Notes under the pieces: model-generated
Databases searched by the model: none
Told to the model about the DNA's origin: nothing
Seen by the model: the letters and a program-made list of their open reading frames with translations, nothing else
From: a virus
Lineage: Duplodnaviria; Caudoviricetes
Strand: one strand, 5' to 3'
IMG/VR virus record: IMGVR_UViG_3300049988_000118
Location: 1 to 64,000 of that record
Length of the DNA stretch: 64,000 nucleotides
In this document: one piece after another, positions 1 to 64,000 of the stretch
How positions within the stretch are numbered: position 1 is the first letter of the stretch
How the letters are laid out: every line of letters begins with the position of its first letter
Made by a program: the position numbers and the translations under genes

Positions 1-467
1 CCGCTCAACGGGCTGTCGTAGTCCGGCGGCTCGCCCGTGCTGAACGACCACGGCTCGCACGCGTCTTCCAGGGACACCCCCGTCGCAACCGGCCCTTCGA
101 CGGCGGGTTGCGGGCTGGCGAGGGCGGCGCGGCCCTTAGCGATGGCGGCCCATCCGGCGCGGAGAATACGCCAGTTCGTCGGGCTGACCGGCCAGTCGAT
201 GTGCGGGGCGCGGAGCTGTTCGCGCATGACGGCCCACTCGGCCATCACCGCCTCTTCGGCGGCTTTCAGTTCGTCCTCCCGCAGGCCCGCACCCTCAGCG
301 GGCATTAGGATCTCTGCGGCGGCGTTGAGGGTGATGAGATTGGATCGACTAGCACGCGCGGGGTCGGCGTTTGATGGTGGGATCACCATCGCCTTCACCA
401 GCGCATCCGCCAGCCGCTTTCCAGCCGCCGTGAGAGCAATCGGGTGGGGTGCTTGGGTGCTGGTCAT
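1..467 (-). CDS. Hypothetical phage protein, partial (runs off left edge)
   Basis: ATG at 467 just after the stop of 469..705; the frame appears open to the window edge (hand translation). Confidence 0.45.
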   Translation of the reverse strand, partial: MTSTQAPHPIALTAAGKRLADALVKAMVIPPSNADPARASRSNLITLNAAAEILMPAEGAGLREDELKAAEEAVMAEWAVMREQLRAPHIDWPVSPTNWRILRAGWAAIAKGRAALASPQPAVEGPVATGVSLEDACEPWSFSTGEPPDYDSPLS

Positions 468-468
468 C

Positions 469-705
469 TCAATGCCCTCCCTGCTTCACGGCGAAGCGCT
501 CGCGGATGATGTTGCGGATGTCGGCGGCGATGGCGTCGGCCATGCTCACGGCGGCGTCTTCGGACATGCCCGGAAGCGCTAGGATGGCGTCCGCCGTCAG
601 CATCTCGACAGTGGCGACCACGTCGGGAATGTTCTTGTCGGCAAAGGTGCGGTTGCAGCGCTGGCGCAGGATCTGAGCGCGGCTCATGTTGGCTTCGAAG
701 GTCAT
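469..705 (-). CDS. Hypothetical phage protein
   Basis: 78-aa ORF in a translationally coupled leftward operon (ATGA overlaps). Confidence 0.6.
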   Translation of the reverse strand: MTFEANMSRAQILRQRCNRTFADKNIPDVVATVEMLTADAILALPGMSEDAAVSMADAIAADIRNIIRERFAVKQGGH

Positions 706-1160
706 GCCGAGACCTCCGAACGCTGTGCCTGACGAAGCAGGCTGACGATCTCATCGGGGAGGCGTCGCTCCGCTGCCTTGGGCGCAACCCAAGCCGCCTT
801 CGTCACCGGCTCCGGCGCATCCCAGTCCACCACCACTTTGCCCGTGCGCAGGTATTCGGAGCGCATGTGCTTGAGGGTGCGGATGGCGCGGGAGAGGGGG
901 TAGGCTTTGTTGCGGTCGGTTTCATTCTGCCAGCCGGGCGGGCGCATGATCCCCTCAACGGCATCGTCGTTTAGCCAGAGACCAAGAAAGCCGCGAACGC
1001 TATGCCGCCCAGTCGTCAAAATCCTCGAATAACCTGCAATACAACAAGCCGTCCCGCAGGGGTGATCAGTCTTGTGGACATATTTCATATTGAAATCAGC
1101 TTCCGGCACACCCTCCAGATGAGAGATCAGACGGTCCAAGTTCTGAATGTTGAGGCTCAT
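702..1160 (-). CDS. Hypothetical phage protein (contains CGTACCIAG motif)
   Basis: Start MSLNIQ overlaps the upstream stop (ATGA at 1157-1160). Confidence 0.65.
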   Translation of the reverse strand: MSLNIQNLDRLISHLEGVPEADFNMKYVHKTDHPCGTACCIAGYSRILTTGRHSVRGFLGLWLNDDAVEGIMRPPGWQNETDRNKAYPLSRAIRTLKHMRSEYLRTGKVVVDWDAPEPVTKAAWVAPKAAERRLPDEIVSLLRQAQRSEVSA

Positions 1161-1624
1161 GACTGGAACTCCCTGCGGGCAACCGGGGGCTTGGGTTCGG
1201 AAATTCGGATCAGATCGACGCGCGCCTCGCGCATCATCGTCTCTGCGGCAGCGAACTCTTCGGCGGGCATCGAGGTAGTGCCGTCGCCGCAGACGATGCG
1301 AACAATGCCGGCCTGGATCAGCGTGCGGGCGCAGGCCGCGCACGGCGCGTGGGTCGCATAGACGTGACAGCCAGCCGTGCGGATGCCGTAGTGCGCGGCC
1401 TTGGAGATCAGGTTCGCTTCGGCGTGGGCGGCAAAGAGGTACTTCGCCGGCCGCTCGCGCCGCTCCGCGCTGTCCTCAACCCCGCTCGGCGGGCCATTGT
1501 AGGCGGTCAGCAGGACGGACCGGCCGTCCGACCCGACCAGGGCAGCACCGACCTGTGTGCTGTCCTTCGACTTCGTGGCCGCGTGGCGGGCGAAGCCGAG
1601 GTGGTAGGTGGTCCAGTCGGTCAT
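1157..1624 (-). CDS. dCMP deaminase family protein
   Basis: Zn-deaminase motifs HAEANL and PCAAC; N-terminal SKD..TQVGA and YNG motifs typical of dCMP deaminases. Confidence 0.9.
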   Translation of the reverse strand: MTDWTTYHLGFARHAATKSKDSTQVGAALVGSDGRSVLLTAYNGPPSGVEDSAERRERPAKYLFAAHAEANLISKAAHYGIRTAGCHVYATHAPCAACARTLIQAGIVRIVCGDGTTSMPAEEFAAAETMMREARVDLIRISEPKPPVARREFQS

Positions 1625-1734
1625 GCCGTCACCGCCAGCCAAAAGGCGACGAGGGGCACGCCTGCGATGATCAGGGCGCCGAGCACCATGAGGGTGCGGC
1701 CGGTGAGGTCGATGGCGGCGTCGGGGGTGCCCAT
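1621..1734 (-). CDS. Small single-TM protein (37 aa)
   Basis: Fills the gap with ATGA overlaps at both ends; hydrophobic stretch LMVLGALIIAGVPLVAFWL. Confidence 0.5.
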   Translation of the reverse strand: MGTPDAAIDLTGRTLMVLGALIIAGVPLVAFWLAVTA

Positions 1735-1973
1735 CACGCGGCCTCGCGCAAACGAGGGGCGGATGCCGCCAAGGCGGCGTCGAGGCGGTCTACGAGTGTG
1801 CGAATAGCGGCGGCGTCTTCACGAACGCGGGCGACCATCGCATCGGTCGGCTCGGCCAGCGGTAGGTTGCGCTCAATGAACGATGTGGCCGACTGCGTGG
1901 CGTGGAACGCCTGCGTCAGGGCGCTGGAGGCCGCGAGAAGCTGGCCGGTGGCGAGCATGGCTGCTGACATCAC
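1734..1973 (-). CDS. Hypothetical phage protein
   Basis: Coupled ORF in the leftward operon. Confidence 0.55.
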   Translation of the reverse strand: MMSAAMLATGQLLAASSALTQAFHATQSATSFIERNLPLAEPTDAMVARVREDAAAIRTLVDRLDAALAASAPRLREAA

Positions 1974-2455
1974 CCAGCCCTCCGGCCAAGCAGATCGCCA
2001 GCCGTCAGCTCATGCTCTTCGGCATCGGTCTTGGCGCTCAGATCCGTCGCGGTGAGGCGGTGAAGGGTCGTCCGCATGGCGGTGCCCATGTCGTCGACGC
2101 TCAGGAGGTCGAGGCCGTCTTCGGTGTCGAGGAGAACGTCCTGAGTGGCGGCGAGCTGAGCTTCGGCCTGCATGACGCGGGCACGGACGGCGTCGATGGT
2201 GCGGACATCGAGGCCGCGAAGGTTGCGGCGGGCCAGGCGCTCAATGATGTCGGCCTGGTCGATCAGGGCGTCGGTGAGGACACGCAGCGCTGCGTTCTGC
2301 CGGCCGATCTGGTCGTCCAGCTTGGACTGGTCGGTGACGGGCTGGATCGGCGTGACGAAGGCCGTGCTGTAGCGCGGCGGCAGCCCGCGGTTGGCGTCGT
2401 TGCGGAGGGCCGCTTCGATGACGAGGTCGGGTGGGGAGTAGGGGGAGAAGACCAT
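1970..2455 (-). CDS. Hypothetical phage protein (coiled-coil)
   Basis: 161-aa ORF overlapping the next start. Confidence 0.6.
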   Translation of the reverse strand: MVFSPYSPPDLVIEAALRNDANRGLPPRYSTAFVTPIQPVTDQSKLDDQIGRQNAALRVLTDALIDQADIIERLARRNLRGLDVRTIDAVRARVMQAEAQLAATQDVLLDTEDGLDLLSVDDMGTAMRTTLHRLTATDLSAKTDAEEHELTAGDLLGRRAG

Positions 2456-2457
2456 GA

Positions 2458-2664
2458 TCAGGCGGCCTTCTCGAAGCGGGCAGAGGAGCGGCAGGGAAGC
2501 GCGTCAAAGTCGGCATAGAGGGCAGCGACTTCGGTCGATTTGCAGGGCTTAACCGGGCCGCTTGTCACCCGGAGGTTGGAGCCGCCGCAAAGGCGGCAGG
2601 GCTTCGGATTTGAGGTGGGGTTCTGGGTACGCACTTGCGGCTCCATCGGCTGGCGATGGGGCAA
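2458..2664 (-). CDS. Small hypothetical protein (CxxC)
   Basis: First ORF downstream of the leftward operator/promoter; true start uncertain. Confidence 0.4.
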   Translation of the reverse strand: MPHRQPMEPQVRTQNPTSNPKPCRLCGGSNLRVTSGPVKPCKSTEVAALYADFDALPCRSSARFEKAA

Positions 2665-2669
2665 ACAAT

Positions 2670-2716
2670 ATACACAGTTTGGGGATACGCAAGACCGAAG
2701 TTCACAATCTGTGTAT
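2670..2716. promoter_or_regulatory. Two 17-bp repressor operators (OL-like)
   Basis: ATACACAGTTTGGGGAT (2670-2686) and GTTCACAATCTGTGTAT (2700-2716) match the sites at 3328-3344 and 3379-3395. Confidence 0.7.
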
Positions 2717-2796
2717 TTTTTGAACGCCCGATATCTCCAGGGCGGAGATTCGCCTTGCAGAATTGTTCGCTTTTTGTTCTCCTGCTGTGAGGGGAG

Positions 2797-3027
2797 ATGA
2801 GTATGTCGCCAAGCGAAGTGCAGGACGGGAAGCTGAGCGAACGCGACCTCCGGGCATTGGCCATGGAACTTGCGCTGCAGTTGCCACGGGATGAGGCGGA
2901 CGCTCAGCGGGTGCTGGATTTGATGCGGGCCGGGTACGAGTATTTTCTTACCGAATACAAGCGGCCGAACGCCGAAGCGGCGGGCGTGATCAGGCCGAAG
3001 TTTTCTCGGCGCCGCGGCGGCGGTTAA
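2797..3027 (+). CDS. Hypothetical protein convergent with the repressor
   Basis: 76-aa ORF with upstream GGGGAG. Confidence 0.55.
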   Translation: MSMSPSEVQDGKLSERDLRALAMELALQLPRDEADAQRVLDLMRAGYEYFLTEYKRPNAEAAGVIRPKFSRRRGGG

Positions 3028-3319
3028 CGCGCGTCCCTGGATCTGGTGTCCTCAAAAGCCGCTCCTGGGTATCTGGAGGCATGCCGTAGAGGCTGCCATC
3101 CATGATCCAGTCGCGAGTAATGCCGTGAAGGTTCTTCAGCTTCAGCATCACAGGATCGCTCGGAGGGCTTCGGCCTTTCTCGTAGTGATTCCACGTGTTC
3201 GTTGACACCTGGCAGCGCCCAGCAGCCACGACCTGCGTCTCAAAATACGCTTTCCGCAGCGTGCGCACGCGGGAGGCGATTTCTTCTTTGCGATCAGCGG
3301 GTAGGGACACCTGGGGCAT
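2990..3319 (-). CDS. XRE-family HTH prophage repressor (CI-like)
   Basis: RVRTLRKAYFETQVVAAGRCQVSTNTWNHYEKGRSPP HTH followed by HGITRDWIMDG; divergent from a Cro-like gene. Confidence 0.85.
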   Translation of the reverse strand: MPQVSLPADRKEEIASRVRTLRKAYFETQVVAAGRCQVSTNTWNHYEKGRSPPSDPVMLKLKNLHGITRDWIMDGSLYGMPPDTQERLLRTPDPGTRVNRRRGAEKTSA

Positions 3320-3327
3320 GGCGGCAT

Positions 3328-3395
3328 ATTCACATGCTGTGTATCCGCCATCCATGAAGTTCGTGTGCATCTTGCAATATCCCCAATCTGTGTAT
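3328..3395. promoter_or_regulatory. Two 17-bp repressor operators (OR-like) between CI-like and Cro-like genes
   Basis: ATTCACATGCTGTGTAT (3328-3344) and ATCCCCAATCTGTGTAT (3379-3395). Confidence 0.7.
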
Positions 3396-3406
3396 ATTGC
3401 AGAGGT

Positions 3407-3655
3407 ATGGACCCCCTGGCGACCACCTCCGAAATAATCGACGTTCTCGGCGGGACCGCCGCTGTTGCGCGCCTGACAGGCCGCACCATGCAGGCTGTTT
3501 CGAATTGGCGAGATCGCGGCCTCTTCACTGCGGCCGCCTACGAGCCAATCACTCGGGCGCTGTCGGGCATTGGTCGGAGCGCGCATCCGGGAGTCTGGAA
3601 GTCCGTGCCGCCCTCGGCGCTTACGGAATTTCGACAGACTGGAGCCCACGCATGA
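3407..3655 (+). CDS. Cro-like / CarD-YdaS-type HTH regulator
   Basis: IIDVLGGTAAVARLTGRTMQAVSNWRDRG HTH; divergent from the repressor. Confidence 0.85.
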   Translation: MDPLATTSEIIDVLGGTAAVARLTGRTMQAVSNWRDRGLFTAAAYEPITRALSGIGRSAHPGVWKSVPPSALTEFRQTGAHA

Positions 3656-4245
3656 CCGCCCCGCTCCCCGTTCGCGAATACGCCAACGAAGCCGAGATGA
3701 AGGCGCGGTACGCCGAGATCCGGCGCAACACCTGGGCGCCTCGACACGTCGAGCCGAAGCCGCCGGCCTACGTGGTCCGCGAGCGCTTCATCCCCGTGGC
3801 ACTCATGGAGCCGACGCCGGAAGAGGTGGCGGCCAACGCGCTCATCGCTCTCGAAAAGCGCGCCGCATTCCTTCGCGATGCACGCCTCGCCGACCTTGAT
3901 GCGATGCATTTCCGCCCCGTCAGTCTTCTGATCCTTCGCATTGTCAGCGAGGTGACTGGTTTCGAGCAAGACGCGCTCTGTAGCGATAGCCGGGTTGCCC
4001 GTCTGGTGCGCGCCCGTCAGATCGCGATGTTCCTGATGGTGCGGGCCAAGGCGTCCCTGCCTTCCGTCGGACGAGCCCTCGGTCATCGAGACCACACCAC
4101 CGTCCTCCATGGTGCTCGCAAGGCTCGGGCTGTGGCCCGCCTTCTCGGCGTCTCCCATCACCCCGATGCCGTCGAGGTCACGCAGCGCCTGTGGGCCAAG
4201 GAATGGCCGCGCGTCACACGTCTCATGATGAGGGACGCGTCGTGA
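3652..4245 (+). CDS. Protein with DnaA C-terminal DNA-binding domain
   Basis: RVARLVRARQIAMFL...SLPSVGRALGHRDHTTVLHGARK is the Bac_DnaA_C signature. Confidence 0.85.
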   Translation: MTAPLPVREYANEAEMKARYAEIRRNTWAPRHVEPKPPAYVVRERFIPVALMEPTPEEVAANALIALEKRAAFLRDARLADLDAMHFRPVSLLILRIVSEVTGFEQDALCSDSRVARLVRARQIAMFLMVRAKASLPSVGRALGHRDHTTVLHGARKARAVARLLGVSHHPDAVEVTQRLWAKEWPRVTRLMMRDAS

Positions 4246-4369
4246 TTTCCCTCTCTCAAAAAGAAGCGCGGGTTCCGGTGCCAGCCGGTCCCCGCTCTGA
4301 TCTTCCTCGCATTGCCTGCCAGGGCTCTGCGAGCCTCGTCTTCACCCCTGCCAGGGGGATTTGATCGCC

Positions 4370-4816
4370 ATGACTGCCTTCGCTCTCAACGCCTCCTTGG
4401 TCACCAACTCCGCTCCTTCGATGTCCTCAACATCGGAGAAACGGTCGATGAAGTCTCATCCTGCCAGGATTCAAACTCACCCTGTCGCGCATGAGGTTGA
4501 ATCGCGCGAGCGACAGTCCCTCGGCGAGCGGGTCGTGACGTTCCTGCGGACGCGGCACCCTATGAAGACGGCCGACAACGTAGCGGCCGACACCGGCATC
4601 CCGGTCAACACGGTCAAGACGTGGCTCAACCGGGCCTCGGCACCGGACGGTGATGGCTACACCAAGCTTTGGGTCGCCTACGGCCCCGAGTTCCTCGCGG
4701 CGCTGCCCGACAAGCCGCCGGCCTGGCTGCAAGACATTCGGCGCGCCCAAGAGGCAGCGCATCTGAAGGCTGAGATCGCAGCCTTGACCACCAAGTTGGC
4801 AGGAGTGCGTACGTGA
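4370..4816 (+). CDS. Putative phage transcriptional regulator (HTH, CII position)
   Basis: KTADNVAADTGIPVNTVKTWLNRASAP HTH; position after Cro. Confidence 0.6.
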   Translation: MTAFALNASLVTNSAPSMSSTSEKRSMKSHPARIQTHPVAHEVESRERQSLGERVVTFLRTRHPMKTADNVAADTGIPVNTVKTWLNRASAPDGDGYTKLWVAYGPEFLAALPDKPPAWLQDIRRAQEAAHLKAEIAALTTKLAGVRT

Positions 4817-4937
4817 CCCAGGCCCGCAAGAGCTTCTACGGCATCTGTGCCGATATCTGCCGGGCCCTCGGGCGTCAGTCCCTCGTCGTTCCGCGCGCGT
4901 TCGACCGCGTCGCCGACTGGTGTGCGGAGCGTGCGCG

Positions 4938-5486
4938 ATGAGCGAGACCTGCATCCTCGCGTGCGACCCGGGTCTGACCGGCGCCATCGCATTCTACTTC
5001 CCCTCGACGCCCGAGCGCGTGTCCGTGGACGACATGCCGGTCGTGGATGGCGAGGTCGAGCCGGCCAGCATCATCCGTCGGATCCGGCAGATGGGTCCGA
5101 CCGTCGCCATCGTCGAGCGCGTCGGCCCGATGCCGCGTGACGGCGCGGTGCAGGCCTTCCGGTTCGGTGCAGCCTACGCCGTCGCGAAGACGGCCGTGGC
5201 CGCCGAGAACGTCCCCTATCACCTCGTCACGCCCGCAGCCTGGAAGAAGCACTTCCGGCTGGCCGGTGGCCCCGAGGGCAAGGAACAGGCGCGCGCGTTG
5301 GCGTTGCAGCTGTTTCCGGCCTCGGCCGAGCGCTTCGCGCGCAAGAAGGACCATGGGCGCGCCGAAGCGGCGCTCCTGGCCCGGTACTGCGCCGAGAAGC
5401 TCATCACCCTTTCCACGGCCGCGGTGCGGTCGGGATGCGCCAGTGACGGGGAGGTCGCGACGCCGGCCTCCCCCGATCTGACCTAA
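4938..5486 (+). CDS. RuvC-like Holliday junction resolvase
   Basis: ILACDPGLTGA, VAIVERV, AWKKHF and DHGRAEAALLA motifs. Confidence 0.85.
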   Translation: MSETCILACDPGLTGAIAFYFPSTPERVSVDDMPVVDGEVEPASIIRRIRQMGPTVAIVERVGPMPRDGAVQAFRFGAAYAVAKTAVAAENVPYHLVTPAAWKKHFRLAGGPEGKEQARALALQLFPASAERFARKKDHGRAEAALLARYCAEKLITLSTAAVRSGCASDGEVATPASPDLT

Positions 5487-5603
5487 GCGAACACCGAGGG
5501 GCACCCGGAGCACCGCCGACGGGCGGTCAGGTCGCCATCCCTGTCTTGTTCCGGGTGCCCCCGGGCCTTCCCAAGACATGGCGATCAAACAGGAGAGAGA
5601 ACG

Positions 5604-6407
5604 ATGGCAGTTTCCTGGAATGCGTTGACACAGAAGCGGGCCCCCAAGCCCCCGCTCATCGAGATTTACGGCCCTGAAAAGGCCGGCAAGACCACCCTGG
5701 CCTCCGAGTTTCCGAACCCGGTGTTCCTCCAGACGGAGGAAGGCGACGGCATTCTGGAGCTCGCCAGTATGGGCAAGATCGAGAGCTTCGCCGAGCTCAT
5801 GGAAGCCATCGGCATGCTCTACGAGAAGCCGCACAACTTCGGGACCGTCGTCCTCGACAGCGTCACGGCGCTCCAGCCCCTCATCTGGGCCGAGACAGGG
5901 GACCGTGGCGACGACAAGGGCAACAAGAAGAAGCGCATCGAGGACTTCGGCTACGGCAAGGGCTACATCTACGCGCTCGCCGTTTGGCAGGAAGTGTTGG
6001 ACGGGCTGAACGCCCTGCGCCGTGACCGCGGCATGACCGTGCTTCTCATTGCGCACTCGAAGATCGAGCGCTTCGACGATCCCGAGACCGTCGGCTACTC
6101 GCGCTACGAAATCGACCTGCACGACAAGGCCCGCGACTTCCTCAAGCGCGAGGCGGACGTCGTTCTGCTTCTGAAGCCGGACGTCACCGTGAAGTCCGAA
6201 GAGAGCGGCTTCAACAAGACCCGGGCCATCGGTCAGGGCGGCCGGTCGGTGTGGATGCACGCCACTTCGCGCCCGGCTTACGCTGCGGGCAACCGCTACG
6301 GGATCCCCGAAAAGACGCTCTACACCCCCGGCGAGGGCTATGCTGCGCTCGCTCCGTTCTTCCCCCACAATGCCGCGGCTGACGCCGCGAAGCTCGCAGC
6401 GGAGTAA
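5604..6407 (+). CDS. AAA_24 / Sak4-like ATPase (recombination)
   Basis: Walker A GPEKAGKTT, Walker B VVLDSVT, LIAHS motif. Confidence 0.85.
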   Translation: MAVSWNALTQKRAPKPPLIEIYGPEKAGKTTLASEFPNPVFLQTEEGDGILELASMGKIESFAELMEAIGMLYEKPHNFGTVVLDSVTALQPLIWAETGDRGDDKGNKKKRIEDFGYGKGYIYALAVWQEVLDGLNALRRDRGMTVLLIAHSKIERFDDPETVGYSRYEIDLHDKARDFLKREADVVLLLKPDVTVKSEESGFNKTRAIGQGGRSVWMHATSRPAYAAGNRYGIPEKTLYTPGEGYAALAPFFPHNAAADAAKLAAE

Positions 6408-6413
6408 GCAATC

Positions 6414-6980
6414 ATGGCATTCCTCGGAAACACCTTCGACCCGTCCGAAGTCCCCCAGGACGACCGCAGCTTCGAGCCCATGCCGGCCGGCGATTACAAC
6501 GTCCAGATCGTCGAGAGCGAGGTAGTTTCGACCAAGACCGGCGGCGAGATGCTGAAACTCACCCTAGAGGTGCTCGACGGCCAGTACGCGAACCGGAAGG
6601 TCTGGGACAACCTCAACATCCGCAACGCGAACGCGACCGCCCAGGGCATCGCGCATCGGACGCTCGCCGACATCTGCTCGGCCTGCGGCATCGGTCCGAT
6701 CCAGGACAGCGACGACCTGCACTTCAAGCCGATCGTCGCCACGCTGAAGATCGAGCCCGAGCGCACCGTCGGGGACAAGACCTACGACGCCCGCAACGGG
6801 GTGAAGCGCTACAAGGCCCGCAACGGCGCCGCAGGCGCCCCGGATGGCAAGGCCCCGGCACAGCGGGCTACGGCACCTGCTGCCCAGGCTGCGCGCGGCG
6901 CCACCGGGGCACGCCCTTGGAACAACCCGCAGGGCGCCGCGGCGGCCCGTGCCGACATGGACGACGACATCCCGTTCTAG
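6414..6980 (+). CDS. DUF669-type ssDNA-binding protein
   Basis: PMPAGDYNVQIVESE...LKLTLEVLDG; acidic SSB tail MDDDIPF. Confidence 0.8.
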   Translation: MAFLGNTFDPSEVPQDDRSFEPMPAGDYNVQIVESEVVSTKTGGEMLKLTLEVLDGQYANRKVWDNLNIRNANATAQGIAHRTLADICSACGIGPIQDSDDLHFKPIVATLKIEPERTVGDKTYDARNGVKRYKARNGAAGAPDGKAPAQRATAPAAQAARGATGARPWNNPQGAAAARADMDDDIPF

Positions 6981-7115
6981 GCCTGCCGGGCGGCCGGCGC
7001 CGTCCCTGGAAGTTCGAGCCGGCCGCCCTCGTCCCCATCAAGCCCTTTTCAGAGCCGTTCGGAGAACCCGTTCCATGGCACAGGACACCTATGCCGTCAC
7101 GATGCACGAGGCGCA

Positions 7116-8075
7116 GTGATGGCAGCGCTCCCCCCACCTATCTCACACACCGCGCTCGCCATCGACGAGGCCTACGTGAAGGCCGCGCGCGACGGCGACA
7201 GCATGGGCGTGTCCATGTCGCAGGTCATCGAGCCGTGCGATCGAAAGCTCTGGTACGCCTTCCACTGGGCGGCGCCCCTAGAGACCGCTACGGGCAAACG
7301 GCAGCGCATCTTCGAGACCGGCAACCTCTACGAGCGCCGATTGCTCGACATGCTCCGCATGATCGGCTGCGACGTGGTCGAGATCGACGAGACCACCGGT
7401 AAGCAGTTCCGGGTCGAGCTCGCAAGCGGCCACGTTCGCGGCAAGATGGACGGCGTGGTCACGGGGCTCCCAGAGGCGCCCGCCACGGCGCACGTCGTGG
7501 AGTGCAAGTCGGCCAACGACAAGTCCTACAAGGCGATCCTGAAGGGCCCGATCCGAGAGACGAAGCCGGAGCACTACGCGCAGCTCCAACTCTATCTCCA
7601 CGCCACGGGCGAGCGCCGCGGCCTCTACATGCTCGCCAACAAGAACACCGACGAGCTCCACGTCGAGCGCGTCGAGTACGATCCGGTGTTCTGCCTCGGC
7701 GTCGTGGCGCGCATCGAGCGGATCGTGAGCGCGCAGCAACCGCCGGCCCGGCTGTTCGACGATCCGACGAGCAAGGCCGCGTTCGCCTGCCAGTTCTGCC
7801 CGGCGCGCGCGATTTGCCACGAGGGGGCATTCCCCCGTCAGAATTGCCGAACCTGCCTGGAGAGCGAGGCGCATGACGGTCCGCGCTGGGTTTGTCGACT
7901 GCGCAACCGCACGCTGTCCTACAATGATCAGCAGGCCGGGTGTGCTGCGCACCGCTACATCCCGGCGCTCGTTCCGGGTGAACAGGTCGACGCGGATCCG
8001 GATACCCGGACCATCACCTACCGCCTGCCCGACGGCGGGACATGGGTCGATGGCGGCGAGGGGAGGGCGGCATGA
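7116..8075 (+). CDS. Cas4-like / PD-(D/E)XK exonuclease
   Basis: CDRKLWY, GKMDG, VECKS, QLQLY and C-terminal CQFC...C cluster. Confidence 0.8.
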   Translation: MMAALPPPISHTALAIDEAYVKAARDGDSMGVSMSQVIEPCDRKLWYAFHWAAPLETATGKRQRIFETGNLYERRLLDMLRMIGCDVVEIDETTGKQFRVELASGHVRGKMDGVVTGLPEAPATAHVVECKSANDKSYKAILKGPIRETKPEHYAQLQLYLHATGERRGLYMLANKNTDELHVERVEYDPVFCLGVVARIERIVSAQQPPARLFDDPTSKAAFACQFCPARAICHEGAFPRQNCRTCLESEAHDGPRWVCRLRNRTLSYNDQQAGCAAHRYIPALVPGEQVDADPDTRTITYRLPDGGTWVDGGEGRAA

Positions 8076-8806
8076 CCCATCGCATTGAACATCTCGCCGA
8101 AGGCGTGACGCTGCATCTGGGCGACTGCCGGGAGATCCTGCCGACGATTGAGGGCGTCGATCTGGTGATGACCGACCCGCCCTATAGCGACAACACACAC
8201 GCGATGGCGAAGACGAACAAAGGTGCGGGCCACGGCACCAAATTGGTCACGTTCGGCGCCTTGTCGGATGCGGATTTCGTAGCGGTCGCAGAAGCCTGCC
8301 TAGCGGCCTCCGGTGGCTGGCTGGTGATGACCTGCGACTATCGTCACGCAGCCTTGCTCTACAGCGACAAGCGCTTCGTCCGCTTGGGCGTTTGGGTCAA
8401 GCCGAACCCCATGCCTCAGATCAGCGCCGACCGGCCTGGGCAGGGCTTTGAGACGGTCGCCATTCTGCACTCTGGCAAGCGTCCGAAAGCCTGGAACCGT
8501 GGTGGCGGCTCGGGTGTGTGGACCTACCCGGTGATGAATGGCGCCGAGGTCCCAACGCAGAAGCCTCTGCCGCTCCTATCCTCCCTGGTTTCCGACTTCA
8601 GCATGCCCGGCGAACTGATAGCGGACCCTTTCATGGGCTCCGGCACCACGGGCGTTGCTGCCGTGAAATCGGGCCGTCACTTCGTCGGCATTGAAGCCAA
8701 CGAGACGCACTTCGACGTGGCTCGCAAGCGCATTTCGGATGCTCTCCGGCGACCAGACCTCTTTGTGGCCCAGCGGTGTGCCGTCGTGCAGGAGGCGTTC
8801 CTATGA
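8072..8806 (+). CDS. Orphan N6-adenine/N4-cytosine DNA methyltransferase
   Basis: Catalytic DPPY, PTQKP, and SAM-binding DPFMGSGTTG. Confidence 0.92.
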   Translation: MTHRIEHLAEGVTLHLGDCREILPTIEGVDLVMTDPPYSDNTHAMAKTNKGAGHGTKLVTFGALSDADFVAVAEACLAASGGWLVMTCDYRHAALLYSDKRFVRLGVWVKPNPMPQISADRPGQGFETVAILHSGKRPKAWNRGGGSGVWTYPVMNGAEVPTQKPLPLLSSLVSDFSMPGELIADPFMGSGTTGVAAVKSGRHFVGIEANETHFDVARKRISDALRRPDLFVAQRCAVVQEAFL

Positions 8807-9132
8807 CCCTCAAAATCTACAGCGTGAAGTCGAATGCGCGGCGAGACGCGCGTAAGCTCGGCCTCGACCCCTTGTCAGTTGTGGCCGAGGGCGGCGGATA
8901 CATTATCGGAGCCCTGCGGGTCGCCCAGGATGCACAACTCGGCGGCAAGCAAGCCGCCCTGCGCGATTTGCTCGCGGCCGGCTGGAAGACCTTGCCGGAG
9001 CTCGCCGCGGCCCTCGCTTGGCAGCCTCACACCGTGCGCGGCGTCATCAGCCGAATTGGCAAATCCCCTGGACTCGTCGTCGAGCGCAAACGCGAGGCAG
9101 GTGTGCCCTCGTACCGGGTGGTGCGGTCATGA
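8803..9132 (+). CDS. DUF3489-like winged-helix protein
   Basis: LAWQPHTVRGVIS motif. Confidence 0.7.
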   Translation: MTLKIYSVKSNARRDARKLGLDPLSVVAEGGGYIIGALRVAQDAQLGGKQAALRDLLAAGWKTLPELAAALAWQPHTVRGVISRIGKSPGLVVERKREAGVPSYRVVRS

Positions 9133-9269
9133 TCTCCTACTTCCACTATGTCCGCCACCAAGACGTGCCGGTCTACAAAACTGCCGGCTGGCGCTTCGCC
9201 ACCGACCTCGGCCCGACACACGGCGCCTATGCCGTGCTGATGATCTGGACGGGGGAGGGCGTGCCATGA
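9129..9269 (+). CDS. Small hypothetical phage protein
   Basis: ATGA-coupled 46-aa ORF. Confidence 0.55.
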   Translation: MISYFHYVRHQDVPVYKTAGWRFATDLGPTHGAYAVLMIWTGEGVP

Positions 9270-9421
9270 CCGAGCAAAAGCAAGCCGTCATCCGCGACGT
9301 GATCCTGCTCCTTCAGGCGGCCATCTGCGCGAATAGCGATGACGAGGCGGACAGTGCGTTTGCCCTCATTGTCGAGCGCATTGATGCCGACTTCGACAAG
9401 GCGGAGGCGCAGCCATGCTGA
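9266..9421 (+). CDS. Small hypothetical phage protein
   Basis: Coupled ORF with GGAG RBS. Confidence 0.5.
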   Translation: MTEQKQAVIRDVILLLQAAICANSDDEADSAFALIVERIDADFDKAEAQPC

Positions 9422-11064
9422 GCCTCCGCGACTACCAGCGCGCCTCCCTCGATGCCCTCTACGGCCATTGGGGGGCAGGGGGGCGCAACGGCCTCATCGT
9501 GCTGCCCACGGGTGCTGGCAAGGCGCTCGTTATCGCAGCGCTCATCCGTGAACTCCTAGAGCTCTACCCCGATATGCGGGTGGCGTGCGTCACGCACAGC
9601 CGCGAGCTCATCGCCCAGAACTGCAAGGAGCTCCTGGGCTACTGGCCTGGGGCTCCAGCCGGCATCTACTCCGCCGGATTGGGACGTCGCGACACGCGCT
9701 CGCGGATCCTGTTCTGCGGGATCCAGAGCGTGTTCAACAAGGTGGCCCAGCTCGGCGGCTTCGACCTCGTGATCGTAGACGAAGCCCACCTCATCCCGCG
9801 GTCATCCGAGACGAGCTACGGACGGTTCTTCCGCGACCTCCAGGACAAGACCCCGGACATGCGGGTGGTGGGGCTCACGGCCACGCCGTATCGCCTCGAT
9901 AGCGGACGCCTGGACGAGGGCGAAGGCCGCATTTTCGACCGGATCGTCTACGAGGCCAACGTCGGCGACCTGATCCGAGAGGGCTATCTTTCCCCACTCG
10001 TCAGCAAGGCGACGGCGACCGCCCTCGACACCACGGGTGTCCCGAAGCGCGGAGGCGACTTCGTCGCCGGGGCTTTGGAAGCGGCCGTCGACATTGACGC
10101 GATCACGCAGTCGGCCGTCGACGAGATGGTGCATTTCGGCGAGCTCAGGCGCTCTTGGCTCGCGTTCTGCGCCGGCGTGAAGCACGCGGGCCACGTCCGC
10201 GACGCGATCCGGGCACGGGGGCTGACGTGCGAGGTCGTGTCGGGGGAGACCCCGAGCGGGGAGCGCGACCGCATCATCACGGCGTTCCGCGCCGGCCGGA
10301 TCCGTTGCCTGACCTCCGTGGGGGTGCTTTCGACCGGCTTCAACGTGCCGAGCGTGGATCTCGTTTCCCTGTTGCGCCCAACGGCGAGCACCGGCCTGTA
10401 CGTCCAGCAGGTCGGGCGCGCGCTCCGGCGGAGCCCGGGCAAAGAAGACGCCCTGATCCTCGACTATGCGGGCCTCGTGAAGACGCATGGCCCTATCGAC
10501 GCCATCACGGCCAAGGGCAAGCCCAAGGCGCTGAAGGCGAAGGACGGCGAGGACGAGCCGCGCGCCAAGGAATGCCCGGACTGCCAGAGCCTTGTCGCGC
10601 TCAATACTCGGACCTGCGTGACCTGCGGGCACGAATGGAGCTCCGAAGACACCGGCCCGAAGCACGAGGCCGTGGCTGACGCCGAGCATGCCATTCTCTC
10701 GGGCGGGGGTCCTGCTTGGCTCGACGTCTCCGGCGTCACCTTCGCCCGCCACCGCAAGATCGGCGGGACGGACAGCCTACGCGCCGAGTTCCACTGCGGG
10801 ATCGCGACCCATCGGGTGTGGTGCTGCCTGGAGCACGACGGTGGAGCTCGCAACAAGGCCCATGGCTGGTGGCGCCGCATGGGCGGCGGTGAGCCGCCCC
10901 TCACCGTCGAAGACGGCTTGGCCCGCGCCGACGTCGAGCTCGTCTGGCCTCACGCCATTCAGGTCCGCCAGACCGGCAAGTTCTTCGAGGTGGTCGGCTA
11001 TCGGTTCGCGGCCGGAGACGGTTGGTCGAGCCGAGCTGTCCTGAACGTGGAGGAGGCGGCGTGA
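9415..11064 (+). CDS. SF2 DEAD/DEAH-box helicase (RadD/YejH-like) with C-terminal Zn ribbon
   Basis: PTGAGKA, IVDEAH, GLTATP, QQVGRALR motifs; CPDC..CVTC. Confidence 0.93.
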   Translation: MLSLRDYQRASLDALYGHWGAGGRNGLIVLPTGAGKALVIAALIRELLELYPDMRVACVTHSRELIAQNCKELLGYWPGAPAGIYSAGLGRRDTRSRILFCGIQSVFNKVAQLGGFDLVIVDEAHLIPRSSETSYGRFFRDLQDKTPDMRVVGLTATPYRLDSGRLDEGEGRIFDRIVYEANVGDLIREGYLSPLVSKATATALDTTGVPKRGGDFVAGALEAAVDIDAITQSAVDEMVHFGELRRSWLAFCAGVKHAGHVRDAIRARGLTCEVVSGETPSGERDRIITAFRAGRIRCLTSVGVLSTGFNVPSVDLVSLLRPTASTGLYVQQVGRALRRSPGKEDALILDYAGLVKTHGPIDAITAKGKPKALKAKDGEDEPRAKECPDCQSLVALNTRTCVTCGHEWSSEDTGPKHEAVADAEHAILSGGGPAWLDVSGVTFARHRKIGGTDSLRAEFHCGIATHRVWCCLEHDGGARNKAHGWWRRMGGGEPPLTVEDGLARADVELVWPHAIQVRQTGKFFEVVGYRFAAGDGWSSRAVLNVEEAA

Positions 11065-11432
11065 AGCGCCTTCAACCCGAGAAGCCGGGCTCCCCAGCCT
11101 ATCGCCAGATCTGGCGCATCGTGGACGGCGCCGTAGCTTCGGCCTTTGCCGCTCACCCTGATTACGTAGCCTCGAATAAGCGCCTGCGGACCGTGCGCAA
11201 CAGCATCGTCAAGCGGGTCGTCGGGGCGGTCACGAGCCATGCCGAGCAATCGGCACGGGTGCGGTCCGGGTCCAGCCCGGCGCACGAAAGGCCGGCGGTG
11301 GCGCTAACCGCCGCCGTGGGAGGCATCCGCGAAATGTCTCCCGACGACTGCCGCTGCTTCACGGTGGTCGTAGCCGGGGAGGTGGTCCAGCCCTCCCCGG
11401 CGCCATCACTCGGCGAAGGGATATTGCCATGA
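11061..11432 (+). CDS. Hypothetical phage protein
   Basis: GTG start overlapping the helicase stop. Confidence 0.55.
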   Translation: MKRLQPEKPGSPAYRQIWRIVDGAVASAFAAHPDYVASNKRLRTVRNSIVKRVVGAVTSHAEQSARVRSGSSPAHERPAVALTAAVGGIREMSPDDCRCFTVVVAGEVVQPSPAPSLGEGILP

Positions 11433-11818
11433 GCAACGTGATTGACCTGTTTTCCGAACGCGAGAAGCGAAAAGCCGAACCGGCGCACGACGAGTTTCAG
11501 TTCACCGTTGATGTCTACGCCAACACCGAAGGCGACGTGTCCGGCAAGCTCTTCAATGTTGAAATCTTCGACGGCGTGTCGGACGCGGATCGTTTCCGCA
11601 TGATGGCCACTCGCCTCGAAGCGCTCGCGGTCATCTGCCACGACAAAGCAACCCATCTGGAGCCTGACGAAGACGGCTTCACACTGGCACGGATCAAGGT
11701 GTTTGAGAGCAGCCGCGTGCGGGCTTGGTACAGCGACAAGATCGAAGGCGCCGAAAGCATCCAGTGGATGGAGCGCCGATTAGATGACGCCAAGAGCATC
11801 ATTGCTCCCCCGGCATGA
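11429..11818 (+). CDS. Hypothetical phage protein
   Basis: Coupled 129-aa ORF. Confidence 0.6.
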   Translation: MSNVIDLFSEREKRKAEPAHDEFQFTVDVYANTEGDVSGKLFNVEIFDGVSDADRFRMMATRLEALAVICHDKATHLEPDEDGFTLARIKVFESSRVRAWYSDKIEGAESIQWMERRLDDAKSIIAPPA

Positions 11819-12219
11819 CCTTTCACCTCGACAACCCCGAGTCCTGCTTTCTCTGCCGACGCAGAGCGGACGGCCTCGGGGTCCTCAAAGGCAACCACGT
11901 CGGATGGCTGTGCCAGCAGTGCACCGATGGTGGCTACGGAATGAAAGCCATAGCGATGCGTGCCAGAGCATTCAACGAATATGAAACCCGAGCTCTCCAG
12001 GCGGCGGGGAACGCCGCAGGGGGCTACCTCGACCAGATCGGGCAGACCGACCTAGCGACGCTGGACCCGGCGAATTGGGATGTGTTCTGCCGCGTCCTCG
12101 TGGAGGAATTTGGCGAAGCCATCCGACGGGAGGTGGGGGTCGGTGTGATCCGTGTTCCGGAGGATCCAGGGGCAGCACCCCTTGAGCACGAAGAGGTTTT
12201 TGACGCCGAGGTGCTGTGA
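11815..12219 (+). CDS. Hypothetical Zn-finger protein upstream of primase
   Basis: CFLC...CQQC. Confidence 0.6.
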   Translation: MTFHLDNPESCFLCRRRADGLGVLKGNHVGWLCQQCTDGGYGMKAIAMRARAFNEYETRALQAAGNAAGGYLDQIGQTDLATLDPANWDVFCRVLVEEFGEAIRREVGVGVIRVPEDPGAAPLEHEEVFDAEVL

Positions 12220-14618
12220 TGGCGAACCTCGGCTTTCCCTTTGACCCCGATGCCGTCGCGCGCCCATGCGCGTTTTCCGACTTGCCCGACATTCCGGCGA
12301 TCCAACGTTTGAAGAGCCGCCCGCAATGGGTGAGCTGGAAGTACGTCCAGCGCGAAGCGCACACCAAGCCCACAAAGCCACTCTACCAGCCTGCCAGCGG
12401 CATGCCGGCGAGCCACAGCAATCCATCGCACTGGGCGAGCTACGATGCGGCCGTGGCGCGGTCCGTGCGCTCGCGCATGAACGGCGTCGGGTACGTTCTG
12501 AGCTCCGATGATGACCTCACGGGCTACGACCTCGACAACTGCCGGGATCCGGACACGGGCGATATCGAGGCCTGGGCGCAGGCGATCGTCGATCTGGCCG
12601 AAACCTATTGCGAGGTGTCGCCGTCCGAGACCGGGTTGCGGCTCATCGCCGAGGGCAAGGTCGAAGCTGCCATCAAGCGTGATCCCGCAAGCGTCGAGGT
12701 CTACGGGGTCAGCCGTTACCTCACCATCACGGGCTGGCATCTGCCGGGCACGCCGACGGAAATCCGGCCAGCGCCGAAGACCCTTGCCGCCCTGAAGGCC
12801 CGCGTGGCCGAGTTCGACGCGGCCCTCGCCGCGGAGCGCGCTACCGGGTCCGAAGCCGGCATGACCGTTCCGAGCTCGGGTGAAGCGCTCGCGACGCACG
12901 TCCCGCAGGCGTCGGATGGAGGTTCGCCGTTCTTCCGCAACGTGAATTCCGCCGCGCTGGCGAGCCTGCACACCTGGGTGCCGTCGATCTTCGGCGCGGC
13001 TGCCCGCTTTCAGCCTTCGACGGGGGCGTTCCGCGTCTCGTCCAAGGCACTCGGACGCAATCTTCAGGAAGACCTCTCCATCGCGCCGACCGGCATCCGG
13101 GATTGGGGCGTGGGCGACATGGGCGACGCGCGCGGTGGAGCTCGCACGCCTATCGACCTCGTCATCACGTTCGGGTTCGAGCGGGAAGCGAAGGACGCTG
13201 CATTCTGGCTGTGCAATCGCCTGAGCAAGGATCCGGCCTCGTTCGGCTACGTCGATCGTGAAGCCGTGGGGGCCGAAGCCGCTACCAGCATCCTCGCCCG
13301 CAAGGTCGTCGAGGCCGAGGATGGGACGTTGGCGGACGCTGAGACGGGCGAGGTCATCGAGGCCCCTAGCCCCGAGCTCGGCGAGCTCCCGTCTCACCTT
13401 GCGACCCCGCCCGGACTTCTCGGCGAGGTAGCGGACTGGATCTGCGACACGGCTAGGCGCCCGCAACGCTCGCTCGCCATCGGGGCTGCCCTGTCGATCA
13501 TCGGGACGCTCGCGGGCCGCCATATCGCCGGGCCGACAGGGTCGGGGACGCATCTCTATGTCGTGGGGCTGGCGCCGACAGGCGCCGGAAAAGACCACGC
13601 CATGCAGCAGATCCTGACCGCCATGACGGGCGCTGGTTGCGCCCACTTCATCGGGCCGGGCCAGTTCATTTCGATGCCGGCCGTCATCAACTTTCTCGTG
13701 CGCGCGCCGCTTAGCATCTGCGCCATGGACGAGTTCGGATCCTTCCTGAAGCGCATCAACTCCCGCAAGGCGTCGAGTTTCGAGGGCGCGATCTCCGGCA
13801 TCATGCGGACGGCCTGGGGATCGTCGTTCAAGCCGATGCCGACGCCTGAATGGGCCGGTAAGCCGTCGGAGGTCATCATGGCGCCGGCCATGTCGATCTA
13901 CGGCGTGTCGACGGCCGACGAGTTCTACGGGGCCATGGAAGGCGGCGATAGCACGAACGGCGTTCTGAACCGCCTTCTCGTCATCGAGACCCGCAAGCGG
14001 CCGCAGGACCGCCCGCCAAAGCGACAGGAACACACGCTGACGCCGGAGCTCGAAGATCGGCTAAAGGCGGTCGTGAACCGCGGGGGGGCGATGGCCTTCG
14101 CCCAACTTCAACAGTTCGACCGGCCCCCGGCCATTCATCGTGTGCCGTGGGGTGCGGGGGCTGAAGCCGCGTTCGCCGCTATGGTCGAGGAAATCCACAC
14201 GATCTGCGACGGCGACGTGATGGCCCAAGCCTTCTTCGCACGCGCCGCAGAGACGGCTGTTCGTATCGCGACCATCCTTGCCATCGGCATCAATCCGGAC
14301 CGGCCAGTGCTGACGCTGGAGGCGTTCGAGTGGGCGCGCGGGTTCTCGATGTGGTGCGCCAGAAACCTGCAACGCGGCGGCACGGAGCACATCGCGGACA
14401 GCGAAAACCAATCCGCGGCAAACGCCGTCAGGCGGGCCGTGCGCGAGGCTGGAGGACGCATGAAGCACCGGGATCTGTTGCGTCGGCTCAACCACCGGAT
14501 CAAGAACCGAGACCTCATCGACATCGTGAAGGCCCTCGTCGAGGCCGAGCAAATCACGGTCGAAAAGGTGGTGCCTGAGGGGGGCGGGCCACCGACAACG
14601 TGGTACAGCCTATGCTAA
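12219..14618 (+). CDS. Prophage primase-polymerase with C-terminal DUF3987-type ATPase/helicase
   Basis: N-terminal AEP motifs (DLDNC, EVSPSETGLR, YLTITG); Walker A GLAPTGAGKD; MDEFG. Confidence 0.85.
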   Translation: MANLGFPFDPDAVARPCAFSDLPDIPAIQRLKSRPQWVSWKYVQREAHTKPTKPLYQPASGMPASHSNPSHWASYDAAVARSVRSRMNGVGYVLSSDDDLTGYDLDNCRDPDTGDIEAWAQAIVDLAETYCEVSPSETGLRLIAEGKVEAAIKRDPASVEVYGVSRYLTITGWHLPGTPTEIRPAPKTLAALKARVAEFDAALAAERATGSEAGMTVPSSGEALATHVPQASDGGSPFFRNVNSAALASLHTWVPSIFGAAARFQPSTGAFRVSSKALGRNLQEDLSIAPTGIRDWGVGDMGDARGGARTPIDLVITFGFEREAKDAAFWLCNRLSKDPASFGYVDREAVGAEAATSILARKVVEAEDGTLADAETGEVIEAPSPELGELPSHLATPPGLLGEVADWICDTARRPQRSLAIGAALSIIGTLAGRHIAGPTGSGTHLYVVGLAPTGAGKDHAMQQILTAMTGAGCAHFIGPGQFISMPAVINFLVRAPLSICAMDEFGSFLKRINSRKASSFEGAISGIMRTAWGSSFKPMPTPEWAGKPSEVIMAPAMSIYGVSTADEFYGAMEGGDSTNGVLNRLLVIETRKRPQDRPPKRQEHTLTPELEDRLKAVVNRGGAMAFAQLQQFDRPPAIHRVPWGAGAEAAFAAMVEEIHTICDGDVMAQAFFARAAETAVRIATILAIGINPDRPVLTLEAFEWARGFSMWCARNLQRGGTEHIADSENQSAANAVRRAVREAGGRMKHRDLLRRLNHRIKNRDLIDIVKALVEAEQITVEKVVPEGGGPPTTWYSLC

Positions 14619-15133
14619 ACGAAAACGTCCCACGCCGTCGAAAACCCAAGCTTTTTGGTGATGGCAAAAATATTACAACTCAAAACCCCAACGTCTTTAC
14701 AGACGTCTGGAACTTTTCTGTTGGATCTTTTCCGGCTAGGTTGTGACGTCTCTCCTGTCACTACACATCTATTCGAGGGTGAGGCAAGACAATATGAAAT
14801 TAGAAACGGATCTTGCCCGATATTATCTATCTCTATGTCACTTAAATTCGGGGCATATCCCTTGCTGACAACCATTTGAACATGAGTCAAGTTTGCCTCC
14901 TCATCTAGAAGCAACTTATTTTTTACCTCTGAACTTTGTATCCAATCGTAAAGTTTGTCCTTATCACTATTTCCAGTACCTCCTTTGACTTCTTCGAAGG
15001 TTTCTATGGGCATCTTTATTTTGCCTGCGTCAGCATAATGGACAACCCAAGTCCAAAACTCTGGGACTCGCTCAATTGGATAATAAGTATTGTGAGCGGT
15101 AATAAGCGTATTGGCATCAAGAAGATACAACAC
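14615..15133 (-). CDS. DUF4411 family PIN-like protein
   Basis: YLLDANTLI N-terminus, DPFLIS, VVTGE, KVPDVC; low GC. Confidence 0.8.
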   Translation of the reverse strand: MLYLLDANTLITAHNTYYPIERVPEFWTWVVHYADAGKIKMPIETFEEVKGGTGNSDKDKLYDWIQSSEVKNKLLLDEEANLTHVQMVVSKGYAPNLSDIEIDNIGQDPFLISYCLASPSNRCVVTGETSQPSRKRSNRKVPDVCKDVGVLSCNIFAITKKLGFSTAWDVFV

Positions 15134-16321
15134 TTAGGCAGCACTCCTCGATATTAACGCATCAACGTTTCTTGCTTTAACTCCAAGTATCTTAGCGGCT
15201 CGCGTTGGTGTTATATTTCCCCCATCGAGGTTTCTTTTTACAAGAGCCAATAGTGGTGAGCCGAGCTTATGCCGTTTCACCACGTAATAATCTGGCCCAC
15301 TCTTTGACCTCGACTCTTTTGACTTAATTGCCGCTCTTTCTTGAAGGTATTCTTCACGAAAGTTTTTTGAGACAGATCTCCACGCTACGCCCGAGATAGT
15401 CTTGTTAAGATAGAGACGATAAGCTATGGCCGATCGACTAACATTCAAGCCATTAGCAATTTCATTAATCGCCAGAATAATCTCATCAATAGTGGTCAGA
15501 TTTCTGCTCGATATTTTACCAACTTCTTCTTCCGCAACAAGAACAAGACTTGCAACATTATTGCAAAATTGCTCCAGTTTGCCATCAGCAAAAGCGTTGC
15601 TGATGCCGGTAGCTCCCAGCATAAGGTGAGCGATCTCATGAAGAAGAGTAAATGACCAAGCCGATTTTGCATCCTGGTCGTTTATTACAATGAACGGCGC
15701 AATCGGGTCGGCAATTGCTATTCCACGAAACACCTCTGGATCTATCGAACTATGGTGCGATCCTAGATTTCCGATCAGTAGTACAAATATTCCAGCGGCC
15801 TCCGCCTGACTACGAACATATCTGAAAGCTTCTTCAACACCACGCCGCTTCCTGAATTCCTGTTTATCAAATCCAATAGTATCTATTAGAAAAGCAGATG
15901 CCGATTTAGGGCCAATGTCTATATCAATACAGCCGACAAAACTAAGCGGAGGAGTTTCTTCATCTTCCAGAATCGCACGAACGCCAGCCTGCCGTGCCCT
16001 CACGTCGCGCAAAAGCGCGTCAATGGCTGCAGCGCTCTCAGCCCTGCGATCGTCAGGCAAGCTTCGAAAGTCTTCGCCACGATCGGCTCGTGCCGGTGGC
16101 TCGGGGAGGTAGAATGTAAGGAGAGGGCGCCGGTAGGCTTTTGACATGGCCAGGAGCATTGGCCGTGTCGGCTCGTCGACGCCGGTCTCGAGCAGGCCGA
16201 GCCGGGTGACGGCACTCACGTATTTCGTATCACGCAGGCCGACTTTCGGCGCAGCCTGCTCCAGCGTGAGCCCTGAGGTCTCACGGGCCCATAGCAGGAT
16301 CGCTGGGTTCACTCGGGTCAT
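15134..16321 (-). CDS. XRE-HTH + ImmA/IrrE (COG2856) Zn metallopeptidase
   Basis: N-terminal HTH (WARETSGLTLEQAA); FTLLHEIAH and EQFCN motifs; low GC. Confidence 0.9.
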   Translation of the reverse strand: MTRVNPAILLWARETSGLTLEQAAPKVGLRDTKYVSAVTRLGLLETGVDEPTRPMLLAMSKAYRRPLLTFYLPEPPARADRGEDFRSLPDDRRAESAAAIDALLRDVRARQAGVRAILEDEETPPLSFVGCIDIDIGPKSASAFLIDTIGFDKQEFRKRRGVEEAFRYVRSQAEAAGIFVLLIGNLGSHHSSIDPEVFRGIAIADPIAPFIVINDQDAKSAWSFTLLHEIAHLMLGATGISNAFADGKLEQFCNNVASLVLVAEEEVGKISSRNLTTIDEIILAINEIANGLNVSRSAIAYRLYLNKTISGVAWRSVSKNFREEYLQERAAIKSKESRSKSGPDYYVVKRHKLGSPLLALVKRNLDGGNITPTRAAKILGVKARNVDALISRSAA

Positions 16322-16424
16322 GCTCTTTTCATGCCCTAAAACGATCGTTTGCGCGACACCGCGATGCGCCACAGTTTGTAGATGAGCATGGAACCATGAA
16401 CGCTCCGTTCTGGTGCCGCTTCGG

Positions 16425-16688
16425 CTGACAGGACCACTGTCAGGAATGGTCGTTTGTCAGGATGACAAACGACGGTCACTTGGCTCGTATGAGGCCAGCC
16501 ACCCCAAAAATCGTGAGCGTTTGTCCGTTTGTCAGGCGTTCGTCAGGTCGAACCTGACAGTGCTAAACCATTGATTTATATCTTATATATATTCGTTTGT
16601 CATTTGTCAGTTAGAGAGAGGTAGCATACACACCCTTGTATGTAAGGGGTGTAGGGGGTAGAGAATACGCGTGCGCGCCTGACAAACG
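16425..16688. other. Putative prophage replication origin (TTTGTCAG iterons, AT-rich tract)
   Basis: About 9 copies of (CG)TTTGTCAG/CTGACA in both orientations; AT-rich 16565-16593; downstream of primase. Confidence 0.65.
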
Positions 16689-16698
16689 GGGTTCGGCC

Positions 16699-17052
16699 AT
16701 GCTGACGGAAGCCTTCAAGCATATCGATCTCAAGGAGATCGCCGCCCGGGTCGAGCCGAGCGTGCAGAGGGTTTCGGCGCGCGGTCGGACTTACGTGAAG
16801 ACTGAGCCTGGAATGGCGGACTACGCGACGGTCGTGACGGGCTACGCCCTGGCCGAGATCTGGAAGGCCGACCCAGAGAAGGCGGTGCGGATGCCCGAGG
16901 TGGAGCCAACCCTGAAACAGTGGCTTGGGCCCGAGGCCGTGATACGCCTTGCGGCCGCGCTTAAGCGTCTGGCCCGAATCGGGCAGATCAAACTGGATTT
17001 TGACCGCGATGGCGTCACTGTACGCCCAGGTTCAGCATGGATTGAGACATGA
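16699..17052 (+). CDS. Hypothetical phage protein
   Basis: 117-aa ORF coupled to the next gene. Confidence 0.55.
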   Translation: MLTEAFKHIDLKEIAARVEPSVQRVSARGRTYVKTEPGMADYATVVTGYALAEIWKADPEKAVRMPEVEPTLKQWLGPEAVIRLAAALKRLARIGQIKLDFDRDGVTVRPGSAWIET

Positions 17053-17303
17053 CGCAGACATACAATCTACGGTTCACGGTTGTCGTTGACAGCATTGCAG
17101 TCATCGCCCGCGATGGCACTGCTATGGCTCGCGGTCTAGCCGACAAGGCCAAAGAGAACGGAATGGACATCGGAGAGCCGCGCTATGCCGGAGCATCTCC
17201 TAAAATCGGTTATGCAGAAGCATACTATGATTGCTTCAACATTGATCCCGATTCTGCCATGTGGCTTCGGATGATGACGAGCGCGTCGGATATTTTGAGG
17301 TAG
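17049..17303 (+). CDS. Hypothetical protein
   Basis: 84-aa ORF, ATGA overlap. Confidence 0.55.
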   Translation: MTQTYNLRFTVVVDSIAVIARDGTAMARGLADKAKENGMDIGEPRYAGASPKIGYAEAYYDCFNIDPDSAMWLRMMTSASDILR

Positions 17304-17409
17304 GTCAAAGATATCGGGGGTACGCCTTGCCTCCGCCGCCCACCTCGCTATTCTCGGATCCGCGCATACCCGACTGTTACCGCGGCGACCCCGAGAGAGG
17401 CCGCCGAGG

Positions 17410-17592
17410 ATGTTTGAAACCGAACAGCACGAGCGCAACGCTCGCGCCTACTGCCGGAGTATCGGTGCCGACCCCGACGAGTGGGTCGAGGGCGTCGACG
17501 AGCTTCGCTTCGGCACGCGCGAACGCATGTCCTGCCCCCGTTGGCGCTGGTACGTCGGCGCCTCCGCCCCGCGCCTCCAAGCGGAGGGCTGA
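17410..17592 (+). CDS. Small hypothetical phage protein
   Basis: 60-aa ORF with GAGG RBS. Confidence 0.5.
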   Translation: MFETEQHERNARAYCRSIGADPDEWVEGVDELRFGTRERMSCPRWRWYVGASAPRLQAEG

Positions 17593-17595
17593 CCC

Positions 17596-18399
17596 ATGGG
17601 TGCGAAGCTCAACGGCCTGCGCCGACTGCCCCTGAACGACAACCTGCCGAAGCTCCAGCGTGGCTTGGACGAGATCCCGATCCCGGCCGAGGATTTTCGT
17701 CGGCCCCCGATGATCGAGCGGGAGACGGGCTTCCGCTGGTACTGCCTCGTCACAGGCGCGATGGGCGAGTACCGCTGCGCCGAGGGTCTGTCCGATCTCG
17801 GCATCGCCAGTTACGTCCCGACGGAGACGAAGTGGGTGTTTCGCACTCGGGGCCGTGAGCGGCGGCGTGAGCAGGTTCAGTCCCCACTGTTTCGCGCCTA
17901 CGTGTTTGCCCGGCTGTCGCACGCCTTCGTTGAGGCAGAGGGCACGTTCGAGCGCCGCCTGGTGCTGGGCCCCGACTGGACGCCGATCTACGAGCGCGAC
18001 GCCTTCCTGAAGAATCCACTCGGCATCCTCGGGGTGATGAGCAACTACGGCACCCCATCGCCGATGCCGCTGCGCGATGCGCACGCAGCCCGCTCAGGCC
18101 TGTCGGACCTCGCAGACGACGAACGGGCAGGCTGGTTCGACGAACGGCGCGTGGCGGCCCTCGTTGCCGGAAAGAACGCCAAGCCGCGCCCGGTGGTGAT
18201 GAAAGGTGAGGAAGTGCGCCTTACGGCTGGCCCGCTCGCGAGCTTCCAGGGGGTTGCCGAGAACGACAACGACAAGACCGGGGTGCGCGTGTCGGTGGAG
18301 ATCTTTGGCCGCTCTACACCCGTCTTCGTGCCGATCGCGGATCTCGAGAACCTGACGCGGCCGAATGCGAAAGCTGATGTCGCCGTGCGAAGGGCTTGA
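17596..18399 (+). CDS. NusG/RfaH-family late antiterminator
   Basis: NGN domain (WYCLVT...SPLFRAYVFAR) and KOW (GEEVRLTAGPLASFQG...VSVEIFGRSTPV); located before the late genes. Confidence 0.88.
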   Translation: MGAKLNGLRRLPLNDNLPKLQRGLDEIPIPAEDFRRPPMIERETGFRWYCLVTGAMGEYRCAEGLSDLGIASYVPTETKWVFRTRGRERRREQVQSPLFRAYVFARLSHAFVEAEGTFERRLVLGPDWTPIYERDAFLKNPLGILGVMSNYGTPSPMPLRDAHAARSGLSDLADDERAGWFDERRVAALVAGKNAKPRPVVMKGEEVRLTAGPLASFQGVAENDNDKTGVRVSVEIFGRSTPVFVPIADLENLTRPNAKADVAVRRA

Positions 18400-18516
18400 G
18401 TTTCTAAACGTTGTCGCGAAAGCCGCTTTTGCCCTCGTGGCCTTATGCCATTTCCCTTGGCACCAGACCGACTAGGTTGGTGGTGGTATAGATGTGGCGA
18501 AGGAGGCCAGTGGATC

Positions 18517-18735
18517 ATGGACCTTGATGAAAAACTTGACGGCCGAGACGTCCGCGATGCGATAGAGGAGGCCATCGAGAACTGGGCATACGGCTACAAC
18601 GATAAATTTCTAGCGCGCATCAAGGGTGATGATGCGGATGTGACTGCGATCAGATTGCGCGGGGAGTTGTCCAATCGCATCGTCATCGCGATCAAAAGCG
18701 TTTTGAAAGATCAAAACAGCGCCAATTCGGATTGA
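18517..18735 (+). CDS. Small hypothetical protein (moron-like)
   Basis: 72-aa ORF, lower GC, AGGAGG upstream. Confidence 0.5.
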   Translation: MDLDEKLDGRDVRDAIEEAIENWAYGYNDKFLARIKGDDADVTAIRLRGELSNRIVIAIKSVLKDQNSANSD

Positions 18736-18759
18736 CACGCCATAGTCTGCCTCTACTAT
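18732..18759 (+). promoter_or_regulatory. Sigma70-type promoter, candidate late promoter
   Basis: TTGACA (18732-18737) - 16 bp - TACTAT (18754-18759), upstream of the packaging operon. Confidence 0.65.
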
Positions 18760-18926
18760 GCGCCTTGCGTCGGATAGAGGCGGCCTATCTTGAGGGCGCC
18801 ACCATGAGGGTGAAACCCCGCCCCGATGCGAGAACGGATGTGGCCCTACACAGGCGCCTGCCGCTTCTCACGACGGGAAAGTTGTCCCAAAACGGTAGCA
18901 GCTAGACCTGCACGGCCTTACGATAC

Positions 18927-19145
18927 TCAGTCTGCCATGACCGGCTCAGGTTCGGGCAGCTCCTCACGCTTCATCCACAGTATGCCGGCGGGCGAATGGA
19001 TGGCGTGCACGATCTGACCCTCAGCGATCTTGGCTTTGGCAGCCGCAAGAGCGTCGTCCGATGTCTTGAATTCGCCGCGATGCCAATCGCCTGTCGCCTC
19101 GTTCGAGCTGTCGCCCCAAAGAAGAACCCACATCGCTTCCTCCAT
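18927..19145 (-). CDS. Small hypothetical protein
   Basis: 72-aa antisense ORF in the late leader. Confidence 0.5.
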   Translation of the reverse strand: MEEAMWVLLWGDSSNEATGDWHRGEFKTSDDALAAAKAKIAEGQIVHAIHSPAGILWMKREELPEPEPVMAD

Positions 19146-19281
19146 TGCTGGAGTAGTAGCGGTTCACGGGCCCGTGAGGTTCCAACGAGCGGCACATGCC
19201 GCCCATGCCAGTCAGCTGTGCCGACGCTCATCCCCTATTCACCCCGCCGCACCCCGGTGGGCTTTGTCATCCGAGGCCATC

Positions 19282-19863
19282 ATGACCGGCCTGACGTTCT
19301 CTGGCGGTGGTGTGCTCCAGCGCTTTGCAGGTCAGCTCGACGAGCTCGGTGCCCGCGCCCCTGTCGCCCTGGCCCGCGCCCTCAACCACACTGGCGCCAA
19401 GGCCAAGACAGCGGTTATCCGAAACCTCGTCGTTCAGACCGGACTGAAGCGCTCGACCATCGTGCGCGCGGTCCGGACGAACAGGGCCGCAGGACCGTCT
19501 GGCCTCACCAGCTACGGCGGCAGCCTCACCTACACGCTGACGACCACTGGCGGTGATATCAGCCTCAAGTTCTTCGGAGCGAAGGAGACCAAAGCTGGCG
19601 TCTCGGCTGCACCTCGTGGGCGCCGTCAGGTCTTCTCCGGCACGTTCACAAAGGGCGGTCGCTTCCCGAACCGTAGGGGGTCGGTCAGCGGCGGCCACGT
19701 GTTCAGCAACATCGGCGGCCGTGCTGTCCGGTTCGAGAACTCCGGCGTGGTCATCCCCGACGAGATGATCCAGGGCGCTACGGCCGCGGCCTTCGACAAG
19801 ATTATGGGGGACGAGCTTGAGGCTCGCATCGCCCACGACATCGGCACGTTCCTCGGTGGGTAG
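19282..19863 (+). CDS. Lambda gpZ-like minor tail protein
   Basis: ALARALNHTGAKAKTAVIRNLVVQTGLKRSTIVRAV pattern typical of Minor_tail_Z. Confidence 0.65.
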   Translation: MTGLTFSGGGVLQRFAGQLDELGARAPVALARALNHTGAKAKTAVIRNLVVQTGLKRSTIVRAVRTNRAAGPSGLTSYGGSLTYTLTTTGGDISLKFFGAKETKAGVSAAPRGRRQVFSGTFTKGGRFPNRRGSVSGGHVFSNIGGRAVRFENSGVVIPDEMIQGATAAAFDKIMGDELEARIAHDIGTFLGG

Positions 19864-19964
19864 GCCCTCCGACCCCGCCCCGCATGCTGCGCCTCACTAC
19901 CGCAGCGCACAATGGGTCCTCCGGAGACACCCCACCCCTCTGCGGGCAGAGTTGCTCCCGACTT
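19844..19964 (+). repeat. Prophage cos region (cosQ-like GGGTCCT + cosN-like dyad); copy 1 of a 121-bp exact repeat
   Basis: GGGTCCT at 19914-19920, 17 bp before the dyad CTCTGC-GG-GCAGAG (19938-19951), just upstream of terS; identical to 29454-29574. Confidence 0.85.
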
Positions 19965-20009
19965 CTGCCTCCCTGCAGGTCCGAAATTATAGGTGAACGA
20001 GCGAACGAA

Positions 20010-20621
20010 ATGGCCGAACTCATCAGCCTGAGCGAGCTGGCTCGGCGCCTCGGCCGGGCCAAGTCCGGCCTCCACAAGCTCGCGGCCAACGGGCAGATTC
20101 CGAAGGGGGGCGACGGCAAGTTCGACGAGGCGGCCGTGCGCGAGGCGCTCGCCGCCAACACCGATCCGTCCCGCCAATCGGAGCCGTTCACGACTGTTCA
20201 CGGAACAGAGAACGCTGAGAACGGTGAACGCCCGGCCGCGCTGGCCGCCGTCGTTGCCCAAGCCACCGTCGAGGCTCACCTCGCCACCACCCGCGTCCGC
20301 GAGATCCTGGCGGCCGAGGGCGTTGTCATCGCCGCCGACGAGCCGCTCACATTCAACCATGCCCGGACCGCCGAGAAGATCGTCCAGACCTGGGAGCGCG
20401 ACCGAGCGCATGCCGAGGCCGCCGGCCGGATGATCGACGCAGCGGTCGCAGAGCGTCGATGGGCAGACGAGATGGTGAAGTTCAGGGCTCGGCTTCTCGC
20501 GATCGCGGGCAAGGTCGCGATGCAGCTGTCCCACCTCACCCCGCACGAGGTGCAGGCAATCGACCAGGTGGTGCGGGATACGATGACGGACGCGGCGGGG
20601 GACGATGACGACGCTGCTTGA
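20010..20621 (+). CDS. terS: Terminase small subunit (Nu1-like)
   Basis: N-terminal wHTH (ISLSELARRLGRAKSGLHKLAANGQIP), coiled coil, overlaps terL. Confidence 0.85.
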   Translation: MAELISLSELARRLGRAKSGLHKLAANGQIPKGGDGKFDEAAVREALAANTDPSRQSEPFTTVHGTENAENGERPAALAAVVAQATVEAHLATTRVREILAAEGVVIAADEPLTFNHARTAEKIVQTWERDRAHAEAAGRMIDAAVAERRWADEMVKFRARLLAIAGKVAMQLSHLTPHEVQAIDQVVRDTMTDAAGDDDDAA

Positions 20622-22506
20622 CCGCACCGTCGCCTTAGCGCTCCGCAAGGTCCGTCCCCCGCCCCGCCTGCCCCTGTCGCAATGGATCGAGGCCGGCAAG
20701 AAGAAGGGCCTGTGCCTGCCGGAGGGACTGGTCGCCGACCCCGGCCCCGTCCGTCTCTGGGCGTTCCAGCGAGAGATTGCCGACGCCATCGGCGATCCGA
20801 CCATCCCGCGGGTGACCGTCAAGAAATGCGTCCGCGTCGGCTACACCACCATCCTGGTCGGTGCGATTGCGGGCCACGTCGTCAACGAGCCGGCGCCGAT
20901 CATGGTGCTGCTGCCCACCGACGACAGCTGCCGCGACTTCGTGGTGTCCGACCTCGAGCCGATCTTCGATTCGAGCGCGGTCGTTGCCGGCATCCTCGCG
21001 ACAGATGCGGACGAGACCGGCCGCAACACGATGATGTACCGCCGCTTCCCCGGCGGCTCGCTCAAGATCAAGGCTGCCCGGTCGCCGCGCAACCTTCGGG
21101 CTCACACGGTCCGCGTCCTGCTGATCGACGAAGAGGATGCGATCGAGGTCACGGCGGAGGGCGACGCCCTCACGCTGGCGATCAACCGGACGCTGACCTT
21201 CTCCAACCGCAAGATCGTCCGCGGCTCGACCCCGAAGGACGAAGACACCTCGACGATCTGCCGGGAGTACGATGCCAGCGACCGCCGGATCTATGAGATC
21301 CAGTGCGTCGAATGCGAGAAGTTCGCCGAGCCGAAATGGTCCCACATGGAGTGGGACAAGGAGAAGGACGCCCAGGGTCGGACGATCCGCCATCTGACCG
21401 AGACCGCGAAGTGGGCCTGCCCGAACTGTGGGGTGATGATCCCGGAGCGGCGCAAGGCCGAGATGGTCACGAAGGGCCGATGGCGCGCAACCCGTCCGGA
21501 GGTGAAGGGCCACGCTGGCTTCGCCCTGTCGGCTCTGATCTCGCCTCACGTCAACGCGTCCTGGTCGGAATTGGCGGCCGAGTACGTGGCGGCCTCCGGT
21601 CAGCCGGATCTGCTGCGCACCTTCCACAACACGAAGCTGGGCGAGGGCTGGTCCGAGAGCGTCGACCAGACCACCGCCGATGCGCTGGCCGACCGGGTCG
21701 AGGCCTTCGGTCTCAACATTGAGGTGCCGGACCCGAACGCGCCGGGCGGCAAGCGGATCCTGACAATTCCCGAGGCGGTCCTGCTCATAACCGCCGGCGT
21801 CGACGTCCAGCCGGACCGCCTCGAAATCTCGATCTACGGCTGGGACCGCGATGGCGTCGCCTATGCGCTCGGCCACTTCGTCCTCTGGGGCAACACGCTG
21901 GAGGGTTTTGTCTGGCGCGAGCTCGACGAGTTGCTGCTCCAGCGCTGGGTTCACCCGTTCAGCGGCAAGATCGGCATCGAAGTTACCTGCGTCGATTCCG
22001 GCGACGGCGGCACGACGGAGGCGGTCTACGGATTCTGCTGGCCAAAGCTGAAGCGCGGAGTCCTGCCAATCAAGGGCATGGGCGGACGCCGGGCGATCAT
22101 CGAAGCGTCCAAGGGCACGGTCTCGGGCGGCGCGCTCGGCGGTAAGGGCCGGCTTTGGATCGTTGGCGTCGACGAGGTGAAGCAGATCCTCCTAACCAAG
22201 TTCTCCCGGTATCCGGATCAGGTCCGGTTCTCGGAAAGCCTGCCGCTGTCGTGGTTCTCGCAGCTGACGTCCGAGCGTCGCATCGTAAAGCGCGTAGGTG
22301 GCCGACCGGTGCGGAAGTTCGAGCGGCTGAAGGGTGAGGCCGCCGAAGCGCTTGACGCCACTGTCTACGCTTTCGCCGCCCGCTACGTCCTGCCGCCGAT
22401 CGATTTTGATGCACGCGAGAAGCGCCTTCGTGATCCTAGCTTTGCGCCGCTCGCGCCGACTGCGCCGCCACGTGACGTGCGTCGATCTAAGTACATGGAG
22501 CGCTGA
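20605..22506 (+). CDS. terL: Terminase large subunit, lambda GpA family
   Basis: VTVKKCVRVGYT, LIDEED, RGSTPK, CVEC..CPNC, TAGVDVQPDRLE. Confidence 0.95.
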   Translation: MTTLLDRTVALALRKVRPPPRLPLSQWIEAGKKKGLCLPEGLVADPGPVRLWAFQREIADAIGDPTIPRVTVKKCVRVGYTTILVGAIAGHVVNEPAPIMVLLPTDDSCRDFVVSDLEPIFDSSAVVAGILATDADETGRNTMMYRRFPGGSLKIKAARSPRNLRAHTVRVLLIDEEDAIEVTAEGDALTLAINRTLTFSNRKIVRGSTPKDEDTSTICREYDASDRRIYEIQCVECEKFAEPKWSHMEWDKEKDAQGRTIRHLTETAKWACPNCGVMIPERRKAEMVTKGRWRATRPEVKGHAGFALSALISPHVNASWSELAAEYVAASGQPDLLRTFHNTKLGEGWSESVDQTTADALADRVEAFGLNIEVPDPNAPGGKRILTIPEAVLLITAGVDVQPDRLEISIYGWDRDGVAYALGHFVLWGNTLEGFVWRELDELLLQRWVHPFSGKIGIEVTCVDSGDGGTTEAVYGFCWPKLKRGVLPIKGMGGRRAIIEASKGTVSGGALGGKGRLWIVGVDEVKQILLTKFSRYPDQVRFSESLPLSWFSQLTSERRIVKRVGGRPVRKFERLKGEAAEALDATVYAFAARYVLPPIDFDAREKRLRDPSFAPLAPTAPPRDVRRSKYMER

Positions 22507-22508
22507 GC

Positions 22509-22763
22509 ATGGCCGGCACTGTGAAGACGCCGGCCGAGATCCGGGCGGACAAGCTCGCCGAGATCGAGCGCATCAACCGGAACCTCACTCGGGGCATCAA
22601 GAAGGTCCGGGAAGAGGATCGCGAGATCGAGCACGTAGATCCGAAATACCTCATCCGCCGGCGCGACGAGCTTCTCGCCGAGACGGGCGGCGCCAACGAG
22701 ACCGGGCCCGAACTAACGGCCCGCGTGCGGCAGGTCCGCATGATCGGGCGAAAGGGATACTGA
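22509..22763 (+). CDS. gpW-like head-tail joining protein
   Basis: Small protein between terL and portal; GIKKVREEDREIEH pattern. Confidence 0.7.
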   Translation: MAGTVKTPAEIRADKLAEIERINRNLTRGIKKVREEDREIEHVDPKYLIRRRDELLAETGGANETGPELTARVRQVRMIGRKGY

Positions 22764-23931
22764 TGGGCCTTCTCAGCCGGATGTTCGGCGGCGCCAAGCG
22801 AGGTGCCGCGCGCGCCTTCTTCGCCCCAGGCTTCGGCTACGAGGGGGCACGCTTTTCGCGCCGGCTTCGCAGCTGGCTGCCGGAGCGCGCCAGCATCAAC
22901 GCGCTGCAGGCGCAGGGCGGCGAGCTTCTCCGCGCCCGCGCCCGCCAGCTGGTGCGCGACAACGCCCTGGCCGCGTCCGCGATCGACACGTGGGTCGGCT
23001 CCGTCGTGGGCGACGGCATCACGCCGTCTCCGACGATCGACGACAAGGCCCTGAAGACGGCCATCAAGGAGGCGTGGCTACGCTGGACCGACGAGGCCGA
23101 TGCCGACGGCCTGACGGATTTCTACGGCCTGCAGGCCCTCGTCGCCCGGTCGATGTTCACCGGTGGCGAGTGCTTCGTCCGGTTTCGGCCTCGCCGGATC
23201 GAGGACGGGTTCAGCGTTCCGCTGCAGCTTCAGATCTACGAGGCCGAGCAGCTGCCGCTGTCCTTCAACGTGCAGCGCTCGGACATCGGCAACGAGATTC
23301 GACACGGCATCGAGTTCGACCGGATCGGCCGGCGCCTCGCCTACCACTTCCTGAAGGTCCGGCCCGGCGACGGCGCCTATGCCTACGGCCTGGAGAATGG
23401 CGATCGCGTGCGCGTGGCGGCTTCCGAGGTCATGCACATCTACCGCCCCCTGGAGGCTGGACAGATCCGAGGGCAGACGCAGCTCGCCGCCGCGATGGTG
23501 CGGATGCACCTGCTCGACAGCTACGATGACGCCGAGCTCGACCGGAAGCGCGTCGCTGCGATGTTCGCAGGCTTCATCAAGAAGAACGCCATCGGCGACC
23601 CGCTCCCGGTCCCGGCCGGGTCCGACGCCTTCGGCGGTTTCGGTGGCGTGGGGGATCAGCCGCCTCCGATGGAGATCGAGCAGACCGTCGCCGACATGGA
23701 ACCGGGCACGATGAACGTGCTCAACCCCGGCGAGGAGATCACGTTCTCGAACCCGGCCGACGTCGGCGGCTCCTACGAAGCCTTCATGTATCGGAACCTG
23801 CTCGCCATCGCGGCGGGGTGTGGCGTTCCCTACGCGGCCATGACCGGCGACCCGAGCAAGGGCAACTTCTCGTCCCAGCGCAGCATCGAGCTCGAATACA
23901 AGCGCCGGGTCTCGCAGTTCCAACATCAGAC
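22763..23931 (+). pseudogene. Lambda-family portal protein, 5' part (interrupted by the satellite)
   Basis: LRARARQLVRDNALA, GECFVR, HGIEFD, QIRG, GNFSSQR motifs; the frame ends at a premature TAA (23957-23959) inside the insert. Confidence 0.95.
23922..23931 (+). repeat. attL core AACATCAGAC
   Basis: Direct repeat with 41812-41821 exactly at the portal breakpoint. Confidence 0.92.
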
Positions 23932-23967
23932 TATGTGCTTTGGGCTAAGCCCTTCGTAAATAACGAG

Positions 23968-23993
23968 AAAGCCGCTTTCGGGCGGCTTTTTCT
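23968..23993 (+). terminator. Rho-independent terminator just inside attL
   Basis: AAAGCCGC-TTTCGG-GCGGCTTT followed by TTCT. Confidence 0.75.
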
Positions 23994-24061
23994 GTGGGCG
24001 CGCGGGTGGCCTGAGAAGTCTGCCTAAGTCGTTGAAGTCCCATGAGGACCGGCGGCGCCAC

Positions 24062-24102
24062 GCGACATGCGCGCGACATTCGATGCGACAACGAACGCGA
24101 CA
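24062..24102 (+). promoter_or_regulatory. Four GCGACA repeats (candidate integrase arm or Xis sites)
   Basis: Copies at 24062, 24073, 24085 and 24097; the same hexamer occurs at 41722 and 41744 near attR. Confidence 0.55.
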
Positions 24103-24116
24103 AAATCGGAGGGCCT

Positions 24117-24329
24117 ATGTCCATGCACCCTGAGCAGGATTTGCTCTACGGCGTCCCTGCCATTGCGACTTTCCTCGGCATCCGGCCACGTCAGGCCAAG
24201 CACCGAGTTGCAACGGGCGAGATCCCCTCGTTCCGCATTGGGGAATCCATCTGCGCTCGCCGCTCAACTCTGACGGCGTGGCTTGCCGAGCGCGAGGCCG
24301 AGGCCCAGCGGAGCCGGTCCAATGCCTGA
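24117..24329 (+). CDS. AlpA/excisionase-like HTH protein
   Basis: LLYGVPAIATFLGIRPRQAKHRVATGEIPSFRIG...LTAWL; first gene inside attL. Confidence 0.8.
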   Translation: MSMHPEQDLLYGVPAIATFLGIRPRQAKHRVATGEIPSFRIGESICARRSTLTAWLAEREAEAQRSRSNA

Positions 24330-24645
24330 CATCGCCAACACCAGCCTGTCCCCGGTCACGGCCAACCCGACCGCCCACCGCAACACTGATGTCGCGCGCT
24401 TCGTCTGCCAGATCGGCGGCATCCGTCTCACGGGTGTCCGGCTGATGCGGATGCCCAACGGCGGCCACTTTGCCCAGCCGCAGTTGCGAACGAAGGGCAG
24501 GGGCACCCCGTCCGTCGGTACGACGATCACCGACCCGAACCTCATGAGCGCCATCACCTACGCGGCGCTCGCCCGCCTCTCCACGACGGACACCGACACG
24601 GCCGACGAAGGCCACAGGCACCGTGCCGTCCGCCGCCGGACTTAA
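24322..24645 (+). CDS. Hypothetical protein, weakly SpoVG-like
   Basis: GIRLTGVRLMRMPNGGHFAQP resembles the SpoVG beta strands. Confidence 0.45.
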   Translation: MPDIANTSLSPVTANPTAHRNTDVARFVCQIGGIRLTGVRLMRMPNGGHFAQPQLRTKGRGTPSVGTTITDPNLMSAITYAALARLSTTDTDTADEGHRHRAVRRRT

Positions 24646-24934
24646 CCCCGACCGCCGAGCCGATCTCGCCGACGAGATCGCCGACCTCCGGCACCGGCTG
24701 GCCTGCATCGAGGCCGAACTAGGCTTAGGCTCGCCAGGATTGGCCCAGGACGGGCGAGACCCGTTCGCCGAGGGCCATCTCACCTTGCAGCGAGCCGCGG
24801 GCGCCTGGGGCGTCACCGACGAGGCGGCGCGGAAGAGGGCGCTTCGTCTCGCATCGCTGGGGATGGCCGAGCGGCGCCGGCCCGGCGGCTGGCGGATCTC
24901 GACAGCCGGTGTACGGTTCTATCTCGGAGGGTGA
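24623..24934 (+). CDS. Hypothetical HTH protein
   Basis: LTLQRAAGAWGVTDEAARKRA HTH-like segment. Confidence 0.55.
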   Translation: MPSAAGLNPDRRADLADEIADLRHRLACIEAELGLGSPGLAQDGRDPFAEGHLTLQRAAGAWGVTDEAARKRALRLASLGMAERRRPGGWRISTAGVRFYLGG

Positions 24935-24937
24935 CCC

Positions 24938-25444
24938 ATGCCGGACTATTCAGCGGAGATCGGCCGGGTGCTGGCCGAGCGCGACGGCGTGGATCCGCAC
25001 GGGGACATCGCCGTGATGACCCGGGCGCTGATGAAGCGATTCCCCGGCGTCACCACCGAGATGATCTTGCGCGGTTGGGAGATCGCACGGGAGATCATCG
25101 CCACCGACGCCAGGATGGCACCGAGCGTCCGGAAGGTGCCGGTGGTGTTCGGGGAGCCGACCTTGGCTTGGCGTTGCACGGAGCTGGATCGGCTGTGGCT
25201 GAGCGCCAACGGCCGCGCCTACTTCATCCGCCCCGCGCTTGAAAACGAGACCTGGACCCTCGGAAAAAGCCTCCCCGCCGGCATGACCGCTCTTGCAATC
25301 GTCCGGGGCACCGATGGGTCGACGATCGCCTTCGCGTGCCGCGACCCCAGCGCGCTGACCGAAGCCTCGGACGATGCCCTTGCCGGCGTGTTCGATGACG
25401 AGATCGACGCGGCCGTCGAGCGGACCGCGCGCGGGCCGGAATGA
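24938..25444 (+). CDS. Hypothetical protein
   Basis: 168-aa ORF with GGAGG RBS. Confidence 0.6.
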   Translation: MPDYSAEIGRVLAERDGVDPHGDIAVMTRALMKRFPGVTTEMILRGWEIAREIIATDARMAPSVRKVPVVFGEPTLAWRCTELDRLWLSANGRAYFIRPALENETWTLGKSLPAGMTALAIVRGTDGSTIAFACRDPSALTEASDDALAGVFDDEIDAAVERTARGPE

Positions 25445-25557
25445 TGGCTCGCGCACGTCAGCGGGCAGGAGAATGGCCCGCCGGAGCTGGCGATAGGTTT
25501 TAGCCCCGGCAGGTAGCGGGTGCGGGGGAAAGCACTCTTGCGGTGATTCCGAGACAG

Positions 25558-25992
25558 CTAGACGGCCGTACCGTCGAACCACGCCAGGACGCGTCCTTCC
25601 AGCAACCCGCGGAAGAGTTCGTAATCACTTGAGGCATATTTCGGCCCGCGACCGGAGGATCTTCCGTTGATCCATGGGTCTTCAGTGCCAATACTGTTTT
25701 CCCACAATCCAAATGCGAAGGCGGTCTGCTTGCAATTTGGGTCGGTCAACGTAACCGTTACGGTAATGCAGCCGCTTACGCCCTCGGCGCGGGCACTCGT
25801 ATATTTCAGATTGCTCGTCTCTGTCGGGTCGCTCGCCGAGATAGCATCAGCCATAGCATTCAGATCATTGAAGATAAAATGATACTTCTGCATTATATGA
25901 GCTTCGAGGCCGGCGCGAGCGACTGGCTCGAATCTGTTAATGTACCGCGCAATACTTGTTCGAAACTCTGAGTAATCCCGCTCGTTAGCCAT
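25558..25992 (-). CDS. Hypothetical cargo protein (low GC)
   Basis: Antisense, AT-richer than its flanks; AAGGAG RBS before MANER. Confidence 0.6.
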   Translation of the reverse strand: MANERDYSEFRTSIARYINRFEPVARAGLEAHIMQKYHFIFNDLNAMADAISASDPTETSNLKYTSARAEGVSGCITVTVTLTDPNCKQTAFAFGLWENSIGTEDPWINGRSSGRGPKYASSDYELFRGLLEGRVLAWFDGTAV

Positions 25993-26058
25993 ACTCACTC
26001 CTTCGGCGCCGGCACCCATACCGCGCTCTGCTTCCCATTCATATCGGAGCATCTCAGC

Positions 26059-26457
26059 ATGCCGAAGTCGAGACGCCGCCCGCAAGCGGCCGATTCCGCG
26101 CGCCTGCCCGTCGTCCCCGAGGACTTCGAGGCGGTGACTGAGGCGGATCGCCGGTTCTTCCTACGGTATCCGCAGCGGTCCTATCGGGTTCGGCATACAA
26201 GCCGGGCAGAGATAGACCAGGGCGCACGCGCCGGCAGTGCGTTCGAGGCGCCTTACGCCAAGTTCCGCTGGTTCACCGCGATCCGACAGGTGGCGCCGGG
26301 GTGTCGGCTGCGTGTGTATCTCCAGGCGCCCGCGCTGTGCGAGACGGACATACCGGAAGCACTGGCGGCCGATATCTACCATCGGTTCGAGGGGCAAAGC
26401 GCTCGCGACACGACAATTCTTATGATGGATGCCCTGAGAAAGGCGGGCGCCCTATGA
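26059..26457 (+). CDS. Hypothetical protein upstream of satellite primase
   Basis: 132-aa ORF, ATGA-coupled to the primase. Confidence 0.6.
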   Translation: MPKSRRRPQAADSARLPVVPEDFEAVTEADRRFFLRYPQRSYRVRHTSRAEIDQGARAGSAFEAPYAKFRWFTAIRQVAPGCRLRVYLQAPALCETDIPEALAADIYHRFEGQSARDTTILMMDALRKAGAL

Positions 26458-28751
26458 CGACCGCCGCCGCGGGTGAGCGCCCGCCGAAACCCGCCTATCA
26501 GCCCTTCACCGGCCTGCCGGACTTGCCGGCGCTGTGCGAGATGCGCGCCCGGCCTCAGTGGCTTGCCTGGGACTACGTGTGGCGCCCGGAAAAGGCGAAG
26601 TGGGACAAGCCCCCAATGAACGCCCGGACGGGCGGGGCCGGCTCGTCAACCGACGCCTCGACGTGGTCCACCTATGACCAGGCCGCGGCGCGTGCCTCTC
26701 GTGAGGGGCTGCCAGGCGTCGGCTACGTCCTGTCGCCGGAGGTCGAGGACAGCGGTGTCGACCTCGACAAGTGCCGCGATCCCGAGACGGGTATACTTCA
26801 GGCATGGGCGCAGGTGGCCGTCGATTTCGCCGAGACCTACACCGAGGTGTCGCCGTCCGGTCGCGGGCTGCGCTTCTTCGTCAAGGGGTTAGTCGACGGT
26901 CGCAAGATCGATGCGGCCCAAGTGGAGATCTACACCAAGGGCCGATACCTGACCGTCACCGGGCAGCATATCCCTGGCACGCCCACGGAGATTCGGGAGG
27001 CGCCCCGGCTCATCGCCTACCTTCAGGAGCGCGCCGACCAGTTCCGAGAGGTCGAGCGTGCCGCCGCTGATCGCGCCCGAGAGAACGAGCGCAAGAAGGC
27101 CGAGAAGCATGCCGCCCGCGAGCCCCGCCCTGAGCCGGGCCCGACAGTCAGCGAGCGGGCCTCGGCGAGCGCTCGGCAGCGTGGTCCGCGCGAGGGCGGC
27201 GACTTCTGGCGAACCGTCAACGACCGCGCCCTTGCGAACCTTGGCGCATGGGTCCCGAGCGTGTTCCCCGGCGCCCGTTGGCAGGCTGGCACAGGCGCCT
27301 ACCGCGTTGAGCAAAGCGCGCTTGGCGAGGGCTACGAGGAAGACCTGTCCCTGCACCCGGACGGCATTCGGGACTTTGGCAGCGGTGACATGGGAGACTC
27401 GCGCGACGGCGCGCGGACGCCGATCGACGTGGTGGAAGCCTACCTGCCGGCGAGCGACGCCGCGGCGGCGGCCATGTGGCTGTGCGATCGGCTCGGCATC
27501 CGGCCCGAGGACATCGGGTGGCGTGGCGGGCGTAACGAGGGTGCGGAGCGCCCGCGGTACGAGGGGCCCCAATCCGATCCGGGCCCCACCGCCGAGTCGC
27601 CGCCGGCATTCCGGGCGCGTCCGTTCGTGTGGAAGGACCCGCACACCCTGCCGATGCGCGAATGGCTTCTCGGCCGGCACCTGATCCGAAAATACACGAG
27701 CGCCACCGTCTCGCCGGGTGGCCTGGGCAAGTCGTCCATCATCATCGTGGACGCGCTGGCCCTCGTGACGGGTCGCAACCTCATCGGACACCAGCCGCAT
27801 GGACGTCACCGGGCGATGATCTGGAACGGCGAAGACCCGATGGACGAATTGCAGAAGCGCATCACGGCGGCCTGCCTCTATTTCGAGATCGACCGGACCG
27901 AGATCGAGGGGCGCTTGTTCGTCAACTCCGGACGCGACGACCCGATCACGGTGGCGAGAATGCACAGGGGTGACGTGGTGATTGCCGTGCCGGTGGTGGA
28001 CGCTCTTAAGGCGACCATCTTGGCGAACGAGATCGACGTCGTGTTCGTGGACCCGTTCGTGTCCTGCCATGAGGTGACGGAGAACGACAACAACGCCATT
28101 GATCGTGTGGCGAAGCTGTGGGGCCGGATCGCAGGCGAAACGAATTGCAGCATCGAGCTCGTCCACCATTCGCGGAAAACCGGCGGCGCCGAGATCACCG
28201 TCGAGGACGCGCGCGGCGCCGTGGCTTTGCTCGCCGCGGTTCGCTCGGCCCGGACCCTCAACGGCATGCAAAGGGACGAGGCTGAGAAGTGGGGTATTAC
28301 GGATCGCGGGCTGTATTTCCGAGTGGACAACGGCAAGGCAAATCTCGCCCCGCCGCCGTCTGAAGGCTCGGCGTGGTTCAAGAAGCAATCCGTTTCCCTC
28401 GGCAACGGCGGCAGCGTTGGGAGCATCGTGCTCGACGGTGACAGCGTTGGCGTGGTGGCAGCGTGGGAGCCGCCGAACCCAATGGATGGCGTGTCAGTCG
28501 ATGATCTGAGAAAAGCTCAGGCAGCGACAAGGGAAGGCCGCTGGCGCGAGAACTCACAGGCTCGCGACTGGATCGGCAAGCCGATCGCCTACGCCCTCAG
28601 GCTCGACGCAGACAACAAGGCCGACCGCGCCCGCATCAAAGGGATGCTCGCCGTCTGGATGAAGACTGGCATGTTCGTGGCCGTCACCGGCAAGGACGAC
28701 AAGGCGATGGACCGGACCTTCATTGAGGTTGGCGAGAGCGCAGTCGACTGA
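26454..28751 (+). CDS. Satellite primase-polymerase fused to AAA_25 (RepA/DnaB-like) helicase
   Basis: AEP motifs (DLDKC, EVSPSGRGLR, YLTVTG); Walker A SPGGLGKS, VFVDP, LVHHSRK. Confidence 0.88.
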   Translation: MTTAAAGERPPKPAYQPFTGLPDLPALCEMRARPQWLAWDYVWRPEKAKWDKPPMNARTGGAGSSTDASTWSTYDQAAARASREGLPGVGYVLSPEVEDSGVDLDKCRDPETGILQAWAQVAVDFAETYTEVSPSGRGLRFFVKGLVDGRKIDAAQVEIYTKGRYLTVTGQHIPGTPTEIREAPRLIAYLQERADQFREVERAAADRARENERKKAEKHAAREPRPEPGPTVSERASASARQRGPREGGDFWRTVNDRALANLGAWVPSVFPGARWQAGTGAYRVEQSALGEGYEEDLSLHPDGIRDFGSGDMGDSRDGARTPIDVVEAYLPASDAAAAAMWLCDRLGIRPEDIGWRGGRNEGAERPRYEGPQSDPGPTAESPPAFRARPFVWKDPHTLPMREWLLGRHLIRKYTSATVSPGGLGKSSIIIVDALALVTGRNLIGHQPHGRHRAMIWNGEDPMDELQKRITAACLYFEIDRTEIEGRLFVNSGRDDPITVARMHRGDVVIAVPVVDALKATILANEIDVVFVDPFVSCHEVTENDNNAIDRVAKLWGRIAGETNCSIELVHHSRKTGGAEITVEDARGAVALLAAVRSARTLNGMQRDEAEKWGITDRGLYFRVDNGKANLAPPPSEGSAWFKKQSVSLGNGGSVGSIVLDGDSVGVVAAWEPPNPMDGVSVDDLRKAQAATREGRWRENSQARDWIGKPIAYALRLDADNKADRARIKGMLAVWMKTGMFVAVTGKDDKAMDRTFIEVGESAVD

Positions 28752-28753
28752 GC

Positions 28754-28879
28754 TTCCACACCCGAGGTTCGGGCCTTCGCGCGTCCACACCCCACCCCAC
28801 ACCCCTATAGGGGTGGTGGTGTGGAATGGAGTTTCCACACTTCCACACCATTCCACACCACGCCTCGCAAGGTGTGGGA
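28754..28879. other. Putative satellite replication origin (TTCCACAC iterons + 14-bp palindrome)
   Basis: About 8 CCACAC/GTGTGG copies and the perfect palindrome ACCCCTATAGGGGT (28801-28814) directly after the primase stop. Confidence 0.65.
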
Positions 28880-28996
28880 GGCGACGACACGGCATGCTGT
28901 CACGATGGCCCTAATGCACGTGGTCGGGGACGATGCGGCTTGATGCATCCCGGGCGACCTGCGGTGTCACCCGGGATACCTGGTTCGTGAGCGGCG

Positions 28997-29365
28997 CTAG
29001 ACCCGATTGAACTCGCGTGCGTGCAAGTTGCTACCCGCGCGCACCATCGTCACGTTGAGCCGCTTGAAGCACGCCAGGAAGTCGGCGAGCGACAGGGGAA
29101 CGTCGACAGCGACCAGATCGATCGGCCCGTCCTGAGGCATGGCCTTCGTGGCCTCGTCGTAGCTGTTGCCCAGGGCATAGTGGGCCGTCAGCTTAGTGGA
29201 CCCGTCTACCTCGCTCTGCCAGAGGTCGAAGGCCACGAGGAAGCGGCCGGCAGGGGCAAGCCCGCGGGCAGCGAGCGTCGCCCCCAAGTCATCGACGGCG
29301 GCATTGTCGGCCGCGGCCGAGCCCTCCCAATCGCCGTACTGCGTCTCAGCCTGCAAGCGCTCCAT
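28997..29365 (-). CDS. Hypothetical cargo protein
   Basis: Antisense ORF with GGAG RBS; acidic, globular-looking. Confidence 0.55.
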   Translation of the reverse strand: MERLQAETQYGDWEGSAAADNAAVDDLGATLAARGLAPAGRFLVAFDLWQSEVDGSTKLTAHYALGNSYDEATKAMPQDGPIDLVAVDVPLSLADFLACFKRLNVTMVRAGSNLHAREFNRV

Positions 29366-29453
29366 GACCATGCTCCGTACAACCGTGGGCGGACGGCATA
29401 CGACCAAGCGGAGGCCGGGCCTAGGGGCCAAGCGGCGATCGTCACGGAGACCC

Positions 29454-29574
29454 GCACGTTCCTCGGTGGGTAGGCCCTCCGACCCCGCCCCGCATGCTGC
29501 GCCTCACTACCGCAGCGCACAATGGGTCCTCCGGAGACACCCCACCCCTCTGCGGGCAGAGTTGCTCCCGACTT
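29454..29574 (+). repeat. Satellite copy of the prophage cos region (121 bp, 100% identical to 19844-19964)
   Basis: Base-by-base identity at offset 9610; GGGTCCT at 29524-29530, dyad at 29548-29561; upstream of the satellite terS. Confidence 0.9.
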
Positions 29575-29656
29575 TCGGCTCTCTGCAAGTTTGCCAAAAA
29601 TAGGGGGGGCCGCTTCTTTTCGGTCCCTCGAAGCCTCGCTCCCGATGGAGAAACCG

Positions 29657-30175
29657 ATGAACGAGACCGCTTCGAACGCCGAGATGATGGAGCTGTTCGG
29701 GGTCTCAGACCGGACCGTCGCGAAGCACGCCGCCAGCGGGATATTCGTGCGTGTTGGCCGCGGCCAGTACGACGTGAAGGCCTCGATCCGCACCTACGCT
29801 GAGCACCTCCGCAGCGCCGCATCCGGGCGGCCCAGCACCAACGAAGAGCTGCGAGCCGAGAAGATTCGACTGACCGCCGCCCAAGCTGACCGCGCAGAGA
29901 TGGACCGGGACGCCGAGGCCGAGGTGATGGTCAACGTGAAGGAATTCGACGACGCGTGGGGCCATGAAATCGTCAAGCTTCGGCAGGGGTTTCTCGGCTT
30001 GGCAAATAAGATCGCGGAGGCTCACCCCCACTTCACGCGCCACGAGATCCACACCATCGACGAAGTGATCCGCGCGATGATGGAGCGGGTTGCCGACGAT
30101 GCCGATACACGCCTGGAAATCGCTCAGGCCAAAGAAGACAAGGGCGGAAAGTCGCGGCGCCGGTCCCGCCGCTGA
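29657..30175 (+). CDS. terS: Satellite terminase small subunit (Nu1-like)
   Basis: wHTH (MMELFGVSDRTVAKHAASG...GQYD), ELRAEKIRLTAAQADRAEM coil; C-terminus aligns with prophage TerS. Confidence 0.88.
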   Translation: MNETASNAEMMELFGVSDRTVAKHAASGIFVRVGRGQYDVKASIRTYAEHLRSAASGRPSTNEELRAEKIRLTAAQADRAEMDRDAEAEVMVNVKEFDDAWGHEIVKLRQGFLGLANKIAEAHPHFTRHEIHTIDEVIRAMMERVADDADTRLEIAQAKEDKGGKSRRRSRR

Positions 30176-30276
30176 ACGCGTAATTCGATTTAATGGTTGG
30201 TTTTGGTTGGTTTTCCCCGGTCCAAAGTTGGTTTTCTCTCGTTGAATTAGGCCCTCGTCCGCCGGACACTTCCGGC

Positions 30277-30624
30277 ATGACAACCGCCAGCTTCCCCCGC
30301 TTCAGCACAACGCTGGACCACGAGACGGCCCGCGCCGTCACCCTCGCCGCCGCCGAACGGATGCAGAGTCGCGCCGACTTCATTCGTGACGCGGTGGCCC
30401 ACGAACTGAGCGTCCGACAGGCCGCCGCCGACGCCGTGCGATCCGAGGTCGAGCGCCAGGGAGCCGCCGCCCGCCGCCTCACCGCCGCACTGGATCGGGG
30501 GCCGGGTGCAACCTCCCGTCTCACCGCCTCGCGCGTCGCCGCGCTCGCCCGGCCGGCCGCGCACACCATCCCCAACATCTCCACCCTCGACGCGGCCGAA
30601 GCCGCCGGAAAGGCATGCCCATGA
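30277..30624 (+). CDS. Ribbon-helix-helix (CopG-like) protein
   Basis: RFSTTLDHETARAVTLAAAERMQSRADFIRDAV fits the RHH pattern. Confidence 0.6.
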   Translation: MTTASFPRFSTTLDHETARAVTLAAAERMQSRADFIRDAVAHELSVRQAAADAVRSEVERQGAAARRLTAALDRGPGATSRLTASRVAALARPAAHTIPNISTLDAAEAAGKACP

Positions 30625-31706
30625 AATCGCCGACGAAGCTGCTCAAGGCCACCGCCACGGCGTTCGGCCTTGCCCGTAAGGCCACCGACGCCGAGGTCAT
30701 CGAGGCTGCAATCGCGGAGGCACGCACGGCCATTGCGGAGGGCGAGCGCGACGGGGCCGAGGCCCAAGCGCGCTACGACGAATCCCTGCTCGCCGATGAC
30801 GGCGACCCGGCCTTGATGCTCAACGCGATCCAGGCCGCCAAGATCAAGCGGGACCGCGGCGAGGCCCAGGTGGCCACCCTCACCGTGCGCCTGAACGATG
30901 TGCGGGAGGCCAGCGAGCAAGAACGCCGCGGCGCGATCTATCGGGATGCGGAGGCAAAAGCCGAAGCCGCCCGCGTTGCCCTGGTTCAGGAATACCCCGC
31001 CATCGCCCGACAGATGCATGGGCTACTCCGGCTTCTGGCCGAAGCCGAGATCAGGGTAGCGCAGGCGAACGCGGACCTACCGCACGGGGCCGCGCCCATC
31101 GCTTCGCCCGAGTGGCAGGTTCGGTATCCCGGGGCCAACCTGCCGCCGCTGCCGGCCCCAACGATGGTGAAGCTTTGGGCGCCCATGGGTGGAAGCGAGC
31201 CCGTGCCGGAGGAAGACCAGCAACGGGTTCGCCCGATGCCCGGTCGAGCGGAGTGGGTCGGCGCCCTCCGGCGTGATGACGGCTCCACGCTGGAGTGTCA
31301 TCGCCGTACCTTTCGGAAGTCGCTGGAATACGAGAAGCCCCACGGGGATTGGGGCACCAATCTGGCCGGGTCCGTGTGCCTGCCGGCCCTGTATCCCTTC
31401 ACCCCGCCCGTGTGGCCGCAGAACCTCATCAACGGCAAGACATTCGACCGATCTGCTGATGTTGCGCTGTCGACCTTGGATGATGTTGAGCCCCTGAGCG
31501 CGGCAGTCTGGCGACGAGCGGAGGCGATTTTGAAGGTCGTCACCCGCTTCCGGGAGGAGGGCCGCCCCCTCAACGTAGTGGACGACGGAGCACCGCGCGT
31601 ACCGCGCCACCAGCCTGTCACGGATCTCGCCCTTCGCCACCAGCCTGTCACGGATCTCGCCCTTTACGACGAGGATGACGGCGAAGCGGAGGGCGAGGCA
31701 GCATGA
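30621..31706 (+). CDS. Helical coiled-coil protein of unknown function
   Basis: Ala/Glu-rich heptads in the N-terminal half; coupled to its neighbours. Confidence 0.65.
   Translation: MKSPTKLLKATATAFGLARKATDAEVIEAAIAEARTAIAEGERDGAEAQARYDESLLADDGDPALMLNAIQAAKIKRDRGEAQVATLTVRLNDVREASEQERRGAIYRDAEAKAEAARVALVQEYPAIARQMHGLLRLLAEAEIRVAQANADLPHGAAPIASPEWQVRYPGANLPPLPAPTMVKLWAPMGGSEPVPEEDQQRVRPMPGRAEWVGALRRDDGSTLECHRRTFRKSLEYEKPHGDWGTNLAGSVCLPALYPFTPPVWPQNLINGKTFDRSADVALSTLDDVEPLSAAVWRRAEAILKVVTRFREEGRPLNVVDDGAPRVPRHQPVTDLALRHQPVTDLALYDEDDGEAEGEAA
31605..31664 (+). repeat. In-frame 30-bp tandem duplication (RHQPVTDLAL x2)
   Basis: CGCCACCAGCCTGTCACGGATCTCGCCCTT twice. Confidence 0.9.
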
Positions 31707-31966
31707 TGCGCGTCGTGCCGAAAGTCGATGGCGCCGAAGACGAACGGCGGGCGGCCAAGCGCCAACGGCTCACCGAAACCCTGGCCCTGCCGGAAGCGCA
31801 GGGCAGGGGCAACCTCCTCCCCTTCGCCCTGGCGTGCCGTTTCGATCTTCCCATGGCCCGCGTGAAGCAAGCCCTGGTCGACGCACCCGAGATGACCGAC
31901 CCGAACGAAGTTGCCGAGTGGGCGGAGGCATACCCCGTCCGCTCAAAACTGGAGATCGTGAAATGA
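31703..31966 (+). CDS. Hypothetical protein
   Basis: 87-aa coupled ORF. Confidence 0.55.
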   Translation: MMRVVPKVDGAEDERRAAKRQRLTETLALPEAQGRGNLLPFALACRFDLPMARVKQALVDAPEMTDPNEVAEWAEAYPVRSKLEIVK

Positions 31967-33219
31967 ACGACTACGATGGCCGCCGCCTGATCTGCGAAGG
32001 TGCCTTGGTCCTCTATGGTGACGTGGGCGAGGCCGGATGGGCGGACGTCGATGGCTTCACCGCCTCCGATGTGCTGTTCGCGCTCGCGGAGATCGGCGCA
32101 GACCGTGACGTGACGGTGCGGATCAACTCTGGCGGCGGCAATGCCTTCGAGGGCCTCGCCATCCACGCGATCCTCTCGGCGCACCGCGGCAAGATCACCA
32201 CCGTAGTCGAGGGCATCGCCGCGTCCGCCGCCTCCATCATCGCGATGGCGGGGAAGGACCGGATCGTCGCGCCCGGGTCGCTCATGATGATCCACGACCC
32301 GTCGGGCCTGACGGTCGGCACGGCGGACGATCACGACGACACCGCCGCCATGCTGCGCACCCTGTCGGATGCGCTTGCGACCGTCTACGCGACCGCCACC
32401 GGCCGAGCGAAGGCCGTCATCCTGGAGGAGATGAAGGCCGAGACGTGGCTCGACGCCGACGAATCCCTTGCCCGGCGGTACGCCACGGCGATCGGAACCG
32501 CCCCCGCCTCGACCGCCATGCTCCCGTTTCCGTTCGGAGCCTATGCGAAGGCACCCGCCCACCTCGTCGCCCTTGCGGAAACGAAGGGGTGGAGCGCCCG
32601 CCAGTTCACCGCCTCGCACGCCCTGGGCAAGTCGCGTTCCGAGCGCCACGCCGCTGCACCGCGCTCCTTCGATAAGGCGGCCACCGCGTCGGCGCCTGAC
32701 GCCATCGCCCAGACGTGCGCTCTTGCCGGGTGCCCGGAGAGGGCCGCCGAGTTCATTGCGGCTGGGGCGTCGTCGGCCGACGTAGCGAAGCAGCTGCTAG
32801 CGGAAGCGGTGACCGGCACGGCCACCCAGGGCGCGAGCCAGAACCGTCTGTCTCGCGCCGATTCGGCGTCGGTCGCGACCCTGTGTCTCGACGCGAGCAT
32901 TCCCGAGATGACGCCGACCATCCTCGCCCGAGCCACCACCGTGGATCAGGCCAAGGCGCTGATCCAGACCGGCACCGAAATGAAGGACGTCGTGACCCTG
33001 GCGCGCCGGCACTGCCCGAGCGTGCCCGAGGATTTGGCGGTCACAGCGTTCGCCGCCGGAAAGACGGTCAAGCAGGTCCGCGACGAGGCCGTGAACCTGA
33101 TGGCGGAAGAGGGCGACCGAACCGAAGTCCAGGGGAGCCGCCACCCCGCCGCGATCAATTCCGGCCCCGGGGCGGCGAAGCGGAACATGCTGGCCCAACT
33201 CGCGCGGGCCACCCGCTGA
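31963..33219 (+). CDS. Satellite ClpP-type head maturation protease fused to scaffold domain
   Basis: RINSGGG, GIAASAASIIAMAG (Ser), MIHDP (His), ETW; paralog of 42203..43411. Confidence 0.9.
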   Translation: MNDYDGRRLICEGALVLYGDVGEAGWADVDGFTASDVLFALAEIGADRDVTVRINSGGGNAFEGLAIHAILSAHRGKITTVVEGIAASAASIIAMAGKDRIVAPGSLMMIHDPSGLTVGTADDHDDTAAMLRTLSDALATVYATATGRAKAVILEEMKAETWLDADESLARRYATAIGTAPASTAMLPFPFGAYAKAPAHLVALAETKGWSARQFTASHALGKSRSERHAAAPRSFDKAATASAPDAIAQTCALAGCPERAAEFIAAGASSADVAKQLLAEAVTGTATQGASQNRLSRADSASVATLCLDASIPEMTPTILARATTVDQAKALIQTGTEMKDVVTLARRHCPSVPEDLAVTAFAAGKTVKQVRDEAVNLMAEEGDRTEVQGSRHPAAINSGPGAAKRNMLAQLARATR

Positions 33220-33410
33220 TGGCCCTGGCAACCTCCGCCCTCCGCGTCCGCATCGTGGACACCCCGTCGGCCGGCGCTCTCCTCGACCTCGCCGACCGCT
33301 TGCGCCGACTCGCCCCGTCGCCCCGCGATCCGGAGCGCTTCCACGTCGAGAAGTCCGAGATTGAGGGCGAACTGCGCCGGCTCGCCCTGCCGCCCGCCCG
33401 GAGATCCTAA
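33219..33410 (+). CDS. Small hypothetical protein
   Basis: TGATG overlap; 63 aa. Confidence 0.55.
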   Translation: MALATSALRVRIVDTPSAGALLDLADRLRRLAPSPRDPERFHVEKSEIEGELRRLALPPARRS

Positions 33411-33413
33411 ACA

Positions 33414-33851
33414 ATGCCCAAAAGCTCCACTCGGAAGCGCGCCCCTGCCGCGCGGTCCCCCGCCCCGGACCTCCCGCCGCCGCGCTTCGTCATGCCGGTG
33501 CCGGATCATACCGTTCCGCTGATCCACCCGGTCGAGTACGCCGGCCGAACCTTCGCCAGCATCACCCGTCGACGCCCGTCTAGCGCCGTGCTGGGCCGGT
33601 GGTTCGAGCAGTTCACCGAGGGCGCGGCGGTCCCGGGCGACACGAATCTCAACGTGCCGATTTTCGTCGACGAGGCCGGCGACCTCGTACCGGATGCGGT
33701 GCTCGGCTTTCTCGACGACGATGACCGGCAGGTCGTGTTCGAGGATGCTGACCGTTTTTTTCCCAAGCGGCTCGCGGTTGCCCTGGAAGCTCTGACGCAG
33801 GACTCAGCCCCTTCGTCTGGCGAACCTGCCGAGCCGACATCATCCGCTTGA
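33414..33851 (+). CDS. Satellite tail assembly chaperone (TAC)
   Basis: Aligns with prophage TAC (L..P.E..G......RR; PIF.D..G..PD.....LDDDD; F.P.R); lies directly before a TMP. Confidence 0.8.
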   Translation: MPKSSTRKRAPAARSPAPDLPPPRFVMPVPDHTVPLIHPVEYAGRTFASITRRRPSSAVLGRWFEQFTEGAAVPGDTNLNVPIFVDEAGDLVPDAVLGFLDDDDRQVVFEDADRFFPKRLAVALEALTQDSAPSSGEPAEPTSSA

Positions 33852-33943
33852 TAGGGGGCTCGCGGGCTGAGCTCGACGCCATGACCTGGGGCGAGTTCAC
33901 CCGCGAGTGGTTCGAAGCCAAACGCGTTTCTGAGGGCCGCTGA
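33755..33943 (+). other. -1 programmed frameshift (T TTT TTT) and gpE'/gpT-like extension of satellite TAC
   Basis: The -1 frame is open from the slippery site to TGA 33941-33943 and encodes RADIIRLIGGSRAELDAMTWGEFTREW. Confidence 0.8.
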
Positions 33944-33944
33944 G

Positions 33945-36635
33945 ATGTCGACACGCACCGCAACCCTGATCGCCAACTTGGTCGATCAGGTCTCAGGTCC
34001 GGCCAAGGGCATGGCCGGCGCCCTGAAAAGCACCGCATCCGCCCTCGATGCACTGAAGGCCAAGGCCGGCAAGATCGACGCCTTCAAGCAGGCGAGCAAG
34101 TCGCTGGACGACGCCGCGCAGAAGTTCAGGCTGGCGCAGCAGAACGTGCGCAAGATCAAGGCCGAGATGGAGGCCGGCGGCGACGGCGCCAAAAAGCTCG
34201 GGAGCGCGCTGAAGGGCGCCGAGCGCAACGCCGATGCGGCGCGGGCCGCGTTCAAGAATCAGGGGCAGGAGGTCCGCGCGTTGCGCACCGCCCTGGAGCA
34301 GGCCGGCGTGCCGCTCAACGCGCTCGCCGCGCACGAGCGCCAGTTGCAGACCCAGATCAACCACACCACCGAGGCGCTCAAGCGACGGAAGAAGGCGCTT
34401 GCGGATGTTGGCGCCGGGGCGCCGGCGAGCCGGATGGGGCCAGCCGCAGGCGGGCACGGGCCTCAAGCAGGGCGCGGGGGCGGTGGCACGGGCGCCGCCG
34501 GGAGCGCCGTAGTGGGCGCCGGCGTGGCGCGCTTCGGCGTGGCAGCGGCCGGAATCGGTGGGGGTGCCTACATCATCGGCGATCAGATCCGCCGGGCTGC
34601 GAAGTCGTCGATAGATTTCGAGCGCAGCATGATCGAGGTCGGCAAGGCCACCGACGCATCAGGGGCCGATCTCGAAAAATACTCCGAGGGCATCCTGGCG
34701 CTGGCCCGCGCCACCGGCAAGACGAAGGAAGACCTCGCCTCGATGCTCTCCTCGGCGGGCTTTGCCGGCCGCCCGAAGGAGGAGCTAATGAACTTCACCG
34801 AGTACGCGGCGAAAGCGACCGTGGCTTGGGGCACGAGCGCCGAAGACACCGGCCAGGCGTTGGCCGAGATCGGCAACATCTACGACGCGAATCAGAAGCG
34901 CATCGAGGAGATCGGCGACGCGATCAACACGATGGCGGACAGCTCGGCATCGAAGGAATCCGACCTACTCGACTTCATGCGTCGGGCGGGTGCCTCGTCG
35001 AAGCAGGCCGGCATCTCAGCCGAGCATATGCTGGCGTTCGGCGCCTCGATGAAGGAAGTGGGCGTCCGGACCGACGTGGCCGCCACCGGCTTCGAGGCAC
35101 TCCTGAACGTGATGAAGCTCGGCGAGGAGTTTTCGAAGAAAGCAGGCGAAGGTCTGAAGGATCTCGGCGTCAACTCCACCAAGATGCGCAAGGCGTTCGT
35201 CGCCAAGCCGGTCGAGACGATGCTTGGCCTGCTGGAAAAGATCAACAAGGTCGCGGACCCGCTCAAGAAAGCGGAGATTATGACCAACCTTTTTGGCAAG
35301 GAATATCAGGACGACATCGCCAAGATGCTCAACGCCTTGCCGAAGGTGAACAAGTACATCGGCATCATGAGCGATCAGGCGAAGATTGCCGCCGGTGGCG
35401 TCCGGTTCCAGTTCGGTCAGAACCTCGACAAGGACGTGTCGAAGATCGACCGGGCCACGCAATCCATCGACGTTCTCTACAAGCGCATCGGCGACCCGAT
35501 CAAGATCCAGATCGGCGGCATCTCCGAGCAGGTCAATACGCTCGTCGACAGCCTGGAAAAGGGCGACACGATCCTTCAGCGCCTGGTGAAGCGCCTCAAC
35601 GGCGGCGAAGCTGGCAAGCCGATCGAGCTGCCCGAAATGAATGGCGAAGGCGGCCTGGAAAAATGGTTCGAGGAAAAGCTGCCCTGGCTGAGCGGCAAGA
35701 AGTGGAACGACGAGGTCGACAAGCGGATCGGCAAGACCGGCGCTGACACGGACCGGATGAACCGCGAGGACGCCGACGGGCGGCGCGCCGCGGCCGAGCG
35801 GGAGGTGCTCGACCGCCCGGCCGACATCGAGACGAAGATCCAGCGCCAGCGCCGCGCACAGGATCAGGCCCGGCGGGAAGCGGTCGGGGCTACGGGGATG
35901 CGGCGCTCGCTGGCGGTGGAGCAGATCGGCAAGTCCGACGCCGAGGTGAAGCGCTTGGAGGGCGAGCTTGCCAAGGCTTGGGAGGCGATCGGAGCCCTTC
36001 GCGCTCAGCACAAGCGGGACAAGGGGGCGTTCAGCGTCGACGGTCCGGCTGCGAAGGACGTGGAGACCATCGGCCCGGGCCGCTTCGGGCTTGGCCTACA
36101 CGGCACGGACGTGCTGCCCTCGCGCCGGGTGCCGCTACCGCCGCCGCGACCCGCAGGGCTGACGCCCGGCGCAGAAATCACCATGCCGGAGATCAAGGTC
36201 GAGGTGGACACCTCCGGCTTCGATGAGGCCAGCCGCAAGGCCGATGAACTCGGTGCGCGGACCATCGCGCCGAAGGGCGACGGCGCCGGCTTGGCCCCCA
36301 TCGGGACAGCGGCCGACGAGGCCAAGGCGAAGCTCTCTGAAATCAATGCCACCACCGTCACACCGAAGGGAGATGCCGCAGGGCTCGCGCCGCTCGGGAC
36401 GGCCGCCGACGAAGCCAAGGCAAAGCTTTCGGCCCTCGCCGGGGTGAGCGTCGCGCCGACCGTCGACGCCTCATCCATCGCGGCGGCAGAAACCGCAGTA
36501 GATCGCCTCCTGGCGAAAATCGCCCGGGTCGGCCCAGCCCTGAAAGGCGCCAACGGGGCTGTTGCCTCGGGTGTCGTCCGTTCCGGCAACGTCGCCCAGC
36601 GCCTCCAGAACACTTTCACCGACAAGGGGATGTGA
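33945..36635 (+). CDS. Satellite tail tape measure protein (TP901-type core)
   Basis: AAKSSIDFERSMIEVGK...LALARATG core; N- and C-termini match the prophage TMP. Confidence 0.9.
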   Translation: MSTRTATLIANLVDQVSGPAKGMAGALKSTASALDALKAKAGKIDAFKQASKSLDDAAQKFRLAQQNVRKIKAEMEAGGDGAKKLGSALKGAERNADAARAAFKNQGQEVRALRTALEQAGVPLNALAAHERQLQTQINHTTEALKRRKKALADVGAGAPASRMGPAAGGHGPQAGRGGGGTGAAGSAVVGAGVARFGVAAAGIGGGAYIIGDQIRRAAKSSIDFERSMIEVGKATDASGADLEKYSEGILALARATGKTKEDLASMLSSAGFAGRPKEELMNFTEYAAKATVAWGTSAEDTGQALAEIGNIYDANQKRIEEIGDAINTMADSSASKESDLLDFMRRAGASSKQAGISAEHMLAFGASMKEVGVRTDVAATGFEALLNVMKLGEEFSKKAGEGLKDLGVNSTKMRKAFVAKPVETMLGLLEKINKVADPLKKAEIMTNLFGKEYQDDIAKMLNALPKVNKYIGIMSDQAKIAAGGVRFQFGQNLDKDVSKIDRATQSIDVLYKRIGDPIKIQIGGISEQVNTLVDSLEKGDTILQRLVKRLNGGEAGKPIELPEMNGEGGLEKWFEEKLPWLSGKKWNDEVDKRIGKTGADTDRMNREDADGRRAAAEREVLDRPADIETKIQRQRRAQDQARREAVGATGMRRSLAVEQIGKSDAEVKRLEGELAKAWEAIGALRAQHKRDKGAFSVDGPAAKDVETIGPGRFGLGLHGTDVLPSRRVPLPPPRPAGLTPGAEITMPEIKVEVDTSGFDEASRKADELGARTIAPKGDGAGLAPIGTAADEAKAKLSEINATTVTPKGDAAGLAPLGTAADEAKAKLSALAGVSVAPTVDASSIAAAETAVDRLLAKIARVGPALKGANGAVASGVVRSGNVAQRLQNTFTDKGM

Positions 36636-36693
36636 CGACGGCAGTCGGCCGCGCAGAGACGGTCAGTAAATGGCTTGTGACGATCTGGGCAGC

Positions 36694-37038
36694 CTACCGC
36701 GCGTCCACGATGCGACAGGACGCGGCGCCGAGAGTTTTCCCGTCCGCCTCGGCGATGCCGATGAAGTTCCGGCCTGTGACGGTAGCGCCCGGTTTGATGT
36801 TGCGGATAACCGAGGCCGCTTCACCCACGGGAGACCCGCCCGGACTTGCTACGGAGCAACTGACCTCGGCGACCTCCACCCGCGCCGAGCCGGCATTCCT
36901 CACCTGAATCACGGTCTCGACGGTCTCGCCGATGGCGCGCGGGCGTCCGGCCGTGACCGAGAGGTCATCCGCCATCCCCGCCGCGTGTGCGGCGTACGAT
37001 GACACGATCAGAGCGAGGGCGAGCAGGGCAGGGCGCAT
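36694..37038 (-). CDS. Secreted Ig-like hypothetical protein (FxLYD-like)
   Basis: Signal peptide MRPALLALALIVSSYAAHA; beta-rich with Cys pair. Confidence 0.6.
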   Translation of the reverse strand: MRPALLALALIVSSYAAHAAGMADDLSVTAGRPRAIGETVETVIQVRNAGSARVEVAEVSCSVASPGGSPVGEAASVIRNIKPGATVTGRNFIGIAEADGKTLGAASCRIVDAR

Positions 37039-37081
37039 GCCGGCAAGATAGCCGCCGGGGTGCAGTTGTCGAGACTAGCCC

Positions 37082-37234
37082 TCAACCGCGTACGGCATGC
37101 TGTTCACCCGCCGGGGCAGGCCGCTCGGCATGTGGATGCTTCCGGTTGAATCGGTACTTCAGCAGCGCGAAAAAACCGCCGCCTCCGACCACTGCCAAGC
37201 CGAGAGCGGACCATAGGAGCAGGGTAGGTGTCAC
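37082..37234 (-). CDS. Small single-TM protein (50 aa)
   Basis: GTG start overlapping the upstream GGAG; LLLWSALGLAVVGGGGFFALLKYR. Confidence 0.5.
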   Translation of the reverse strand: MTPTLLLWSALGLAVVGGGGFFALLKYRFNRKHPHAERPAPAGEQHAVRG

Positions 37235-37237
37235 GGA

Positions 37238-37609
37238 TCACTCCTCTGATTGCATCACAAGGAAATTTAGAACGTACGGGAAGATATGGAAGCCCAAAGA
37301 AATAACACACCATTGAACCGCGTTTCCGTCCAGAACCGCATCCGCGTCCCGAACGAACGGCACGATCGCCGCTGCCCCTAGAATGCCGGCCGCGAGAGTG
37401 TTGCAGAGCGCGTTGAAGTGCTTGAGGCACTCATTGATGCGCTTGGCGTCAAGCTTCCGCAATGCTGGGTTATCAGACGATGGCGGCGGTTTTCCTGAAC
37501 CAAAACTTGGAGAATTTATTTTTCGAGCCAGTGCCTCTGCTTCACCTTCAGCGAAGCTGTCAATCGATCGAAGGGGTGTTGTGCTTTTCTTAATGGCGCC
37601 AGTCATCAA
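37238..37609 (-). CDS. Two-TM membrane protein (cargo)
   Basis: Hydrophobic segments TLAAGILGAAAIVPFV and WCVISLGFHIFPYVLNFLV. Confidence 0.6.
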   Translation of the reverse strand: MMTGAIKKSTTPLRSIDSFAEGEAEALARKINSPSFGSGKPPPSSDNPALRKLDAKRINECLKHFNALCNTLAAGILGAAAIVPFVRDADAVLDGNAVQWCVISLGFHIFPYVLNFLVMQSEE

Positions 37610-37974
37610 CGTGACTGCCTTAAGATATTATAATTCATCAAATAAATCTCTCCCTTCGACGATCTAAAGGACATGATCACGAAGGATAGATAAAACTTGT
37701 GCGTTTCATCTTGAGCAAAGCTTTGGGTAATTCGCGCTCCGGTCGAGATTATATTGTCTCGACTTCGACGATGCACAAGAGATAGTATTTGATCATCGTC
37801 CAATTGAATTGTGGTTTCGGTATCCGTGCTTTCGTCGATACTCAACTTAAATCTGAATCGATATTCAGGATCGTCGTCGAAGGGCATCATAACGATGGTT
37901 TCTTCGGCGCCAAGAATAATTGAGCCTGAATGAATCAGCTCTCTTTTTCCGACTATGGCAGTGGGCCGAGTCAT
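37606..37974 (-). CDS. Hypothetical cargo protein (low GC)
   Basis: AT-rich ORF coupled to 37238..37609. Confidence 0.55.
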   Translation of the reverse strand: MTRPTAIVGKRELIHSGSIILGAEETIVMMPFDDDPEYRFRFKLSIDESTDTETTIQLDDDQILSLVHRRSRDNIISTGARITQSFAQDETHKFYLSFVIMSFRSSKGEIYLMNYNILRQSR

Positions 37975-38445
37975 ATGCAGATCCCAAGCGCGATCGGTGG
38001 GCAAGCCGCACACGGCTCGATCCAAGCGCTGTGCCTCTACCCTACGCGCACGACGAAACCCCCATCGCCTTGCAGGGCGTGGGGTTGTCGTGTCATGATG
38101 AACGTAGAGCCTGAGAACTCTCGCGACGGTCCCTTGCAGGGGATAGCGTCGCATCCTGTGACGGAAGCCCAACACCTTGCAGGGTGATGTGCCCCGTAAT
38201 GAACGTGCTCACCTCCCGGTGAGCGCGACCGGCTCACTATGCCGGGAGTGCGGCGACACGGTCAAGCAGAAATGCTCGACTGCGATACAAGAGCCCTTCG
38301 GGGTAAAGGTCGCCGCGCACGTTCTCACAGGCGTGTTCTCAGCCTCCCGGCGCCAGCACCGCATGCTGGCGTGGCCGAAAGCCCCTGAGAAGGCTCGAGG
38401 CCCCGGCCCTGAGAAGCCGGTTCGTACCTGTGAGAACCGAGATCC

Positions 38446-39135
38446 ATGACCACCACACAGACCCGCACGGCGCCTTCCCGGCGCGTGCCGCCGGCTGCCC
38501 GTCAGCCCGGCCCGGTGACGCTCGCCATACGCGCGCTGCGCCCGAACGAAGCCCCCACCTGGGAACAGCGTCAACGGGAGATCGATGCGGAGGAGCGGGC
38601 CACCCTGCGCGCCCTTCGCAAGCGCGTCGCTCAAGCCGTGTCGGACGGCATCGATTTCCTTGACGCAACCGGCAGGGATCCGGACCTCGATGCGGACTAC
38701 ACGACCACTGAGCGCGCCCCGGACGGCGGCCTACACACCGTCGGCCGCAGCACCGATGACGAGCCGAGCCTATGTGGCATCGGCGGCCACTTCGCGTTCG
38801 GGCATCAGCACGAGTTCCCGCAGACGGGTGGCGGCTGCGGTGAAAACGCCCACGACCTTGAGGGTGAGGACGAGCACGGGAGCGACTGCGACCGTGGGGA
38901 GGATTCGCTAGGCTCGCTCGGGGGCACCGCAAATGCTGTCGGCCACTCCCAACTGAATTGGGCGGGCGGCGGTGCGAACGATCTGGAGGCCGTGGACGAG
39001 GACGGCGGCGATATCCAAGACGCCCCTCACGATGGTGACGAGCGCGAGGACGGCGACGACAACGGCATCGGCGACCTTGAAGGCTTGCACGAACAGTTCG
39101 CCGGCACCCGGTACGCCTTCGCTGGTGCCGTATGA
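38446..39135 (+). CDS. Acidic Asp/Gly-rich hypothetical protein
   Basis: 229-aa ORF with DEPSL and DDNGIGD acidic motifs. Confidence 0.65.
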   Translation: MTTTQTRTAPSRRVPPAARQPGPVTLAIRALRPNEAPTWEQRQREIDAEERATLRALRKRVAQAVSDGIDFLDATGRDPDLDADYTTTERAPDGGLHTVGRSTDDEPSLCGIGGHFAFGHQHEFPQTGGGCGENAHDLEGEDEHGSDCDRGEDSLGSLGGTANAVGHSQLNWAGGGANDLEAVDEDGGDIQDAPHDGDEREDGDDNGIGDLEGLHEQFAGTRYAFAGAV

Positions 39136-39593
39136 GCGCCCCCGCATCGCGCCGGGGATTCCTCTCCGGTCTCGCCGTCCTGCCGTCTCTCACGGTAGTG
39201 GCAACTGCCGCTGCAAGCCCCGACGCGCCGTTACTTGATTTGGCGCCGCGCCTTGTCCCGCTGCTGGACCGATACGACCGGCTTTGGGCGGCGCAGGGTG
39301 GCACCTACGAGGCCGGCATCGCTGAAGTGCAGCGAGCAACGAGGAGAGGGGCATCTTGGGGGGAGGCACAATCGGCTTCTCCCTTGTGGCGGAAGTACAT
39401 GAGCGCCAGGGCGCCGGCCGATCGCATAGGGGACATAATCGACCCTCTGATTGAACCTTTATGGGATCATCGCGCGGTCACCGTGCCGGGCCTGTTACTC
39501 AAAGCCAGGATCGCCGCGACCTTCGATAGCTGGGAAGGCGACGTCTTCGATGACGTTCGCGCCATGGTGAAGGCAGGTACTCTCCTGACTTAA
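39132..39593 (+). CDS. Hypothetical protein with Tat-like N-terminus
   Basis: SRRGFL motif followed by a hydrophobic stretch. Confidence 0.6.
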   Translation: MSAPASRRGFLSGLAVLPSLTVVATAAASPDAPLLDLAPRLVPLLDRYDRLWAAQGGTYEAGIAEVQRATRRGASWGEAQSASPLWRKYMSARAPADRIGDIIDPLIEPLWDHRAVTVPGLLLKARIAATFDSWEGDVFDDVRAMVKAGTLLT

Positions 39594-39748
39594 CCCCCGG
39601 CCCGGCCGCCCGCACGGACGCCTCAGATCTGAGGGCGCGGTGCCGTACCGCGCCAATCCGGAGCCCGGCCGGGCCTCACGAACGCCGCTCGCGCAATCCC
39701 GCGCGGGCGGCATTCGCCGTACCGCACGGCGCAATTCGTGAGGATGCC

Positions 39749-40537
39749 ATGACCACGACACCCACGGTCCACATCACCGACGGCAAACCCATGGCGGACA
39801 GCCGTGAGATCGCCGCCACTTTCGGCCGGCAGCACAAAGACGTGCTCCGAGCCTATCGAGAGCTCGCATGCTCCGCGGATTTCAGGCAGCGCAATTTTGC
39901 GCCGTTTCATTCCAAGGACTTAAGCGGGTCCACCCTCTCCCACGTCCTGATGACCAAGAACGGGTTCGCCTTCCTCGTCCTCGGCTTCACCGGCGCGCCG
40001 GCCGCCGTCTTCAAGGAGGCGTACATCGAGCGGTTCGACGCGATGGAGGAGGCGCTACGGGGCAAGGCGATCCTGGCCGTTCCGACCACCTTCGCCGAGG
40101 CCCTACAGCTTGCCGCCGACAACCAACGGCAGGTTGAAGCGCAGGCCGCACAGATCGCCGTCCTGGCCCCACGCAGCGAGGCCCTGGCGACCATCGCCGA
40201 CGGGGAGGGGACGTTCTGCATCCGCGACGCGGCCAAGATGCTTCAGGTCACGGAAAGCGGCCTGACGGCCTACCTGTCGGGCAACGACTGGATCTATCGA
40301 CGCGAGCCCGGCGGGCCATGGGTGGCGACCGCCCGGCGGTTCGGACAGGGCTGGATCACCACGAAGGTGATTCCGGTCGAGGTCGGCAACGGCAAGGTCT
40401 GGAACAAGCCGCAGGCCCGCATCACGAGCGCCGGCTTGACGGTCCTGGCGATGCGCTTGGGCAAGCCCGTGCCGGCGGGCCTCGCAGCATCGGCCCCGCT
40501 CATCGAACACGCGGCTCGGCCGCAGGGAGGACACTGA
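39749..40537 (+). CDS. rha: Rha-family regulator fused to antirepressor KilAC/ANT domain
   Basis: DSREIAATFGRQHKDVLR, MTKNGFAFLVLGFTG, YIERFDAME; C-terminal FCIRDAAKMLQ...WIYRR. Confidence 0.88.
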   Translation: MTTTPTVHITDGKPMADSREIAATFGRQHKDVLRAYRELACSADFRQRNFAPFHSKDLSGSTLSHVLMTKNGFAFLVLGFTGAPAAVFKEAYIERFDAMEEALRGKAILAVPTTFAEALQLAADNQRQVEAQAAQIAVLAPRSEALATIADGEGTFCIRDAAKMLQVTESGLTAYLSGNDWIYRREPGGPWVATARRFGQGWITTKVIPVEVGNGKVWNKPQARITSAGLTVLAMRLGKPVPAGLAASAPLIEHAARPQGGH

Positions 40538-40538
40538 G

Positions 40539-41741
40539 ATGGCGAGCGTCAGGAAGCTCAAGAAGGATGACCCCGCGTCTCCATGGATCGTTGAATACAC
40601 GGACCCGTCGACGGGCAAGCGGGTGCGCAAGACCCCTAAGTCGGGACTGAAAAAGGACGCCGATGCCCTGCGTCGGAAGATCGAGGCGGAGATCGATGGA
40701 GGCATTCACACCGCCCCTTCGACCTCGCCCACGATCGCTGACCTGGGCGACACCTTCGTTCGGAACGCGGCGGAGCGCCTATCGGACGGCCGGATCGGGC
40801 GAAGCCGTTATGCCATCATCGTCTACACGGTGGAGAATTGCCTAAAACCGCACCTTGGTCGCATGAAGCTTTGTGGCCTGAAGCGCGAGGACGTGGAGGG
40901 CTGGTATAACTGGCTGCGCAAGGAAAAGAAGCTTGCCCCGGTCACGTCGAAAGGGCGGGTCATCATTTTCCAGATGATCGAGGACTTTGCGGTCCGCCGG
41001 TCATGGACGAAGCTGACGCCGGTGCGCGACTACCTCAAGGATCTCACCGGCATCCGGCAATCACGTGTGCGGACCTTCAGCGCGGAGCAGGCCGCGCAGG
41101 TGCTCGCGACTGCCGCCCATCGAGCCCCCGGCTTCAAGCTGCGGGCGCACGCCTACACCGAATGCATGGTTAACCTCGCGGCTTGCTGTGGCCTCCGGTA
41201 CGGGGAGATCCTGGGATTGTCCCTCGATGACGTGTTCTTCGATGACCGGCGCCTCTACATCCGGCACAGCCTCACGGACTGGGACGAGTTAAAGGGGCCG
41301 AAGACAGTCGCCGGCGTCCGCAACATTCCTTTGCCGCAGCACGTCGCTGACATGCTCACGGCCTGGATCGCCAACGGCTACGTGGCGAACGAGCGCCGGT
41401 TGCTGTTCCGGACATCATCGGGCGGCATCATCAGTGCCGCGAGCTTCCACAAGGCGACGTGGGGGCCGTTGCTGATCCGTGCAGGGCTCGGCGAAGGGAA
41501 GCGTTTCCACTTCCACGCCCTGCGCCATTTCGCGTCGAGCTGGATGATCGCGAACGGCCTGCCCGTGACCGACGTGGCGCGCCTCATGGGGCACAGCCAT
41601 TTCGACACGACGCTCCAGGTCTACGCGCACCCGGTCATCGCGAACCACCGGCACCAGGAGGCTTTCGACCGGATGGCGAGCAATCTGAAGCTGGAATTGC
41701 CTGCGCCAGGGGAGACCTCGCGCGACATGGCGCCGGCCTGA
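40539..41741 (+). CDS. int: Tyrosine recombinase/integrase of the satellite
   Basis: Catalytic residues GLRYGE (R), GPKT (K), HALRH, MGH, QVYAH (Y); ends 70 bp from attR. Confidence 0.95.
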   Translation: MASVRKLKKDDPASPWIVEYTDPSTGKRVRKTPKSGLKKDADALRRKIEAEIDGGIHTAPSTSPTIADLGDTFVRNAAERLSDGRIGRSRYAIIVYTVENCLKPHLGRMKLCGLKREDVEGWYNWLRKEKKLAPVTSKGRVIIFQMIEDFAVRRSWTKLTPVRDYLKDLTGIRQSRVRTFSAEQAAQVLATAAHRAPGFKLRAHAYTECMVNLAACCGLRYGEILGLSLDDVFFDDRRLYIRHSLTDWDELKGPKTVAGVRNIPLPQHVADMLTAWIANGYVANERRLLFRTSSGGIISAASFHKATWGPLLIRAGLGEGKRFHFHALRHFASSWMIANGLPVTDVARLMGHSHFDTTLQVYAHPVIANHRHQEAFDRMASNLKLELPAPGETSRDMAPA

Positions 41742-41811
41742 ACGCGACATAAATGCGGATGCGGCTGGACGCATCCAGCGTTTTCAATGACTTAGCACAT
41801 GGGTAAGAGTT

Positions 41812-41821
41812 AACATCAGAC
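41812..41821 (+). repeat. attR core AACATCAGAC
   Basis: Direct repeat with 23922-23931. Confidence 0.92.
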
Positions 41822-42188
41822 GCTCGTGTTCCAACTGTGCCGGCCGGTCTGGGCGCGCTGGATCGCGACCGCCGCGCTTGCCGGCTCCATCCCGGGGCTG
41901 ACGCCGGCGACCTTCGCCCGCAATCGCGCGGCGCTTTCGACGGTGAAGTGGCAGCCCCCGAAGTGGGACTGGGTCGATCCGCTAAAAGACCTCAAGGCCG
42001 ACGAGCTCGCGATCAAGATGGGCATCCTGCCCAGGTCGGACGCGATCGAGGCCCGCGGCGGCGACGCCGAAGAGGTCGATGCGCGGCGCAAGGAAGACCA
42101 GGACCGCGCCAACAGCCTCGAGCTTCGGCTCGACGGCGGCACGGTCGACGATCCGAACCCGGTCACCGACGCCGCTGACGCGGCCTGA
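41822..42188 (+). pseudogene. Portal protein, 3' part
   Basis: LVFQLCRPVWARW...WQPPKWDWVDPLKD..AD...IKMGILPRSD is a lambda-portal C-terminus, in frame with the 5' part after excision. Confidence 0.95.
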
Positions 42189-42202
42189 ACGGACACCCCA
42201 TC

Positions 42203-43411
42203 ATGGATTATGGCTACGGCTCCGGCCGCGACCTCTTGGTCGATGGCTGCCTCGTGCTTCACGGCATGGTCGGCGGTGACTTCTGGGACGAGGGCTTCAC
42301 CTCGACCGACGTCATCCGCGCGCTCGCCGTCCTCGGCCGCAACGCCGACGTGACGGTGCGGATCAACTCCGGTGGCGGCATCGCCACCGAGGGCTCGGCG
42401 ATCCACGCCATCCTCACGGCCCACAAGGGCCGCGTCACCACCGTCGTCGAGGGCATCGCCGCGTCCGCCGCCTCCATCATCGCGATGGCCGGCGACGAGC
42501 GCGTCATGGCGATGGGCGCCCTGATGATGATCCACGATCCGTCGGGCCTGACCATGGGCACGGCCGAGGACCACCTCGACACCGCCCAGGCGCTTGAGGT
42601 GATCGCGGCGTCGATGGCGTCGATATACGCCGAGGCCACCAAGCGGCCCGTCGAAGAGATCCGTGCCGAGATGTCGGCCGAGACGTGGCTGACGGCCGAA
42701 GAGGCCATCGCCAAGGGCTATTCCGATCGCGTCGGCGCCGCCAACGACGACGAGCCCGCACCCTTCCCCTTCCGCTCCTACGCACACGCCCCTGAGCGCT
42801 TCGTCGCCATGGCGGATGCCCGGGGCTGGAGCGGGCGAAAGCCCGTCACCCCGCGAGCCCCTGCGCTCGCGTCCACCCATCCCACCAAGGAGGCACCCAT
42901 GCCGGGTTCCGACACCACGGCTGCGGGCGCTTCCGCGGCCGACACCACGGCCAACACCGACAACGTCGTCCAGCTCGACGAGGCCCGCGCCGCCGGCCGC
43001 GCCGAGGCCCTCGCCACCGCCGTGCCGCGCGCGGCGGCCTCCGAGATCGCCAAGCTGTGCCTCGACGGCGGCGTGGCGGAGATGACCGCTTCGCTCCTCG
43101 CCGAGGGCGCCTCGGTCGAGCAGGCCAAGGGCCGCATCCAGGCGGCCGGCCAGATCAAGGAGCTCGTCGCCCTGGCGCGCCGCTCCAACCCGCAGATCCC
43201 CGAGGTTTTCGCCTCGACCATGCTGTCCGAGGGCAAGACCCTCGACCAGGCCCGCGCGGCGCTCTTCGACCAGATGGTCGCCCGCGACGAGGAGACCACG
43301 GTCACCTCACACCAGCCCTCGACCCGCCAGGGGCCCGCCGGGCCCGCCGCGGCGAAGGCGAACATGCGCGCTCAGCTCGAGCGGTCCGGCCTCATTAAGA
43401 AGGGAGCCTGA
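42203..43411 (+). CDS. Prophage ClpP-type head maturation protease-scaffold
   Basis: RINSGGG, SAAS, MIHDP, ETW; located after the portal. Confidence 0.92.
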   Translation: MDYGYGSGRDLLVDGCLVLHGMVGGDFWDEGFTSTDVIRALAVLGRNADVTVRINSGGGIATEGSAIHAILTAHKGRVTTVVEGIAASAASIIAMAGDERVMAMGALMMIHDPSGLTMGTAEDHLDTAQALEVIAASMASIYAEATKRPVEEIRAEMSAETWLTAEEAIAKGYSDRVGAANDDEPAPFPFRSYAHAPERFVAMADARGWSGRKPVTPRAPALASTHPTKEAPMPGSDTTAAGASAADTTANTDNVVQLDEARAAGRAEALATAVPRAAASEIAKLCLDGGVAEMTASLLAEGASVEQAKGRIQAAGQIKELVALARRSNPQIPEVFASTMLSEGKTLDQARAALFDQMVARDEETTVTSHQPSTRQGPAGPAAAKANMRAQLERSGLIKKGA

Positions 43412-43413
43412 AC

Positions 43414-43797
43414 ATGGCACTGACCCTGAACAGCCCCGTCTATGTGGCGGACTGGCTGAAGTACGAATCCCCCAGCTACCATTCGCGGGACACCGCCACC
43501 ATTGCCTCGGGTAGCGGGGTGCTGGTCTCTGGCACCGTGCTGGCCAAGGTCACGGCGACCGGCAAGTACGTGCCCGCCGCGGCCACGGGTGCCGATGGCT
43601 CCCAGACCGCCGTCGCTTGCCTTATCACCCCCGTCGACGCGACCAGCGCCGACGTCAAGGCGGTGATCCTCACCCGCCACGCCGACGTGAGCCACGCCGG
43701 CATCACCTATGGCCCCACCATCACCGATGCAACGAAGCGCGCGACTGTTCAGACACAGCTCGCTGCGGTGGGCATCGTCACGCGTGAAGGAGCGTAA
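43414..43797 (+). CDS. Head decoration protein (lambda gpD-like)
   Basis: GTVLAKVTATGKYVP...DGSQTAVACL; located between protease and capsid. Confidence 0.88.
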   Translation: MALTLNSPVYVADWLKYESPSYHSRDTATIASGSGVLVSGTVLAKVTATGKYVPAAATGADGSQTAVACLITPVDATSADVKAVILTRHADVSHAGITYGPTITDATKRATVQTQLAAVGIVTREGA

Positions 43798-43800
43798 CCG

Positions 43801-44847
43801 ATGCCCGAGATCCTCGACATCTTCAACGACGCCGCGTTCAGCGCCGTCTCGCTGACGGACACCGTCAATATCGTCCCGAACACCTACGGGCGGATCAACG
43901 AACTCGGCCTGTTCCAGAACGAGCCCGTGAGCACCACGTCGGTGGCGATCGACATCGCCAACGGCGTGCTCAACCTGCTGCCGATGCGCCCCCGCGGCGG
44001 GCCGGCCAGCGTTGGCACCCGTGAGCGCCAGAACCTCCAGGCGTTCGTAGTCCCGCACATCCCGCACGACGACAGCGTCCTGGCGCTCGACGTGCAGAAC
44101 ATGCTGGCCCGGGCCCCGCAGCTCGGCCTGGAATCGGTGATCGGCGCGGTGAACCGCAAGCTCATCACCATGCGCCGGAAGCATGCGATCACCCTGGAGA
44201 ACCTCCGCATGGGGGCGCTCAAGGGCCGGATCCTCGACTACGACGGCACCGTCGTGATCGACCTGTTTGCCCGCTTCGGCGTCACCGAGAAGACGATCGA
44301 CTTCGCTCTCGGCACGCCCGGCACGGACGTCGGCGGCAAGCTCCGTGAGCTTTCGGGCTACATGGAAGACAGCCTGATGGGCGACACCATGACGGGCGTC
44401 CATGGCTTCGCGTCGCCCACGTGGTTCGCGAAGTACATCGCCCACGCCAGCGTCAAGGACGCCTTCAAGTTCTACACCTCGACGCAGGACCCGAATCGCC
44501 AGGATGTGCGGCGCGGCTTCACCTACCAGGGCGTGACCATCGAGGAGTACCGCGGCTCGGCGACCTACCTCAATGCTGACGGCACCACCTCGACCGTGAC
44601 CCGCTTCATCCCCGATGGCGACGTGCGGTTTTTCCCCATCGGTACTGGCGAGACCTTCGTCAACTGGTGGGCCCCACCGGACTTCGTCGACGAGGTCAAC
44701 ACGGCCCCGGGCCTCGAAGCCCAGGTCTTCGTCGCTCCCCTCGAGCGGATGAAGTTCGGCAAGGGCGTGGACGTCCACACCGAGTCCAACCCGCTCCCCC
44801 TCTGCAAGCGCCCGAACCTACTGGTTCGCGGCTTCTCCTCGAACTGA
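43801..44847 (+). CDS. Major capsid protein, lambda gpE family
   Basis: VPHIPHDDSV, TLENLRMGALKG, FTYQGVTIEEY, ESNPLPLCKRP. Confidence 0.93.
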   Translation: MPEILDIFNDAAFSAVSLTDTVNIVPNTYGRINELGLFQNEPVSTTSVAIDIANGVLNLLPMRPRGGPASVGTRERQNLQAFVVPHIPHDDSVLALDVQNMLARAPQLGLESVIGAVNRKLITMRRKHAITLENLRMGALKGRILDYDGTVVIDLFARFGVTEKTIDFALGTPGTDVGGKLRELSGYMEDSLMGDTMTGVHGFASPTWFAKYIAHASVKDAFKFYTSTQDPNRQDVRRGFTYQGVTIEEYRGSATYLNADGTTSTVTRFIPDGDVRFFPIGTGETFVNWWAPPDFVDEVNTAPGLEAQVFVAPLERMKFGKGVDVHTESNPLPLCKRPNLLVRGFSSN

Positions 44848-44858
44848 CGGAGGCCGAC

Positions 44859-45080
44859 ATGGCACTGATCAAGGAAAAGGGCGGCAAGGACGAGGACGCC
44901 GTGCCCATGGACTTCGGGCAGGCTCAGTCCGCGCTCGCTACGGGCAAGTACGTCGAGGTCCTGCCGGAAGGCGCCGAGGCCGGCCCGGAGATCCACGGCG
45001 GCGTCTGGGGCAACGAGCCCGTGGACGCGAAGGCCGAGGATGTGAAGGCCAAGGCCGACGCCGGACACAAGGGCAAGTAG
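44859..45080 (+). CDS. Small hypothetical head-region protein
   Basis: GGAGG RBS; immediately after the capsid gene. Confidence 0.6.
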   Translation: MALIKEKGGKDEDAVPMDFGQAQSALATGKYVEVLPEGAEAGPEIHGGVWGNEPVDAKAEDVKAKADAGHKGK

Positions 45081-45087
45081 CCCGCAC

Positions 45088-45501
45088 GTGTCCGTCTTTA
45101 ACGACGTCGACGACGACATGCAGGATGCCCTCGACGACGCGTTCGGCGAGGGCATCCGCATCATCCCGCAGGGTGAGCGGGGCTGGCGCGGGCAGGGTGG
45201 TATCGACCCCAATCGCCCGGTCCGGGACATTCAGGGCCGGTATCGCTCGACACCGACCACCTCCGAGATGGAGGGCAACCGCGAGGGCTCGCGCTTCCAG
45301 AGCATGAGCCGGATCTCGACCCGGTCGCATGCCCTGCGGATCTCCCCGGCTGAGATCACAGCGCTGGGCTATGCACCGATCGCCGGCGACACCGTCACTC
45401 TCACCACCCGCATCGACCAACCGACGTTCACCGTCACTTCCGTCGGCCTGCGCGATAGCGGGGAGACGCAGCTCGAACTCGTCTCCGGAGCGGTCGCATG
45501 A
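45088..45501 (+). CDS. Head-tail joining/closure protein (FII-like)
   Basis: Position; AGDTVT...FTVTSV pattern. Confidence 0.6.
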   Translation: MSVFNDVDDDMQDALDDAFGEGIRIIPQGERGWRGQGGIDPNRPVRDIQGRYRSTPTTSEMEGNREGSRFQSMSRISTRSHALRISPAEITALGYAPIAGDTVTLTTRIDQPTFTVTSVGLRDSGETQLELVSGAVA

Positions 45502-46289
45502 GCCTCGTCGCCTACGCGATCCGAACCTGCCTCGGAGCGGCCTTGGTGAACCGGACCCTCGCCGAGGGCCGGGTCTACGATTCCGCCGTCCAGGCCATTG
45601 ACGAGATGATCAAGCCGGGCGTGAAGCCCTTCATTGTCATCTCGACGGACGACGAGGAATACGACCTCCAGGGCTGGCAGCTTCTCGACGCCAGCCGCGC
45701 CGTCAACGTCGTCATTGAGATCGCCGTCGGCGGCATCACGGCGGTCGACCTCCCGGCCGAGGAGGGCGGGGGTCAGGCGATGCGCCTCGACATTCCCCAC
45801 ACCGACGAGGGCCTCGAGACCTCGCTCAACATGATCGGCCGGCAGGTCTTCCGTGAGATCCTCGTCGGCGGCCCATGGTCGGACCTGCTGCGCAGCATCG
45901 TCTTCATGCCGAAGAAGATGACCGTCCGCCGGGGCGCCAACGCCGAAGGTGGCGTGCGCTTCGCGGCGCGCCAGTACGTCATCACGGCCGACACCATCGC
46001 CGAGCCGGACTTCGGCATCGAGGCCGAGGGGCATTTCGCGCGCCTGCTGGACATGATGCGCGCCGATCCGCGCCTCGCCGGCGACGTCCCGCTCCTTGAG
46101 ACCATGATCGTCGGCGACGTTCTCCCGGACTGGCGCCGCATACAGGCCGATCTCGGCCTCACAGACGCGTCCTACCTCGCCCTGGGCCTCGGCCCGCTGT
46201 TCCGGGAGGTCGGCGAGCCGCTGGCCCAGCGCTTCACCCTTCGCGGCCAGAGCCGCGCCACCGTCGTCGAGGCCGAGCTTACGCCGTGA
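45498..46289 (+). CDS. Putative tail completion/terminator protein
   Basis: NRTLAEGRVYDS, FIVISTD pattern; neck position. Confidence 0.55.
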   Translation: MSLVAYAIRTCLGAALVNRTLAEGRVYDSAVQAIDEMIKPGVKPFIVISTDDEEYDLQGWQLLDASRAVNVVIEIAVGGITAVDLPAEEGGGQAMRLDIPHTDEGLETSLNMIGRQVFREILVGGPWSDLLRSIVFMPKKMTVRRGANAEGGVRFAARQYVITADTIAEPDFGIEAEGHFARLLDMMRADPRLAGDVPLLETMIVGDVLPDWRRIQADLGLTDASYLALGLGPLFREVGEPLAQRFTLRGQSRATVVEAELTP

Positions 46290-46885
46290 GCGACTTCGAC
46301 GATCTCCTCCGGGCTCACCTGAAGCTGCAGCACACCGTCGAGGAGCTGCGCCACCAGGCGGCCACCATGCTGCGCGTCGGCACCATCAAGGAGGTCGACG
46401 GCAAGAAGGGCTACCAGGTCGAATTCGGCAACGATGACGACGGAAAGCCCCTCCCGAGCGCGTGGTTTCCGCATCCCGAGCAGGGCGGCGCCTTCAAGAC
46501 GTGGCGGCCCCTGACCAAGGGGCAGATCGTTCACGTGTTCGCCCCGGGCGGCGACCAGCGTCAGGCGCACATCATTCCGAAGGGCGGCTTCTCCGACGAG
46601 AACCCGCAGCCGTCCGAGAAGCTCGATGAGAACGTCGAGACCTACGGCAAGGTGCGCACGACTTGGAGCGCGGACGGCACGAAGAAAGAAGTCGGCGACA
46701 AGGTCTCGGTCACCACCACGACCGAGAGCAGCACCGTCAAGACCGAGAACGCCGGGCACGTCACCGGCAAGGACAACGTCGTCGCGTCCGCCGGAGCCAG
46801 CACCCACACCGTCGACCCAAAGCGGGTCGTCGCCGATGCGTCGCTGTTCCGGGCGACGCGCAAGGTCATCCTGGCGAGCGGCTGA
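46286..46885 (+). CDS. Baseplate assembly protein V (spike)
   Basis: LRVGTIKEVD, WRPLTKGQIVHVFAPGGD OB fold, beta-helix C-terminus. Confidence 0.85.
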   Translation: MSDFDDLLRAHLKLQHTVEELRHQAATMLRVGTIKEVDGKKGYQVEFGNDDDGKPLPSAWFPHPEQGGAFKTWRPLTKGQIVHVFAPGGDQRQAHIIPKGGFSDENPQPSEKLDENVETYGKVRTTWSADGTKKEVGDKVSVTTTTESSTVKTENAGHVTGKDNVVASAGASTHTVDPKRVVADASLFRATRKVILASG

Positions 46886-46888
46886 ACC

Positions 46889-47662
46889 ATGCCTATCGAG
46901 CTGCCCGCCGTCCTTAAGTTGCTCAACGGCAACCCGCTGATGAAGGTCAAGCAGGTCATCGGCGAGCACCTGCCCCTCACCAAGTCGCTCGACGGCGGAG
47001 CCGGCCTCGATGGGCTGGTGTCGAAGGTCATGTCTGGCGGTCTTGCATCCGTAATCCCGAACCCGATGGCGGCCATCACCGGCCAGCTTCAAGGCGTCCT
47101 CGGCAGCGCGGCGGGCCAGATCACCGGCTCGCTGGGCGAGGGCGGGGCCGGCTTGGTTTCGGCCCTCACCGGCGCGGGCGGTCTCGGCGGCGCCGTATCC
47201 GGCCTCGCCTCGGCCGGCAACGGCTTGCTCAGCGCCTCCGGCATCCTCTCCGTCGTCGGGCACGCCGGTGTCGCCGACATGGCTGGCGCCGCCCTGCCGG
47301 GTGGTCTCGGCATCGCCACCGTCCTCGGCCCGCTCAACGCCGATGCGGCGGTCGGCGGCATTACGCAGTGGGTGCCCTCAATGGTCGCTCAGGTCATCAA
47401 CGGCACCCTGCCGGTGGACACCGCCATCGCTCAGGTCGAGGCGCATACCGCGACCCTGACCGGCATCACCAGCGCCAGCGCGACGGCGCTCGCGACCGTC
47501 GAGGCCATGGCGCCCAACCTCGCGGCGGTCTCCACCGTGGCGGCCGCCCTGGTCGCTGCGCCCGCCGAGATCCGCGCCGTCTTCGAACGGGCCATCGCCC
47601 CCGAGGATCTTGCGACGATGCGCGCGTCCGTCGCCGGCCACTCCGCCGAACCCCAAGACTGA
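46889..47662 (+). CDS. Gly/Ala-rich hypothetical baseplate-region protein
   Basis: 257-aa ORF between gpV and gpW. Confidence 0.6.
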   Translation: MPIELPAVLKLLNGNPLMKVKQVIGEHLPLTKSLDGGAGLDGLVSKVMSGGLASVIPNPMAAITGQLQGVLGSAAGQITGSLGEGGAGLVSALTGAGGLGGAVSGLASAGNGLLSASGILSVVGHAGVADMAGAALPGGLGIATVLGPLNADAAVGGITQWVPSMVAQVINGTLPVDTAIAQVEAHTATLTGITSASATALATVEAMAPNLAAVSTVAAALVAAPAEIRAVFERAIAPEDLATMRASVAGHSAEPQD

Positions 47663-47676
47663 TCGGGAGACCCCCC

Positions 47677-47946
47677 ATGTCGAAGAAGACCTACCGGGTT
47701 GGCGAAGGCGCCAACTTCGAAGCACTCCCCCGTGGCACCAAGGTCGGCGACGAGATCCGGCTGAGCCCGGCCGCCGCGATGTACGAGGTCGACATGGGCC
47801 GCATCATCGACGTCGAAGCCGAGGCAGCTGCCGCCAGCGAGCCCCACGCCGCCGAAACCGACGGCATCGAGAAGACGCCCGTCGAGGGCGATACCCTCGC
47901 CGTCCCCGAGGACGAGGCCATCGCGTCGAAGTCCCGGCGCCGCTGA
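47677..47946 (+). CDS. Small hypothetical protein
   Basis: GGAG RBS; 89 aa. Confidence 0.55.
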   Translation: MSKKTYRVGEGANFEALPRGTKVGDEIRLSPAAAMYEVDMGRIIDVEAEAAAASEPHAAETDGIEKTPVEGDTLAVPEDEAIASKSRRR

Positions 47947-47949
47947 TCC

Positions 47950-48360
47950 ATGACCTCGCACGGCCTCGACCGGTTCACCGGGCGCCATCTGTCTGGTTGG
48001 GCGCACGTGCTGCAATCGGTCGACGTCATCTTCGAGACGGAGATCGGCAGCCGCATGATGCTCCGGCACTTCGGCGGCGGCCTGCGGCGCATGCTCGGCC
48101 GTCGGATCACGCCGGACGTCCTGGCCCTGGCCGCTTCGATCTTCGCGCTGTCGATCGCGATCTGGGAGCCGCGCCTGCGCGTCGTGCGCGTGGTGGTGGC
48201 GCCCTCGGTCGAAGAGGTCCGGCAGGGCACCGTCTCCTTCATCATGCAGGTCGCCTACCGGCCGAACGGCCACCGCGGCGATCCCACCGAGGAGGTCGCC
48301 TACATCGGCGTCGGGTTCGATGACGCCGGCGACCTCACCACCATGGCGGTGCCGGCATGA
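47950..48360 (+). CDS. Baseplate wedge gpW/gp25 family
   Basis: GLDRFTGRHL, QSVDVIFETEIGSRMMLRHFG, WEPRL. Confidence 0.9.
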   Translation: MTSHGLDRFTGRHLSGWAHVLQSVDVIFETEIGSRMMLRHFGGGLRRMLGRRITPDVLALAASIFALSIAIWEPRLRVVRVVVAPSVEEVRQGTVSFIMQVAYRPNGHRGDPTEEVAYIGVGFDDAGDLTTMAVPA

Positions 48361-49223
48361 GCACGACCCTCACCGACCTGCAGAACCTGCCTGCGCCGAA
48401 CCTCCTTCAGCCGGTCGATCACGCCGCTGCGCTCGCCGCCCGCCTTGACCGCCTCGTCGCGCTGCTGACCGAGGCCGGCATCCCGTTCGACGTCGAGAAC
48501 CTGAAGACCGACCCCCTCGTCATCACCGAGGAGGCCGGCGCCTACCGTGACACGCTCCAGGCCCAGGCGATCAACGACGCGGCCCGCCAGCTGCTCGTCG
48601 CCTTCGCCCGCGGGACCAACCTCGACCACCGCGGCGCCGGTGTCTCCACCCCGCGCCTGCCGGCCGAGACCGACGACCACTACCGCGAGCGCATCGCCAA
48701 CGCCCTGGAGCGCCCGTCCACTGCCGGATCCGCCGCGGGCTACCGCGAGCATGCCAAGGCCGCCGACCCGGACGTGTTCGATGTCGCCATCGTGCGTCCC
48801 GGCCCGCCCCGGGTCAGGGTCTACGTGCTCGGGTACGCCGGCGCGCCTACATCCGCGACGCTGGCCGCCGTCACCGCCGCCGTGTCCGCCGAGGATGTGC
48901 GCCCGATGAACGACGTGGTTGAGGTCCTGGCGGCCGACGTCGTCGCGATCACGGTCACCGGCACCTACGACCTCTATCCCGGCGCCGACGCGGGCAGCGT
49001 GAAGGCGGCGGGTGATGCCGGAATCGCCGCGTACTTCACCCGGCACTTCGCGCTCGGTCACGACATCACCCTCCCGGGCGTCATCGCCGCCGGCACCGTG
49101 GCCGGCGTGAAGAGCTTCCGGCCGCTCCTCGACGGTTCGGCCGACGACATCGTCCTCGATGGCACCCAGGCGCCGATCCTCGGCACGCTCGCCACCACCG
49201 TGAGCCCGATCCGCGATGTCTGA
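48357..49223 (+). CDS. Baseplate J family protein
   Basis: LPAPNLLQ, ARGTNLDH, ETDDHYRERI, TAGSAAGY, VRPMND. Confidence 0.92.
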   Translation: MSTTLTDLQNLPAPNLLQPVDHAAALAARLDRLVALLTEAGIPFDVENLKTDPLVITEEAGAYRDTLQAQAINDAARQLLVAFARGTNLDHRGAGVSTPRLPAETDDHYRERIANALERPSTAGSAAGYREHAKAADPDVFDVAIVRPGPPRVRVYVLGYAGAPTSATLAAVTAAVSAEDVRPMNDVVEVLAADVVAITVTGTYDLYPGADAGSVKAAGDAGIAAYFTRHFALGHDITLPGVIAAGTVAGVKSFRPLLDGSADDIVLDGTQAPILGTLATTVSPIRDV

Positions 49224-50373
49224 GGCCGTCGCCCACCTTCTCCCGCCGGAGAGTTCGACGCCGCTCGAGCGCGCGCTGTCGGTCATCGATGGCGAGCGCC
49301 TAGCGCTTTACCCCCCGGCCCGGCTTCTCGACGTCCTCGACCCAGCCACGTGCCCGGCGGCCTTCCTCCCAGCCCTGGCCTACGAGAGTTCGGTCGAGGA
49401 GGAATGGCATCTCGCGACGACCGAGGCGCAGCAGCGCGCGCTGATCGCCAACGCCTACGCCCTGAACACGAAGAAAGGCACGCCGTTCGCGATCAAGCGC
49501 GGGCTCGCCGTCATCGGTTATCCGGGTGTCACCCTGGTGGAGGGCTTCCCCGCCCTCGCGCACGACGCGGCGATCCTGAAGCGCAACGGCCGGGTCAGCT
49601 ACAATTCGGACGGCCGCTGGGCGCTGTTCGATGTCCGTGTGCCCCTGACGGGCGACCAGGCCTTCGACGACCCCGAGCGCCTGCGCGTCCTGCGCGGCAT
49701 CGAGATCTGGCAGCGCGCCGCCTGCTACCTGCGCGCCCTCAGCCTCACCACCATCCTCACCGTCATCCGCCCGGAGGCGGCCAGCGCCCTCCTGCGCGCG
49801 CATGTCGGGCTCCACCTCACCACCCGCCGCGACACGCCGCGCGACGGTCGCTTCCGGCGGGCCGGCCTGCGCCGCATTCGATACGACGGCGCGGTCGCGC
49901 ATGATGGCGCGCCGATTCGCGACGGCGCCGCGCTGCCCCTGGCCGGCGACGTTCTGCGCTTTGGCGTCCAGCAGATTGATCCGCGCTTCGGCGTCCACCT
50001 TCAGGTGACGCAGGCGCGCCCGGCGTCGATCCGATTCGATGCCGCCATCCGCCGCGATGGCAGCCTCCCCCGGGGCTACACCGGCGCGCTGATGCGCCGG
50101 CATCGTCGATCCGACCTCGGCGGGTTCTCGGTGGTCGCCCTGCGGCCGACCCTGCGCGATGGCTCGGCCCTCTTCGGCGGCGCCCTCCAGCGCGGCACAG
50201 GCGTGCCGGCGGCGTCCACCGACCTGCGCATGCATCGCCTGCTGCGCCACGACGGCAAGCGGCTCCGCAGCGGCCAGACCTACGACGGGATCGCGGCGCG
50301 TGCCGGCGCCCTCCACCGCGACACGGCCCCCCGCTTCACGGCCACCGGCCGCATCACCGCGAGCGTCCCATGA
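49216..50373 (+). CDS. P2 gpI-like tail protein
   Basis: LLPPESSTPLERAL, DPATCPAAFLPALA, KKGTPFAIKRGL. Confidence 0.88.
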   Translation: MSEAVAHLLPPESSTPLERALSVIDGERLALYPPARLLDVLDPATCPAAFLPALAYESSVEEEWHLATTEAQQRALIANAYALNTKKGTPFAIKRGLAVIGYPGVTLVEGFPALAHDAAILKRNGRVSYNSDGRWALFDVRVPLTGDQAFDDPERLRVLRGIEIWQRAACYLRALSLTTILTVIRPEAASALLRAHVGLHLTTRRDTPRDGRFRRAGLRRIRYDGAVAHDGAPIRDGAALPLAGDVLRFGVQQIDPRFGVHLQVTQARPASIRFDAAIRRDGSLPRGYTGALMRRHRRSDLGGFSVVALRPTLRDGSALFGGALQRGTGVPAASTDLRMHRLLRHDGKRLRSGQTYDGIAARAGALHRDTAPRFTATGRITASVP

Positions 50374-50720
50374 TCTACCGCGCCTATTACGACGCCCTGC
50401 GCCGGCTCCTCGGGGACGGCAACCTCGCCAAGCAGGTGACGCACATCGGCTTCGGCTCGTCGGCCGCTTCGCCGAACGCCGAGGTCTCCACGCTCACCAC
50501 CCCGGTGCTGACCCCGATCGCCGCCGTCGTTCACCACCCCACCGACACGCGCCGGACGGCCTTCCACTTCCTGCTGCCCCTCGACGAAGGCGTGGGCCTG
50601 ACCATCCGCGAGATCGGACTTCTCACCGCCGACGGCACCCTCGTCTACCGCGAGGTCCGGGCGCCCATCACGAAGACCGCCGACATGGAGTTCGGCGACG
50701 TCCTCAACCTTCAGGTCTGA
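50370..50720 (+). CDS. Baseplate-proximal tail fibre base protein
   Basis: HIGFGS, IREIGLLTADGTL, PITKT motifs typical of fibre N-termini. Confidence 0.7.
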   Translation: MIYRAYYDALRRLLGDGNLAKQVTHIGFGSSAASPNAEVSTLTTPVLTPIAAVVHHPTDTRRTAFHFLLPLDEGVGLTIREIGLLTADGTLVYREVRAPITKTADMEFGDVLNLQV

Positions 50721-50733
50721 CGAGGAACCCATC

Positions 50734-53700
50734 ATGGATTACCTGCCCCCCGTGTCCGATCCGGCGTTCCGCGATGTGTCGATCCTCGGCGTCGACGAGC
50801 CCGTGCTCGGCGGATTCGACGGCGTCGACAACCGGCCCCACCGTGAGCTCGCCGAACGCGACGACTTCCTGCTGGCCAAGGCCAAGGGCCAGGACGAGCT
50901 GATCAAGCTGCTCAAGGCGCAGGTCGACAGCCTGAACCTGAACTCGTCCTCGGCCGTCCGCACCGCCGTTCTGCTCAACTGGCTCTACGGCGACGCCTCG
51001 CCGAGCTTCGAGTTGTGGGGGGCCGGCTTCTCCTGGCGGGACATCGCCCCCATCGCCATCACGGCCACGGTCGCCGGCGACGACACGGTCGACGTGGTCT
51101 CCACCGCCGGCCTGATCCAGGGCCGGACCTACTGCATCGTCAACCCGGCCGGCGTGCAGCTGGAGACCGTCAAGGTCTCCGTGATCCTCACCGCCACCCG
51201 CTTCCGGGCCGAACTCAACCTCGCGAACTCTCTCAATGCCCAGAGCGGCGCCGTCGTCGCCCGCACCGCCGCCCAGGTCCTCGACGGCTACGCCGTCTTC
51301 AGCCACGGCGACCACTTCTACAGCCGCGTCATCGATGAGCTGCGCGCGCAGACCAGCGGCCAGCTCGTGCTGCGCCGCTCGGCCGACGGCATCGGCACCT
51401 TCGCCGTCTCCTACCGCGCCGCCGGCTCGGAGGCCTGGGCGCTCGCGCCGCTGGCCAGCACCGCGTCCCGCGCCGCCAACACCCGCGACGAGACCTTCAC
51501 CATCGGCATCGGCGGCCGGATCGAGCTGCGCATCGTCTACACCGCCCCGGCCGGCAACCTCACCGCCACCGATCGCGTCGAGCACATGGCCCTCCTGCCA
51601 CCGTCGCGCGCAGACGCGGCCTCGGCCGTGTCGCGCCCGTCGAACGTCTCCCCGGCGGATCAGGCGGCCAACGTCGGCCAGACCCCGACCCTGACCGGCT
51701 CGGCCTTCCTGAGCCTCTACGGCCTCGCCCAGGCCGGTGCCGAGTTCCGAGTGTCGCGTAACCCGTCGATGTCGGACCTGGTGTTCAACTCGTCGACGGA
51801 TTTCCTCGCGGCGTGGCTCGCCGTGTCGGGCCAGTCGACGTCGTTCGCCGACCTCGTCGCCACCGGCCCAAAGGCTTTCACCGCCATCGCCAACGCCGTG
51901 TCGATCCGGACCACGGATGGCGGCCTGACCTGGGCCACGGGCACCGTCACGGGCGACCTGCGCCGGGTCCATGCCGACCCCGCCGCCAACCTGCTCGCGG
52001 CCGTTGGCGCATCCGGCGCGATTCGCACCTCGGCCGACCTCGGCCTGAGCTACACCACCCGCACCCCGGCCAACTCCTACACCGGCACCTTCGCGGGCGT
52101 GTTCGTGCGCGGCGCCTTCGTCACCGTGGTCGGCGACGCCGGTACGATCCAGCGCTCGATCAACGGCGGCGCCATCTTCAACGCCGTGACCCAGGCGGCC
52201 GCCTACGCCGGCACATTCACGGATCTCGCCGGCGACGCCAACGGCAACCTCATCGCCGTGGGCTCGGCCGGCGAGATCCAGACGTCCAGCAACGACGGCC
52301 AGACGTGGACCCACCGCAACAGCCCGGGCGGCTACGCGGGGGCCTATCAGGCCGTCTCCATGGATGACCTCGGCAACGCCGTCGCGGTCGGCGCCAACGG
52401 CGCGGTCCACACCTCGGCCGACTATGGCGCGACCTGGACCGCCCGGGCGGCGGCCGGGGCCTTCGCCGGCACGTTCTACGGCGTTGCGATCCGGGGCAAG
52501 CGCGTGGTCGTCGTCGGCACCGGCGGCGAGATCCAGACCTCGAACGACCTTGGCGCGACGTGGGTCAAGCGGGCGGCCGGCGGTGGCGCCACGGCGCAGA
52601 TCAACGCGGTGGCGCTCGATGCCAACGCCTATGGCCTCGCCGTCGGTGCTGCTGGCCTCGTCCAGCGCACCAACCGCGTCGACAGCGCCACCACCACGTA
52701 CACCGTTCCGGCCGGGACCGACTTCCTCCAGACCAACGCCGTCTACTGGTGGCAGGTCCGGTATCAGGACACGGCGGGGGCCTACTCGCCGTGGTCGGTG
52801 CCGACCGCCTTCGCCACCATGGCGGTGTTCAACTACGTCGCCGCCCCGTCCAATCTGTCGCCGGCCGCCGGGGACACCGGCGTGTCGCTCCTGCCGACCC
52901 TCCAGTCCTCGGCCTTCGCCTTCGTCGGCGCGGCCGACACGCACAGCCGGAGCCAGTGGCAGATCGCGAGCGCCGCGAGCTTCGCCTCGGTGTTCTACGA
53001 CAGCGGCGAGGTCACCGATCTCACCGCGCACACCGTCGCGTCGAACGGCCTCCTGGCCTCGCAGGCGACCTACTTCTGGCGCGTCCGGCACAAGGGCACG
53101 AACAACGGCTACGGCGCCTGGTCGGAGCCGACGAGCTTCACGGCGCAGGCCCGGCCGAGCAAGCCCGCGATCACGGCGCCGACGGACGGCGCCACGGGCG
53201 TCGCTCTGGCACCGACGCTCACCAGCTCGGCGTTCTCCATGCCGGGCGGCGGCACCCATAGCCGTTCGCAGTGGCAGGTGTCCCAGCTGTCATCGTTCGC
53301 CTCCGTCTTCCACGACAGCGGCGACGTGACCAGCCTGACGGCCTACACCCTGCCGGCCGGCACCCTCGCGCTCAAGACGACGTACTATGCCCGGGTCCGG
53401 CACAAGGAGACCGGCGGCACTTACAGCGCTTGGTCGAACGTGGTCGGGTTCACCACGATCCAGGCGGCACAGGTCGCGGACCTTTTCAACGCCAACGTCC
53501 GCAACGGTACAGGCGGCGTCGCCAGCATCTACACTGGCGTCGATCTGACCTCGGCTGGCGGGCTCATCATCTCGGCGAACCGCATTCCGCCCTCGACCAT
53601 CGCTAACGGCCCCAACTCGATCGTGGCTGTCGACACGGTGCGGGGCATCGCCCCGCTCGGGACCAACACGTCCATCCTCGACCTGACGTACACGAACCCC

Positions 53701-54426
53701 GAGCAGTCCAACGCAGACTTCCTCGGTAGCCTTACGGCTACGGGCTTTTCGGCCGGCTCCATCGCCAGCATGAACGGCAAGCCGTACCTCGATCTGACCT
53801 TCAAGCAGGCCCCCAAGTTCTTCAAGGTAGTGCAGGTCAACCACGTGGCAGGGACGGCCGATGCCGTCGATCTGTCGAGCCTCGGGACCCCAGGGTTCAT
53901 CCTGGCCCGCAGCCGAAACTTCGGCTTCGCGGAGCAGGTCGAGGCGACGTGGTACGCGTGGCACCGTGGTCTCGCCACTGGCGAGACGATCCCCTTCGCC
54001 GACGGCGGCGTGAAGCAGAACAACAACCTGTTGCGCGTGAACGCCGGCACGCTCGTGCTGAGCGCCAGCCTCCCGACCGGGAACTACATGGTCTACGGCT
54101 GGGCTCATGATCCGGACGACGCGACCGGCATCGTGAAGTGCCTGAGCTTCTCGACCAACGCGTCGGGCGCTGCCGCCGTCCCGACGGGGTGGGGCAACAA
54201 TGCCCAGCTCGCCCTGATCAAGCGCGTCAACGGCGGGAATATCGAGCTGTTCGACACGGCTCGCTCTCCCGGCTTCACCGGGCAGGACAAGTCGCTCCGG
54301 TTCTACCAGGGCGAGCCCGAGTTCAGCAGCGACCGTCTCAGCATCGGCGCCGACGGCATCCTGAACGTGCAGAACACCCAGCCGAGCAGCGATTTTATCG
54401 CGATGTTCGTCCGGGCGGCCTCCTGA
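50734..54426 (+). CDS. Tail fibre / receptor-binding protein (FN3-like repeats + BNR beta-propeller)
   Basis: N-terminal NRPHRELAERDDFL anchor; repeated S.D.G.TW (BNR) units; three P.N.SP...W.VR..WS modules. Confidence 0.85.
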   Translation: MDYLPPVSDPAFRDVSILGVDEPVLGGFDGVDNRPHRELAERDDFLLAKAKGQDELIKLLKAQVDSLNLNSSSAVRTAVLLNWLYGDASPSFELWGAGFSWRDIAPIAITATVAGDDTVDVVSTAGLIQGRTYCIVNPAGVQLETVKVSVILTATRFRAELNLANSLNAQSGAVVARTAAQVLDGYAVFSHGDHFYSRVIDELRAQTSGQLVLRRSADGIGTFAVSYRAAGSEAWALAPLASTASRAANTRDETFTIGIGGRIELRIVYTAPAGNLTATDRVEHMALLPPSRADAASAVSRPSNVSPADQAANVGQTPTLTGSAFLSLYGLAQAGAEFRVSRNPSMSDLVFNSSTDFLAAWLAVSGQSTSFADLVATGPKAFTAIANAVSIRTTDGGLTWATGTVTGDLRRVHADPAANLLAAVGASGAIRTSADLGLSYTTRTPANSYTGTFAGVFVRGAFVTVVGDAGTIQRSINGGAIFNAVTQAAAYAGTFTDLAGDANGNLIAVGSAGEIQTSSNDGQTWTHRNSPGGYAGAYQAVSMDDLGNAVAVGANGAVHTSADYGATWTARAAAGAFAGTFYGVAIRGKRVVVVGTGGEIQTSNDLGATWVKRAAGGGATAQINAVALDANAYGLAVGAAGLVQRTNRVDSATTTYTVPAGTDFLQTNAVYWWQVRYQDTAGAYSPWSVPTAFATMAVFNYVAAPSNLSPAAGDTGVSLLPTLQSSAFAFVGAADTHSRSQWQIASAASFASVFYDSGEVTDLTAHTVASNGLLASQATYFWRVRHKGTNNGYGAWSEPTSFTAQARPSKPAITAPTDGATGVALAPTLTSSAFSMPGGGTHSRSQWQVSQLSSFASVFHDSGDVTSLTAYTLPAGTLALKTTYYARVRHKETGGTYSAWSNVVGFTTIQAAQVADLFNANVRNGTGGVASIYTGVDLTSAGGLIISANRIPPSTIANGPNSIVAVDTVRGIAPLGTNTSILDLTYTNPEQSNADFLGSLTATGFSAGSIASMNGKPYLDLTFKQAPKFFKVVQVNHVAGTADAVDLSSLGTPGFILARSRNFGFAEQVEATWYAWHRGLATGETIPFADGGVKQNNNLLRVNAGTLVLSASLPTGNYMVYGWAHDPDDATGIVKCLSFSTNASGAAAVPTGWGNNAQLALIKRVNGGNIELFDTARSPGFTGQDKSLRFYQGEPEFSSDRLSIGADGILNVQNTQPSSDFIAMFVRAAS

Positions 54427-54460
54427 CCCTCATGACGAGCAACAGAGAAGGACGGATCGC

Positions 54461-55066
54461 ATGAGCGACGGCATGTACTATCTGGCGACGCTGGCCAACC
54501 CGGCGCCGCAGGCGCTCCCGCCGGTGTTCGCGGGGCGCTACGACCTGCGCGCCCTCGACGACAACGCGCTGGCGCGCATCGCCTGGGTCCGGGCGGCGCC
54601 CCCGACCGTCGACCCCGACTTCGAGCGGGTCGCGGTCGCGTTCGCCGAGGGTGAGGACGGCTGGCAGGCAACCTACAGCGTCGTGCCGGTCGACCTGCCC
54701 CAGGCGCTCGACAACGCCTTCCGGCTGCTCGCCACGCGCGCGTGGATGGCCGAGGTCGGCGGAATGACCTTCAACGGCGCCACCATCCCGACCGACCGCG
54801 AGGTGACGCAGCCCCGCGCGATCAGCGTCGGCATCGCCGCTCAGAACGATCCGGACCTCACCGTCACCAACTGGAAGCTCGCTCCGGGCGTGTTCCTCAC
54901 CCTCGACAATGCTCGGCTGATCGAACTCGGCAAAGCCATGTCCGCCCACGTCCAGGCCCGGTTCGACCGCGAGGCCGCGATCACCAAGCTCCTGCAGGCC
55001 AAGAAGAAGACCGAGAGCATCAGCGCGACCCTCGCCGAAGAGCTCGACAAGGGCTGGCCGGCCTAA
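54461..55066 (+). CDS. DUF4376-type tail fibre assembly protein
   Basis: EVGGMTFNG..IPTDR, NWKLAPGVFLTLD, HVQARFDREA. Confidence 0.75.
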   Translation: MSDGMYYLATLANPAPQALPPVFAGRYDLRALDDNALARIAWVRAAPPTVDPDFERVAVAFAEGEDGWQATYSVVPVDLPQALDNAFRLLATRAWMAEVGGMTFNGATIPTDREVTQPRAISVGIAAQNDPDLTVTNWKLAPGVFLTLDNARLIELGKAMSAHVQARFDREAAITKLLQAKKKTESISATLAEELDKGWPA

Positions 55067-55156
55067 GGCCGCCCGACACCACCACGCTCAACCCGCGATC
55101 CCTCTCGTCTCCCCTGCCGCTTCGCCGGTGGGGTCTCTCACCGTGGAGACAGCATC

Positions 55157-56416
55157 ATGACCTCCGGCGTCACCTTCGGCACCATCGACCAGCGGTTCGC
55201 AGACGAGCCGCTGCCCACCGGCCCGGTGGACTTCTCCAAGATCGCCTTCGTCTCGACCTCGACGGGCGCGGACGCGGCCAAGTTCCCCCCGGGTGAGCCC
55301 GTGCGGTTCACCTCGTCCGACGTGTCCTTCACCTCGAAGCTCGGCACCGGCTACCTCGCCGACGCCGTGCGCGGCGTGAACGCCCAGATCGCCCCCGGCG
55401 GGCAGGCGGCCGACATCACCGTGATCCGCGTCGAGGAAGGGGTCTCCGCGACCCCGGCGACGAAACTCGAGCAGACGATGGCCAACGTCATCGCCGGGCT
55501 CAGCACCCTCAAGCGCGTGCCGTCCCGCATCAACGCCACCCCGCGCCTCGTCGGCACCCCGGGCTATACCGCCCAGACGCTCGGCTCCGACGCCAACCCG
55601 GTGATCGCGGCCCTGCCGGAGACCTTGGCGGCCCTGCTCGCCATCGCGGTGGTCGACGTGGACGACACCAGCCGCGACGGCGCCATCGAGGCGCGCGAGG
55701 CCATCGGCTCCGACCGCATCATGCCGGTCGGCGTGGCCGCGCGCGTGTTCGACGTGGACGGCACCACGGTGCTGACCCGGCCCATGGCCTCGCGCATCCT
55801 CGGCCTCATCAACCGGGTCGATTTCCAGAACGGCGGCAAGCCGTTCGAGCCCTTCGCCAACCGCCAGATCTTCGGCCTGGTGAACACCAGCCGCGCCATC
55901 GAGTTCGACCTGCGCGACGGTTCGGTCGAGGGCCAGCAGCTGCTCGCCTCCGAGGTGTCGATCGTCGTGCGCGGTGAGACCGACGTCGACGGCGCCATCG
56001 CCGACGGCGGGTTCGTCTTCATCGGCACCGACAACGGCGCTTCCGACGGCGACCTCTGGCAGCAGATCCACCAGGTGCGCGGCGCCGACATCATCGACGT
56101 CGAGCACATGCGTCTGACCCGGCAGTTCCTGGGCCGTAAGATCTCGGCCGGCAACGCCGAGGCCTGGATCAACTCGCTCCGGTTCAACCTGCGCGACCAC
56201 AAGGCCGACACCGACATCCTCGGCTACAAGACCGAGTTCAAGCCGGACCAGAACAGCCCCGAGGAAGTGCGAGCCGGCCGCCTCACCATCGACCTCGGCA
56301 TCGAGACGGCGCCGGTCTTCCGCGTCGCGAAGCGCAACGTGCGCCGCTACCGCCAGGCCGTGAACGACCTCGTGGCCGACATCGCCGCCCGCATCAACGC
56401 GTCCTCCATCCTCTGA
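55157..56416 (+). CDS. Contractile tail sheath protein
   Basis: PRLVGTPG, ASRILGL, FANRQIFG, ILGY, PEEVRAGRLTID. Confidence 0.92.
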   Translation: MTSGVTFGTIDQRFADEPLPTGPVDFSKIAFVSTSTGADAAKFPPGEPVRFTSSDVSFTSKLGTGYLADAVRGVNAQIAPGGQAADITVIRVEEGVSATPATKLEQTMANVIAGLSTLKRVPSRINATPRLVGTPGYTAQTLGSDANPVIAALPETLAALLAIAVVDVDDTSRDGAIEAREAIGSDRIMPVGVAARVFDVDGTTVLTRPMASRILGLINRVDFQNGGKPFEPFANRQIFGLVNTSRAIEFDLRDGSVEGQQLLASEVSIVVRGETDVDGAIADGGFVFIGTDNGASDGDLWQQIHQVRGADIIDVEHMRLTRQFLGRKISAGNAEAWINSLRFNLRDHKADTDILGYKTEFKPDQNSPEEVRAGRLTIDLGIETAPVFRVAKRNVRRYRQAVNDLVADIAARINASSIL

Positions 56417-56463
56417 TCGGCCGCCGCGCCGCCTCTCATCCCTCGCGCTGAAGGAACGCCGTC

Positions 56464-56997
56464 ATGGCTGCCCAGTACCCCTACATCATGGAAGCGATCG
56501 ACGTGCGCCGGGCGACCCAGCCCGACAGCTCGCGGCGCCGGATCATCAAGTCGATGGCGCTGCCCGCGCTGACCCGCGTCACGGCGGAGATGATGTCGGG
56601 CGGATCGATCGCGAAGCTCAACCTGAGCTTCCCTCAGATCGAGGCGCTCGAGCCGAAGTTCTCCACCTTCGGCCCCGACCTCGACGTGCTGAAGAACTTC
56701 GGCCTCACCCCCGGCAACGCGATGGACCGGTGGGTCTTCGCCGGATCGATGCGTATCCGCAAAAGCCAGGACCCTGTGCCGGTCCGGGCGACCATCGAGG
56801 GCGTCGTCAACGCTTGGGAGCCCGACGAGAACACGCCCACGGAGCTGATGGGCTGCAACCACACCCTGGCCGAGGTGACACACTACGAGCTCGTCATCGA
56901 CGGTGTGGAAATGTTCTACTTCGACGACGACGAGAACGAGGCCCGGTCGAACGGCAAGTCGTGGTTCGCAGCCACCCGCCGGGCCCTGGGCATCTGA
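56464..56997 (+). CDS. Major tail tube protein (P2 FII family)
   Basis: LPALTRVT, IEALEPKF, VRATIEG, HYELVIDGVEMFYFD. Confidence 0.9.
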   Translation: MAAQYPYIMEAIDVRRATQPDSSRRRIIKSMALPALTRVTAEMMSGGSIAKLNLSFPQIEALEPKFSTFGPDLDVLKNFGLTPGNAMDRWVFAGSMRIRKSQDPVPVRATIEGVVNAWEPDENTPTELMGCNHTLAEVTHYELVIDGVEMFYFDDDENEARSNGKSWFAATRRALGI

Positions 56998-57675
56998 TCA
57001 GCCGCGGGGCGGCCGCCACCCGGCCGCCTTCGCCTCGTCCTCCGAACAAAACATCCGCTCGCCGGACTTCTCGCTGATCCGGGTCCGCTCGTAATCGCGG
57101 GTTCCGGGTACGTGATAGATCTTGTCGCCCTTCGCCGAGATATTGCCCTTAATGGCGCAGCCGCCGGCCGCGACCGCTGCCGGCGCCGTGTCTTCGCCGC
57201 CCGATCGCTTCGCCTTGCGATAGTCGCTGGGCTCCTGGAACGTCCCCGCCCAGATCCCGCGCTTCGTCGCCTTGGCGGTGGTCTCGGCCGCAACGTAGTC
57301 GGTGGAGTATCGCCGGTAGGCGATGGCGTGCCCCTGGGCGACCATCCAGGCGTTCAAGTCTTCGCTGCCCTTCCGGCATACCGCGACGGTCCGGCCATAG
57401 CGGTCGGTGTCGCGCGGCTCGCACGAGATCGGGGATTCGCCGATGCGGTCGGACAGGGCCAGCGCCGCGGCCTGGCCGCATCGGTAGTCCTTGCCCGCCG
57501 CGTCCTGGCAGGTCTGAGCGCTCTCCGGTGCGTCGATGCCGTGGAGGCGGATGCGGGTGTTCCGGATCACCACCGTGTCGCCATCGGTGACGCTGGCGCG
57601 GCCGACGATGGGTTCGGCGGCAAGGGCGGGCGTGGCGATCAGGAGGAGGGCGAAAAGGCCACGCACTCCGATCAC
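56998..57675 (-). CDS. Secreted thermonuclease (SNase family) with C-terminal IKGNI domain
   Basis: Signal peptide; DGDT, IRLHGIDAPE, DRYGR, RGIWAG; GTG start overlaps the upstream TGA. Confidence 0.92.
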   Translation of the reverse strand: MIGVRGLFALLLIATPALAAEPIVGRASVTDGDTVVIRNTRIRLHGIDAPESAQTCQDAAGKDYRCGQAAALALSDRIGESPISCEPRDTDRYGRTVAVCRKGSEDLNAWMVAQGHAIAYRRYSTDYVAAETTAKATKRGIWAGTFQEPSDYRKAKRSGGEDTAPAAVAAGGCAIKGNISAKGDKIYHVPGTRDYERTRISEKSGERMFCSEDEAKAAGWRPPRG

Positions 57676-57857
57676 TTGCCGGAGCACTTCGTTTTCGAAG
57701 AGCTGAGCGAGCCGTCGTTGCAGAGGTACTTGTCGCCTTGGCAGGCTTTGACGCCGCCCTTCTTCTGCGAGCACGGATAGTTGCGAGCTTCCGCCGTGGT
57801 CCCAACCGTGAGAAGTGCGCCGGCCCCGACGAGGGCCAGCGTGAGAGCGCGAATCAT
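57672..57857 (-). CDS. Small secreted Cys-rich protein
   Basis: Signal peptide; PCSQKKGGVKAC..KYLCNDGSLS..KTKC. Confidence 0.7.
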   Translation of the reverse strand: MIRALTLALVGAGALLTVGTTAEARNYPCSQKKGGVKACQGDKYLCNDGSLSSSKTKCSGK

Positions 57858-57966
57858 TCTGTTGTTCCTCCCGTGGTTGCAGAGGATGTGCAGAGGCGAG
57901 GTGAGGACGCAAGCTCAGGATAGATCGCAAATTGTCCGTTCGGCACTCCGAGAGGTAAGCCGCGGC

Positions 57967-58449
57967 CTACTCAACGCTGAACCATATGCCGGCCACTCCT
58001 TGCGGCATCAGTTTGTAGGTTGCACCGTCCAGAATAACTTGCGTTTTTCGCCCTTCTTTGAGGCCGCGGAGAAGTTCGCGAAAAGCTTGCCCTCTTTCTT
58101 CTTTACTTGCGCTGGGCGACCAAGCGAGAATTGAAACTACTACGGCTTCAGTGAAGTAAACTGGATCTGAGTTTTTTGCGAGCATGATCGTAAGATCGCT
58201 CGCTTTTGAAAGATCTGCGGTATCGGACGCAGCAACCGCGCCTAACTGTCCGGTCAATGAGATTGTACAAACTCGGGCCTTATCAGAAGAGCATTCTCTA
58301 AGAACCATCCGTGATTTAAATCCACCCTTCTCGGCCGCCTTGTTATAGGCTTCGTGCGCCTTTTCGATGCTTCCTAACGATACAGCGCCGGCTTCAATTG
58401 GAGCCATGGCGACCAGGGCAACAACTGCGAGCTTGAAAATGGACACCAC
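57967..58449 (-). CDS. Secreted hypothetical protein (low GC moron)
   Basis: Signal peptide MVSIFKLAVVALVAMAPIEAGA. Confidence 0.6.
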   Translation of the reverse strand: MVSIFKLAVVALVAMAPIEAGAVSLGSIEKAHEAYNKAAEKGGFKSRMVLRECSSDKARVCTISLTGQLGAVAASDTADLSKASDLTIMLAKNSDPVYFTEAVVVSILAWSPSASKEERGQAFRELLRGLKEGRKTQVILDGATYKLMPQGVAGIWFSVE

Positions 58450-58822
58450 GTCTCAATCTCCCCGTTATGTGAACGACAAGCCTCGCCACGCGACGATTAC
58501 GCTCGACTGGCCCATCGAGTTCGAGGGGACCACATACACCGAGATCGGGTTGCGGCGCCTGACCGCCGGCGAGGTTGCGGCGTTCATGGACACCGCGCGC
58601 GCGAAGGTCGAGGCCGACCCCGAAGCAAACCCCCGCGCGCCCATTTTCATCGACGCCGACGGTGAGCCCATCCCGGATGGTCTGTTCGATGCCCTCGACG
58701 ACGACGACGGCTTCAAGCTGGACGGGGCAGCGAAGGATTTTTTGCCCCGCCGATTCCAGGCGGTTCCAAGGGTGAGCGATTCCACCCCGATGGATGGCAG
58801 CGATACCGAGCCGACATCCTGA
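58439..58822 (+). CDS. Prophage tail assembly chaperone
   Basis: TITLDWPIEFEGTTYTEIGLRRLTAG; upstream of TMP; exact start uncertain. Confidence 0.85.
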   Translation: MDTTSQSPRYVNDKPRHATITLDWPIEFEGTTYTEIGLRRLTAGEVAAFMDTARAKVEADPEANPRAPIFIDADGEPIPDGLFDALDDDDGFKLDGAAKDFLPRRFQAVPRVSDSTPMDGSDTEPTS

Positions 58823-58920
58823 AGCAGATCGGCGGTACCCGGGCAGAGCTTATGGCGATGCCTTGGTCCGAGTTTTTCGACGAGTGGGTGATCGCGCGCG
58901 CGATGGCCCGGGGGCGCTAA
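58738..58920 (+). other. -1 programmed frameshift (T TTT TTG) and gpE'-like extension
   Basis: P2-type slippery heptamer; -1 frame open to TAA 58918-58920, encoding RADILKQIGGTRAELMAMPWSEFFDEW. Confidence 0.85.
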
Positions 58921-58923
58921 TCG

Positions 58924-61830
58924 ATGGCCAACCGTACCGCGACCCTCACCGCGCGTCTTATCGACGACATCAGCGGCCCTGCCAAAGGGGCTGCCGGTGC
59001 GCTGAAGGGGCTCGGTGCGTCCGCCGGCGAACTGAACAAGCTCGGCGCAGCCAACCCGAAGCTTGGGAAGCTGCTGGCCGATCTCGAAAGGCTGAAAGCC
59101 GCTCAGAAGGGCATCGGCGATTATCGGGATGCCGGTCGGTCGTGGATGGATCTGGGCAAGCGGCTGCGCTCGACCCAGGACGAAATCAAGCAGACCCTCA
59201 CGGCCCTCGACCAAGCGAAGAAGAAAGCCGCGTCCTTCGACGGGGTGAAGGGGTTCGCTCGCGGTGGCGCCATCGCCAAGGAGATGGCCGACGCCCGTAA
59301 GGAGGTCGTCCGCCTCGAGAGCACCTACAAGAACCTCCAGCGCGACGCTGCCGGCGTTGCGGCCGCCTTCGAGAAGCAGGGGCAGGCGACCCGCGGACTG
59401 AAGGCTGGCCTGCTGGAAGCGGGCGTTTCGCTCAAGAGCCTGCGTACCGCCGAATCCGGGGTGAAGGCCGCGATCGACGCGACCACTTCGTCGATCGAGC
59501 GGCAGGCCAACGCCATCCGGCAGAACGCCGCTGCTACGGATCGGATGCGGGAGAGCGCACGGGCGCAGCTTCGTGCCGCCGTTGAGAGCGGAAAGGCCCA
59601 GCGCCGCGAGCGCCAGGAGGCGCAGGCCGCCGCCGTCAAGGCGCGGGAGCACGCCACGCTGGAGCACCAGGCTCTACGGGACCGGCGCTTGGGCGCTGTC
59701 GGCGCCACCGCTGGAATCGTGGGGGGCTACAAGGCCAAGGAGTTCGGGGTCAACGCGATCAACCAAGCCGCCGACATGGACATCGCTGTCCGCAAACAGC
59801 GGATCGCGACCGACGTCACGGAGGCCATGCAGAACCGGTTGCTGATCCCGCAGGCCAAGCGGATCGGCCAGGACACCCAGTATTCGAACATCGACATCGT
59901 CAAGGCGCAGACCGCGACGATGCAGAGCCTGCCCTTCAACGATGCCGACCTAAAAGCTGAGATCGGCGCCGGCATCATCGGCGAGGTGAAAAACTACGCG
60001 CAGATCATGGAAGCGGACATGACGCGCTCGGCCGAGGGCCTGCGGTCGTTTTTGCAGACTACGAACAAGGACATCTCATCGAAGGAAAAGGCCATCGCCG
60101 AGGCCACGCGCGGCACCAACCTGTTGGTGAAGATGGCCAAGCGGGGCGGCATGTCGGACGACGACGTGCAGGCCTTCGTGAAGTTCGGGTTTCCGACCGC
60201 CACCCAGGCAGGGTTCACCGACACCACCACTGCGGCCCTCGGATCGGTCGGCCGACGCGGTGGCTTGCGCGGTGATGAGCTCGGCGTGTTCGTGCGTGCC
60301 GCGGCCTCGAAGCTCATCGCACCAACTCAGAAAGGTCGCGAGGCCGAGATCGCGGCCGGCATTGATCGCGACAAGTACACGCGTATGCCGGGCGGTCTCA
60401 GCACCGACACGCTGGAGAAGTTTCAGAAAAACCGCTTCGGCAAGTCCTTCAGCGATGATCAGCGCGCGCGGATCACCGGCATCATTCAGAACGAGGATAC
60501 AGGTCTCCCCGAACGGGAAGACTTCATTACGCAAATCTCGGCTATCGTATCCGAGAGCTTTGATAAGACGAAGAAGGGAAAAACCAAAGCCCAGGATGCC
60601 CAGAAGATAGCTAAAATGGTTGGCGACTTCTACAAGATGTCGGTTGAAAGTACCGATATCGAAGGCCTGCTGCGAGAGCATCTTGCCAACCCCCGCATGA
60701 CGCCCGCCCTCCGGAACGCGTTCTGGACGGACAAGCACGGCGGCAAGATGGGCGTCATCGCCAACAAGTCCGACCAGCTGCGCGAGGATAAGGCGGAACT
60801 GGACCACGTGACCCAAGATCCCGGGTTCGCCGCGCGCAAGGCGGTCGAGATCATGGCCGGCATGGGCGGTTCGCTGAACCAGCTGAAGGGCGCGGTCGAG
60901 ACGCTCACCCTGTCGTTTGGTGAAGCGAACTCCAGCATCGCCAAGAGCGGCTTCGACAAGCTCTCGGGTGTCGCCGAGGCCCTCACTGCGCTGCCGGATG
61001 GAGCGAAACAGGCAGCAACGGCGCTCGCGGCCGTTGGGGCGACCTACGGCGCCGTGAAGGGCGTTCAAGGCTTCCTCGGCGGCTTCGGCCTTGCCGCGTC
61101 CGCGACGGCGCTCGACGGCTCGGCTGCCGCCCTGACGGCCGCTGCCGTGAAGCTCGGGGCAACCGGCGGCCTGCCGGACGTGCCGGGCGGGGCGAGCAAG
61201 GGCGGCAAGGCCGGCCGGTTCGGAAAGCTCGGGGGCCTGGGCTTCATCGGTGCCGCCGGTCTTGGCGTCGGCGCAGTCGCGCTCGCGGCCGATTTGCTCG
61301 ACCAGAACGATCCTCACGCCAATCGCGCGAACGGGTATCGCGGCGGGCGGGGCCGGCCGAACCTACAGTCCTACCCCTCATCGTGGGGTGCGGGAGGTAC
61401 GAACGTTTCGGCCGGCATGGGCGTCCCGGGTGGCGGCTACTCCACCAATCGGCCCAAGACTTGGAACGAGACGCTCTTCGGCGGGACGGCCACCTTCCGC
61501 GGCGGCCGCGATCCCACGAAGGTCGACCTGCCGATTCCGGCCAGCATGGGCAACGCCACGCCGAAAGTGGACGTGTCGTCGGTCGAAGCGGTGAAGCCGA
61601 AGGCGGATGAGGCCAAGGCGGCAATTGAGGGTCTCAACGTCACCGCAACGCCCAACATCGTTGCCACGTCCATCATGGCCGCCAACGCCGCCGTGCTGGA
61701 GCTGCTCGGCAATCTCAACCGCGTCCCTGGCGCGGTTGCAGCTGGCGTGGCGGCAGCAACGGCCGGCGCAGCGAAAACCGGCAACGTCGCACAGCGCCTC
61801 CAGAACGCGCGCACCGACACGGGGATGTAG
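58924..61830 (+). CDS. Prophage tail tape measure protein
   Basis: 968 aa, Ala-rich coiled coil, located after TAC and before gpU. Confidence 0.92.
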   Translation: MANRTATLTARLIDDISGPAKGAAGALKGLGASAGELNKLGAANPKLGKLLADLERLKAAQKGIGDYRDAGRSWMDLGKRLRSTQDEIKQTLTALDQAKKKAASFDGVKGFARGGAIAKEMADARKEVVRLESTYKNLQRDAAGVAAAFEKQGQATRGLKAGLLEAGVSLKSLRTAESGVKAAIDATTSSIERQANAIRQNAAATDRMRESARAQLRAAVESGKAQRRERQEAQAAAVKAREHATLEHQALRDRRLGAVGATAGIVGGYKAKEFGVNAINQAADMDIAVRKQRIATDVTEAMQNRLLIPQAKRIGQDTQYSNIDIVKAQTATMQSLPFNDADLKAEIGAGIIGEVKNYAQIMEADMTRSAEGLRSFLQTTNKDISSKEKAIAEATRGTNLLVKMAKRGGMSDDDVQAFVKFGFPTATQAGFTDTTTAALGSVGRRGGLRGDELGVFVRAAASKLIAPTQKGREAEIAAGIDRDKYTRMPGGLSTDTLEKFQKNRFGKSFSDDQRARITGIIQNEDTGLPEREDFITQISAIVSESFDKTKKGKTKAQDAQKIAKMVGDFYKMSVESTDIEGLLREHLANPRMTPALRNAFWTDKHGGKMGVIANKSDQLREDKAELDHVTQDPGFAARKAVEIMAGMGGSLNQLKGAVETLTLSFGEANSSIAKSGFDKLSGVAEALTALPDGAKQAATALAAVGATYGAVKGVQGFLGGFGLAASATALDGSAAALTAAAVKLGATGGLPDVPGGASKGGKAGRFGKLGGLGFIGAAGLGVGAVALAADLLDQNDPHANRANGYRGGRGRPNLQSYPSSWGAGGTNVSAGMGVPGGGYSTNRPKTWNETLFGGTATFRGGRDPTKVDLPIPASMGNATPKVDVSSVEAVKPKADEAKAAIEGLNVTATPNIVATSIMAANAAVLELLGNLNRVPGAVAAGVAAATAGAAKTGNVAQRLQNARTDTGM

Positions 61831-61833
61831 CGG

Positions 61834-62280
61834 ATGCTGTTCATCGTCGGCCCGCTGGTCATCTCCCGGCGTCCCTACAACATCGAGGAGTGGGACCGGG
61901 AGACGAACGCCTCGTGGGCGAAGCAGGATCTCCTCGACCGCCGGCCCGACCGTCAGTTCACCGGTGAGGGCGACGAGACACTCAACCTTTCCGGCACCCT
62001 GTACCCGTTCAACCGGAACGCCCTCGCCGGCCTGTCGAGCCTGGAGCTCGCGGAATCGCTGTGCCGCGCGGGCCAGCCCGTGTTCGTCACCCGGGGCGAC
62101 GGTCAGGTTTTCGGCTTCTACGCGATCGAGAGCGTGAAGCAGAGCAACAGCGCCATCGGTCCGCAGACCGGGGGCGTCGGCCAGGCGATCAAGCACGAGC
62201 TGAAGCTGGTCCCCGTGGGCCAGCCCAGCGCCACCGTCGGCGCCAACATGCTGTCCGACCTCATCAGCCTCTTCGGGTAG
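61834..62280 (+). CDS. P2 gpU-like tail protein
   Basis: QFTGEGDETLNLSGTLYP, GQVFGFYAIESV. Confidence 0.88.
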   Translation: MLFIVGPLVISRRPYNIEEWDRETNASWAKQDLLDRRPDRQFTGEGDETLNLSGTLYPFNRNALAGLSSLELAESLCRAGQPVFVTRGDGQVFGFYAIESVKQSNSAIGPQTGGVGQAIKHELKLVPVGQPSATVGANMLSDLISLFG

Positions 62281-62287
62281 CAGCGCC

Positions 62288-62527
62288 ATGGCCACGCCGA
62301 TCACGGTCAAGCGGGACTACCTGACGGTCGAGCTACTGCTATGGCAGCACGGCAAGCGCCGCGGCGCGACCTCGGCCCGACTGTCGGAGACCCTGGAGAT
62401 GAATCCGGGCCTCGCCGCCCTCGGCCCGTACCTGCCGCTCGGTACCGTGGTGGTGATCCCCGACCTGCCGCCGATCTCTGACCGCACCGCTATGGCGCCG
62501 GCGGCCGTGTCCCTGTTCGACGACTGA
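62288..62527 (+). CDS. P2 gpX-like tail protein
   Basis: TLEMNPGLAALGPYLPLGTVVVIPD...VSLFD. Confidence 0.88.
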   Translation: MATPITVKRDYLTVELLLWQHGKRRGATSARLSETLEMNPGLAALGPYLPLGTVVVIPDLPPISDRTAMAPAAVSLFDD

Positions 62528-62534
62528 GGCCGCG

Positions 62535-63578
62535 ATGCCCCTGACCGTTCCCTGGTCCATCTCCATCGCCGGCAAGCCCGCGACGAGTGCGTTCAACCCC
62601 TACGTCGTGGAGATCGAGGTCACCGACGGCTCGGGCGAGGACGGAGATTCCGCCCGGATCACCCTGCGCGACGATGGCCGGATCATCATGCCCCGCAAGG
62701 GAGCCGAGATCACCATCAGCATCATGGGGCAGCAGGTCTTCACCGGTATCCTGAAATCGCCCCGCTGCACCACCGCCAAGGGCCAGGGCGGGCTGATGAT
62801 GCTCAACGCCACCGGCCACGACACCGAGGGCAAGGGCAAAGAGGGGCAGCGGTTCGTCAAGGAGGACGGCACCCTCGAGGAGTACCTCACCGGGCTCGGC
62901 AAGAAGGCCGGGTTCACGGTGAAAATCGACCCGGCCCTGGCGAAGATCAAGCGCACCCTCTGGGCCTCGGACGGACGCTCGTTCCTCCACCACGCCCAGC
63001 AGCTCGCCACCGAAAACGGCGCCACCCTCAAGATCTCAGGCAAGAAGGCGGTGATCGCCAAGCGCGGGGCCGGGATGACGCCGTCGGGCAAGGCGCTCCC
63101 GACGATCCGGGCGACGGCTGGCGTGAACCTGATCTCGGCCGACATCGAGCCGTTCGAGGCCAGCGCGGTCTACCGCGACGTGCGGTTCTCGTTCTTCGAC
63201 CGGAAGAAGGCGAAGTTCGAGGAGGAGAAGGCCGACATCCGGACTGGTACTGGCGCCTCCGGAGGAGCCACGGCGGTCCTGCGGGGCAAGGCGGCCGACA
63301 AGCAGGACGCCAAGGACCGGAGCGAGGGACGGAAGAACGAGGCCGAGCGCGACAAAGGCGGCGGCTCCGTTGAGATCCAGATCGAGCCCCTGGCCAAGGC
63401 CGAGGGCACCTGCATCCTCGCGGGCGTGAGGGCCGGCATCGGTGGCAGCTACCGGATCGAGAGCGCGACCCACACCCTGCGCGCGGCCGAGAGCGGTGGT
63501 GCGAGCACGAAGCTCACGCTGAAGCAGCCCGACGACAAAGCCGGCAAGGACGACCGCAAGGCCGGCGACACCGAATAG
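62535..63578 (+). CDS. P2 gpD-like late control / baseplate hub protein
   Basis: IEVTDGSGEDGDSARITL, FLHHAQQLA..GATLKISG, YRIESATH. Confidence 0.88.
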   Translation: MPLTVPWSISIAGKPATSAFNPYVVEIEVTDGSGEDGDSARITLRDDGRIIMPRKGAEITISIMGQQVFTGILKSPRCTTAKGQGGLMMLNATGHDTEGKGKEGQRFVKEDGTLEEYLTGLGKKAGFTVKIDPALAKIKRTLWASDGRSFLHHAQQLATENGATLKISGKKAVIAKRGAGMTPSGKALPTIRATAGVNLISADIEPFEASAVYRDVRFSFFDRKKAKFEEEKADIRTGTGASGGATAVLRGKAADKQDAKDRSEGRKNEAERDKGGGSVEIQIEPLAKAEGTCILAGVRAGIGGSYRIESATHTLRAAESGGASTKLTLKQPDDKAGKDDRKAGDTE

Positions 63579-63589
63579 GACTGCGCAGC

Positions 63590-63955
63590 ATGACGGCTTC
63601 CCCCGCGCCCCTCCAGGTGCCGCAGCGCGACGTCGCGATCTGGCGCGGCGACGACGACCCGCCCCTCGTCTGGGAATTCGGCGATACCTCGACGCCTGAC
63701 ATTCTGCAGGGCTCGACGTTCCTGCTCATCGTCCAATCAACGGGCTACGAGGTGGCCCTCCGATCGGAAGATCCGGCCTCCACCCTCACCGTCGACGTTG
63801 CGGCTCGAACCGTGACCTGGGCCTACACACAAGCGGAGTCGGCCGCGCTCCCTCAGGGACCGGCCCGATACGAGCTGAAACGGATCATCGCGGGCAAGAC
63901 GCGCACCTGGGTTTGGGGCGCGCTCAGGGTCATGTCGGGGTTGCTCCATGCCTGA
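63590..63955 (+). CDS. Hypothetical phage structural protein (BppU-like Ig fold)
   Basis: AIWRGDD..LVWEF...ARYELK...G.LRV pattern. Confidence 0.55.
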   Translation: MTASPAPLQVPQRDVAIWRGDDDPPLVWEFGDTSTPDILQGSTFLLIVQSTGYEVALRSEDPASTLTVDVAARTVTWAYTQAESAALPQGPARYELKRIIAGKTRTWVWGALRVMSGLLHA

Positions 63956-64000
63956 GTTTCCGGCGGTTCGGGTTCCTGCGATCTCGTGCGTGGCGGCCAC

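What the first reader, a model, noticed from the sequence alone, without database searches (positions are those of the whole stretch)
22763..42188. Satellite integrates inside the helper portal gene; excision restores the frame exactly
Seen: the portal reads ...RRVSQFQHQT at AACATCAGAC (23922-23931) and resumes LVFQLCRPVW after the second AACATCAGAC (41812-41821). Joining 22763-23931 to 41822-42188 gives 1536 nt, a 511-aa portal with no frameshift. All other helper late genes look intact. Inference: the helper cannot build heads until the satellite excises, so every productive helper cycle is coupled to satellite excision. This resembles regulatory-switch prophages (Listeria comK, SpyCI in the mutL operon), but here the target is a phage essential gene. 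The attB lies in a phage gene rather than a tRNA, so the element may also disarm related prophages.
Basis: partly seen in the sequence, partly recalled or inferred. Interest (0 to 1): 0.92.

Follow-up and report, generated by a model that had tools for sequence, protein, structure and literature searches.

The report
Phage satellite embedded in helper's portal gene
A 17.9-kb phage parasite (satellite) sits exactly inside the portal gene of the prophage it exploits, so that gene is whole only after the satellite cuts itself out; this arrangement was published in 2023 for enterobacteria, and here an unrelated integrase lineage that is widespread in Alphaproteobacteria produces it at a new site.

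Summary
AACATCAGAC occurs only twice in the window, at 23922-23931 and 41812-41821. These two copies flank a 17,890-bp insert that splits a lambda-family portal gene. Removing the insert gives a 511-aa frame. That frame is gapless and 505/511 identical to a natural, uninterrupted portal in a related phage contig (L063), which serves as an empty site.

The insert has satellite gene content:
- a tyrosine integrase next to attR and a weak HTH_17 excisionase candidate next to attL;
- a primase-helicase;
- its own small terminase (TerS) behind a 121-bp exact copy of the helper's putative cos region;
- a protease-scaffold paralogue;
- a tail chaperone plus tape-measure pair, and a Rha/ANT protein.

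It has no capsid, portal, large terminase (TerL), tail-structure or lysis genes.

This is not a one-off. In 41 of 61 informative loci carrying related integrases, a head or packaging gene, mostly 5'-truncated, starts within 350 nt of int. Apart from the window itself, split halves were found on one contig in six cases.

The principle is already published as helper-embedded PICIs (Tommasini et al. 2023, Enterobacteriaceae only). This integrase is only 20% identical to theirs, and the end layout and arm motif differ. Earlier reports of this scan reached the same reading on Azospirillum and Brucella DNA. Excision itself was not tested.

The parts
17596..18399 (+). Helper NusG-like putative late antiterminator
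   Evidence: PHROG 6386 'transcription antiterminator'; Pfam NusG 1.7e-07.
19844..19964 (+). Helper putative cos block just upstream of TerS
   Evidence: 121 bp identical to satellite 29454-29574. About 90% conserved in the related helper L063. Contains the dyad CTCTGC-GG-GCAGAG. The cos function is inferred from its position.
19884..20621 (+). Helper small terminase (true start probably near 20013)
   Evidence: PHROG 57 terminase small subunit, 1.4e-20.
20605..22506 (+). Helper large terminase (lambda gpA type), intact
   Evidence: GpA_ATPase and GpA_nuclease, about 1e-73 each.
22763..23931 (+). Helper portal gene, N part (389 codons plus 2 nt); in the integrated state it ends in 9 satellite-encoded codons at 23959
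   Evidence: Phage_portal_2 1e-109; translation.
23922..23931 (+). attL core copy AACATCAGAC
23965..23995 (.). Bidirectional intrinsic-terminator hairpin just inside the left end of the satellite
   Evidence: Equivalent hairpin plus T run inside attL of L022, L010, L036 and L063.
24042..24329 (+). Candidate excisionase (HTH_17)
   Evidence: HTH_17 over the full profile, E 1.4e-4, 22.4 bits, below the 27-bit cut-off. 81% identical DNA in the L063 satellite.
24062..24102 (+). Four co-oriented GCGACA repeats, 11-12 bp apart (putative arm-type integrase sites, P' arm)
   Evidence: background is 0.05 copies per 100 nt.
26301..28751 (+). Satellite primase-helicase
   Evidence: AAA_25 4.7e-32; PHROG primase and primase/helicase families.
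29454..29574 (+). Satellite copy of the helper's putative cos block
   Evidence: 121-bp exact identity to 19844-19964.
29522..30175 (+). Satellite small terminase
   Evidence: PHROG 57, 2.4e-25. Only the C-terminal 60 aa are similar to the helper TerS, at 37%.
30193..30624 (+). Ribbon-helix-helix protein
   Evidence: RHH_1, 2e-4.
30615..31706 (+). 363-aa protein of unknown function (long helical hairpin plus a small beta domain)
   Evidence: No Pfam or PHROG match. 240 homologues, found next to primases in small elements. AF2 model pLDDT 78; no PDB match.
31675..33219 (+). Satellite head protease-scaffold paralogue (real start probably near codon 90-98)
   Evidence: CLP_protease 3.5e-27. 46% identical to helper gpC over its whole length.
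33414..33943 (+). Tail assembly chaperone with a TTTTTTT slip site at 33755-33761 and a -1 extension
   Evidence: The -1 product is homologous to the helper's extension.
33945..36635 (+). Satellite tape-measure protein (896 aa)
   Evidence: PhageMin_Tail 2.6e-31; PHROG 28, 7.5e-67. Shares only its N and C ends with the helper TMP.
39749..40537 (+). Rha / ANT (KilAC) anti-repressor-like protein
   Evidence: Phage_pRha 8e-23 and ANT 3.4e-20.
40539..41741 (+). Tyrosine integrase
   Evidence: Phage_integrase 3e-26. Catalytic R220, K252, H326, R329, H352 and Y362 are invariant in a 30-member alignment.
41722..41749 (+). Two GCGACA repeats (P arm), within the conserved ACGCGACATAAATGCGGA
41764..41779 (+). 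Terminator-like hairpin after int
41812..41821 (+). attR core copy AACATCAGAC
41820..42188 (+). Helper portal gene, C part (122 codons)
   Evidence: Translation. 122/122 identical to P0122.
42203..44847 (+). Helper head protease (gpC type), decoration protein D, major capsid protein E
   Evidence: CLP_protease, HDPD and Phage_cap_E.

Best explanation
The 17,890-bp segment 23932-41821 is a phage satellite. Its own tyrosine integrase inserted it by site-specific recombination into a conserved motif (QFQHQT|LVFQLCRPVW) of the portal gene of its helper. The helper is a temperate, Methylobacterium-type myovirus with a lambda-like head module. This makes the element a helper-embedded satellite.

Shown from the sequence:
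- Integration leaves a 398-aa truncated portal, followed by a stop codon and a terminator.
- Recombination between the two 10-bp cores would rebuild the 511-aa portal exactly and release a 17.9-kb circle.

Inferred, largely by analogy with the E. coli HE-PICI 11capE:
- After induction the composite replicates. The satellite then excises, using Int plus the HTH_17 candidate excisionase, and only then can the helper make portal and heads.
- The satellite is packaged through the copy of the helper's cos region that sits in front of its own TerS. It uses the helper's TerL, capsid and tail. It contributes its own protease-scaffold and its own tail chaperone plus tape-measure pair.
- Because its attB exists only in the helper, the satellite always resides with, and is replicated and probably transcribed in cis with, the phage it needs.

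The element belongs to a large alphaproteobacterial integrase clade whose members repeatedly target phage head and packaging genes.
For: - Repeats and frame.
- Empty site: the related helper L063 carries an uninterrupted portal 98% identical in protein, with the DNA colinear across the junction.
- Same site reused: L008 (integrase 78% identical; portal C part begins at the same codon; followed by protease, D and E). L022 in Methylobacterium sp. Leaf123 (21.3-kb insert, 11-bp repeat CACCTCGTCGT about 5 nt away, frame restored).
- Related satellites in near-identical helpers use other head genes: TerL in L009, where helper DNA is 90% identical and the portal N part is 99% identical in protein; capsid gene E in L063.
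- Clade-wide pattern: in 41 of 61 informative integrase loci a head or packaging gene, mostly 5'-truncated, starts within 350 nt of int.
- Split halves on one contig, six cases besides the window: L022, L010, L036, L028, L087, L099.
- Sister integrases share a site, while sites switch across the tree.
- attP-like architecture: GCGACA x4 and x2 flank the core, and a conserved motif follows the int stop codon in three relatives.
- Satellite gene content and shared cos block.
- Published precedent with experimental excision of an analogous element: PMC10111431.
Against: - There is no direct evidence of excision, circles or packaging for this element. Exact attP and attB junction strings were not found in viral or metagenome contigs.
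- The excisionase assignment is weak (below the Pfam cut-off).
- The cos function of the shared 121-bp block is inferred from position only.
- It is untested whether the 398-aa truncated portal is non-functional.
- No helper integrase or host flank was identified in the 74-kb record, so the state of the helper (active or decaying) is not established.
- One relative (L010) has a stop near the junction in its split TerL, so some composites may be decaying.
Confidence: 0.82

Rival explanations
1. One-off secondary-site insertion: the element normally integrates at a chromosomal site and landed in the portal gene by accident, inactivating a prophage.
For: Off-target events are documented for HE-PICI integrases (PMC10111431). 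13 of the 61 informative relatives have no recognisable phage gene after int; one (L035) is followed by an SMC_N/AAA gene.
Against: The two nearest integrases sit in the same portal codon (L008) and in TerL of a 90%-identical helper (L009). A distant one (L022) sits in the same portal motif. 41 of 61 loci abut head or packaging genes.
Confidence: 0.04
2. Fossil composite: the insertion was real, but helper and/or satellite are now defective, so nothing excises and the portal stays broken for good.
For: No helper integrase was seen in the record. The 2023 paper notes that many helpers look truncated. Relatives L010 and L099 show stops in their split target genes.
Against: The core repeats are perfect. 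The integrase ORF is intact with all catalytic residues. The helper genes scanned give full-length family matches, and ORFs across the window keep high GC3. The 121-bp block shared by helper and satellite is identical, which suggests recent exchange. The portal C part is 122/122 identical to an intact relative.
Confidence: 0.12
3. The insert is a small defective or unusual temperate phage rather than a satellite, or the contig is a chimeric assembly joined at a short repeat.
For: The insert carries several structural-type genes (TerS, protease-scaffold, tail chaperone, tape measure).
Against: No capsid, portal, TerL, sheath, tube, baseplate or lysis gene was found in 17.9 kb. It carries an exact copy of the helper's cos-like block. 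Both junctions carry the same 10-bp core and restore a frame. The same nested layout occurs in independent assemblies and isolate genomes.
Confidence: 0.02

Closest known systems
Helper-embedded PICIs (HE-PICIs; founder Eco567.11capE in E. coli NRG857c; Tommasini, Mageeney & Williams 2023, NAR Genom Bioinform, PMC10111431)
   Same: [quoted passage not shown]
- A short (about 10-bp) identity block, with no replacement sequence, so the gene is whole only after excision.
- An integrase clade whose subclades each keep one site while the clade hops among TerL, portal, protease and capsid genes, including a ClpP site near profile position 104-118 (theirs is at 110).
- Repeated co-oriented motifs at fixed distances on both sides of the attP core.
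- A primase, a Bro/ANT-type protein, captured late genes and a shared cos-like block.
   Different: - The integrase is only 20% identical to the 11capE integrase (E 0.002).
- Hosts are Alphaproteobacteria, whereas all 491 published elements are in Enterobacteriaceae.
- int lies at the downstream end next to attR, and the excisionase candidate lies at the opposite end. There is no Phage_AlpA match.
- The arm motif is GCGACA, not TGTATTGC, which is absent from the element.
- The portal site (after codon 389, at the end of the Phage_portal_2 profile) is not among their sites 21, 38, 227 and 241.
- The helper is a myovirus, and relatives also target HK97-type head modules.
- The element is larger (17.9 kb versus about 11 kb) and carries TerS and a tail chaperone plus tape-measure pair.
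- Terminators sit at both ends.
Satellite P4 and Gram-negative PICIs / cf-PICIs
   Same: Integrase, primase-helicase, an anti-repressor-type regulator, dependence on helper structural genes, packaging through the helper's cos, and genes that can remodel helper assembly.
   Different: Those elements integrate in chromosomal genes (tRNA, fis, hpt and others) and interact with the helper only in trans. None is known to carry a tail chaperone plus tape-measure module (my own knowledge, not tested).
Regulatory-switch prophages and excisable intervening elements (Listeria phi10403S in comK, SpyCIM1 in mutL, the B. subtilis skin element in sigK)
   Same: Reversible excision of an integrated element restores a split gene ('regulated gene integrity').
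   Different: There the split gene is a bacterial gene and the switch serves the cell or the phage-host pair. Here the split gene is an essential phage gene and the arrangement serves the satellite.

Membership tests
HE-PICI (Tommasini et al. 2023) | Integrated within a helper prophage late gene, flanked by a short identity block, with no replacement sequence | tested here: met
   10-bp repeats, portal split at codon 389/390, truncated product.
HE-PICI (Tommasini et al. 2023) | Key satellite genes co-oriented with the interrupted late gene | tested here: met
   int, primase, TerS, protease and TMP are all on the + strand, like the portal.
HE-PICI (Tommasini et al. 2023) | Integrase belongs to the 11capE (P4-like) integrase clade | tested here: not met
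   20% identity, E 0.002 against the 11capE integrase taken from NC_017634. As outgroup in the tree it sits on a branch of about 4 substitutions per site.
HE-PICI (Tommasini et al. 2023) | int at the upstream end, followed by alpA; zones ordered Int-Bro-Replication-Late | tested here: not met
   int is the last gene, next to attR. A weak HTH_17 gene is the first gene, next to attL. The order is xis - replication - late - Rha/ANT - int.
HE-PICI (Tommasini et al. 2023) | Doubled tgTGTATTGCa motif on both attP arms | tested here: not met
   TGTATTGC is absent from the element. A different repeated motif, GCGACA, occupies comparable positions.
Phage satellite (general) | Lacks the genes for an autonomous virion but carries integration, replication and helper-hijacking functions and a helper-compatible packaging signal | tested here: met
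   No capsid, portal, TerL, tail-structure or lysis gene was detected in the ORFs scanned across 23932-41821. A 121-bp exact copy of the block upstream of helper TerS is present. The cos activity itself was not tested.
Phage satellite (general) | Mobilised by the helper (excision, packaging, transfer) | not testable with these tools
No attP or attB junction was found in contig collections.
Alphaproteobacterial head-gene-targeting integrase clade (defined here and in earlier scan notes) | Integrase gene followed within about 350 nt by a 5'-truncated head or packaging gene | tested here: met
   41 of 61 informative loci. The window's integrase groups with L008 (portal) and L009 (TerL) at 95-100% SH-aLRT.

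The most novel reading that the evidence does not exclude
Late-gene tropism arose independently in a second, unrelated tyrosine-integrase lineage. That lineage spans many alphaproteobacterial genera and both lambda-type and HK97-type head modules. In this lineage the satellite is a terminator-insulated gate in the helper's late operon: helper head and tail genes downstream of the portal are expressed only by antiterminated read-through (via the NusG-like regulator) or after excision. This particular satellite also re-measures the helper's tail with its own chaperone plus tape-measure pair, so satellite and helper particles would differ in tail length.
Probability: 0.25. Interest if true: 0.75.

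Novelty: new variant of a known kind. Interest (0 to 1): 0.55.

Why it matters
The only published survey found helper-embedded satellites solely in Enterobacteriaceae and from a single integrase clade. A second, unrelated clade doing the same thing across Methylobacterium, Sphingomonas, Azospirillum, Brucella/Ochrobactrum, Xanthobacter and others points to convergence. If so, embedding in a helper's head genes is a general satellite strategy rather than a lineage quirk.

The data also give natural material for studying how integrases retarget. Near-identical helpers here carry related satellites in portal, TerL or capsid genes.

There is a practical consequence. Prophage and satellite finders that assume chromosomal att sites, and annotation pipelines that label such prophages 'defective' because a portal or terminase gene is split, will misread these loci.

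Tried and rejected
- Exact attP (circle) and attB (restored portal) junction strings: no match in IMG/VR or JGI metagenome contigs. This is uninformative, because only identical sequence would be found.
- A direct scan of IMG/VR with the single integrase found no close relative. The alignment-based scan did.
- Known phages: the helper and the first 8 kb of the insert have only weak, partial DNA matches in GenBank phages.
- Rfam: no RNA family in the window, so there is no P4-type C4/isrK immunity RNA.
- 363-aa ORF as a Psu/Sid-like capsid-size factor: this rested only on a 0.84 Atlas lead. The AF2 model (pLDDT 78) has no PDB match at E <= 0.001. The idea was dropped and the function left unknown.
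- Membership in the published HE-PICI clade: rejected on integrase identity, gene order and arm motif.
- L010: the split TerL does not give a clean open frame across the 11-bp repeat. This could be decay or a MAG assembly error and is left open.
- L040 (Faunimonas): the portal-C match is weak, and the N half was not found next to it. It is counted in the 41 as a probable, not a verified, portal case.


Full report
OBSERVATION

The decamer AACATCAGAC occurs exactly twice in the 64-kb window, at 23922-23931 and 41812-41821 (0.07 copies expected by chance). The ORF starting at 22763 is a lambda-family portal (Pfam Phage_portal_2, 1e-109, profile positions 2-354). It reads ...RRVSQFQHQT and then runs into nine foreign codons and a stop at 23957-23959. 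The same frame resumes at 41820 as TLVFQLCRPVW... and ends at 42188. Joining 22763-23931 to 41822-42188 gives 1536 nt and 511 codons with no internal stop.

IS IT A REAL INSERTION? THE EMPTY SITE

A search with the portal N part returned a natural 511-aa portal, P0122, at 98% identity.
- Its contig, L063, is colinear with the window on both sides of the insert. L063 1230-5267 matches window 19866-23931, and L063 5260-7283 matches window 41814-43836 at 97%. The two matches overlap by 8 bp at the core.
- The joined window protein is 505/511 identical to P0122, without gaps, and the junction peptide is identical.
- L063 reads CAGCACCAGAC at the site, two synonymous differences from the window's core.
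- The site lies in one of the most conserved motifs of this portal family, QFQHxxLVFQLCRPVW, in an alignment of 115 portals.

WHAT THE INSERT IS

The segment 23932-41821 is 17,890 bp. From left to right it encodes:
- a stop codon and a bidirectional terminator hairpin (23965-23995);
- a small HTH_17 protein (24042-24329; weak, 22.4 bits against a 27-bit cut-off), which overlaps four co-oriented GCGACA repeats spaced 11-12 bp apart;
- a primase-helicase (26301-28751);
- a 121-bp block identical to the region just upstream of the helper's small terminase (29454-29574 = 19844-19964), followed by the satellite's own small terminase (PHROG 57);
- an RHH protein;
- a 363-aa helical protein of unknown function;
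- a head protease-scaffold 46% identical to the helper's gpC over its full length;
- a tail assembly chaperone with a TTTTTTT slip site, whose -1 product is homologous to the helper's;
- an 896-aa tape-measure protein that shares only its two ends with the helper's 968-aa one;
- a low-GC stretch with an unassigned reverse-strand ORF;
- a Rha/ANT protein;
- a tyrosine integrase with all catalytic residues;
- two more GCGACA repeats, a terminator-like hairpin, and the second core.

No capsid, portal, large terminase, sheath, tube, baseplate or lysis gene was found in the insert. The surrounding phage has all of them. It also has a NusG-like putative antiterminator.

The gene content is therefore that of a satellite. 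It depends on the surrounding myovirus, which has a lambda-type head and a contractile tail. It is probably packaged from a shared cos site. That last point is inferred from position, by analogy with lambda cos and with the shared cos block reported for 11capE in PMC10111431.

IS IT A ONE-OFF?

No. The window is an IMG/VR virus record of 73,988 bp. Integrase relatives come from Alphaproteobacteria.

Closest relatives:
- The closest integrase (78% identity, L008) is followed after about 70 nt by the portal C part, starting at the same codon, and then by protease, D and E of a different phage.
- The next (66% identity, L009) is followed by the last 107 codons of TerL, then gpW and the portal, of a helper whose DNA is 90% identical to this one.
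- In L063, whose portal is intact, a satellite sharing 81% DNA identity with the left end of this one, and the same GCGACA repeats, interrupts capsid gene E after about 12 codons.

Wider survey. Scans of species-representative genomes and of IMG/VR with an integrase alignment gave 65 distinct loci. In 41 of the 61 loci with enough downstream DNA, a head or packaging gene, mostly 5'-truncated, starts within 350 nt of the int stop:

| Target gene after int | Loci |
|---|---|
| lambda-type TerL | 10 |
| lambda-type portal | 6 |
| ClpP protease or protease-capsid | 4 |
| capsid gene E | 1 |
| HK97-type portal | 7 |
| HK97-type TerL | 8 |
| major head proteins | 5 |

Seven more loci have head genes within 3 kb, and 13 are unresolved.

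Both halves of the split gene were located on one contig in six further cases:
- L022, Methylobacterium sp. Leaf123: portal, 21.3-kb insert, 11-bp repeat, frame restored.
- L036, Sphingomonas: TerL, 11 kb, 12-bp repeat, frame restored.
- L010, a MAG: TerL, 11.6 kb, 11-bp repeat, but with a stop nearby.
- L028, Brucella pituitosa: HK97-type TerL, 16.5 kb.
- L087 and L099: HK97-type portal, 16.8 kb and 10.8 kb.

In L013 (Azospirillum B506) the two TerL halves lie on two different contigs.

In an integrase tree, sister sequences share a site while sites switch across the tree. The window groups with L008 and then L009, with 95-100% SH-aLRT support. All four elements with a known left end, and L063, carry a hairpin plus T run just inside attL.

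COMPARISON WITH WHAT IS KNOWN

The arrangement is published. Tommasini, Mageeney and Williams (2023, PMC10111431) described helper-embedded PICIs:
- 491 elements at 14-15 sites in nine lambda-cognate late genes, all in Enterobacteriaceae and all from one integrase clade.
- For the founder, qPCR and read evidence showed that the composite excises and replicates, and that the satellite then excises.
- They examined top integrase hits in other Proteobacteria and saw phage surroundings only in Enterobacterales.
- A full-text search for 'helper-embedded' and 'HE-PICI' found no extension to other taxa.

I fetched the founder integrase from NC_017634. It is 20% identical to the one here (E 0.002). 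The published arm motif TGTATTGC is absent from the element. There is no AlpA match. int sits at the opposite end of the element. The portal site (after codon 389) is not among the published sites 21, 38, 227 and 241.

The element therefore works like an HE-PICI but is not a member of that family. It represents a second, alphaproteobacterial lineage with the same tropism. The parallels extend to a ClpP site near profile position 104-118 (theirs is at 110) and to repeated motifs placed on both attP arms.

Earlier follow-up reports of this scan reached the same conclusion on other DNA, for Azospirillum and Brucella/Ochrobactrum TerL cases. I treated those as leads and re-derived the pattern independently.

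MECHANISM: WHAT IS SHOWN AND WHAT IS INFERRED

Shown:
- the split gene, the repeats, the exact in-frame restoration and a natural empty site;
- reuse of the same site and of other head genes by related integrases;
- satellite gene content;
- the identical block shared with the helper upstream of TerS;
- terminators and repeated motifs at both ends.

Inferred:
- Int together with the HTH_17 protein excises the element after induction.
- The helper cannot assemble heads before that.
- The shared block is cos.
- The helper's NusG-like regulator lets late transcription pass the satellite's terminators, or, failing that, the insertion is polar on all downstream late genes until excision.
- The protease-scaffold and the chaperone plus tape-measure pair remodel the particles.

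One arithmetic note: three satellite genomes (53.7 kb) come close to the record length minus the insert (56.1 kb). That would allow multimer packaging into helper-sized heads, as is known for P4 in P2-sized heads (my own knowledge). This is speculation.

LIMITS

No read data could be consulted. No excised form was found in contig collections. The helper's own integrase and host flanks were not identified in the record. The fraction of the clade that uses non-phage sites is not settled, with 13 loci unresolved.

VERDICT

The principle is already known. What is new is the lineage, the host range, the site and the architecture: a new variant of a known kind.

Noticed in passing
L063:7240-13252: In a contig whose helper is 97% identical (DNA) to this one over portal C part to D, the portal is intact. 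A related satellite (81% identical to window 24142-24650, with the same GCGACA repeats and a terminator inside attL) interrupts capsid gene E after about 12 codons.
   Followed up: partly
L009:2022-3691: A helper 90% identical in DNA (portal N part 99% in protein) carries a satellite, with a 66%-identical integrase, in the last 107 codons of TerL rather than in the portal.
   Followed up: partly
L063:5255-5270: The empty portal site of the related helper reads CAGCACCAGAC, two synonymous changes from the window's core AACATCAGAC. This could reflect escape from integration or simple drift.
   Followed up: no
window 14615-16372 (- strand): A low-GC (0.44-0.56) two-gene cassette in the helper's early region: an HTH plus Peptidase_M78 (ImmA/IrrE-like) protein of 411 aa, and a DUF4411 protein of 171 aa. 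It looks like an acquired toxin-antitoxin or defence-type pair.
   Followed up: partly
window 33414-36635: The satellite carries a complete tail-length module: a chaperone with a conserved -1 slip site and a tape measure. Only the ends of the tape measure match the helper's; the core is different and 72 aa shorter.
   Followed up: partly
window 56998-57930 (- strand): A reverse-strand gene with a staphylococcal-nuclease (SNase) domain sits after the helper's sheath (55157-56416) and tube (56464-56997) genes, upstream of the tape measure.
   Followed up: no
L079 and L102 (IMGVR_UViG_2643221868_000001, 87,768 bp): Two integrases of this clade lie about 15 kb apart, in the same orientation, on one viral contig. 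This may be a helper carrying two embedded satellites, as reported for one enterobacterial helper.
   Followed up: no
G008:C2:772364-790169 (L028) and G013:C1:16554-34489 (L087): The inserts that split an HK97-type TerL (Brucella pituitosa) and an HK97-type portal contain a second, intact TerL or portal paralogue of their own. Some members of the clade are therefore capsid-forming satellites.
   Followed up: partly
window 37000-38200: A low-GC (0.52) stretch inside the satellite holds a 189-aa reverse-strand ORF with no family match. A 36%-identical homologue lies upstream of the integrase in L041. It may be accessory cargo.
   Followed up: no
L047:6145-7947 (record 70145-71950): A Y-family DNA polymerase (ImpB/UmuC type) is encoded near the right end of the record, beyond the endolysin. 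It may be phage cargo or host flank.
   Followed up: no

Follow-up and report, generated by a model that had tools for sequence, protein, structure and literature searches.

The 64,000-nt window analyzed here belongs to a 74-kb metagenome record and harbors an element of 17.9 kb within the portal gene of a phage. Judging from its boundaries and gene content, it is most likely a phage satellite that sits inside its own helper and carries genes for packaging, a head scaffold and a tail ruler. The helper, read from its genes, is a prophage that combines a head of lambda type with a contractile tail of P2 type. Its TerS (20010-20621) and TerL (20605-22506) genes lie on the + strand before the element. 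The genes for its ClpP protease-scaffold, decoration protein and major capsid protein (42203-44847, +) and for its tail assembly chaperone (TAC) and tape measure protein (TMP; together 58367-61830, +) lie after it. The 74-kb record contains neither an integrase nor an immunity region belonging to the helper. The evidence on the host, which is probably a Methylobacterium of the phyllosphere, consists of TerL homologues. The presence of a matched helper and satellite on one contig provides the identity of the helper, which is missing in most satellite surveys.

Boundaries and insertion site

The element is bounded by a 10-bp direct repeat, AACATCAGAC, found on the + strand at 23922-23931 (attL core, within the helper portal gene) and 41812-41821 (attR core). 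Its length is 17,890 bp with one repeat copy and 17,900 bp with both. The insertion divides the portal gene between 23931 and 41822. The N-terminal piece (22763-23931, +) covers positions 2-354 of the 354 positions of Pfam Phage_portal_2, and the insertion point is the end of this domain; the C-terminal piece (41822-42188, +) comprises 122 codons. With the PHROG portal profile phrog_21, the left piece ends at profile position 405 and the right piece starts at 408, and with phrog_537 the left piece ends and the right piece starts at position 108. Joining 23931 to 41822 in silico generated a single open portal frame of 511 aa, such that exact excision would restore the portal frame.

In the integrated state, the encoded portal lacks its last 122 codons. 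The truncated frame ends with MCFGLSPS and a stop codon just inside attL, followed by a G+C-rich hairpin with a T-run (23968-23989; scored on the - strand, with the + strand tail TTTTTCTGT), which is likely a terminator of helper late transcription. The main element genes are all on the + strand, the same orientation as the helper late operon. Neither an excised circle nor a rejoined portal nor satellite DNA in packaged form was seen; run X1, in which the depth of the element equaled that of its flanks, listed no joint of 23931 to 41822.

Gene content of the element

The gene order is HTH, ORFs without a family match, replication, late genes, cargo, Rha/Ant and integrase, and all genes are intact. 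The 70-aa HTH_17/excisionase-type (AlpA-like) regulator (24117-24329, +) matched PF12728 with an E-value of 6.9e-5, under the gathering score, as well as phrog_18541 (2.3e-12) and the phrog_66 excisionase (1.8e-4), and had no match to the Phage_AlpA profile. Three ORFs of 120, 103 and 168 aa without a family match (24283-25444, +) precede the replication module, an 816-aa primase with an AAA_25 helicase (26301-28751, +). Its helicase half shares 52% identity with the corresponding part in the related element L021. A 144-aa ORF on the - strand (28997-29431) also has no family match. Beyond the late genes, three - strand ORFs of 114, 123 and 189 aa (36694-38175) occupy a stretch of lower GC and are probably accessory cargo; neither these nor the other element ORFs checked matched defense families. 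They are followed on the + strand by two ORFs of 229 and 153 aa without a family match (38446-39593), a Rha/KilAC-ANT antirepressor-type protein (39749-40537), which we take to be comparable to P4 epsilon, and a tyrosine integrase (40539-41741), the sole integrase in the 74-kb record. The integrase would have placed the element at the 10-bp site in the helper portal gene. On induction, the integrase and the excisionase-type HTH protein would excise the element, the primase-helicase would then replicate the excised circle, and the Rha/Ant protein may derepress the helper.

Scans of the called ORFs with Pfam and PHROGs detected no capsid, portal, connector or TerL genes in the element. When all six frames of the 74-kb record were searched with Pfam, one Phage_cap_E and one Phage_portal_2 were found, both outside the element; there was no match to the HK97 capsid, and the element contained no remnants of capsid, portal or TerL.

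The late genes are preceded by a copy of the helper cos (29454-29590, +), in which 121 nt are identical to helper positions 19844-19964 and 132 of 137 match through 19980. The first 20 nt of the helper cos core (19844-19980, +) are the end of a helper ORF. Since the 121-nt exact copy includes these 20 nt, the cos copy was captured from the helper. It is laid out as GGGTCCTCC, a 20-nt spacer and the dyad CTCTGC-GG-GCAGAG. The same arrangement, with a variable spacer of 18-20 nt before TGCGGGC, is located 5' of the TerS-like gene in six related elements and in one related Methylobacterium prophage. By the logic of cos subsites (PMC4669245), the element would hold the cosQ-like and cosN-like core of the helper. 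The small terminase TerS (29645-30175, +; 176 aa; phrog_57) is similar to the helper TerS only in the C-terminal 52 aa (37%), and its N-terminal HTH is of another class than that of the helper. Given the helper cos core and a TerS with a helper-like C-terminal end but a different HTH, the satellite TerS could act at a cosB of the satellite and bring helper TerL to the satellite genome, with the C-terminal end as a putative TerL-docking site.

Downstream of terS are genes encoding a ribbon-helix-helix (RHH) protein (30193-30624, +), which is 86-89% identical in the relative L024, and a 363-aa signature protein (30615-31706, +) with a coiled coil at residues 26-153 and a small beta domain. A 30-bp tandem duplication (31605-31664) lies inside the gene for the latter. 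A fold search with the coiled-coil protein returned no match, P4 Psu appearing only as a non-significant one (E 1.6). The gene for an 87-aa protein (31703-31966, +) follows the 363-like gene in all relatives. Next are a 418-aa head maturation protease of the ClpP type that bears a scaffold part at its C-terminus (31963-33219, +), 45% identical to the helper ClpP protease-scaffold over 425 aa, and a 63-aa ORF (33220-33411, +) between the protease and TAC. ClpP is absent from most relatives, and another relative holds the scaffold part only. ClpP is therefore an accessory rather than a defining part, and a role in head size is not a family trait. The ClpP protease-scaffold, the 363-aa coiled-coil protein, or both may alter procapsid assembly by the helper capsid protein. 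The 17.9-kb genome is about one-third of the 50-56 kb of the helper, a size that would suit packaging in small capsids or, as trimers, in full-size heads. From these features we infer a capsid-size function.

The TAC gene (33414-33943, +; P2 E/E' type) has a slippery site, T TTT TTT, at 33755-33761; the frame-0 product ends at 33851 and the -1 product at 33943, to which the -1 frame is open. The element TAC is homologous to the helper TAC, including the -1 extension. Both the extension and the slip site, T TTT TTG at 58738-58744 with the -1 frame open to 58920 in the helper, are conserved. The 896-aa TMP (33945-36635, +; PF10145, phrog_28) is 72 aa shorter than the 968-aa helper TMP (58924-61830). 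The two are alike at the ends only, sharing 20 of 28 N-terminal residues and 44% identity over the last 91 residues; the core has diverged to approximately 23%, compared to 44-71% for the ends. Satellite TAC and TMP may replace those of the helper in otherwise helper-built tails, as in PLE11. Because the satellite TMP is 72 aa shorter, tails ruled by it would be roughly 10 nm shorter than those of the helper, and we infer a tail-length function.

The original prediction described an att-bounded 17.9-kb element with an integrase, HTH and primase-helicase. The exact repeats, the restored portal frame and the profile matches bear this out. The predicted operon of cos copy, TerS, RHH, coiled-coil protein, ClpP, TAC with a -1 frameshift, and TMP was found in full, the proposed helper counterparts of cos, TerS, ClpP, TAC and TMP are those given above, and the claimed lack of capsid, portal and TerL held in both the ORF scans and the six-frame searches. 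In the first reading, the start of ClpP at 31675 was incorrect (it is 31963), the TerS start is corrected to 29645, and the 87-aa gene and the 63-aa ORF have been added.

Related elements and alternative explanations

At least seven related metagenome elements keep a reduced module consisting of the cos motif, TerS, the 363-like protein, the 87-aa protein, TAC and TMP. The 363-like proteins of these relatives are 26-77% identical. The replication and integration modules beside the conserved module are swapped, and the integrases differ. MCP, portal and TerL were not seen in any of the at least seven relatives. One relative also encodes a gpD-like tail protein (phrog_52) that is 63% identical to that of the helper. 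We take P2 gpD to be the baseplate hub, and the gpD-like protein would presumably complete the PLE11 trio in that relative. A profile search with the signature protein recovered 442 protein clusters at an E-value of 1e-3 or better. It is conceivable, and proposed here tentatively, that these elements constitute an undescribed satellite family, defined by a helper-type cos, TerS, the coiled-coil 363-like protein, the 87-aa protein, TAC and TMP, in which helper-embedding evolved independently of the enterobacterial helper-embedded PICIs (HE-PICIs). As part of the same proposal, the coiled-coil protein, always linked to TAC and TMP, may be a factor of a new kind that interferes with the helper or redirects assembly, for instance by inhibiting the helper tape measure or by serving as an external capsid scaffold. 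With the compact module conserved among the relatives, this protein is a concrete target for work on the redirection of tail or head assembly.

Several other explanations of the element were considered. It could be a helper-embedded satellite whose ClpP, TAC and TMP are recently captured helper late genes, carried as passengers by "late zone capture" as in PICIs rather than as substitutes adapted to alter the size of the capsid or the construction of the tail. Tommasini et al. describe captured late-gene clusters in PICI late zones (PMC10111431), ClpP occurs in the present member only, with the scaffold part alone in another relative, and TAC, TMP and hub of L021 are 53-63% identical to the present helper type, which resembles capture. 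However, TAC and TMP come after the 363-like gene even in relatives at 26-30% identity, which argues for selection. The TMP, with its diverged core and similar ends, looks as an adapted and compatible part would be expected to look, no frame is broken and the slip site has been retained, making the passenger explanation unlikely. Decay of a second prophage inside the first, with loss of most structural genes and of mobility, would account for the late genes of phage type that have homologues in the surrounding prophage, and no excision was observed. Yet the reduced set recurs in at least seven diverged elements whose integrases and replication modules differ, indicating a satellite family and not a decayed prophage. 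No element gene is broken, both copies of the target repeat agree exactly, the helper cos and its copy are identical, and remnants of capsid, portal or TerL are lacking in the six-frame searches; decay is quite improbable.

Since integration truncates the portal and sets a stop codon and hairpin at attL, the element could instead mainly disable the prophage or incoming like phages, serving defense or competition without being transferred by phages. This leaves unexplained the helper-identical cos, the helper-like TerS C-terminus, TAC and the helper-matched TMP ends, and no known defense family was found among the element ORFs checked, so that there is very little to recommend it. An assembly chimera of two phage genomes is scarcely credible. 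The record does come from a metagenome, and the Logan contigs of the leaf-metagenome run end at the cos repeat common to helper and element. However, both integration junctions are each spanned by a single Logan contig with 100% identity in this independent assembly, and a 10-bp target repeat with exact frame restoration is not the product of a chimera.

Comparison with known satellites

Each strategy of the embedded satellite has already been published for other satellites, and the element is a new lineage that combines them. The view that its gene set matches no known satellite is outdated by HE-PICIs (PMC10111431) and PLE11 (PMC12987554). The substitution reading stands insofar as the element encodes packaging-specificity, scaffold/protease and tail-ruler substitutes without bulk structural genes, but not as a design without precedent. 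If correct, helper-late-gene embedding and possession of a tail ruler extend beyond Enterobacteriaceae and Vibrio. The occurrence of both strategies in an unrelated lineage of a plant-associated alphaproteobacterium, with an unrelated integrase, would point to a convergent origin.

Tommasini, Mageeney and Williams (2023, PMC10111431) described HE-PICIs that reside in lambda-cognate late genes, portal sites included. These have a shared cos as well as captured late genes, and the study also mentions PICIs that encode a CLP_protease. Like HE-PICIs, the element splits a helper late gene, here portal, in late-operon orientation, has a short identity block (10 bp) and disrupts its target without replacement sequence. 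It also has an integrase, an AlpA-type HTH, a primase, a late zone of helper-derived genes and a shared cos segment. Unlike HE-PICIs, its integrase is only 20% identical (E 0.002) to that of Eco567.11capE (L031:1204-2439), which, by this pairwise comparison, would place it outside the HE-PICI integrase clade, and its primase and HTH are unrelated to their 11capE counterparts. The integrase is at the far end of the element with attP between int and the HTH gene, and the HE-PICI zone order of Integration (int, alpA), Bro, Replication and Late fits only if circularly permuted with Bro displaced. The element is inserted where the Pfam portal domain ends, whereas HE-PICI portal sites are at positions 21, 38, 227 or 241. 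The element has its own TerS, TAC and TMP without a capsid gene, and its host is probably an alphaproteobacterium rather than a member of the Enterobacteriaceae. Gram-negative PICIs are characterized by int, alpA and pri-rep, a size of about 10-15 kb and a lack of structural and lysis genes; the element has an integrase, an HTH_17 and a primase-helicase, but it is 17.9 kb and contains TMP, TAC and protease genes.

Experiments with PLE11 of Vibrio cholerae revealed that substitution of TAC, TMP and the baseplate hub results in chimeric tails (Nature 2026, PMC12987554). That paper also points out putative tmp genes in PLE-like elements as well as in some cf-PICIs, and EPIP satellites carrying TMP are described in a preprint (PMC12822802). 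The statement in the original prediction that PLEs have been reported to carry TAC/TMP genes was therefore right. Similar to PLE11, the element has its own TAC and TMP, joined in one relative by the gpD-like protein, and the tube, sheath, baseplate and fibers would come from the helper. The length difference between satellite and helper TMP is also comparable, at 72 aa here and 95 aa for PLE11. The element is probably not related to PLE11 in sequence. Unlike PLE11, the helper is a temperate prophage instead of a virulent phage, the element is embedded in it and would hijack cos and TerS functions, and no Rta-like inhibitor was identified in the element. PLEs, which are Vibrio elements of ICP1, are described as having PLE core genes and a large serine recombinase; the element is set apart by its tyrosine integrase, and no serine recombinase is present in the 74-kb record.

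Like the cos-type PICIs and P4 (EcCICFT073, SaPIbov5, P4), the element carries the helper cos and has a genome about one-third the size of the helper's; unlike cos-type PICIs, it has its own TerS, not an Rpp-type adaptor. Homologues of Sid, Psu, Delta and Cpm were not detected in the element, and there was no PHROG or Pfam match to the P4-like set of Sid, Psu, Delta, Epsilon and alpha-primase. As in cf-PICIs, some of which have a putative tmp (PMC12987554), a head maturation protease and TerS are encoded, but the element does not have their full head module, as capsid, portal, connector and TerL are absent. PICMIs are minimal islands at fis without packaging or capsid-remodeling genes, whereas the element encodes TerS, a protease-scaffold, TAC and TMP and occupies a portal-gene site.

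The portal gene insertion and its helper

The 17,890-bp element at 23922-41821 is a clean site-specific insertion in the portal gene of the surrounding prophage, its helper, because portal profiles continue across it and its joined ends restore one frame. The decamer AACATCAGAC is found at 23922-23931 and again at 41812-41821. The portal gene runs up to the left decamer (Pfam Phage_portal_2 at 22856-23923, model positions 2-354 of 354), and the PHROG profiles of this left piece end at position 405 of phrog_21 and position 108 of phrog_537. The right piece, an ORF extending to 42188, resumes phrog_21 at 408 and phrog_537 at 108. Joining 23931 to 41822 gives a single open frame that, from the ATG at 22763, encodes a 511-aa portal protein. 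Inside attL the truncated portal gene picks up eight codons and a stop, downstream of which lies a G+C-rich hairpin with a T-run (23968-23989).

Both junctions are bridged at 100% identity by Logan contigs, an independent assembly of sequencing runs, from the leaf-metagenome run X1, which is probably the source of the record, and depth on the element equals depth on the flanks in these contigs. The contigs of two DNA runs contain the integrated form only, with no excision joint; contigs lose rare variants, and the missing joint is therefore uninformative on excision. No RNA run is listed as containing the sequence.

The helper encodes a head and packaging set of TerS, a lambda gpA-type TerL, portal, ClpP protease-scaffold, decoration protein and E-type capsid protein. 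Its P2-type contractile tail set comprises baseplate, fibre, sheath, tube, tail assembly chaperone (TAC), a tape measure protein (TMP) of 968 aa, and U/X/D-like genes, and its TAC gene has a -1 slip site, T TTT TTG, at 58738-58744. Replication genes and a NusG-like regulator lie upstream. The window covers the first 64 kb of an IMG/VR record of 73,988 bp. Searches of the whole record for integrases, serine recombinases and rve transposases found only the integrase of the element. Given this and a CheckV completeness of 91%, the integration and immunity end of the helper is probably missing from the record. Since UmuD/UmuC-like ORFs occur at ~70.1-72 kb of the record, its right end may be host DNA, with the helper integration module beyond the left end.

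The host is probably a Methylobacterium, to judge from the TerL homologues and the occurrence of the sequence on plants. The closest named homologues of the helper TerL are from this genus; a partial one from sp. Leaf100 is 93% identical, and those of three named species are 70-73% identical. The sequence was found in a leaf metagenome run, and a variant form in a plant metagenome run. The helper MCP reached a maximum of 47% identity in a sample of 401 alphaproteobacterial species genomes, a value that does not place the host.

Two morons, an SNase-like 310-aa ORF and a 161-aa ORF, lie in lower-GC DNA between the tube gene of the helper and its TAC gene (56998-58452, minus strand). SNase homologues 75-77% identical to the helper moron adjoin two related satellites on metagenome contigs (L021 and L027), a placement suggesting that helpers and satellites swap cargo. 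A further low-GC stretch (0.44-0.56) at 14000-16500 separates the helper primase gene from downstream genes.

Gene content of the element and its helper counterparts

Genes of the element were assigned with Pfam and PHROGs on called ORFs, and six-frame Pfam searches covered the whole record. An excisionase-type HTH gene is followed by three ORFs without assigned family, by a replication module of primase and AAA_25 helicase, and by one minus-strand ORF. A cos copy (29454-29590) then lies 5' of TerS (29645-30175), followed by genes for an RHH protein, a 363-aa coiled-coil protein (30615-31706, plus strand), a conserved 87-aa protein and a ClpP protease-scaffold with its true start at 31963. A 63-aa ORF separates the latter from TAC, in which slippage to the -1 frame at T TTT TTT (33755-33761) would extend the product to 33943; an 896-aa TMP follows. 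Beyond TMP are a minus-strand cassette of three lower-GC ORFs and a right part containing two ORFs without assigned family, a Rha/KilAC-ANT protein and the integrase. Neither the ORF-based nor the six-frame searches detected a capsid, portal, TerL, sheath, tube, baseplate or fibre gene in the element. PADLOC found no defence families in the cargo ORFs. tRNA scans of the window and the relatives returned none, yet the L021 element abuts a tRNA 3' fragment. The integrase had no match in IMG/VR and one irrelevant match (26%) in the genome collection, and a search of IMG/VR with the element ClpP returned only ordinary phage proteases.

The protease-scaffold is 45% identical to that of the helper over 425 aa. 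The TAC proteins share 35% identity, with the slip site at the matching place and a homologous -1 extension. The TMPs match at their ends, with 20 of 28 N-terminal residues identical and 44% identity over the last 91, and are ~23% identical in the middle. Over 121 nt (helper 19844-19964, element 29454-29574) the cos copy agrees exactly with the helper sequence, and across 137 nt there are 132 matching positions. Its opening 20 nt are the end of a helper ORF, an overlap suggesting that the copy was captured from this type of phage. Within it lie GGGTCCTCC, a spacer of 20 nt and the dyad CTCTGC-GG-GCAGAG. The original prediction of a bounded element whose cos, TerS, ClpP, TAC and TMP have helper counterparts, and which carries no bulk structural gene, is thus borne out by the decamer pair, split portal profiles and restored frame, by these likenesses, and by the profile searches.

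The true TerS starts downstream of cos in both helper and element, and the likeness of the two proteins is confined to the C-terminal 52 residues (37% identity). Ten aligned TerS proteins (A5: window, L021, L024, L025, L028, L036, L041, L042 and L043) separate into two classes by their N-terminal HTH. Satellite and helper fall in different HTH classes and nevertheless have the C-terminal block in common. TerS proteins are mosaic, with two N-terminal HTH and two C-terminal classes that are variously combined in satellites and in helper-type prophages; a helper-like HTH goes with a changed C-terminus in some satellites, and others show the reverse.

In lambda, cosQ is GGGTCCT and the C-terminus of Nu1 docks on gpA. 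GGGTCCT(CC), a variable 18-20-nt spacer and TGCGGGC precede the TerS-like gene of six relatives, as they do in a Methylobacterium sp. Leaf100 prophage. TerS-cosB binding sets initiation specificity in lambda-like phages, with cosQ and cosN serving termination and nicking (PMC4669245). Contigs L023 and L024 start at the cos dyad. Their starts were rejected as physical cos ends, as they lie 5-7 nt before GGGC and X1 Logan contigs also break inside the shared cos repeat. Independent Logan contigs stop in or beside this block (window 29483-29545; L023 and L024 starts), as a repeat common to co-resident helper and satellite would lead one to expect, and the breaks are probably not physical cos ends.

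The coiled-coil protein and related elements

A word search of 5.8 billion proteins found five relatives of the 363-aa protein. With a profile run against 1.84 billion representatives, 442 clusters reached E <=1e-3, 24 of them E <=1e-30. The protein had no match in IMG/VR or, by tblastn, in GenBank phages. Among 401 alphaproteobacterial species genomes, a 5-sequence profile found none and a 56-sequence profile gave two weak partial coiled-coil matches. The AlphaFold2 model has a confident coiled coil and a small beta domain (mean pLDDT 66), with no significant Foldseek match in BFVD or the PDB. A tail-related or interference role could be guessed at, because the gene is constantly linked to TAC and TMP; a Sid-like protein or an external scaffold would be a further conjecture.

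An exact 30-bp tandem duplication (31605-31664) lies near the 3' end of the gene; the variant from a second plant-metagenome study has one copy of the unit and a TMP region ~93% identical. A 919-aa protein (L036:10001-12760) joins a 363-like N-terminal part of 217 residues to a C-terminal part without assigned family. Its element also encodes a CI-like repressor and has genes of the MucR and GapR types; no TAC or TMP is called nearby.

Contexts were read for nine 363-like relatives, one too short to judge and two without TAC and TMP. Seven distinct elements have a common order of replication module, small ORFs, TerS-size gene, 363-like gene, 87-89-aa gene, zero to three small genes, TAC and TMP. 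The replication module varies (Toprim and AAA_25, AAA_25 alone, or Prim-Pol and D5_N). ClpP itself occurs only in the window element; in L027 the protease-scaffold is represented by its scaffold part alone. The family is not always helper-embedded, because L021 has a P4-type integrase beside the tRNA 3' fragment. A decayed prophage, whose homologues would be expected to carry complete structural sets, was considered as an alternative to a satellite and rejected because stretches of up to 18 kb in the relatives showed no gene for capsid, portal or TerL.

Relation to published satellites and proposed mechanism

Tommasini, Mageeney and Williams (2023) described 491 helper-embedded PICIs (HE-PICIs), whose 14 integration sites fall within nine lambda-cognate late genes (PMC10111431). 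Portal sites are among their targets, and they are co-oriented with the helper, with 7-12-bp identity blocks, a helper-shared cos segment and late zones of captured helper late genes (PMC10111431). The window element seems to work like an HE-PICI. It stands outside that clade, because its integrase is only 20% identical to that of the reference from E. coli NRG857c, and its primase and HTH protein are unrelated.

PLE11 (Seed laboratory, Nature 2026) was shown to supply its own TMP, TAC and hub BhuB in place of those of the helper, giving chimeric tails ~10 nm shorter and so escaping its own inhibitor of helper TMP; putative tmp genes were noted in further satellites (PMC12987554). A preprint describes mycobacterial satellites carrying TMP (PMC12822802). 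The original prediction had pointed to TAC and TMP genes in Vibrio PLEs, correctly in the light of PLE11, and had proposed a new satellite class. The element is a new lineage, but one combining two strategies already published. L021 is 53% identical to the window helper in TAC, and 63% in both TMP and a gpD-like tail protein (phrog_52). P2 gpD is the baseplate hub, and L021 would accordingly carry the same trio as PLE11.

Starting from the insertion, frame restoration, cos identity, conserved slip site and end-matched TMP, all read directly, we infer the remaining steps. The integrase and HTH protein would excise the element, which would replicate autonomously. The satellite TerS would recruit helper TerL to a satellite-specific cosB. 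The protease-scaffold and/or the coiled-coil protein may alter procapsids, and chimeric tails would be built with satellite parts. The proposal of a satellite with substitute parts is partly supported. With a helper of ~50.6 to 56.1 kb, the satellite is ~1/3 of the helper genome, a size that small capsids or packaged trimers would fit equally well.

Follow-up and report, generated by a model that had tools for sequence, protein, structure and literature searches.

The stretch of DNA that we analysed (the window, 64,000 nt of a 73,988-nt virus record) holds a lambda-like phage and, inserted in its portal gene, a 17.9-kb element with the gene content of a satellite, which brings together a perfect duplicate of the helper's cut and termination site, a putative private recognition box and a small terminase (TerS) of the Nu1 type that is full length. 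We consider that these three parts on balance probably serve as one packaging module, by which the satellite would use the large terminase (TerL) of its helper. Satellites are known to secure packaging by site mimicry, by Rpp, or by a TerS of their own together with an inhibitor (10.1101/2024.04.22.590561), and some E. coli PICIs are said to encode a TerS, not characterised (PMC6092414). Since helper-embedded satellites, cos mimicry, Rpp and satellite TerS proteins are all published already, the locus is most likely a variant of known satellite strategies and not a new category. We found no published description, however, of a cos satellite that carries a full-length Nu1-type TerS and a private R3 beside a helper-identical cosQ/cosN.

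The helper encodes a large terminase of the lambda gpA type (20605..22506, plus strand; Pfam GpA_ATPase, E 2.6e-73, and GpA_nuclease, E 3.4e-74), the only TerL in the examined parts of the record and at most 33% identical to the TerL of any cultured phage. Judged by its genes, the helper is a lambda-like phage of an uncultured high-GC lineage without a close cultured relative. Its lambda-family portal gene is split relative to intact relatives, and the N- and C-parts align to the intact portals of three related contigs (L002-L004). Between them lies the 17.9-kb element (23932..41821, plus strand), delimited by two copies of the core AACATCAGAC: attL at 23922..23931, inside the portal gene, and attR at 41812..41821, after which the portal C-terminus resumes in frame and runs to 42188, followed by genes for ClpP protease, gpD and gpE. 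The cores are clean 10-bp repeats, and their removal would restore the portal frame.

The element reads from an AlpA-like HTH gene through a primase-helicase, cos, terS, an RHH gene and a 363-aa coiled-coil protein to a ClpP protease-scaffold, TAC, tape measure, Rha/ANT and the integrase. Pfam and PHROG annotation of its ORFs revealed no TerL, portal or major capsid gene. It thus has the general marks of a satellite, which are integration and replication genes of its own, the absence of those three functions, and about one third of the helper's size (17.9 kb, against at least 56.1 kb in the remainder of the record), a ratio that would be typical of satellites. Its gene content and junctions make it a helper-embedded satellite as defined by Tommasini, Mageeney & Williams (10.1101/2022.07.18.500453; PMC10111431). 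In its integrase Pfam finds PF00589 only, and because of this restriction to the catalytic domain the enzyme may lie outside the P4-like HE-PICI integrase clade; the integrase of the related contig L007 has Arm-DNA-bind_3, and tblastn gave no similarity between the two. With three satellite units (53.7 kb), a head of the helper's size would be full; alternatively, the satellite's protease-scaffold paralogue might direct small heads. This gene (31963-33219) is 46% identical to that of the helper (42203-43411) over its full length (E 5e-94), with one DNA stretch at 78% identity, and is a candidate capsid-size redirector.

We compared the window with 17 related loci and with lambda. The helper-like phages compared were L001-L004, L014 and L017-L021 (the helper terS relatives being L001-L004, n=4, with six further viral contigs found by a degenerate pattern) and the satellite-like loci were L005, L007, L009, L023 and L024; L005 and L007 come from sample ERZ27253049, and L002, L003, L009 and L023 from JGI 3300022749. 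The satellite-type TerS has six relatives among 5.8 billion proteins. A scan of the viral contigs collection with its protein pattern found no relative, and a genome-contig scan found a single distant one (32% identity), in a complete phage within a Rhodobacteraceae MAG. L007, an independent metagenome contig, carries integrase, Toprim primase, AAA_25 helicase, cos and terS, then a 327-aa protein, ClpP, TAC and tape measure, again with no TerL, portal or capsid gene, and terL is absent downstream of satellite-type terS in 8/8 loci. Because L007 repeats the gene order, and because the satellite-type terS relatives with readable context have no terL behind them, the comparison favours a stable lineage of satellites over the random decay of prophages.

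We did consider that the element could be a decaying prophage fragment, its cos copy and terS being leftovers with no present role in packaging. It is true that its terS, protease-scaffold, TAC and tape measure have helper paralogues, but against this stand the same compact gene order in L007, clean att cores that would restore the portal frame, uninterrupted ORFs wherever satellite ORFs were examined, and a cos patch 100% identical to that of the helper, which indicates recent exchange. We therefore give this explanation very little credence.

Every satellite-type terS with enough sequence downstream is followed by a member of the family of the 363-aa protein (30615..31706, plus strand), with tblastn matches in L005, L007, L009 and L023. 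The protein has a long N-terminal helix and no family match in Pfam and PHROG searches. Its AF2 model (pLDDT 49.6) is confident only for helices at 20-150 and is too poor to interpret. This helical protein could be part of the packaging module. The 3' end of its gene contains an exact 30-bp tandem duplication (31605-31664) that encodes RHQPVTDLAL twice and looks recent, because the relatives are without it. In L005 the terS is followed by a 919-aa protein (10722-13481) of which only the N-terminus resembles the 363-aa protein and which has no Pfam match. L005 also has an S24 repressor, a Ros/MucR gene and a GapR gene, is without ClpP and tape-measure genes, and is, by its gene content, a different type of element using the same cos-terS module.

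As the initial annotation had reported, 29454-29574 and 19844-19964 are identical, forming an exact direct repeat of 121 bp (100% identity) in the 64-kb window; a gapless stretch of 153 nt around it is 92% identical between the two copies. An exact repeat of this length within 64 kb is far beyond chance, and it is not background homology, since the next-best DNA similarity between satellite and helper in the window reaches only 78%. On its left side the repeat begins within the ORF at 19030-19863 (plus strand), seven codons ahead of the stop, so that the last 20 nt of this helper gene (TFLGG-stop) are inside the duplicated segment; the gene was described earlier as gpZ-like, a fair label given its match to phrog_27 (tail completion/Neck1; E 1.8e-14). 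Both copies contain the heptamer GGGTCCT, at 19914-19920 in the helper and 29524-29530 in the satellite, and 17 nt after it the dyad CTCTGC-GG-GCAGAG, at 19938-19951 and 29548-29561 respectively, with the spacing first noted. Identity between the copies stops 13 nt past the dyad; the next ~28 nt are still ~60% alike and include a CTC.CTGCA element common to both. We saw no sigma-70-like promoter around the satellite cos, where the folding of the strand is not unusual either (z -0.65).

Several features of the relatives bear on the nature of this repeat. Upstream of terS, every related helper-like and satellite-like locus carries GGGTCCTCC, then 21-24 nt, then (T)GCGGGC, and among the helper-type relatives the sequence between and upstream of these two elements varies. 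The distant phage of the Rhodobacteraceae MAG has the cosQ variant GGGTCCC. The earlier statement that lambda cosQ is GGGTCCT proved correct: lambda reads GGGTCCT, 23 nt, and its left cohesive end GGGCGGCGACCT, and the window reads GGGTCCT, 23 nt, and GGGCAGAGTTGC, matching the fixed distance from cosQ to the cut in lambda-type cos sites. The helper copy is followed, as in a lambda-type cos region, by terS (20010-20621) and the gpA-type terL (20605-22506), and the satellite copy by a Nu1-type terS with no terL. The reading of the repeat as a cosQ/cosN core, in helper (19844..19964) and satellite (29454..29574) alike, is thus supported, because the motif and its spacing are conserved in the 17 related loci and match the geometry of lambda. 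Within it, the cosQ-like heptamers are those given above (GGGTCCTCC being invariant in related loci, and lambda having GGGTCCT 23 nt before its left end), and the putative 12-nt cohesive-end segments GGGCAGAGTTGC would fall at 19944..19955 and 29554..29565, all on the plus strand, with staggered nick positions taken from lambda's spacing only (cosQ + 23 nt). The earlier description needs a correction as to the dyad, which is not a conserved feature of cosN: the relatives differ in its left arm, and what they have in common is the block TGCGGGCAGAGWTGCTCCCGAYTT.

The map position of the gpZ-like gene deserves a comment. It is the gene next to cos on the upstream side, and the other tail genes stand at the opposite end of the map; this placement is conserved in L014 and L018-L021. 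If the genome is circular or concatemeric, this gene would come last among the late genes, just ahead of cos. As long as the satellite is not excised, one molecule carries both cos copies, as direct repeats with a spacing of 9,610 bp. A recombination event that joined the two copies would remove the helper terS and terL and the N-part of the portal along with the left third of the satellite, and an unexcised concatemer would present two cos sites in each unit to packaging.

The same comparison informs on the direction of transfer. The DNA between the stop codon of the Z-like gene and cosQ differs among helper-type phages, so the identity of the two copies upstream of cosQ is not explained by constraint. 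The copy includes the end of the Z-like gene, helper-type phages natively have the Z-like gene, cos and terS in this order (L014, L018-L021), and in the other satellite-type loci the sequence that precedes cosQ is unrelated; these three observations point to a recent movement of the cos patch from this helper, or a near-identical phage, into the satellite. The capture that had been proposed at the outset is in this way upheld, and the likely route would be recombination or gene conversion spanning about -100 to +21 around the putative cut. We rejected an assembly chimera at the repeat, because both copies have their native flanks on both sides: Z-like gene, cos, terS and terL around the helper copy, as in L014 and L018-L021, and primase-helicase, cos and terS around the satellite copy, as in L007. 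The joints between satellite and helper are at the 10-bp att core and not at the cos repeat. In a scan of the viral contigs collection, neither the 49-nt cos core nor the repaired portal junction had an exact match, and viral-contig and genome-contig scans found no second helper-satellite pair with matched cos.

Beyond the identical core the two sites part company, as the initial annotation had noticed for the regions equivalent to cosB. In lambda and N15, R3 is located at bp 48-60/65 (PMC9026076), and a type-specific box occupies the corresponding position, bp 47-60 from the putative left end, in the loci compared here. The helper's candidate R3-equivalent box is AGGTGAAC (19991..19998, plus strand; bp 48-55 from the putative left end), with GGTGAAC in 7/7 helper-type loci, and that of the satellite is ATAGGGGGGGCCGC (29600..29613, plus strand; bp 47-60), with AGGGGG(G) at the same place in 7/7 satellite-type loci. 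The box sorts perfectly with the type of the TerS N-domain across the 17 loci, linkage being a confound: TAGGTGAAC (GGTGAAC) in 7/7 loci with the helper-type N-domain, GAGGTTCGC (GGTTCGC) in 3/3 loci of a second N-domain type (L003, L014, L020), and A(C/T)AGGGGGG in 7/7 satellite-type loci, that of the window at 29600-29613 included. The two cosN variants, A (GGGCAGAGWTGC) and B (GGGC..TAGAGG), were both found with each TerS type. Because the box stays with the TerS type and both cosN variants occur with each, recombination has evidently separated cosN from the box. The box could be a TerS-recognition site that covaries with the TerS N-domain, and the physical linkage of neighbouring DNA may explain part of the association.

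These data also speak to an alternative, which is cos mimicry alone. Here the satellite would be packaged by the helper's TerS and TerL, as are P4, SaPIbov5 and the HE-PICI 11capE, and its own TerS would be mainly an interference factor that competes for TerL, or would be dispensable. Satellites without terS are indeed packaged from a helper-like cos (PMC6092414, PMC10111431), and the identical cosQ and cosN followed by ~28 nt that are ~60% alike, with the shared CTC.CTGCA, would suit such a mode. However, the box at the R3 position differs completely between satellite and helper (TAGGTGAACGAG vs ATAGGGGGGGCC) and is conserved among satellite-type loci above the level of the adjacent coding sequence, and the satellite has an intact terS, with conserved counterparts in 7 relatives. 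We regard mimicry alone as distinctly unlikely.

We then examined the two small terminases. That of the helper (20010..20621, plus strand; 203 aa) is of the Nu1 type by phrog_57 (E 3e-20) and by the family alignment. The satellite protein, also of the Nu1 type (phrog_57, E 3.4e-25), has 172 aa if translated from ATG 29657 (29657..30175, plus strand) or 176 aa from 29645. The latter start had been assumed originally; ATG 29657 is probably the correct one, because it has GGAG six nt upstream and matches the starts of the relatives. The TerS family profile retrieved 6hn7_B, a lambda-type TerS, with E 0.003, and weakly Nu1 (1j9i). In the AF2 model of the satellite protein (pLDDT 84) an N-terminal winged HTH, built as strand-helix-helix-wing-helix over residues 8-60, leads into a long helix, and the two helices at the C-terminus are modelled with confidence. 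Foldseek placed 6hn7_B, 7lxs and 1j9i (TerS and Xis-type winged HTH) as best matches with prob 0.77-0.99 but E 0.14-0.36. As modelled, the satellite TerS has a Nu1-type fold with an N-terminal winged HTH.

The C-termini of the two proteins had been said to align and their winged HTH domains to diverge, and both statements hold. By BLASTP only the C-terminal 50 aa align (42% identity, E 6e-11), a similarity that is real but modest, and the N-termini give no significant alignment; in the family alignment the satellite and helper proteins share 27% (N), 30% (middle) and 38% (C) identity. The conserved C-terminal block, W105-R143, has an invariant W, T-x-HE and R (T-x-HE...D...R). The C-domain of the satellite TerS is 36-43% identical to helper-type C-domains, which among themselves share 47-98%, and constitutes a third C-type, with 64-72% identity among the satellite TerS proteins of other samples. 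The tails are opposite in charge, basic in the satellite (KSRRRSRR) and acidic in the helper (DDDDAA).

The satellite TerS could also act in another way, by analogy with the Rpp proteins of the E. coli cos PICIs. It would then not contact TerL itself but form mixed oligomers with the helper TerS, whose C-terminus would supply TerL, blocking recognition of the helper cosB and redirecting the complex to the satellite box, as RppA and RppC do. The Rpps are winged-HTH proteins thought to derive from TerS, with the same cos-rpp layout and a helper-type cosQ/cosN beside a foreign cosB (PMC6739421, PMC9026076); moreover, the block W105-R143 common to both proteins could serve for oligomerisation instead of for contact with TerL, and the satellite C-domain is of a distinct type with a basic tail. 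Yet Rpps have 135-153 aa and are without the C-terminal 30-40 residues of TerS (PMC9026076), whereas the satellite TerS, at 172-176 aa, is full length and aligns through the whole T-x-HE...D...R block. Further, 6hn7 contains both a TerS and an Rpp chain, and the TerS family profile retrieved the former and not the latter at E <= 1. We thus consider an Rpp-like mode unlikely.

Our preferred reading, that the module recruits the helper TerL through the satellite's own TerS, would work as follows. The cosQ-cosN core, copied or gene-converted from the resident helper, could be cut and terminated by the helper's gpA-type TerL. A private R3-type recognition box would lie ~47-60 bp to the right of the cut, and the full-length Nu1-type TerS would present a winged-HTH N-domain matched to that box and, at its C-terminus, a block with homology to the part of the helper TerS that would confer TerL specificity. 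Once the satellite had left the portal gene and replicated, its TerS would bind the satellite box and bring in the helper TerL for cos-to-cos packaging of satellite DNA, and the helper's own TerS would not be needed. Three features of the satellite C-domain count against this reading: its identity to helper-type C-domains of only 38-43%, its membership in the third C-type, and its basic tail.

Support for the assignment of TerL specificity to the C-domain comes from the relatives. Among ten complete phages, the identity of the TerS C-domain correlates with that of TerL with a Spearman coefficient of 0.83 for TerL 61-250 and 0.71 for TerL 1-60, and that of the N-domain with 0.41 and 0.53, respectively. 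The C-domain thus appears to co-segregate with the TerL type far better than the N-domain among helper-type phages, and linkage may contribute. This agrees with the hybrids of lambda and 21, in which TerL specificity is carried by the C-half of TerS (PMC9026076). Two pairs, L003 vs L014 and L004 vs the helper of the window, are clean 2x2 TerS recombinants. Across the helper-type phages (L001-L004, L014, L017-L019) TerL falls into two groups, with which two types of TerS C-domain co-segregate, and the TerS N-domain types and the cosN variants assort independently of these; the cos-terS-terL region of these phages has a mosaic structure, with three or more breakpoints.

A satellite TerS from another contig, P0010 (L009:316-768), is chimeric. 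In the N and middle domains it shares 88-98% identity with P0009, and its C-domain is helper-type, with 64-68% identity to helper-type TerS and 45% to P0009. By these comparisons P0010 is a natural TerS domain swap. The JGI sample that yielded L009 (3300022749) is also the source of the helper-like contigs L002 and L003.

One may tentatively go further and see in these elements a previously undescribed, non-enterobacterial satellite family with a "plug-and-play" module, in which cosQ-cosN is gene-converted from the resident helper, the private R3 box and the winged HTH are kept, and the TerS C-domain is swappable, as in P0010. We hold this wider reading to be possible but doubtful. If true, one satellite lineage could switch among helpers of different TerL types without using the helper TerS, and the family could exemplify an ancestral state, with TerS in full length, that gave rise to the Rpp-type redirectors.

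Among known systems, the locus is close in layout to the Rpp cos PICIs of E. coli (EcCICFT073 cos1-rppA; PMC6739421, PMC9026076), which likewise have a helper-type cosQ/cosN followed by a foreign cosB/R3, a Nu1-like winged-HTH gene in the terS position, no TerL, and a helper with a lambda-type cos. Rpp, lacking the TerL-binding end, works only as a heterocomplex with the helper TerS, whereas the satellite TerS has a C-terminal block homologous to that of the helper; in addition, the Rpp cos PICIs belong to Enterobacterales and the satellite of the window to a high-GC uncultured phage group. With the HE-PICIs (PMC10111431; 10.1101/2022.07.18.500453) it shares AlpA, the primase, a Bro/Rha zone and captured late genes. 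The founder 11capE has a 258-bp cos region 90% identical to that of its helper, compared with 100% over 121 bp here, and is without terS (PMC10111431), whereas here a private box and a private terS follow cos; in place of a capsid gene, the late zone here has protease-scaffold, TAC and tape measure. Pac-type SaPIs also have their own TerS, which pairs with the helper TerL for selective packaging, a pairing that we infer for the present satellite. They differ in using headful packaging and a separate inhibitor, Ppi, of which no homologue was identified in the satellite, whereas here packaging would be cos-type with a cut site copied from the helper. P4 and SaPIbov5, finally, carry the helper's cos and no large terminase subunit, as here, but depend wholly on the terminase holoenzyme of the helper and do not encode a terS.

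If it works as we propose, the locus is a natural experiment on the division of cos specificity between TerL (cosQ/cosN) and TerS (R3), and it would show that the N- and C-domains of TerS are exchanged as modules. It also extends helper-embedded satellites to an uncultured high-GC phage lineage.

Some further observations concern the rest of the record. No helper integrase and no terminal repeat were found. Both ends (1-4900, and 64001-73988, L013) are still phage-like in content, with genes for a dCMP deaminase, an HTH repressor-like protein, a DnaA-C-domain protein, a GH108 lysin and a UmuC-like polymerase. Inside the satellite, GC drops to 0.52 at 37000-38400, and a minus-strand ORF of the satellite at 37606-38175 has no PHROG match. 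GC falls to 0.44 at 14615-16372, a stretch with two minus-strand ORFs between the helper primase and the genes downstream of it, which looks like an inserted cassette.

Follow-up and report, generated by a model that had tools for sequence, protein, structure and literature searches.

A phage satellite probably enters capsids built of stolen phage protein and encodes a likely competing ClpP protease-scaffold

Why would an element that encodes no capsid carry its own version of a phage head protease and scaffold? The question arises from a stretch of 64,000 nucleotides (the window), positions 1 to 64,000 of the 73,988-bp IMG/VR virus record IMGVR_UViG_3300049988_000118. Genes of phage type reach both ends of the record, including those for a dCMP deaminase, a helicase, an endolysin, and a DNA polymerase. 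The portal gene of the phage, which is of the Methylobacterium type, is split into an N-terminal part, ending at 23931, and a C-terminal part, 41822-42188, by an insert of 17,890 bp (17.9 kb; 23922..41821, plus strand) that is flanked by copies of the 10-bp direct repeat AACATCAGAC at 23922-23931 and 41812-41821; when the flanks of the insert are joined, one continuous portal frame is restored. Upstream of the portal, the phage encodes TerS (19884-20621) and a TerL of the lambda gpA type (20605-22506). Downstream of the C-terminal part come a protease-scaffold, a gpD-like decoration protein, and a major capsid protein of the lambda gpE family (43801..44847, plus strand; PF03864), the presumed target of both scaffolds discussed below. 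The tail is contractile, with sheath, tube, chaperone, a 968-aa tape measure, and a gpD-like tail protein.

The leftmost gene listed in the insert is an HTH_17 Xis-like gene, followed by a primase-helicase (26301-28751), TerS (29522-30175), an RHH protein, a 363-aa coiled-coil protein (30615-31706, plus strand), an 87-aa protein (31703-31966, plus strand), and the protease-scaffold gene that is the subject of this study, P0001. Directly after P0001 lies a 63-aa gene (33219..33410, plus strand), which is 70-88% identical in three related elements (L005, L008, and L011). To its right are paralogues of the tail chaperone and tape measure of the phage (the satellite tape measure has 896 aa), then an Ant/Rha-like regulator and an integrase (40539-41741). 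We found no capsid, portal, or TerL gene among the ORFs of the insert (23932-41821), where the only unassigned large ORF encodes a helical hairpin protein. Upstream of its terS, at 29454..29574 on the plus strand, the insert carries a 121-bp exact copy of phage positions 19844-19964, which lie upstream of the phage terS. Because it lacks these head and packaging genes and carries the 121-bp copy, we regard the insert as a satellite-type element tied to the present phage, its helper; and since it has no capsid gene of its own, it must use the capsid protein of the helper.

P0001 (31963..33219, plus strand) is an intact ORF of 418 codons with a coding-type GC3 of 0.80, and the N-terminus of its product aligns with the starts of its homologues. 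Its start codon overlaps the stop codon of the 87-aa gene, in an operon where start and stop codons overlap. The helper counterpart, P0002 (42203..43411, plus strand), is a 402-aa protein comprising a ClpP domain, a low-complexity linker, two helical units that we call A and B, and a C-terminal tail. The two proteins are 45% identical from end to end (E 7e-91); identity is 57% over residues 1-215 of P0001 and 41% in the scaffold part. An earlier note on this DNA had described the two ClpP domains as close and the two C-terminal scaffolds as alignable, and both observations hold: the proteins are collinear over their full length. Each has a match to PF00574 (CLP_protease; E 2.4e-27 for P0001, over residues 37-169, and E 4e-30 for P0002) and to phrog_94, 'head maturation protease' (E 3.5e-53 for P0001). 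Aligned to solved ClpP chains, Ser88 (in AAS) and His111 (in IHDPSG) of the P0001 protease domain (residues 1-180; 31963..32502, plus strand) occupy the catalytic Ser and His positions, in agreement with the earlier report that these motifs are kept. The position of the ClpP Asp is taken by Glu160, which is invariant across 80 homologues. P0001 has no match to PF01343 (Peptidase_S49), its protease domain being PF00574 instead. The comparison to lambda gpC/Nu3 made in the same note has to be narrowed to one of architecture, since gpC is an S49 protease and P0001 and P0002 belong to S14. By its sequence, P0001 joins an intact head protease of the ClpP type (S14) to a helical scaffold.

To describe the anatomy of the scaffold part, we modeled P0001 with AlphaFold2 using an alignment of 80 rows (mean pLDDT 84). 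In the model, the ClpP fold spans residues 1-180 and is followed by a conserved FPF segment and a helix that reaches residue 207. After a disordered linker (216-241), three helices at residues 244-284 form a unit that we call S (32692..32814, plus strand), which is the usual single unit of satellite-type relatives. A short linker leads to a second group of three helices (298-350), corresponding to unit A and running into unit B, whose own helices lie at 358-390. Together, unit A (residues 298-335) and unit B (336-390) make up a phage-type scaffold core (32854..33132, plus strand), homologous to the nested scaffold of the helper and to the scaffold of a second phage, L010, both described below. 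Residues 391-399 are disordered, and the protein ends in an amphipathic tail (residues 402-418; 33166..33216, plus strand) of the NM..AQL subtype, modeled as a helix at 402-415 and presumed to be the capsid-binding peptide.

The earlier note had pointed to unit S as an additional related unit, and the relationship is real. Unit S scores z 4.8 against unit A, a score that 4 of 2000 shuffles reach, and its three helices are predicted as above. When a unit HMM was built from the aligned unit column with the second copy left out, it found residues 305-334 of P0001 at an i-E of 6.5e-5. Unit B shows distant similarity (z 2-3). Two full-length units of the S/A type occur in only 2 of 120 homologues, P0001 and one other. 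The second half of the proposal, that the extra unit stands in place of the low-complexity linker of the helper, does not survive as a simple replacement, since that linker holds a nested start that has no equivalent in the satellite gene.

Where did these parts come from? The closest homologues of P0001 (P0003-P0008 and P0010, from Methylobacterium) measure 284-376 aa and share a layout in which the ClpP domain and FPF segment are joined by a short linker to a single unit, with the tail motif following once or twice; the tail motif of these satellite-type ClpP proteins has the form [SN]M.R.L..G. In region-wise BLAST searches, residues 1-180, 181-244, and 240-290 of P0001 are nearest to the satellite-type ClpP proteins, with 66-78% identity in the protease domain compared to 60% for the helper. 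In contrast, residues 291-418 are nearest to phage-type proteins (34-50% identity), and no satellite-type match to this region was found in these searches. By these affinities, the 'extra' unit S is the ordinary unit of the satellite lineage, and what is unusual about P0001 is the attached phage-type A+B module. P0001 is thus, on its alignments, a mosaic: a satellite-lineage ClpP protein with one unit, a phage-type A/B module, and a tail of the helper subtype. We considered whether the scaffold module was captured recently from the present helper and ruled this out; the module is 41% identical to that of the helper, whereas the copy upstream of terS is 100% identical, so the A+B module was not taken from this phage. 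No Pfam family covers the scaffold module, the tail-bearing mini-proteins described below, or the 63-aa gene.

The identity of the A+B module is clarified by L010, a contig from a phage that shares 92% capsid-protein identity with the helper. L010 encodes an intact 531-aa portal and has an S49 protease in the protease position; after the protease gene and before those for the decoration and capsid proteins comes a separate gene for a 196-aa scaffold. This stand-alone scaffold is 45% identical to the C-terminal 170 residues of the helper protein and aligns with residues 240-418 of P0001, with invariant blocks through A, B, and the tail (LARR, GK, and the tail itself). Judged by this homology and gene position, the A+B+tail module of P0001 is a true scaffold for this gpE-type capsid clade.

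In the helper, the same module could be reached from a predicted second start. Within the linker of P0002, a perfect AGGAGG (42888-42893) is followed, after 5 nt, by an ATG at 42899 (codon 233) in the reading frame of the gene; the feature (42888..43411, plus strand) shares the in-frame stop of the full-length gene and predicts a Nu3-like product with the same content as the stand-alone scaffold of L010. At the corresponding position in P0001, we found no internal start preceded by a comparable Shine-Dalgarno sequence. Since the nested start is present only in the helper, the helper is predicted to make both free scaffold and protease-scaffold, and the satellite only the fusion.

Does the satellite scaffold fit the capsid protein of the helper? 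In 13 phage contigs in which both proteins could be paired, the tail subtype tracks the capsid clade. Capsid proteins at least 82% identical to that of the helper pair with an NMRAQLE..G tail, and those 63-68% identical mostly pair with an SM.REL.RAG tail. P0001 has the NM..AQL subtype of the helper clade; among the other satellite ClpP proteins, several have SM.REL instead. This association is suggestive of tails matched to helper capsids, and only suggestive, because related sequences share both traits and the association is confounded by ancestry.

The earlier note had proposed prediction of scaffold-capsid complexes as a check. The helper capsid protein with residues 291-418 of P0001 gave a median score of 0.47, compared to 0.00 for the best of three controls; this is a weak pass (0.60 or below) that defines no interface. 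Of 80 solved complexes, 58 attain the mark for passing, as do 2 of 110 mismatched pairs, and scores of 0.60 or below comprise 7 of the 80 solved complexes together with both of the mismatched pairs that passed. Individual runs agree in at least 74% of contacts, with a partner pLDDT of at least 72. The proposed competition for helper gpE would be in line with a satellite-borne scaffold of this capsid clade and with its tail of the helper subtype; for binding to the capsid protein, the prediction, at 0.47, gives weak support. The same note had taken C-terminal coat binding as established for lambda. It is established for the 80alpha scaffolding protein and CpmB, which have a helix-and-hook in common at the C-terminus and contend for a single capsid-protein site (PMC5644958), not for Nu3; contact between Nu3 and E is reported only as a new two-hybrid match, without C-terminal mapping (PMC3224144). 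We infer a capsid-binding role for the P0001 tail peptide and assume that the A+B module fits the capsid protein of this particular helper.

To place P0001 in its family, we read nine related elements, found through homologues of the coiled-coil and ClpP proteins. Their conserved core consists of TerS, the coiled-coil protein, the 87-aa protein, the tail chaperone, and the tape measure; the RHH protein and a 63-67-aa protein are usually present. P0001 lies in a variable slot, defined as the interval between the 87-aa gene and either the 63-aa gene or the chaperone. Across about nine elements, the slot holds a ClpP-scaffold in four, a tail-only mini-protein in three, and nothing in two (L012/L013 and L014). 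The arrangement ClpP, S, A, B, tail is seen only in the present satellite among the related elements read; L003, L004, and L005 have ClpP, one unit, and the tail. Proteins with the tail motif and no protease fill the slot in L009 and L011 (121 and 84 aa, respectively), and in L008 there are two small ORFs, one with two tail motifs and one like the N-terminal coil of the scaffold. An apparent 247-aa ORF in the L008 slot, rich in Arg and Pro, proved to be a wrong-frame artefact; the real frames are those of the small scaffold-like ORFs.

The closest relative, L011, is 75% identical at the DNA level across TerS, RHH, and the coiled-coil gene, and its slot holds only the 84-aa tail-bearing mini-protein. 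Homology to the window breaks at about 31571 and resumes at 33164, in the last 18 codons of P0001, at 82%. That it resumes at the tail indicates that the tail is a shared feature of these satellites and that the part fused upstream of it has been exchanged. Indeed, helper-type scaffolds, satellite ClpP proteins, and satellite mini-proteins all terminate in the tail motif. The empty slot in some members means that its function is dispensable for the lifestyle of the family, and we infer from these gene contents that P0001 is an accessory, helper-matched adaptation and not a core family gene. The coiled-coil family comprises 240 representative clusters (50% identity) at E <=0.001 and has no Pfam or PHROG match. 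A search with an alignment of three coiled-coil sequences returned only two genome loci and no viral contig, and no contig record encoding P0002 or the homologue P0003 was found.

Taken together, these data lead us to a reading to which we assign a probability of about 60%: P0001 is a helper-matched protease-scaffold, targeted to the capsid interior, that co-assembles with the stolen gpE-type capsid protein and competes with the scaffolds of the helper. The satellite would excise while the late genes of the helper supply the capsid protein. Its tail, probably together with units A and B, would then bring P0001 into helper procapsids, where it would compete with the helper protease-scaffold and the abundant nested Nu3-like scaffold. 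P0001 would bring its own predicted protease for maturation, and it may also bias the geometry of the capsid.

Whether that bias amounts to control of capsid size is more doubtful. The earlier note had cast P0001 as a size redirector making heads suited to a 17.9-kb genome; the extra unit would alter the geometry of the scaffold to give small heads, for example T=4, that hold one satellite genome. Relative to the rest of the record, the satellite measures about 0.32 (17,890 bp in a total of 73,988 bp, so that at most 56.1 kb remain), and the ratios of satellite to helper genome in P2/P4 and 80alpha/SaPI1 are close to this value. A genome of one-third the size, however, also fits with trimers packaged in full-size heads. 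The three-unit architecture is rare, at 2 of 120 homologues, but the extra unit itself is ordinary among satellite-type ClpP proteins, and relatives have the 84-aa tail protein (L011) or an empty slot (L012 and L014). Precedents for such a role exist in CpmB, a competing internal scaffold (PMC5644958), and in the EPIP satellites, which with a scaffold and a tape measure build smaller capsids (PMC12822802). On balance, we think it improbable that P0001 determines size. A somewhat better, still tentative candidate is the core of the family: the coiled-coil protein, perhaps with the 87-aa protein, might remodel the capsid as an external or internal cage and leave P0001 with maturation or compatibility alone. 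Both genes are present in every family locus examined, beside TerS and the tail chaperone and tape measure, and the coiled-coil family is large, as its 240 clusters show. Its model, a helix hairpin of about 90 residues with a small beta domain (pLDDT 82), recalls in its helical character the known size determinants Sid and TcaP, which are helical scaffolds (PMC7552001, PMC10945586). Yet neither fold nor sequence matches Sid, TcaP, or capsid-associated proteins (best Foldseek E-value 0.24), and a role in the tail or with DNA would do equally well. The pair could, in our tentative view, be at least as good a candidate for remodeling as P0001. Two other identities were considered. The 363-aa coiled-coil protein as a divergent portal or capsid protein was rejected, given its hairpin and beta domain and the lack of any PDB fold match below E 0.24 or of a Pfam or PHROG match; the 87-aa protein as a 'Nu3-like' scaffold peptide is not supported, as the unit HMM gives no match (E about 1).

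Two further readings concern what the protease does, if anything. As an interference weapon, P0001 would carry its protease into the capsid to degrade helper scaffold or capsid protein early, lowering helper yield without making useful small heads. The invariant catalytic residues of the satellite ClpP proteins, the retention of the targeting tail in all satellite forms, and the fact that every P0001 molecule carries the protease when there is no nested scaffold product would all suit this role. To spread, however, the satellite itself depends on those capsids, and protease-less tail proteins fill the same slot in its relatives, which makes the tail, not proteolysis, the common denominator; we regard the weapon as unlikely. 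Least probable is that P0001 is a functionless leftover of recombination, from a phage ancestor or an exchange with a helper. Its mosaic structure, the break and resumption of L011 homology, and a protein cluster with a single member could be read in this way, but the frame is intact over 418 codons with a GC3 of 0.80, catalytic and structural residues are invariant, the start is translationally coupled, and the structure model is confident.

We return to the preferred reading, in which P0001 acts as a competing protease-scaffold inside capsids of helper protein, to consider what it would mean. Satellites are known to remodel capsids in three ways: through unrelated small internal scaffolds (CpmB), through external cages (Sid, TcaP), and through a capsid homologue (Ccm). 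If true, a homologue of the helper scaffold that bears a protease would be a fourth route; in sister satellites, the slot is reduced to a bare, presumed capsid-binding tail. The family would offer a natural series for studying scaffold geometry, from tail only, to protease with one unit and tail, to protease with three units and tail, and satellite biology would come to include Methylobacterium-type hosts. With or without an effect on capsid size, the conserved tail motif is a candidate for a peptide that targets proteins to shells of the gpE type. In the literature, we found no report of a capsid-less satellite with a protease-fused homologue of the helper scaffold, nor of a family slot that alternates between protease-scaffold fusions and tail-only proteins. 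The boldest version of the argument is improbable, at roughly the odds we give to size control: that this undescribed alphaproteobacterial family uses a captured scaffold module to out-compete the nested scaffold and obtain heads sized for 17.9 kb, making P0001 the first protease-bearing redirector homologous to a helper scaffold.

How does this arrangement compare to known systems? As in lambda, the helper gene follows the portal gene and precedes those for the decoration protein and the gpE-family capsid protein, and a scaffold start is nested in frame, as Nu3 is within C; unlike lambda, the protease is S14 ClpP (PF00574) and not S49 (PF01343), and the satellite copy has no nested start. The cf-PICIs are likewise satellites with phage-derived head-morphogenesis genes, including a protease or scaffold, but they encode capsid protein, portal, and connectors, and the present satellite encodes none of these (bioRxiv 10.1101/2022.09.08.507074). 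P4 Sid and PLE TcaP, like the proposed role of P0001, act on the helper capsid protein during assembly; they do so as external cages without homology to the helper scaffold, whereas P0001 is a homologue of an internal scaffold (PMC7552001, PMC10945586). Satellites with a scaffold and a tape measure are already known from one recent actinobacterial precedent, the EPIPs of Mycolicibacterium, which encode TerS along with scaffolding and tape measure proteins and whose particle heads are smaller than those of the helper (PMC12822802). They differ in host phylum and are unrelated in sequence, no ClpP fusion is reported for them, and their scaffold is not conserved across groups (PMC12822802). Another parallel is SaPI1, with CpmB and 80alpha gp46: P0001, too, ends in a predicted C-terminal scaffold peptide of the helper type (PMC5644958). 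It differs from CpmB in being a homologue of the whole protease-scaffold of the helper, six times larger and with an active-looking ClpP domain, and the setting here is an alphaproteobacterial host and a helper whose head is of the lambda type and whose tail is contractile. Close in design to the 72-aa CpmB are the tail-only proteins of 84-121 aa that occupy the same slot in L009 and L011.

The satellite lies within the portal gene of its helper, splitting it into two parts (22763-23931 and 41822-42188), and is flanked by 10-bp repeats at 23922-23931 and 41812-41821. Joining the flanks at this repeat restores one open portal frame, indicating that excision of the satellite would rebuild the gene. 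The record carries phage genes all the way to its two ends (window positions 1-19000 and L007, record positions 64001-73988), including those for a dCMP deaminase, a Sak4-like protein, a Cas4-type exonuclease, a helicase, an endolysin, and a DNA polymerase. Given that we found no helper integrase, the helper may be either the genome of a replicating phage or a prophage.

Several satellite genes have paralogues in the helper. The tail chaperone (33414-33851) is 32% identical to its helper paralogue (58367-58822), and the 896-residue tape measure protein (33945-36635) is 44% identical to its own (58924-61830) over the last 91 residues. Throughout the satellite family, both genes belong to the conserved core; the tape measure protein of L012, a related element, is 67% identical to that of this helper over 529 residues. 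The primase-helicases of the helper (12216-14618) and the satellite (26301-28751) share 46% identity across some 350 N-terminal residues, which adds another helper-like gene to the satellite. Upstream of the two terS genes lies an exact 121-bp duplicate (29454-29574 in the satellite, 19844-19964 in the helper). Identity is lost abruptly at both edges and, in contrast to the exact DNA copy, the adjoining proteins are only 37-45% identical.

Two further ORFs lie close to the satellite protease-scaffold. One (30615-31706) encodes a 363-residue protein that is kept in every related element compared and whose family is large (240 clusters at 50% identity) but unannotated; its predicted model is a long helical hairpin with a small beta domain, matching nothing in PDB, Pfam, or PHROG. 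The other, a previously unlisted 63-residue ORF (33219-33410), shares one base, the final one, with the stop codon of the protease-scaffold gene and is 70-88% identical to its counterparts in the related elements L005, L008, and L011. Two patches fall below the 66% average GC content, at 14500-16500 (44-56%) and, within the satellite, at 37000-38400 (52%); the latter may be cargo and contains two ORFs on the minus strand, neither of which matches a Pfam family.

The related phage contig L010 (L010:5897-8926) encodes a capsid protein 92% identical to the helper's, but carries an S49 protease and a separate 196-residue scaffold in place of the ClpP fusion. This comparison argues that the protease type is swapped while the scaffold module and capsid remain linked.
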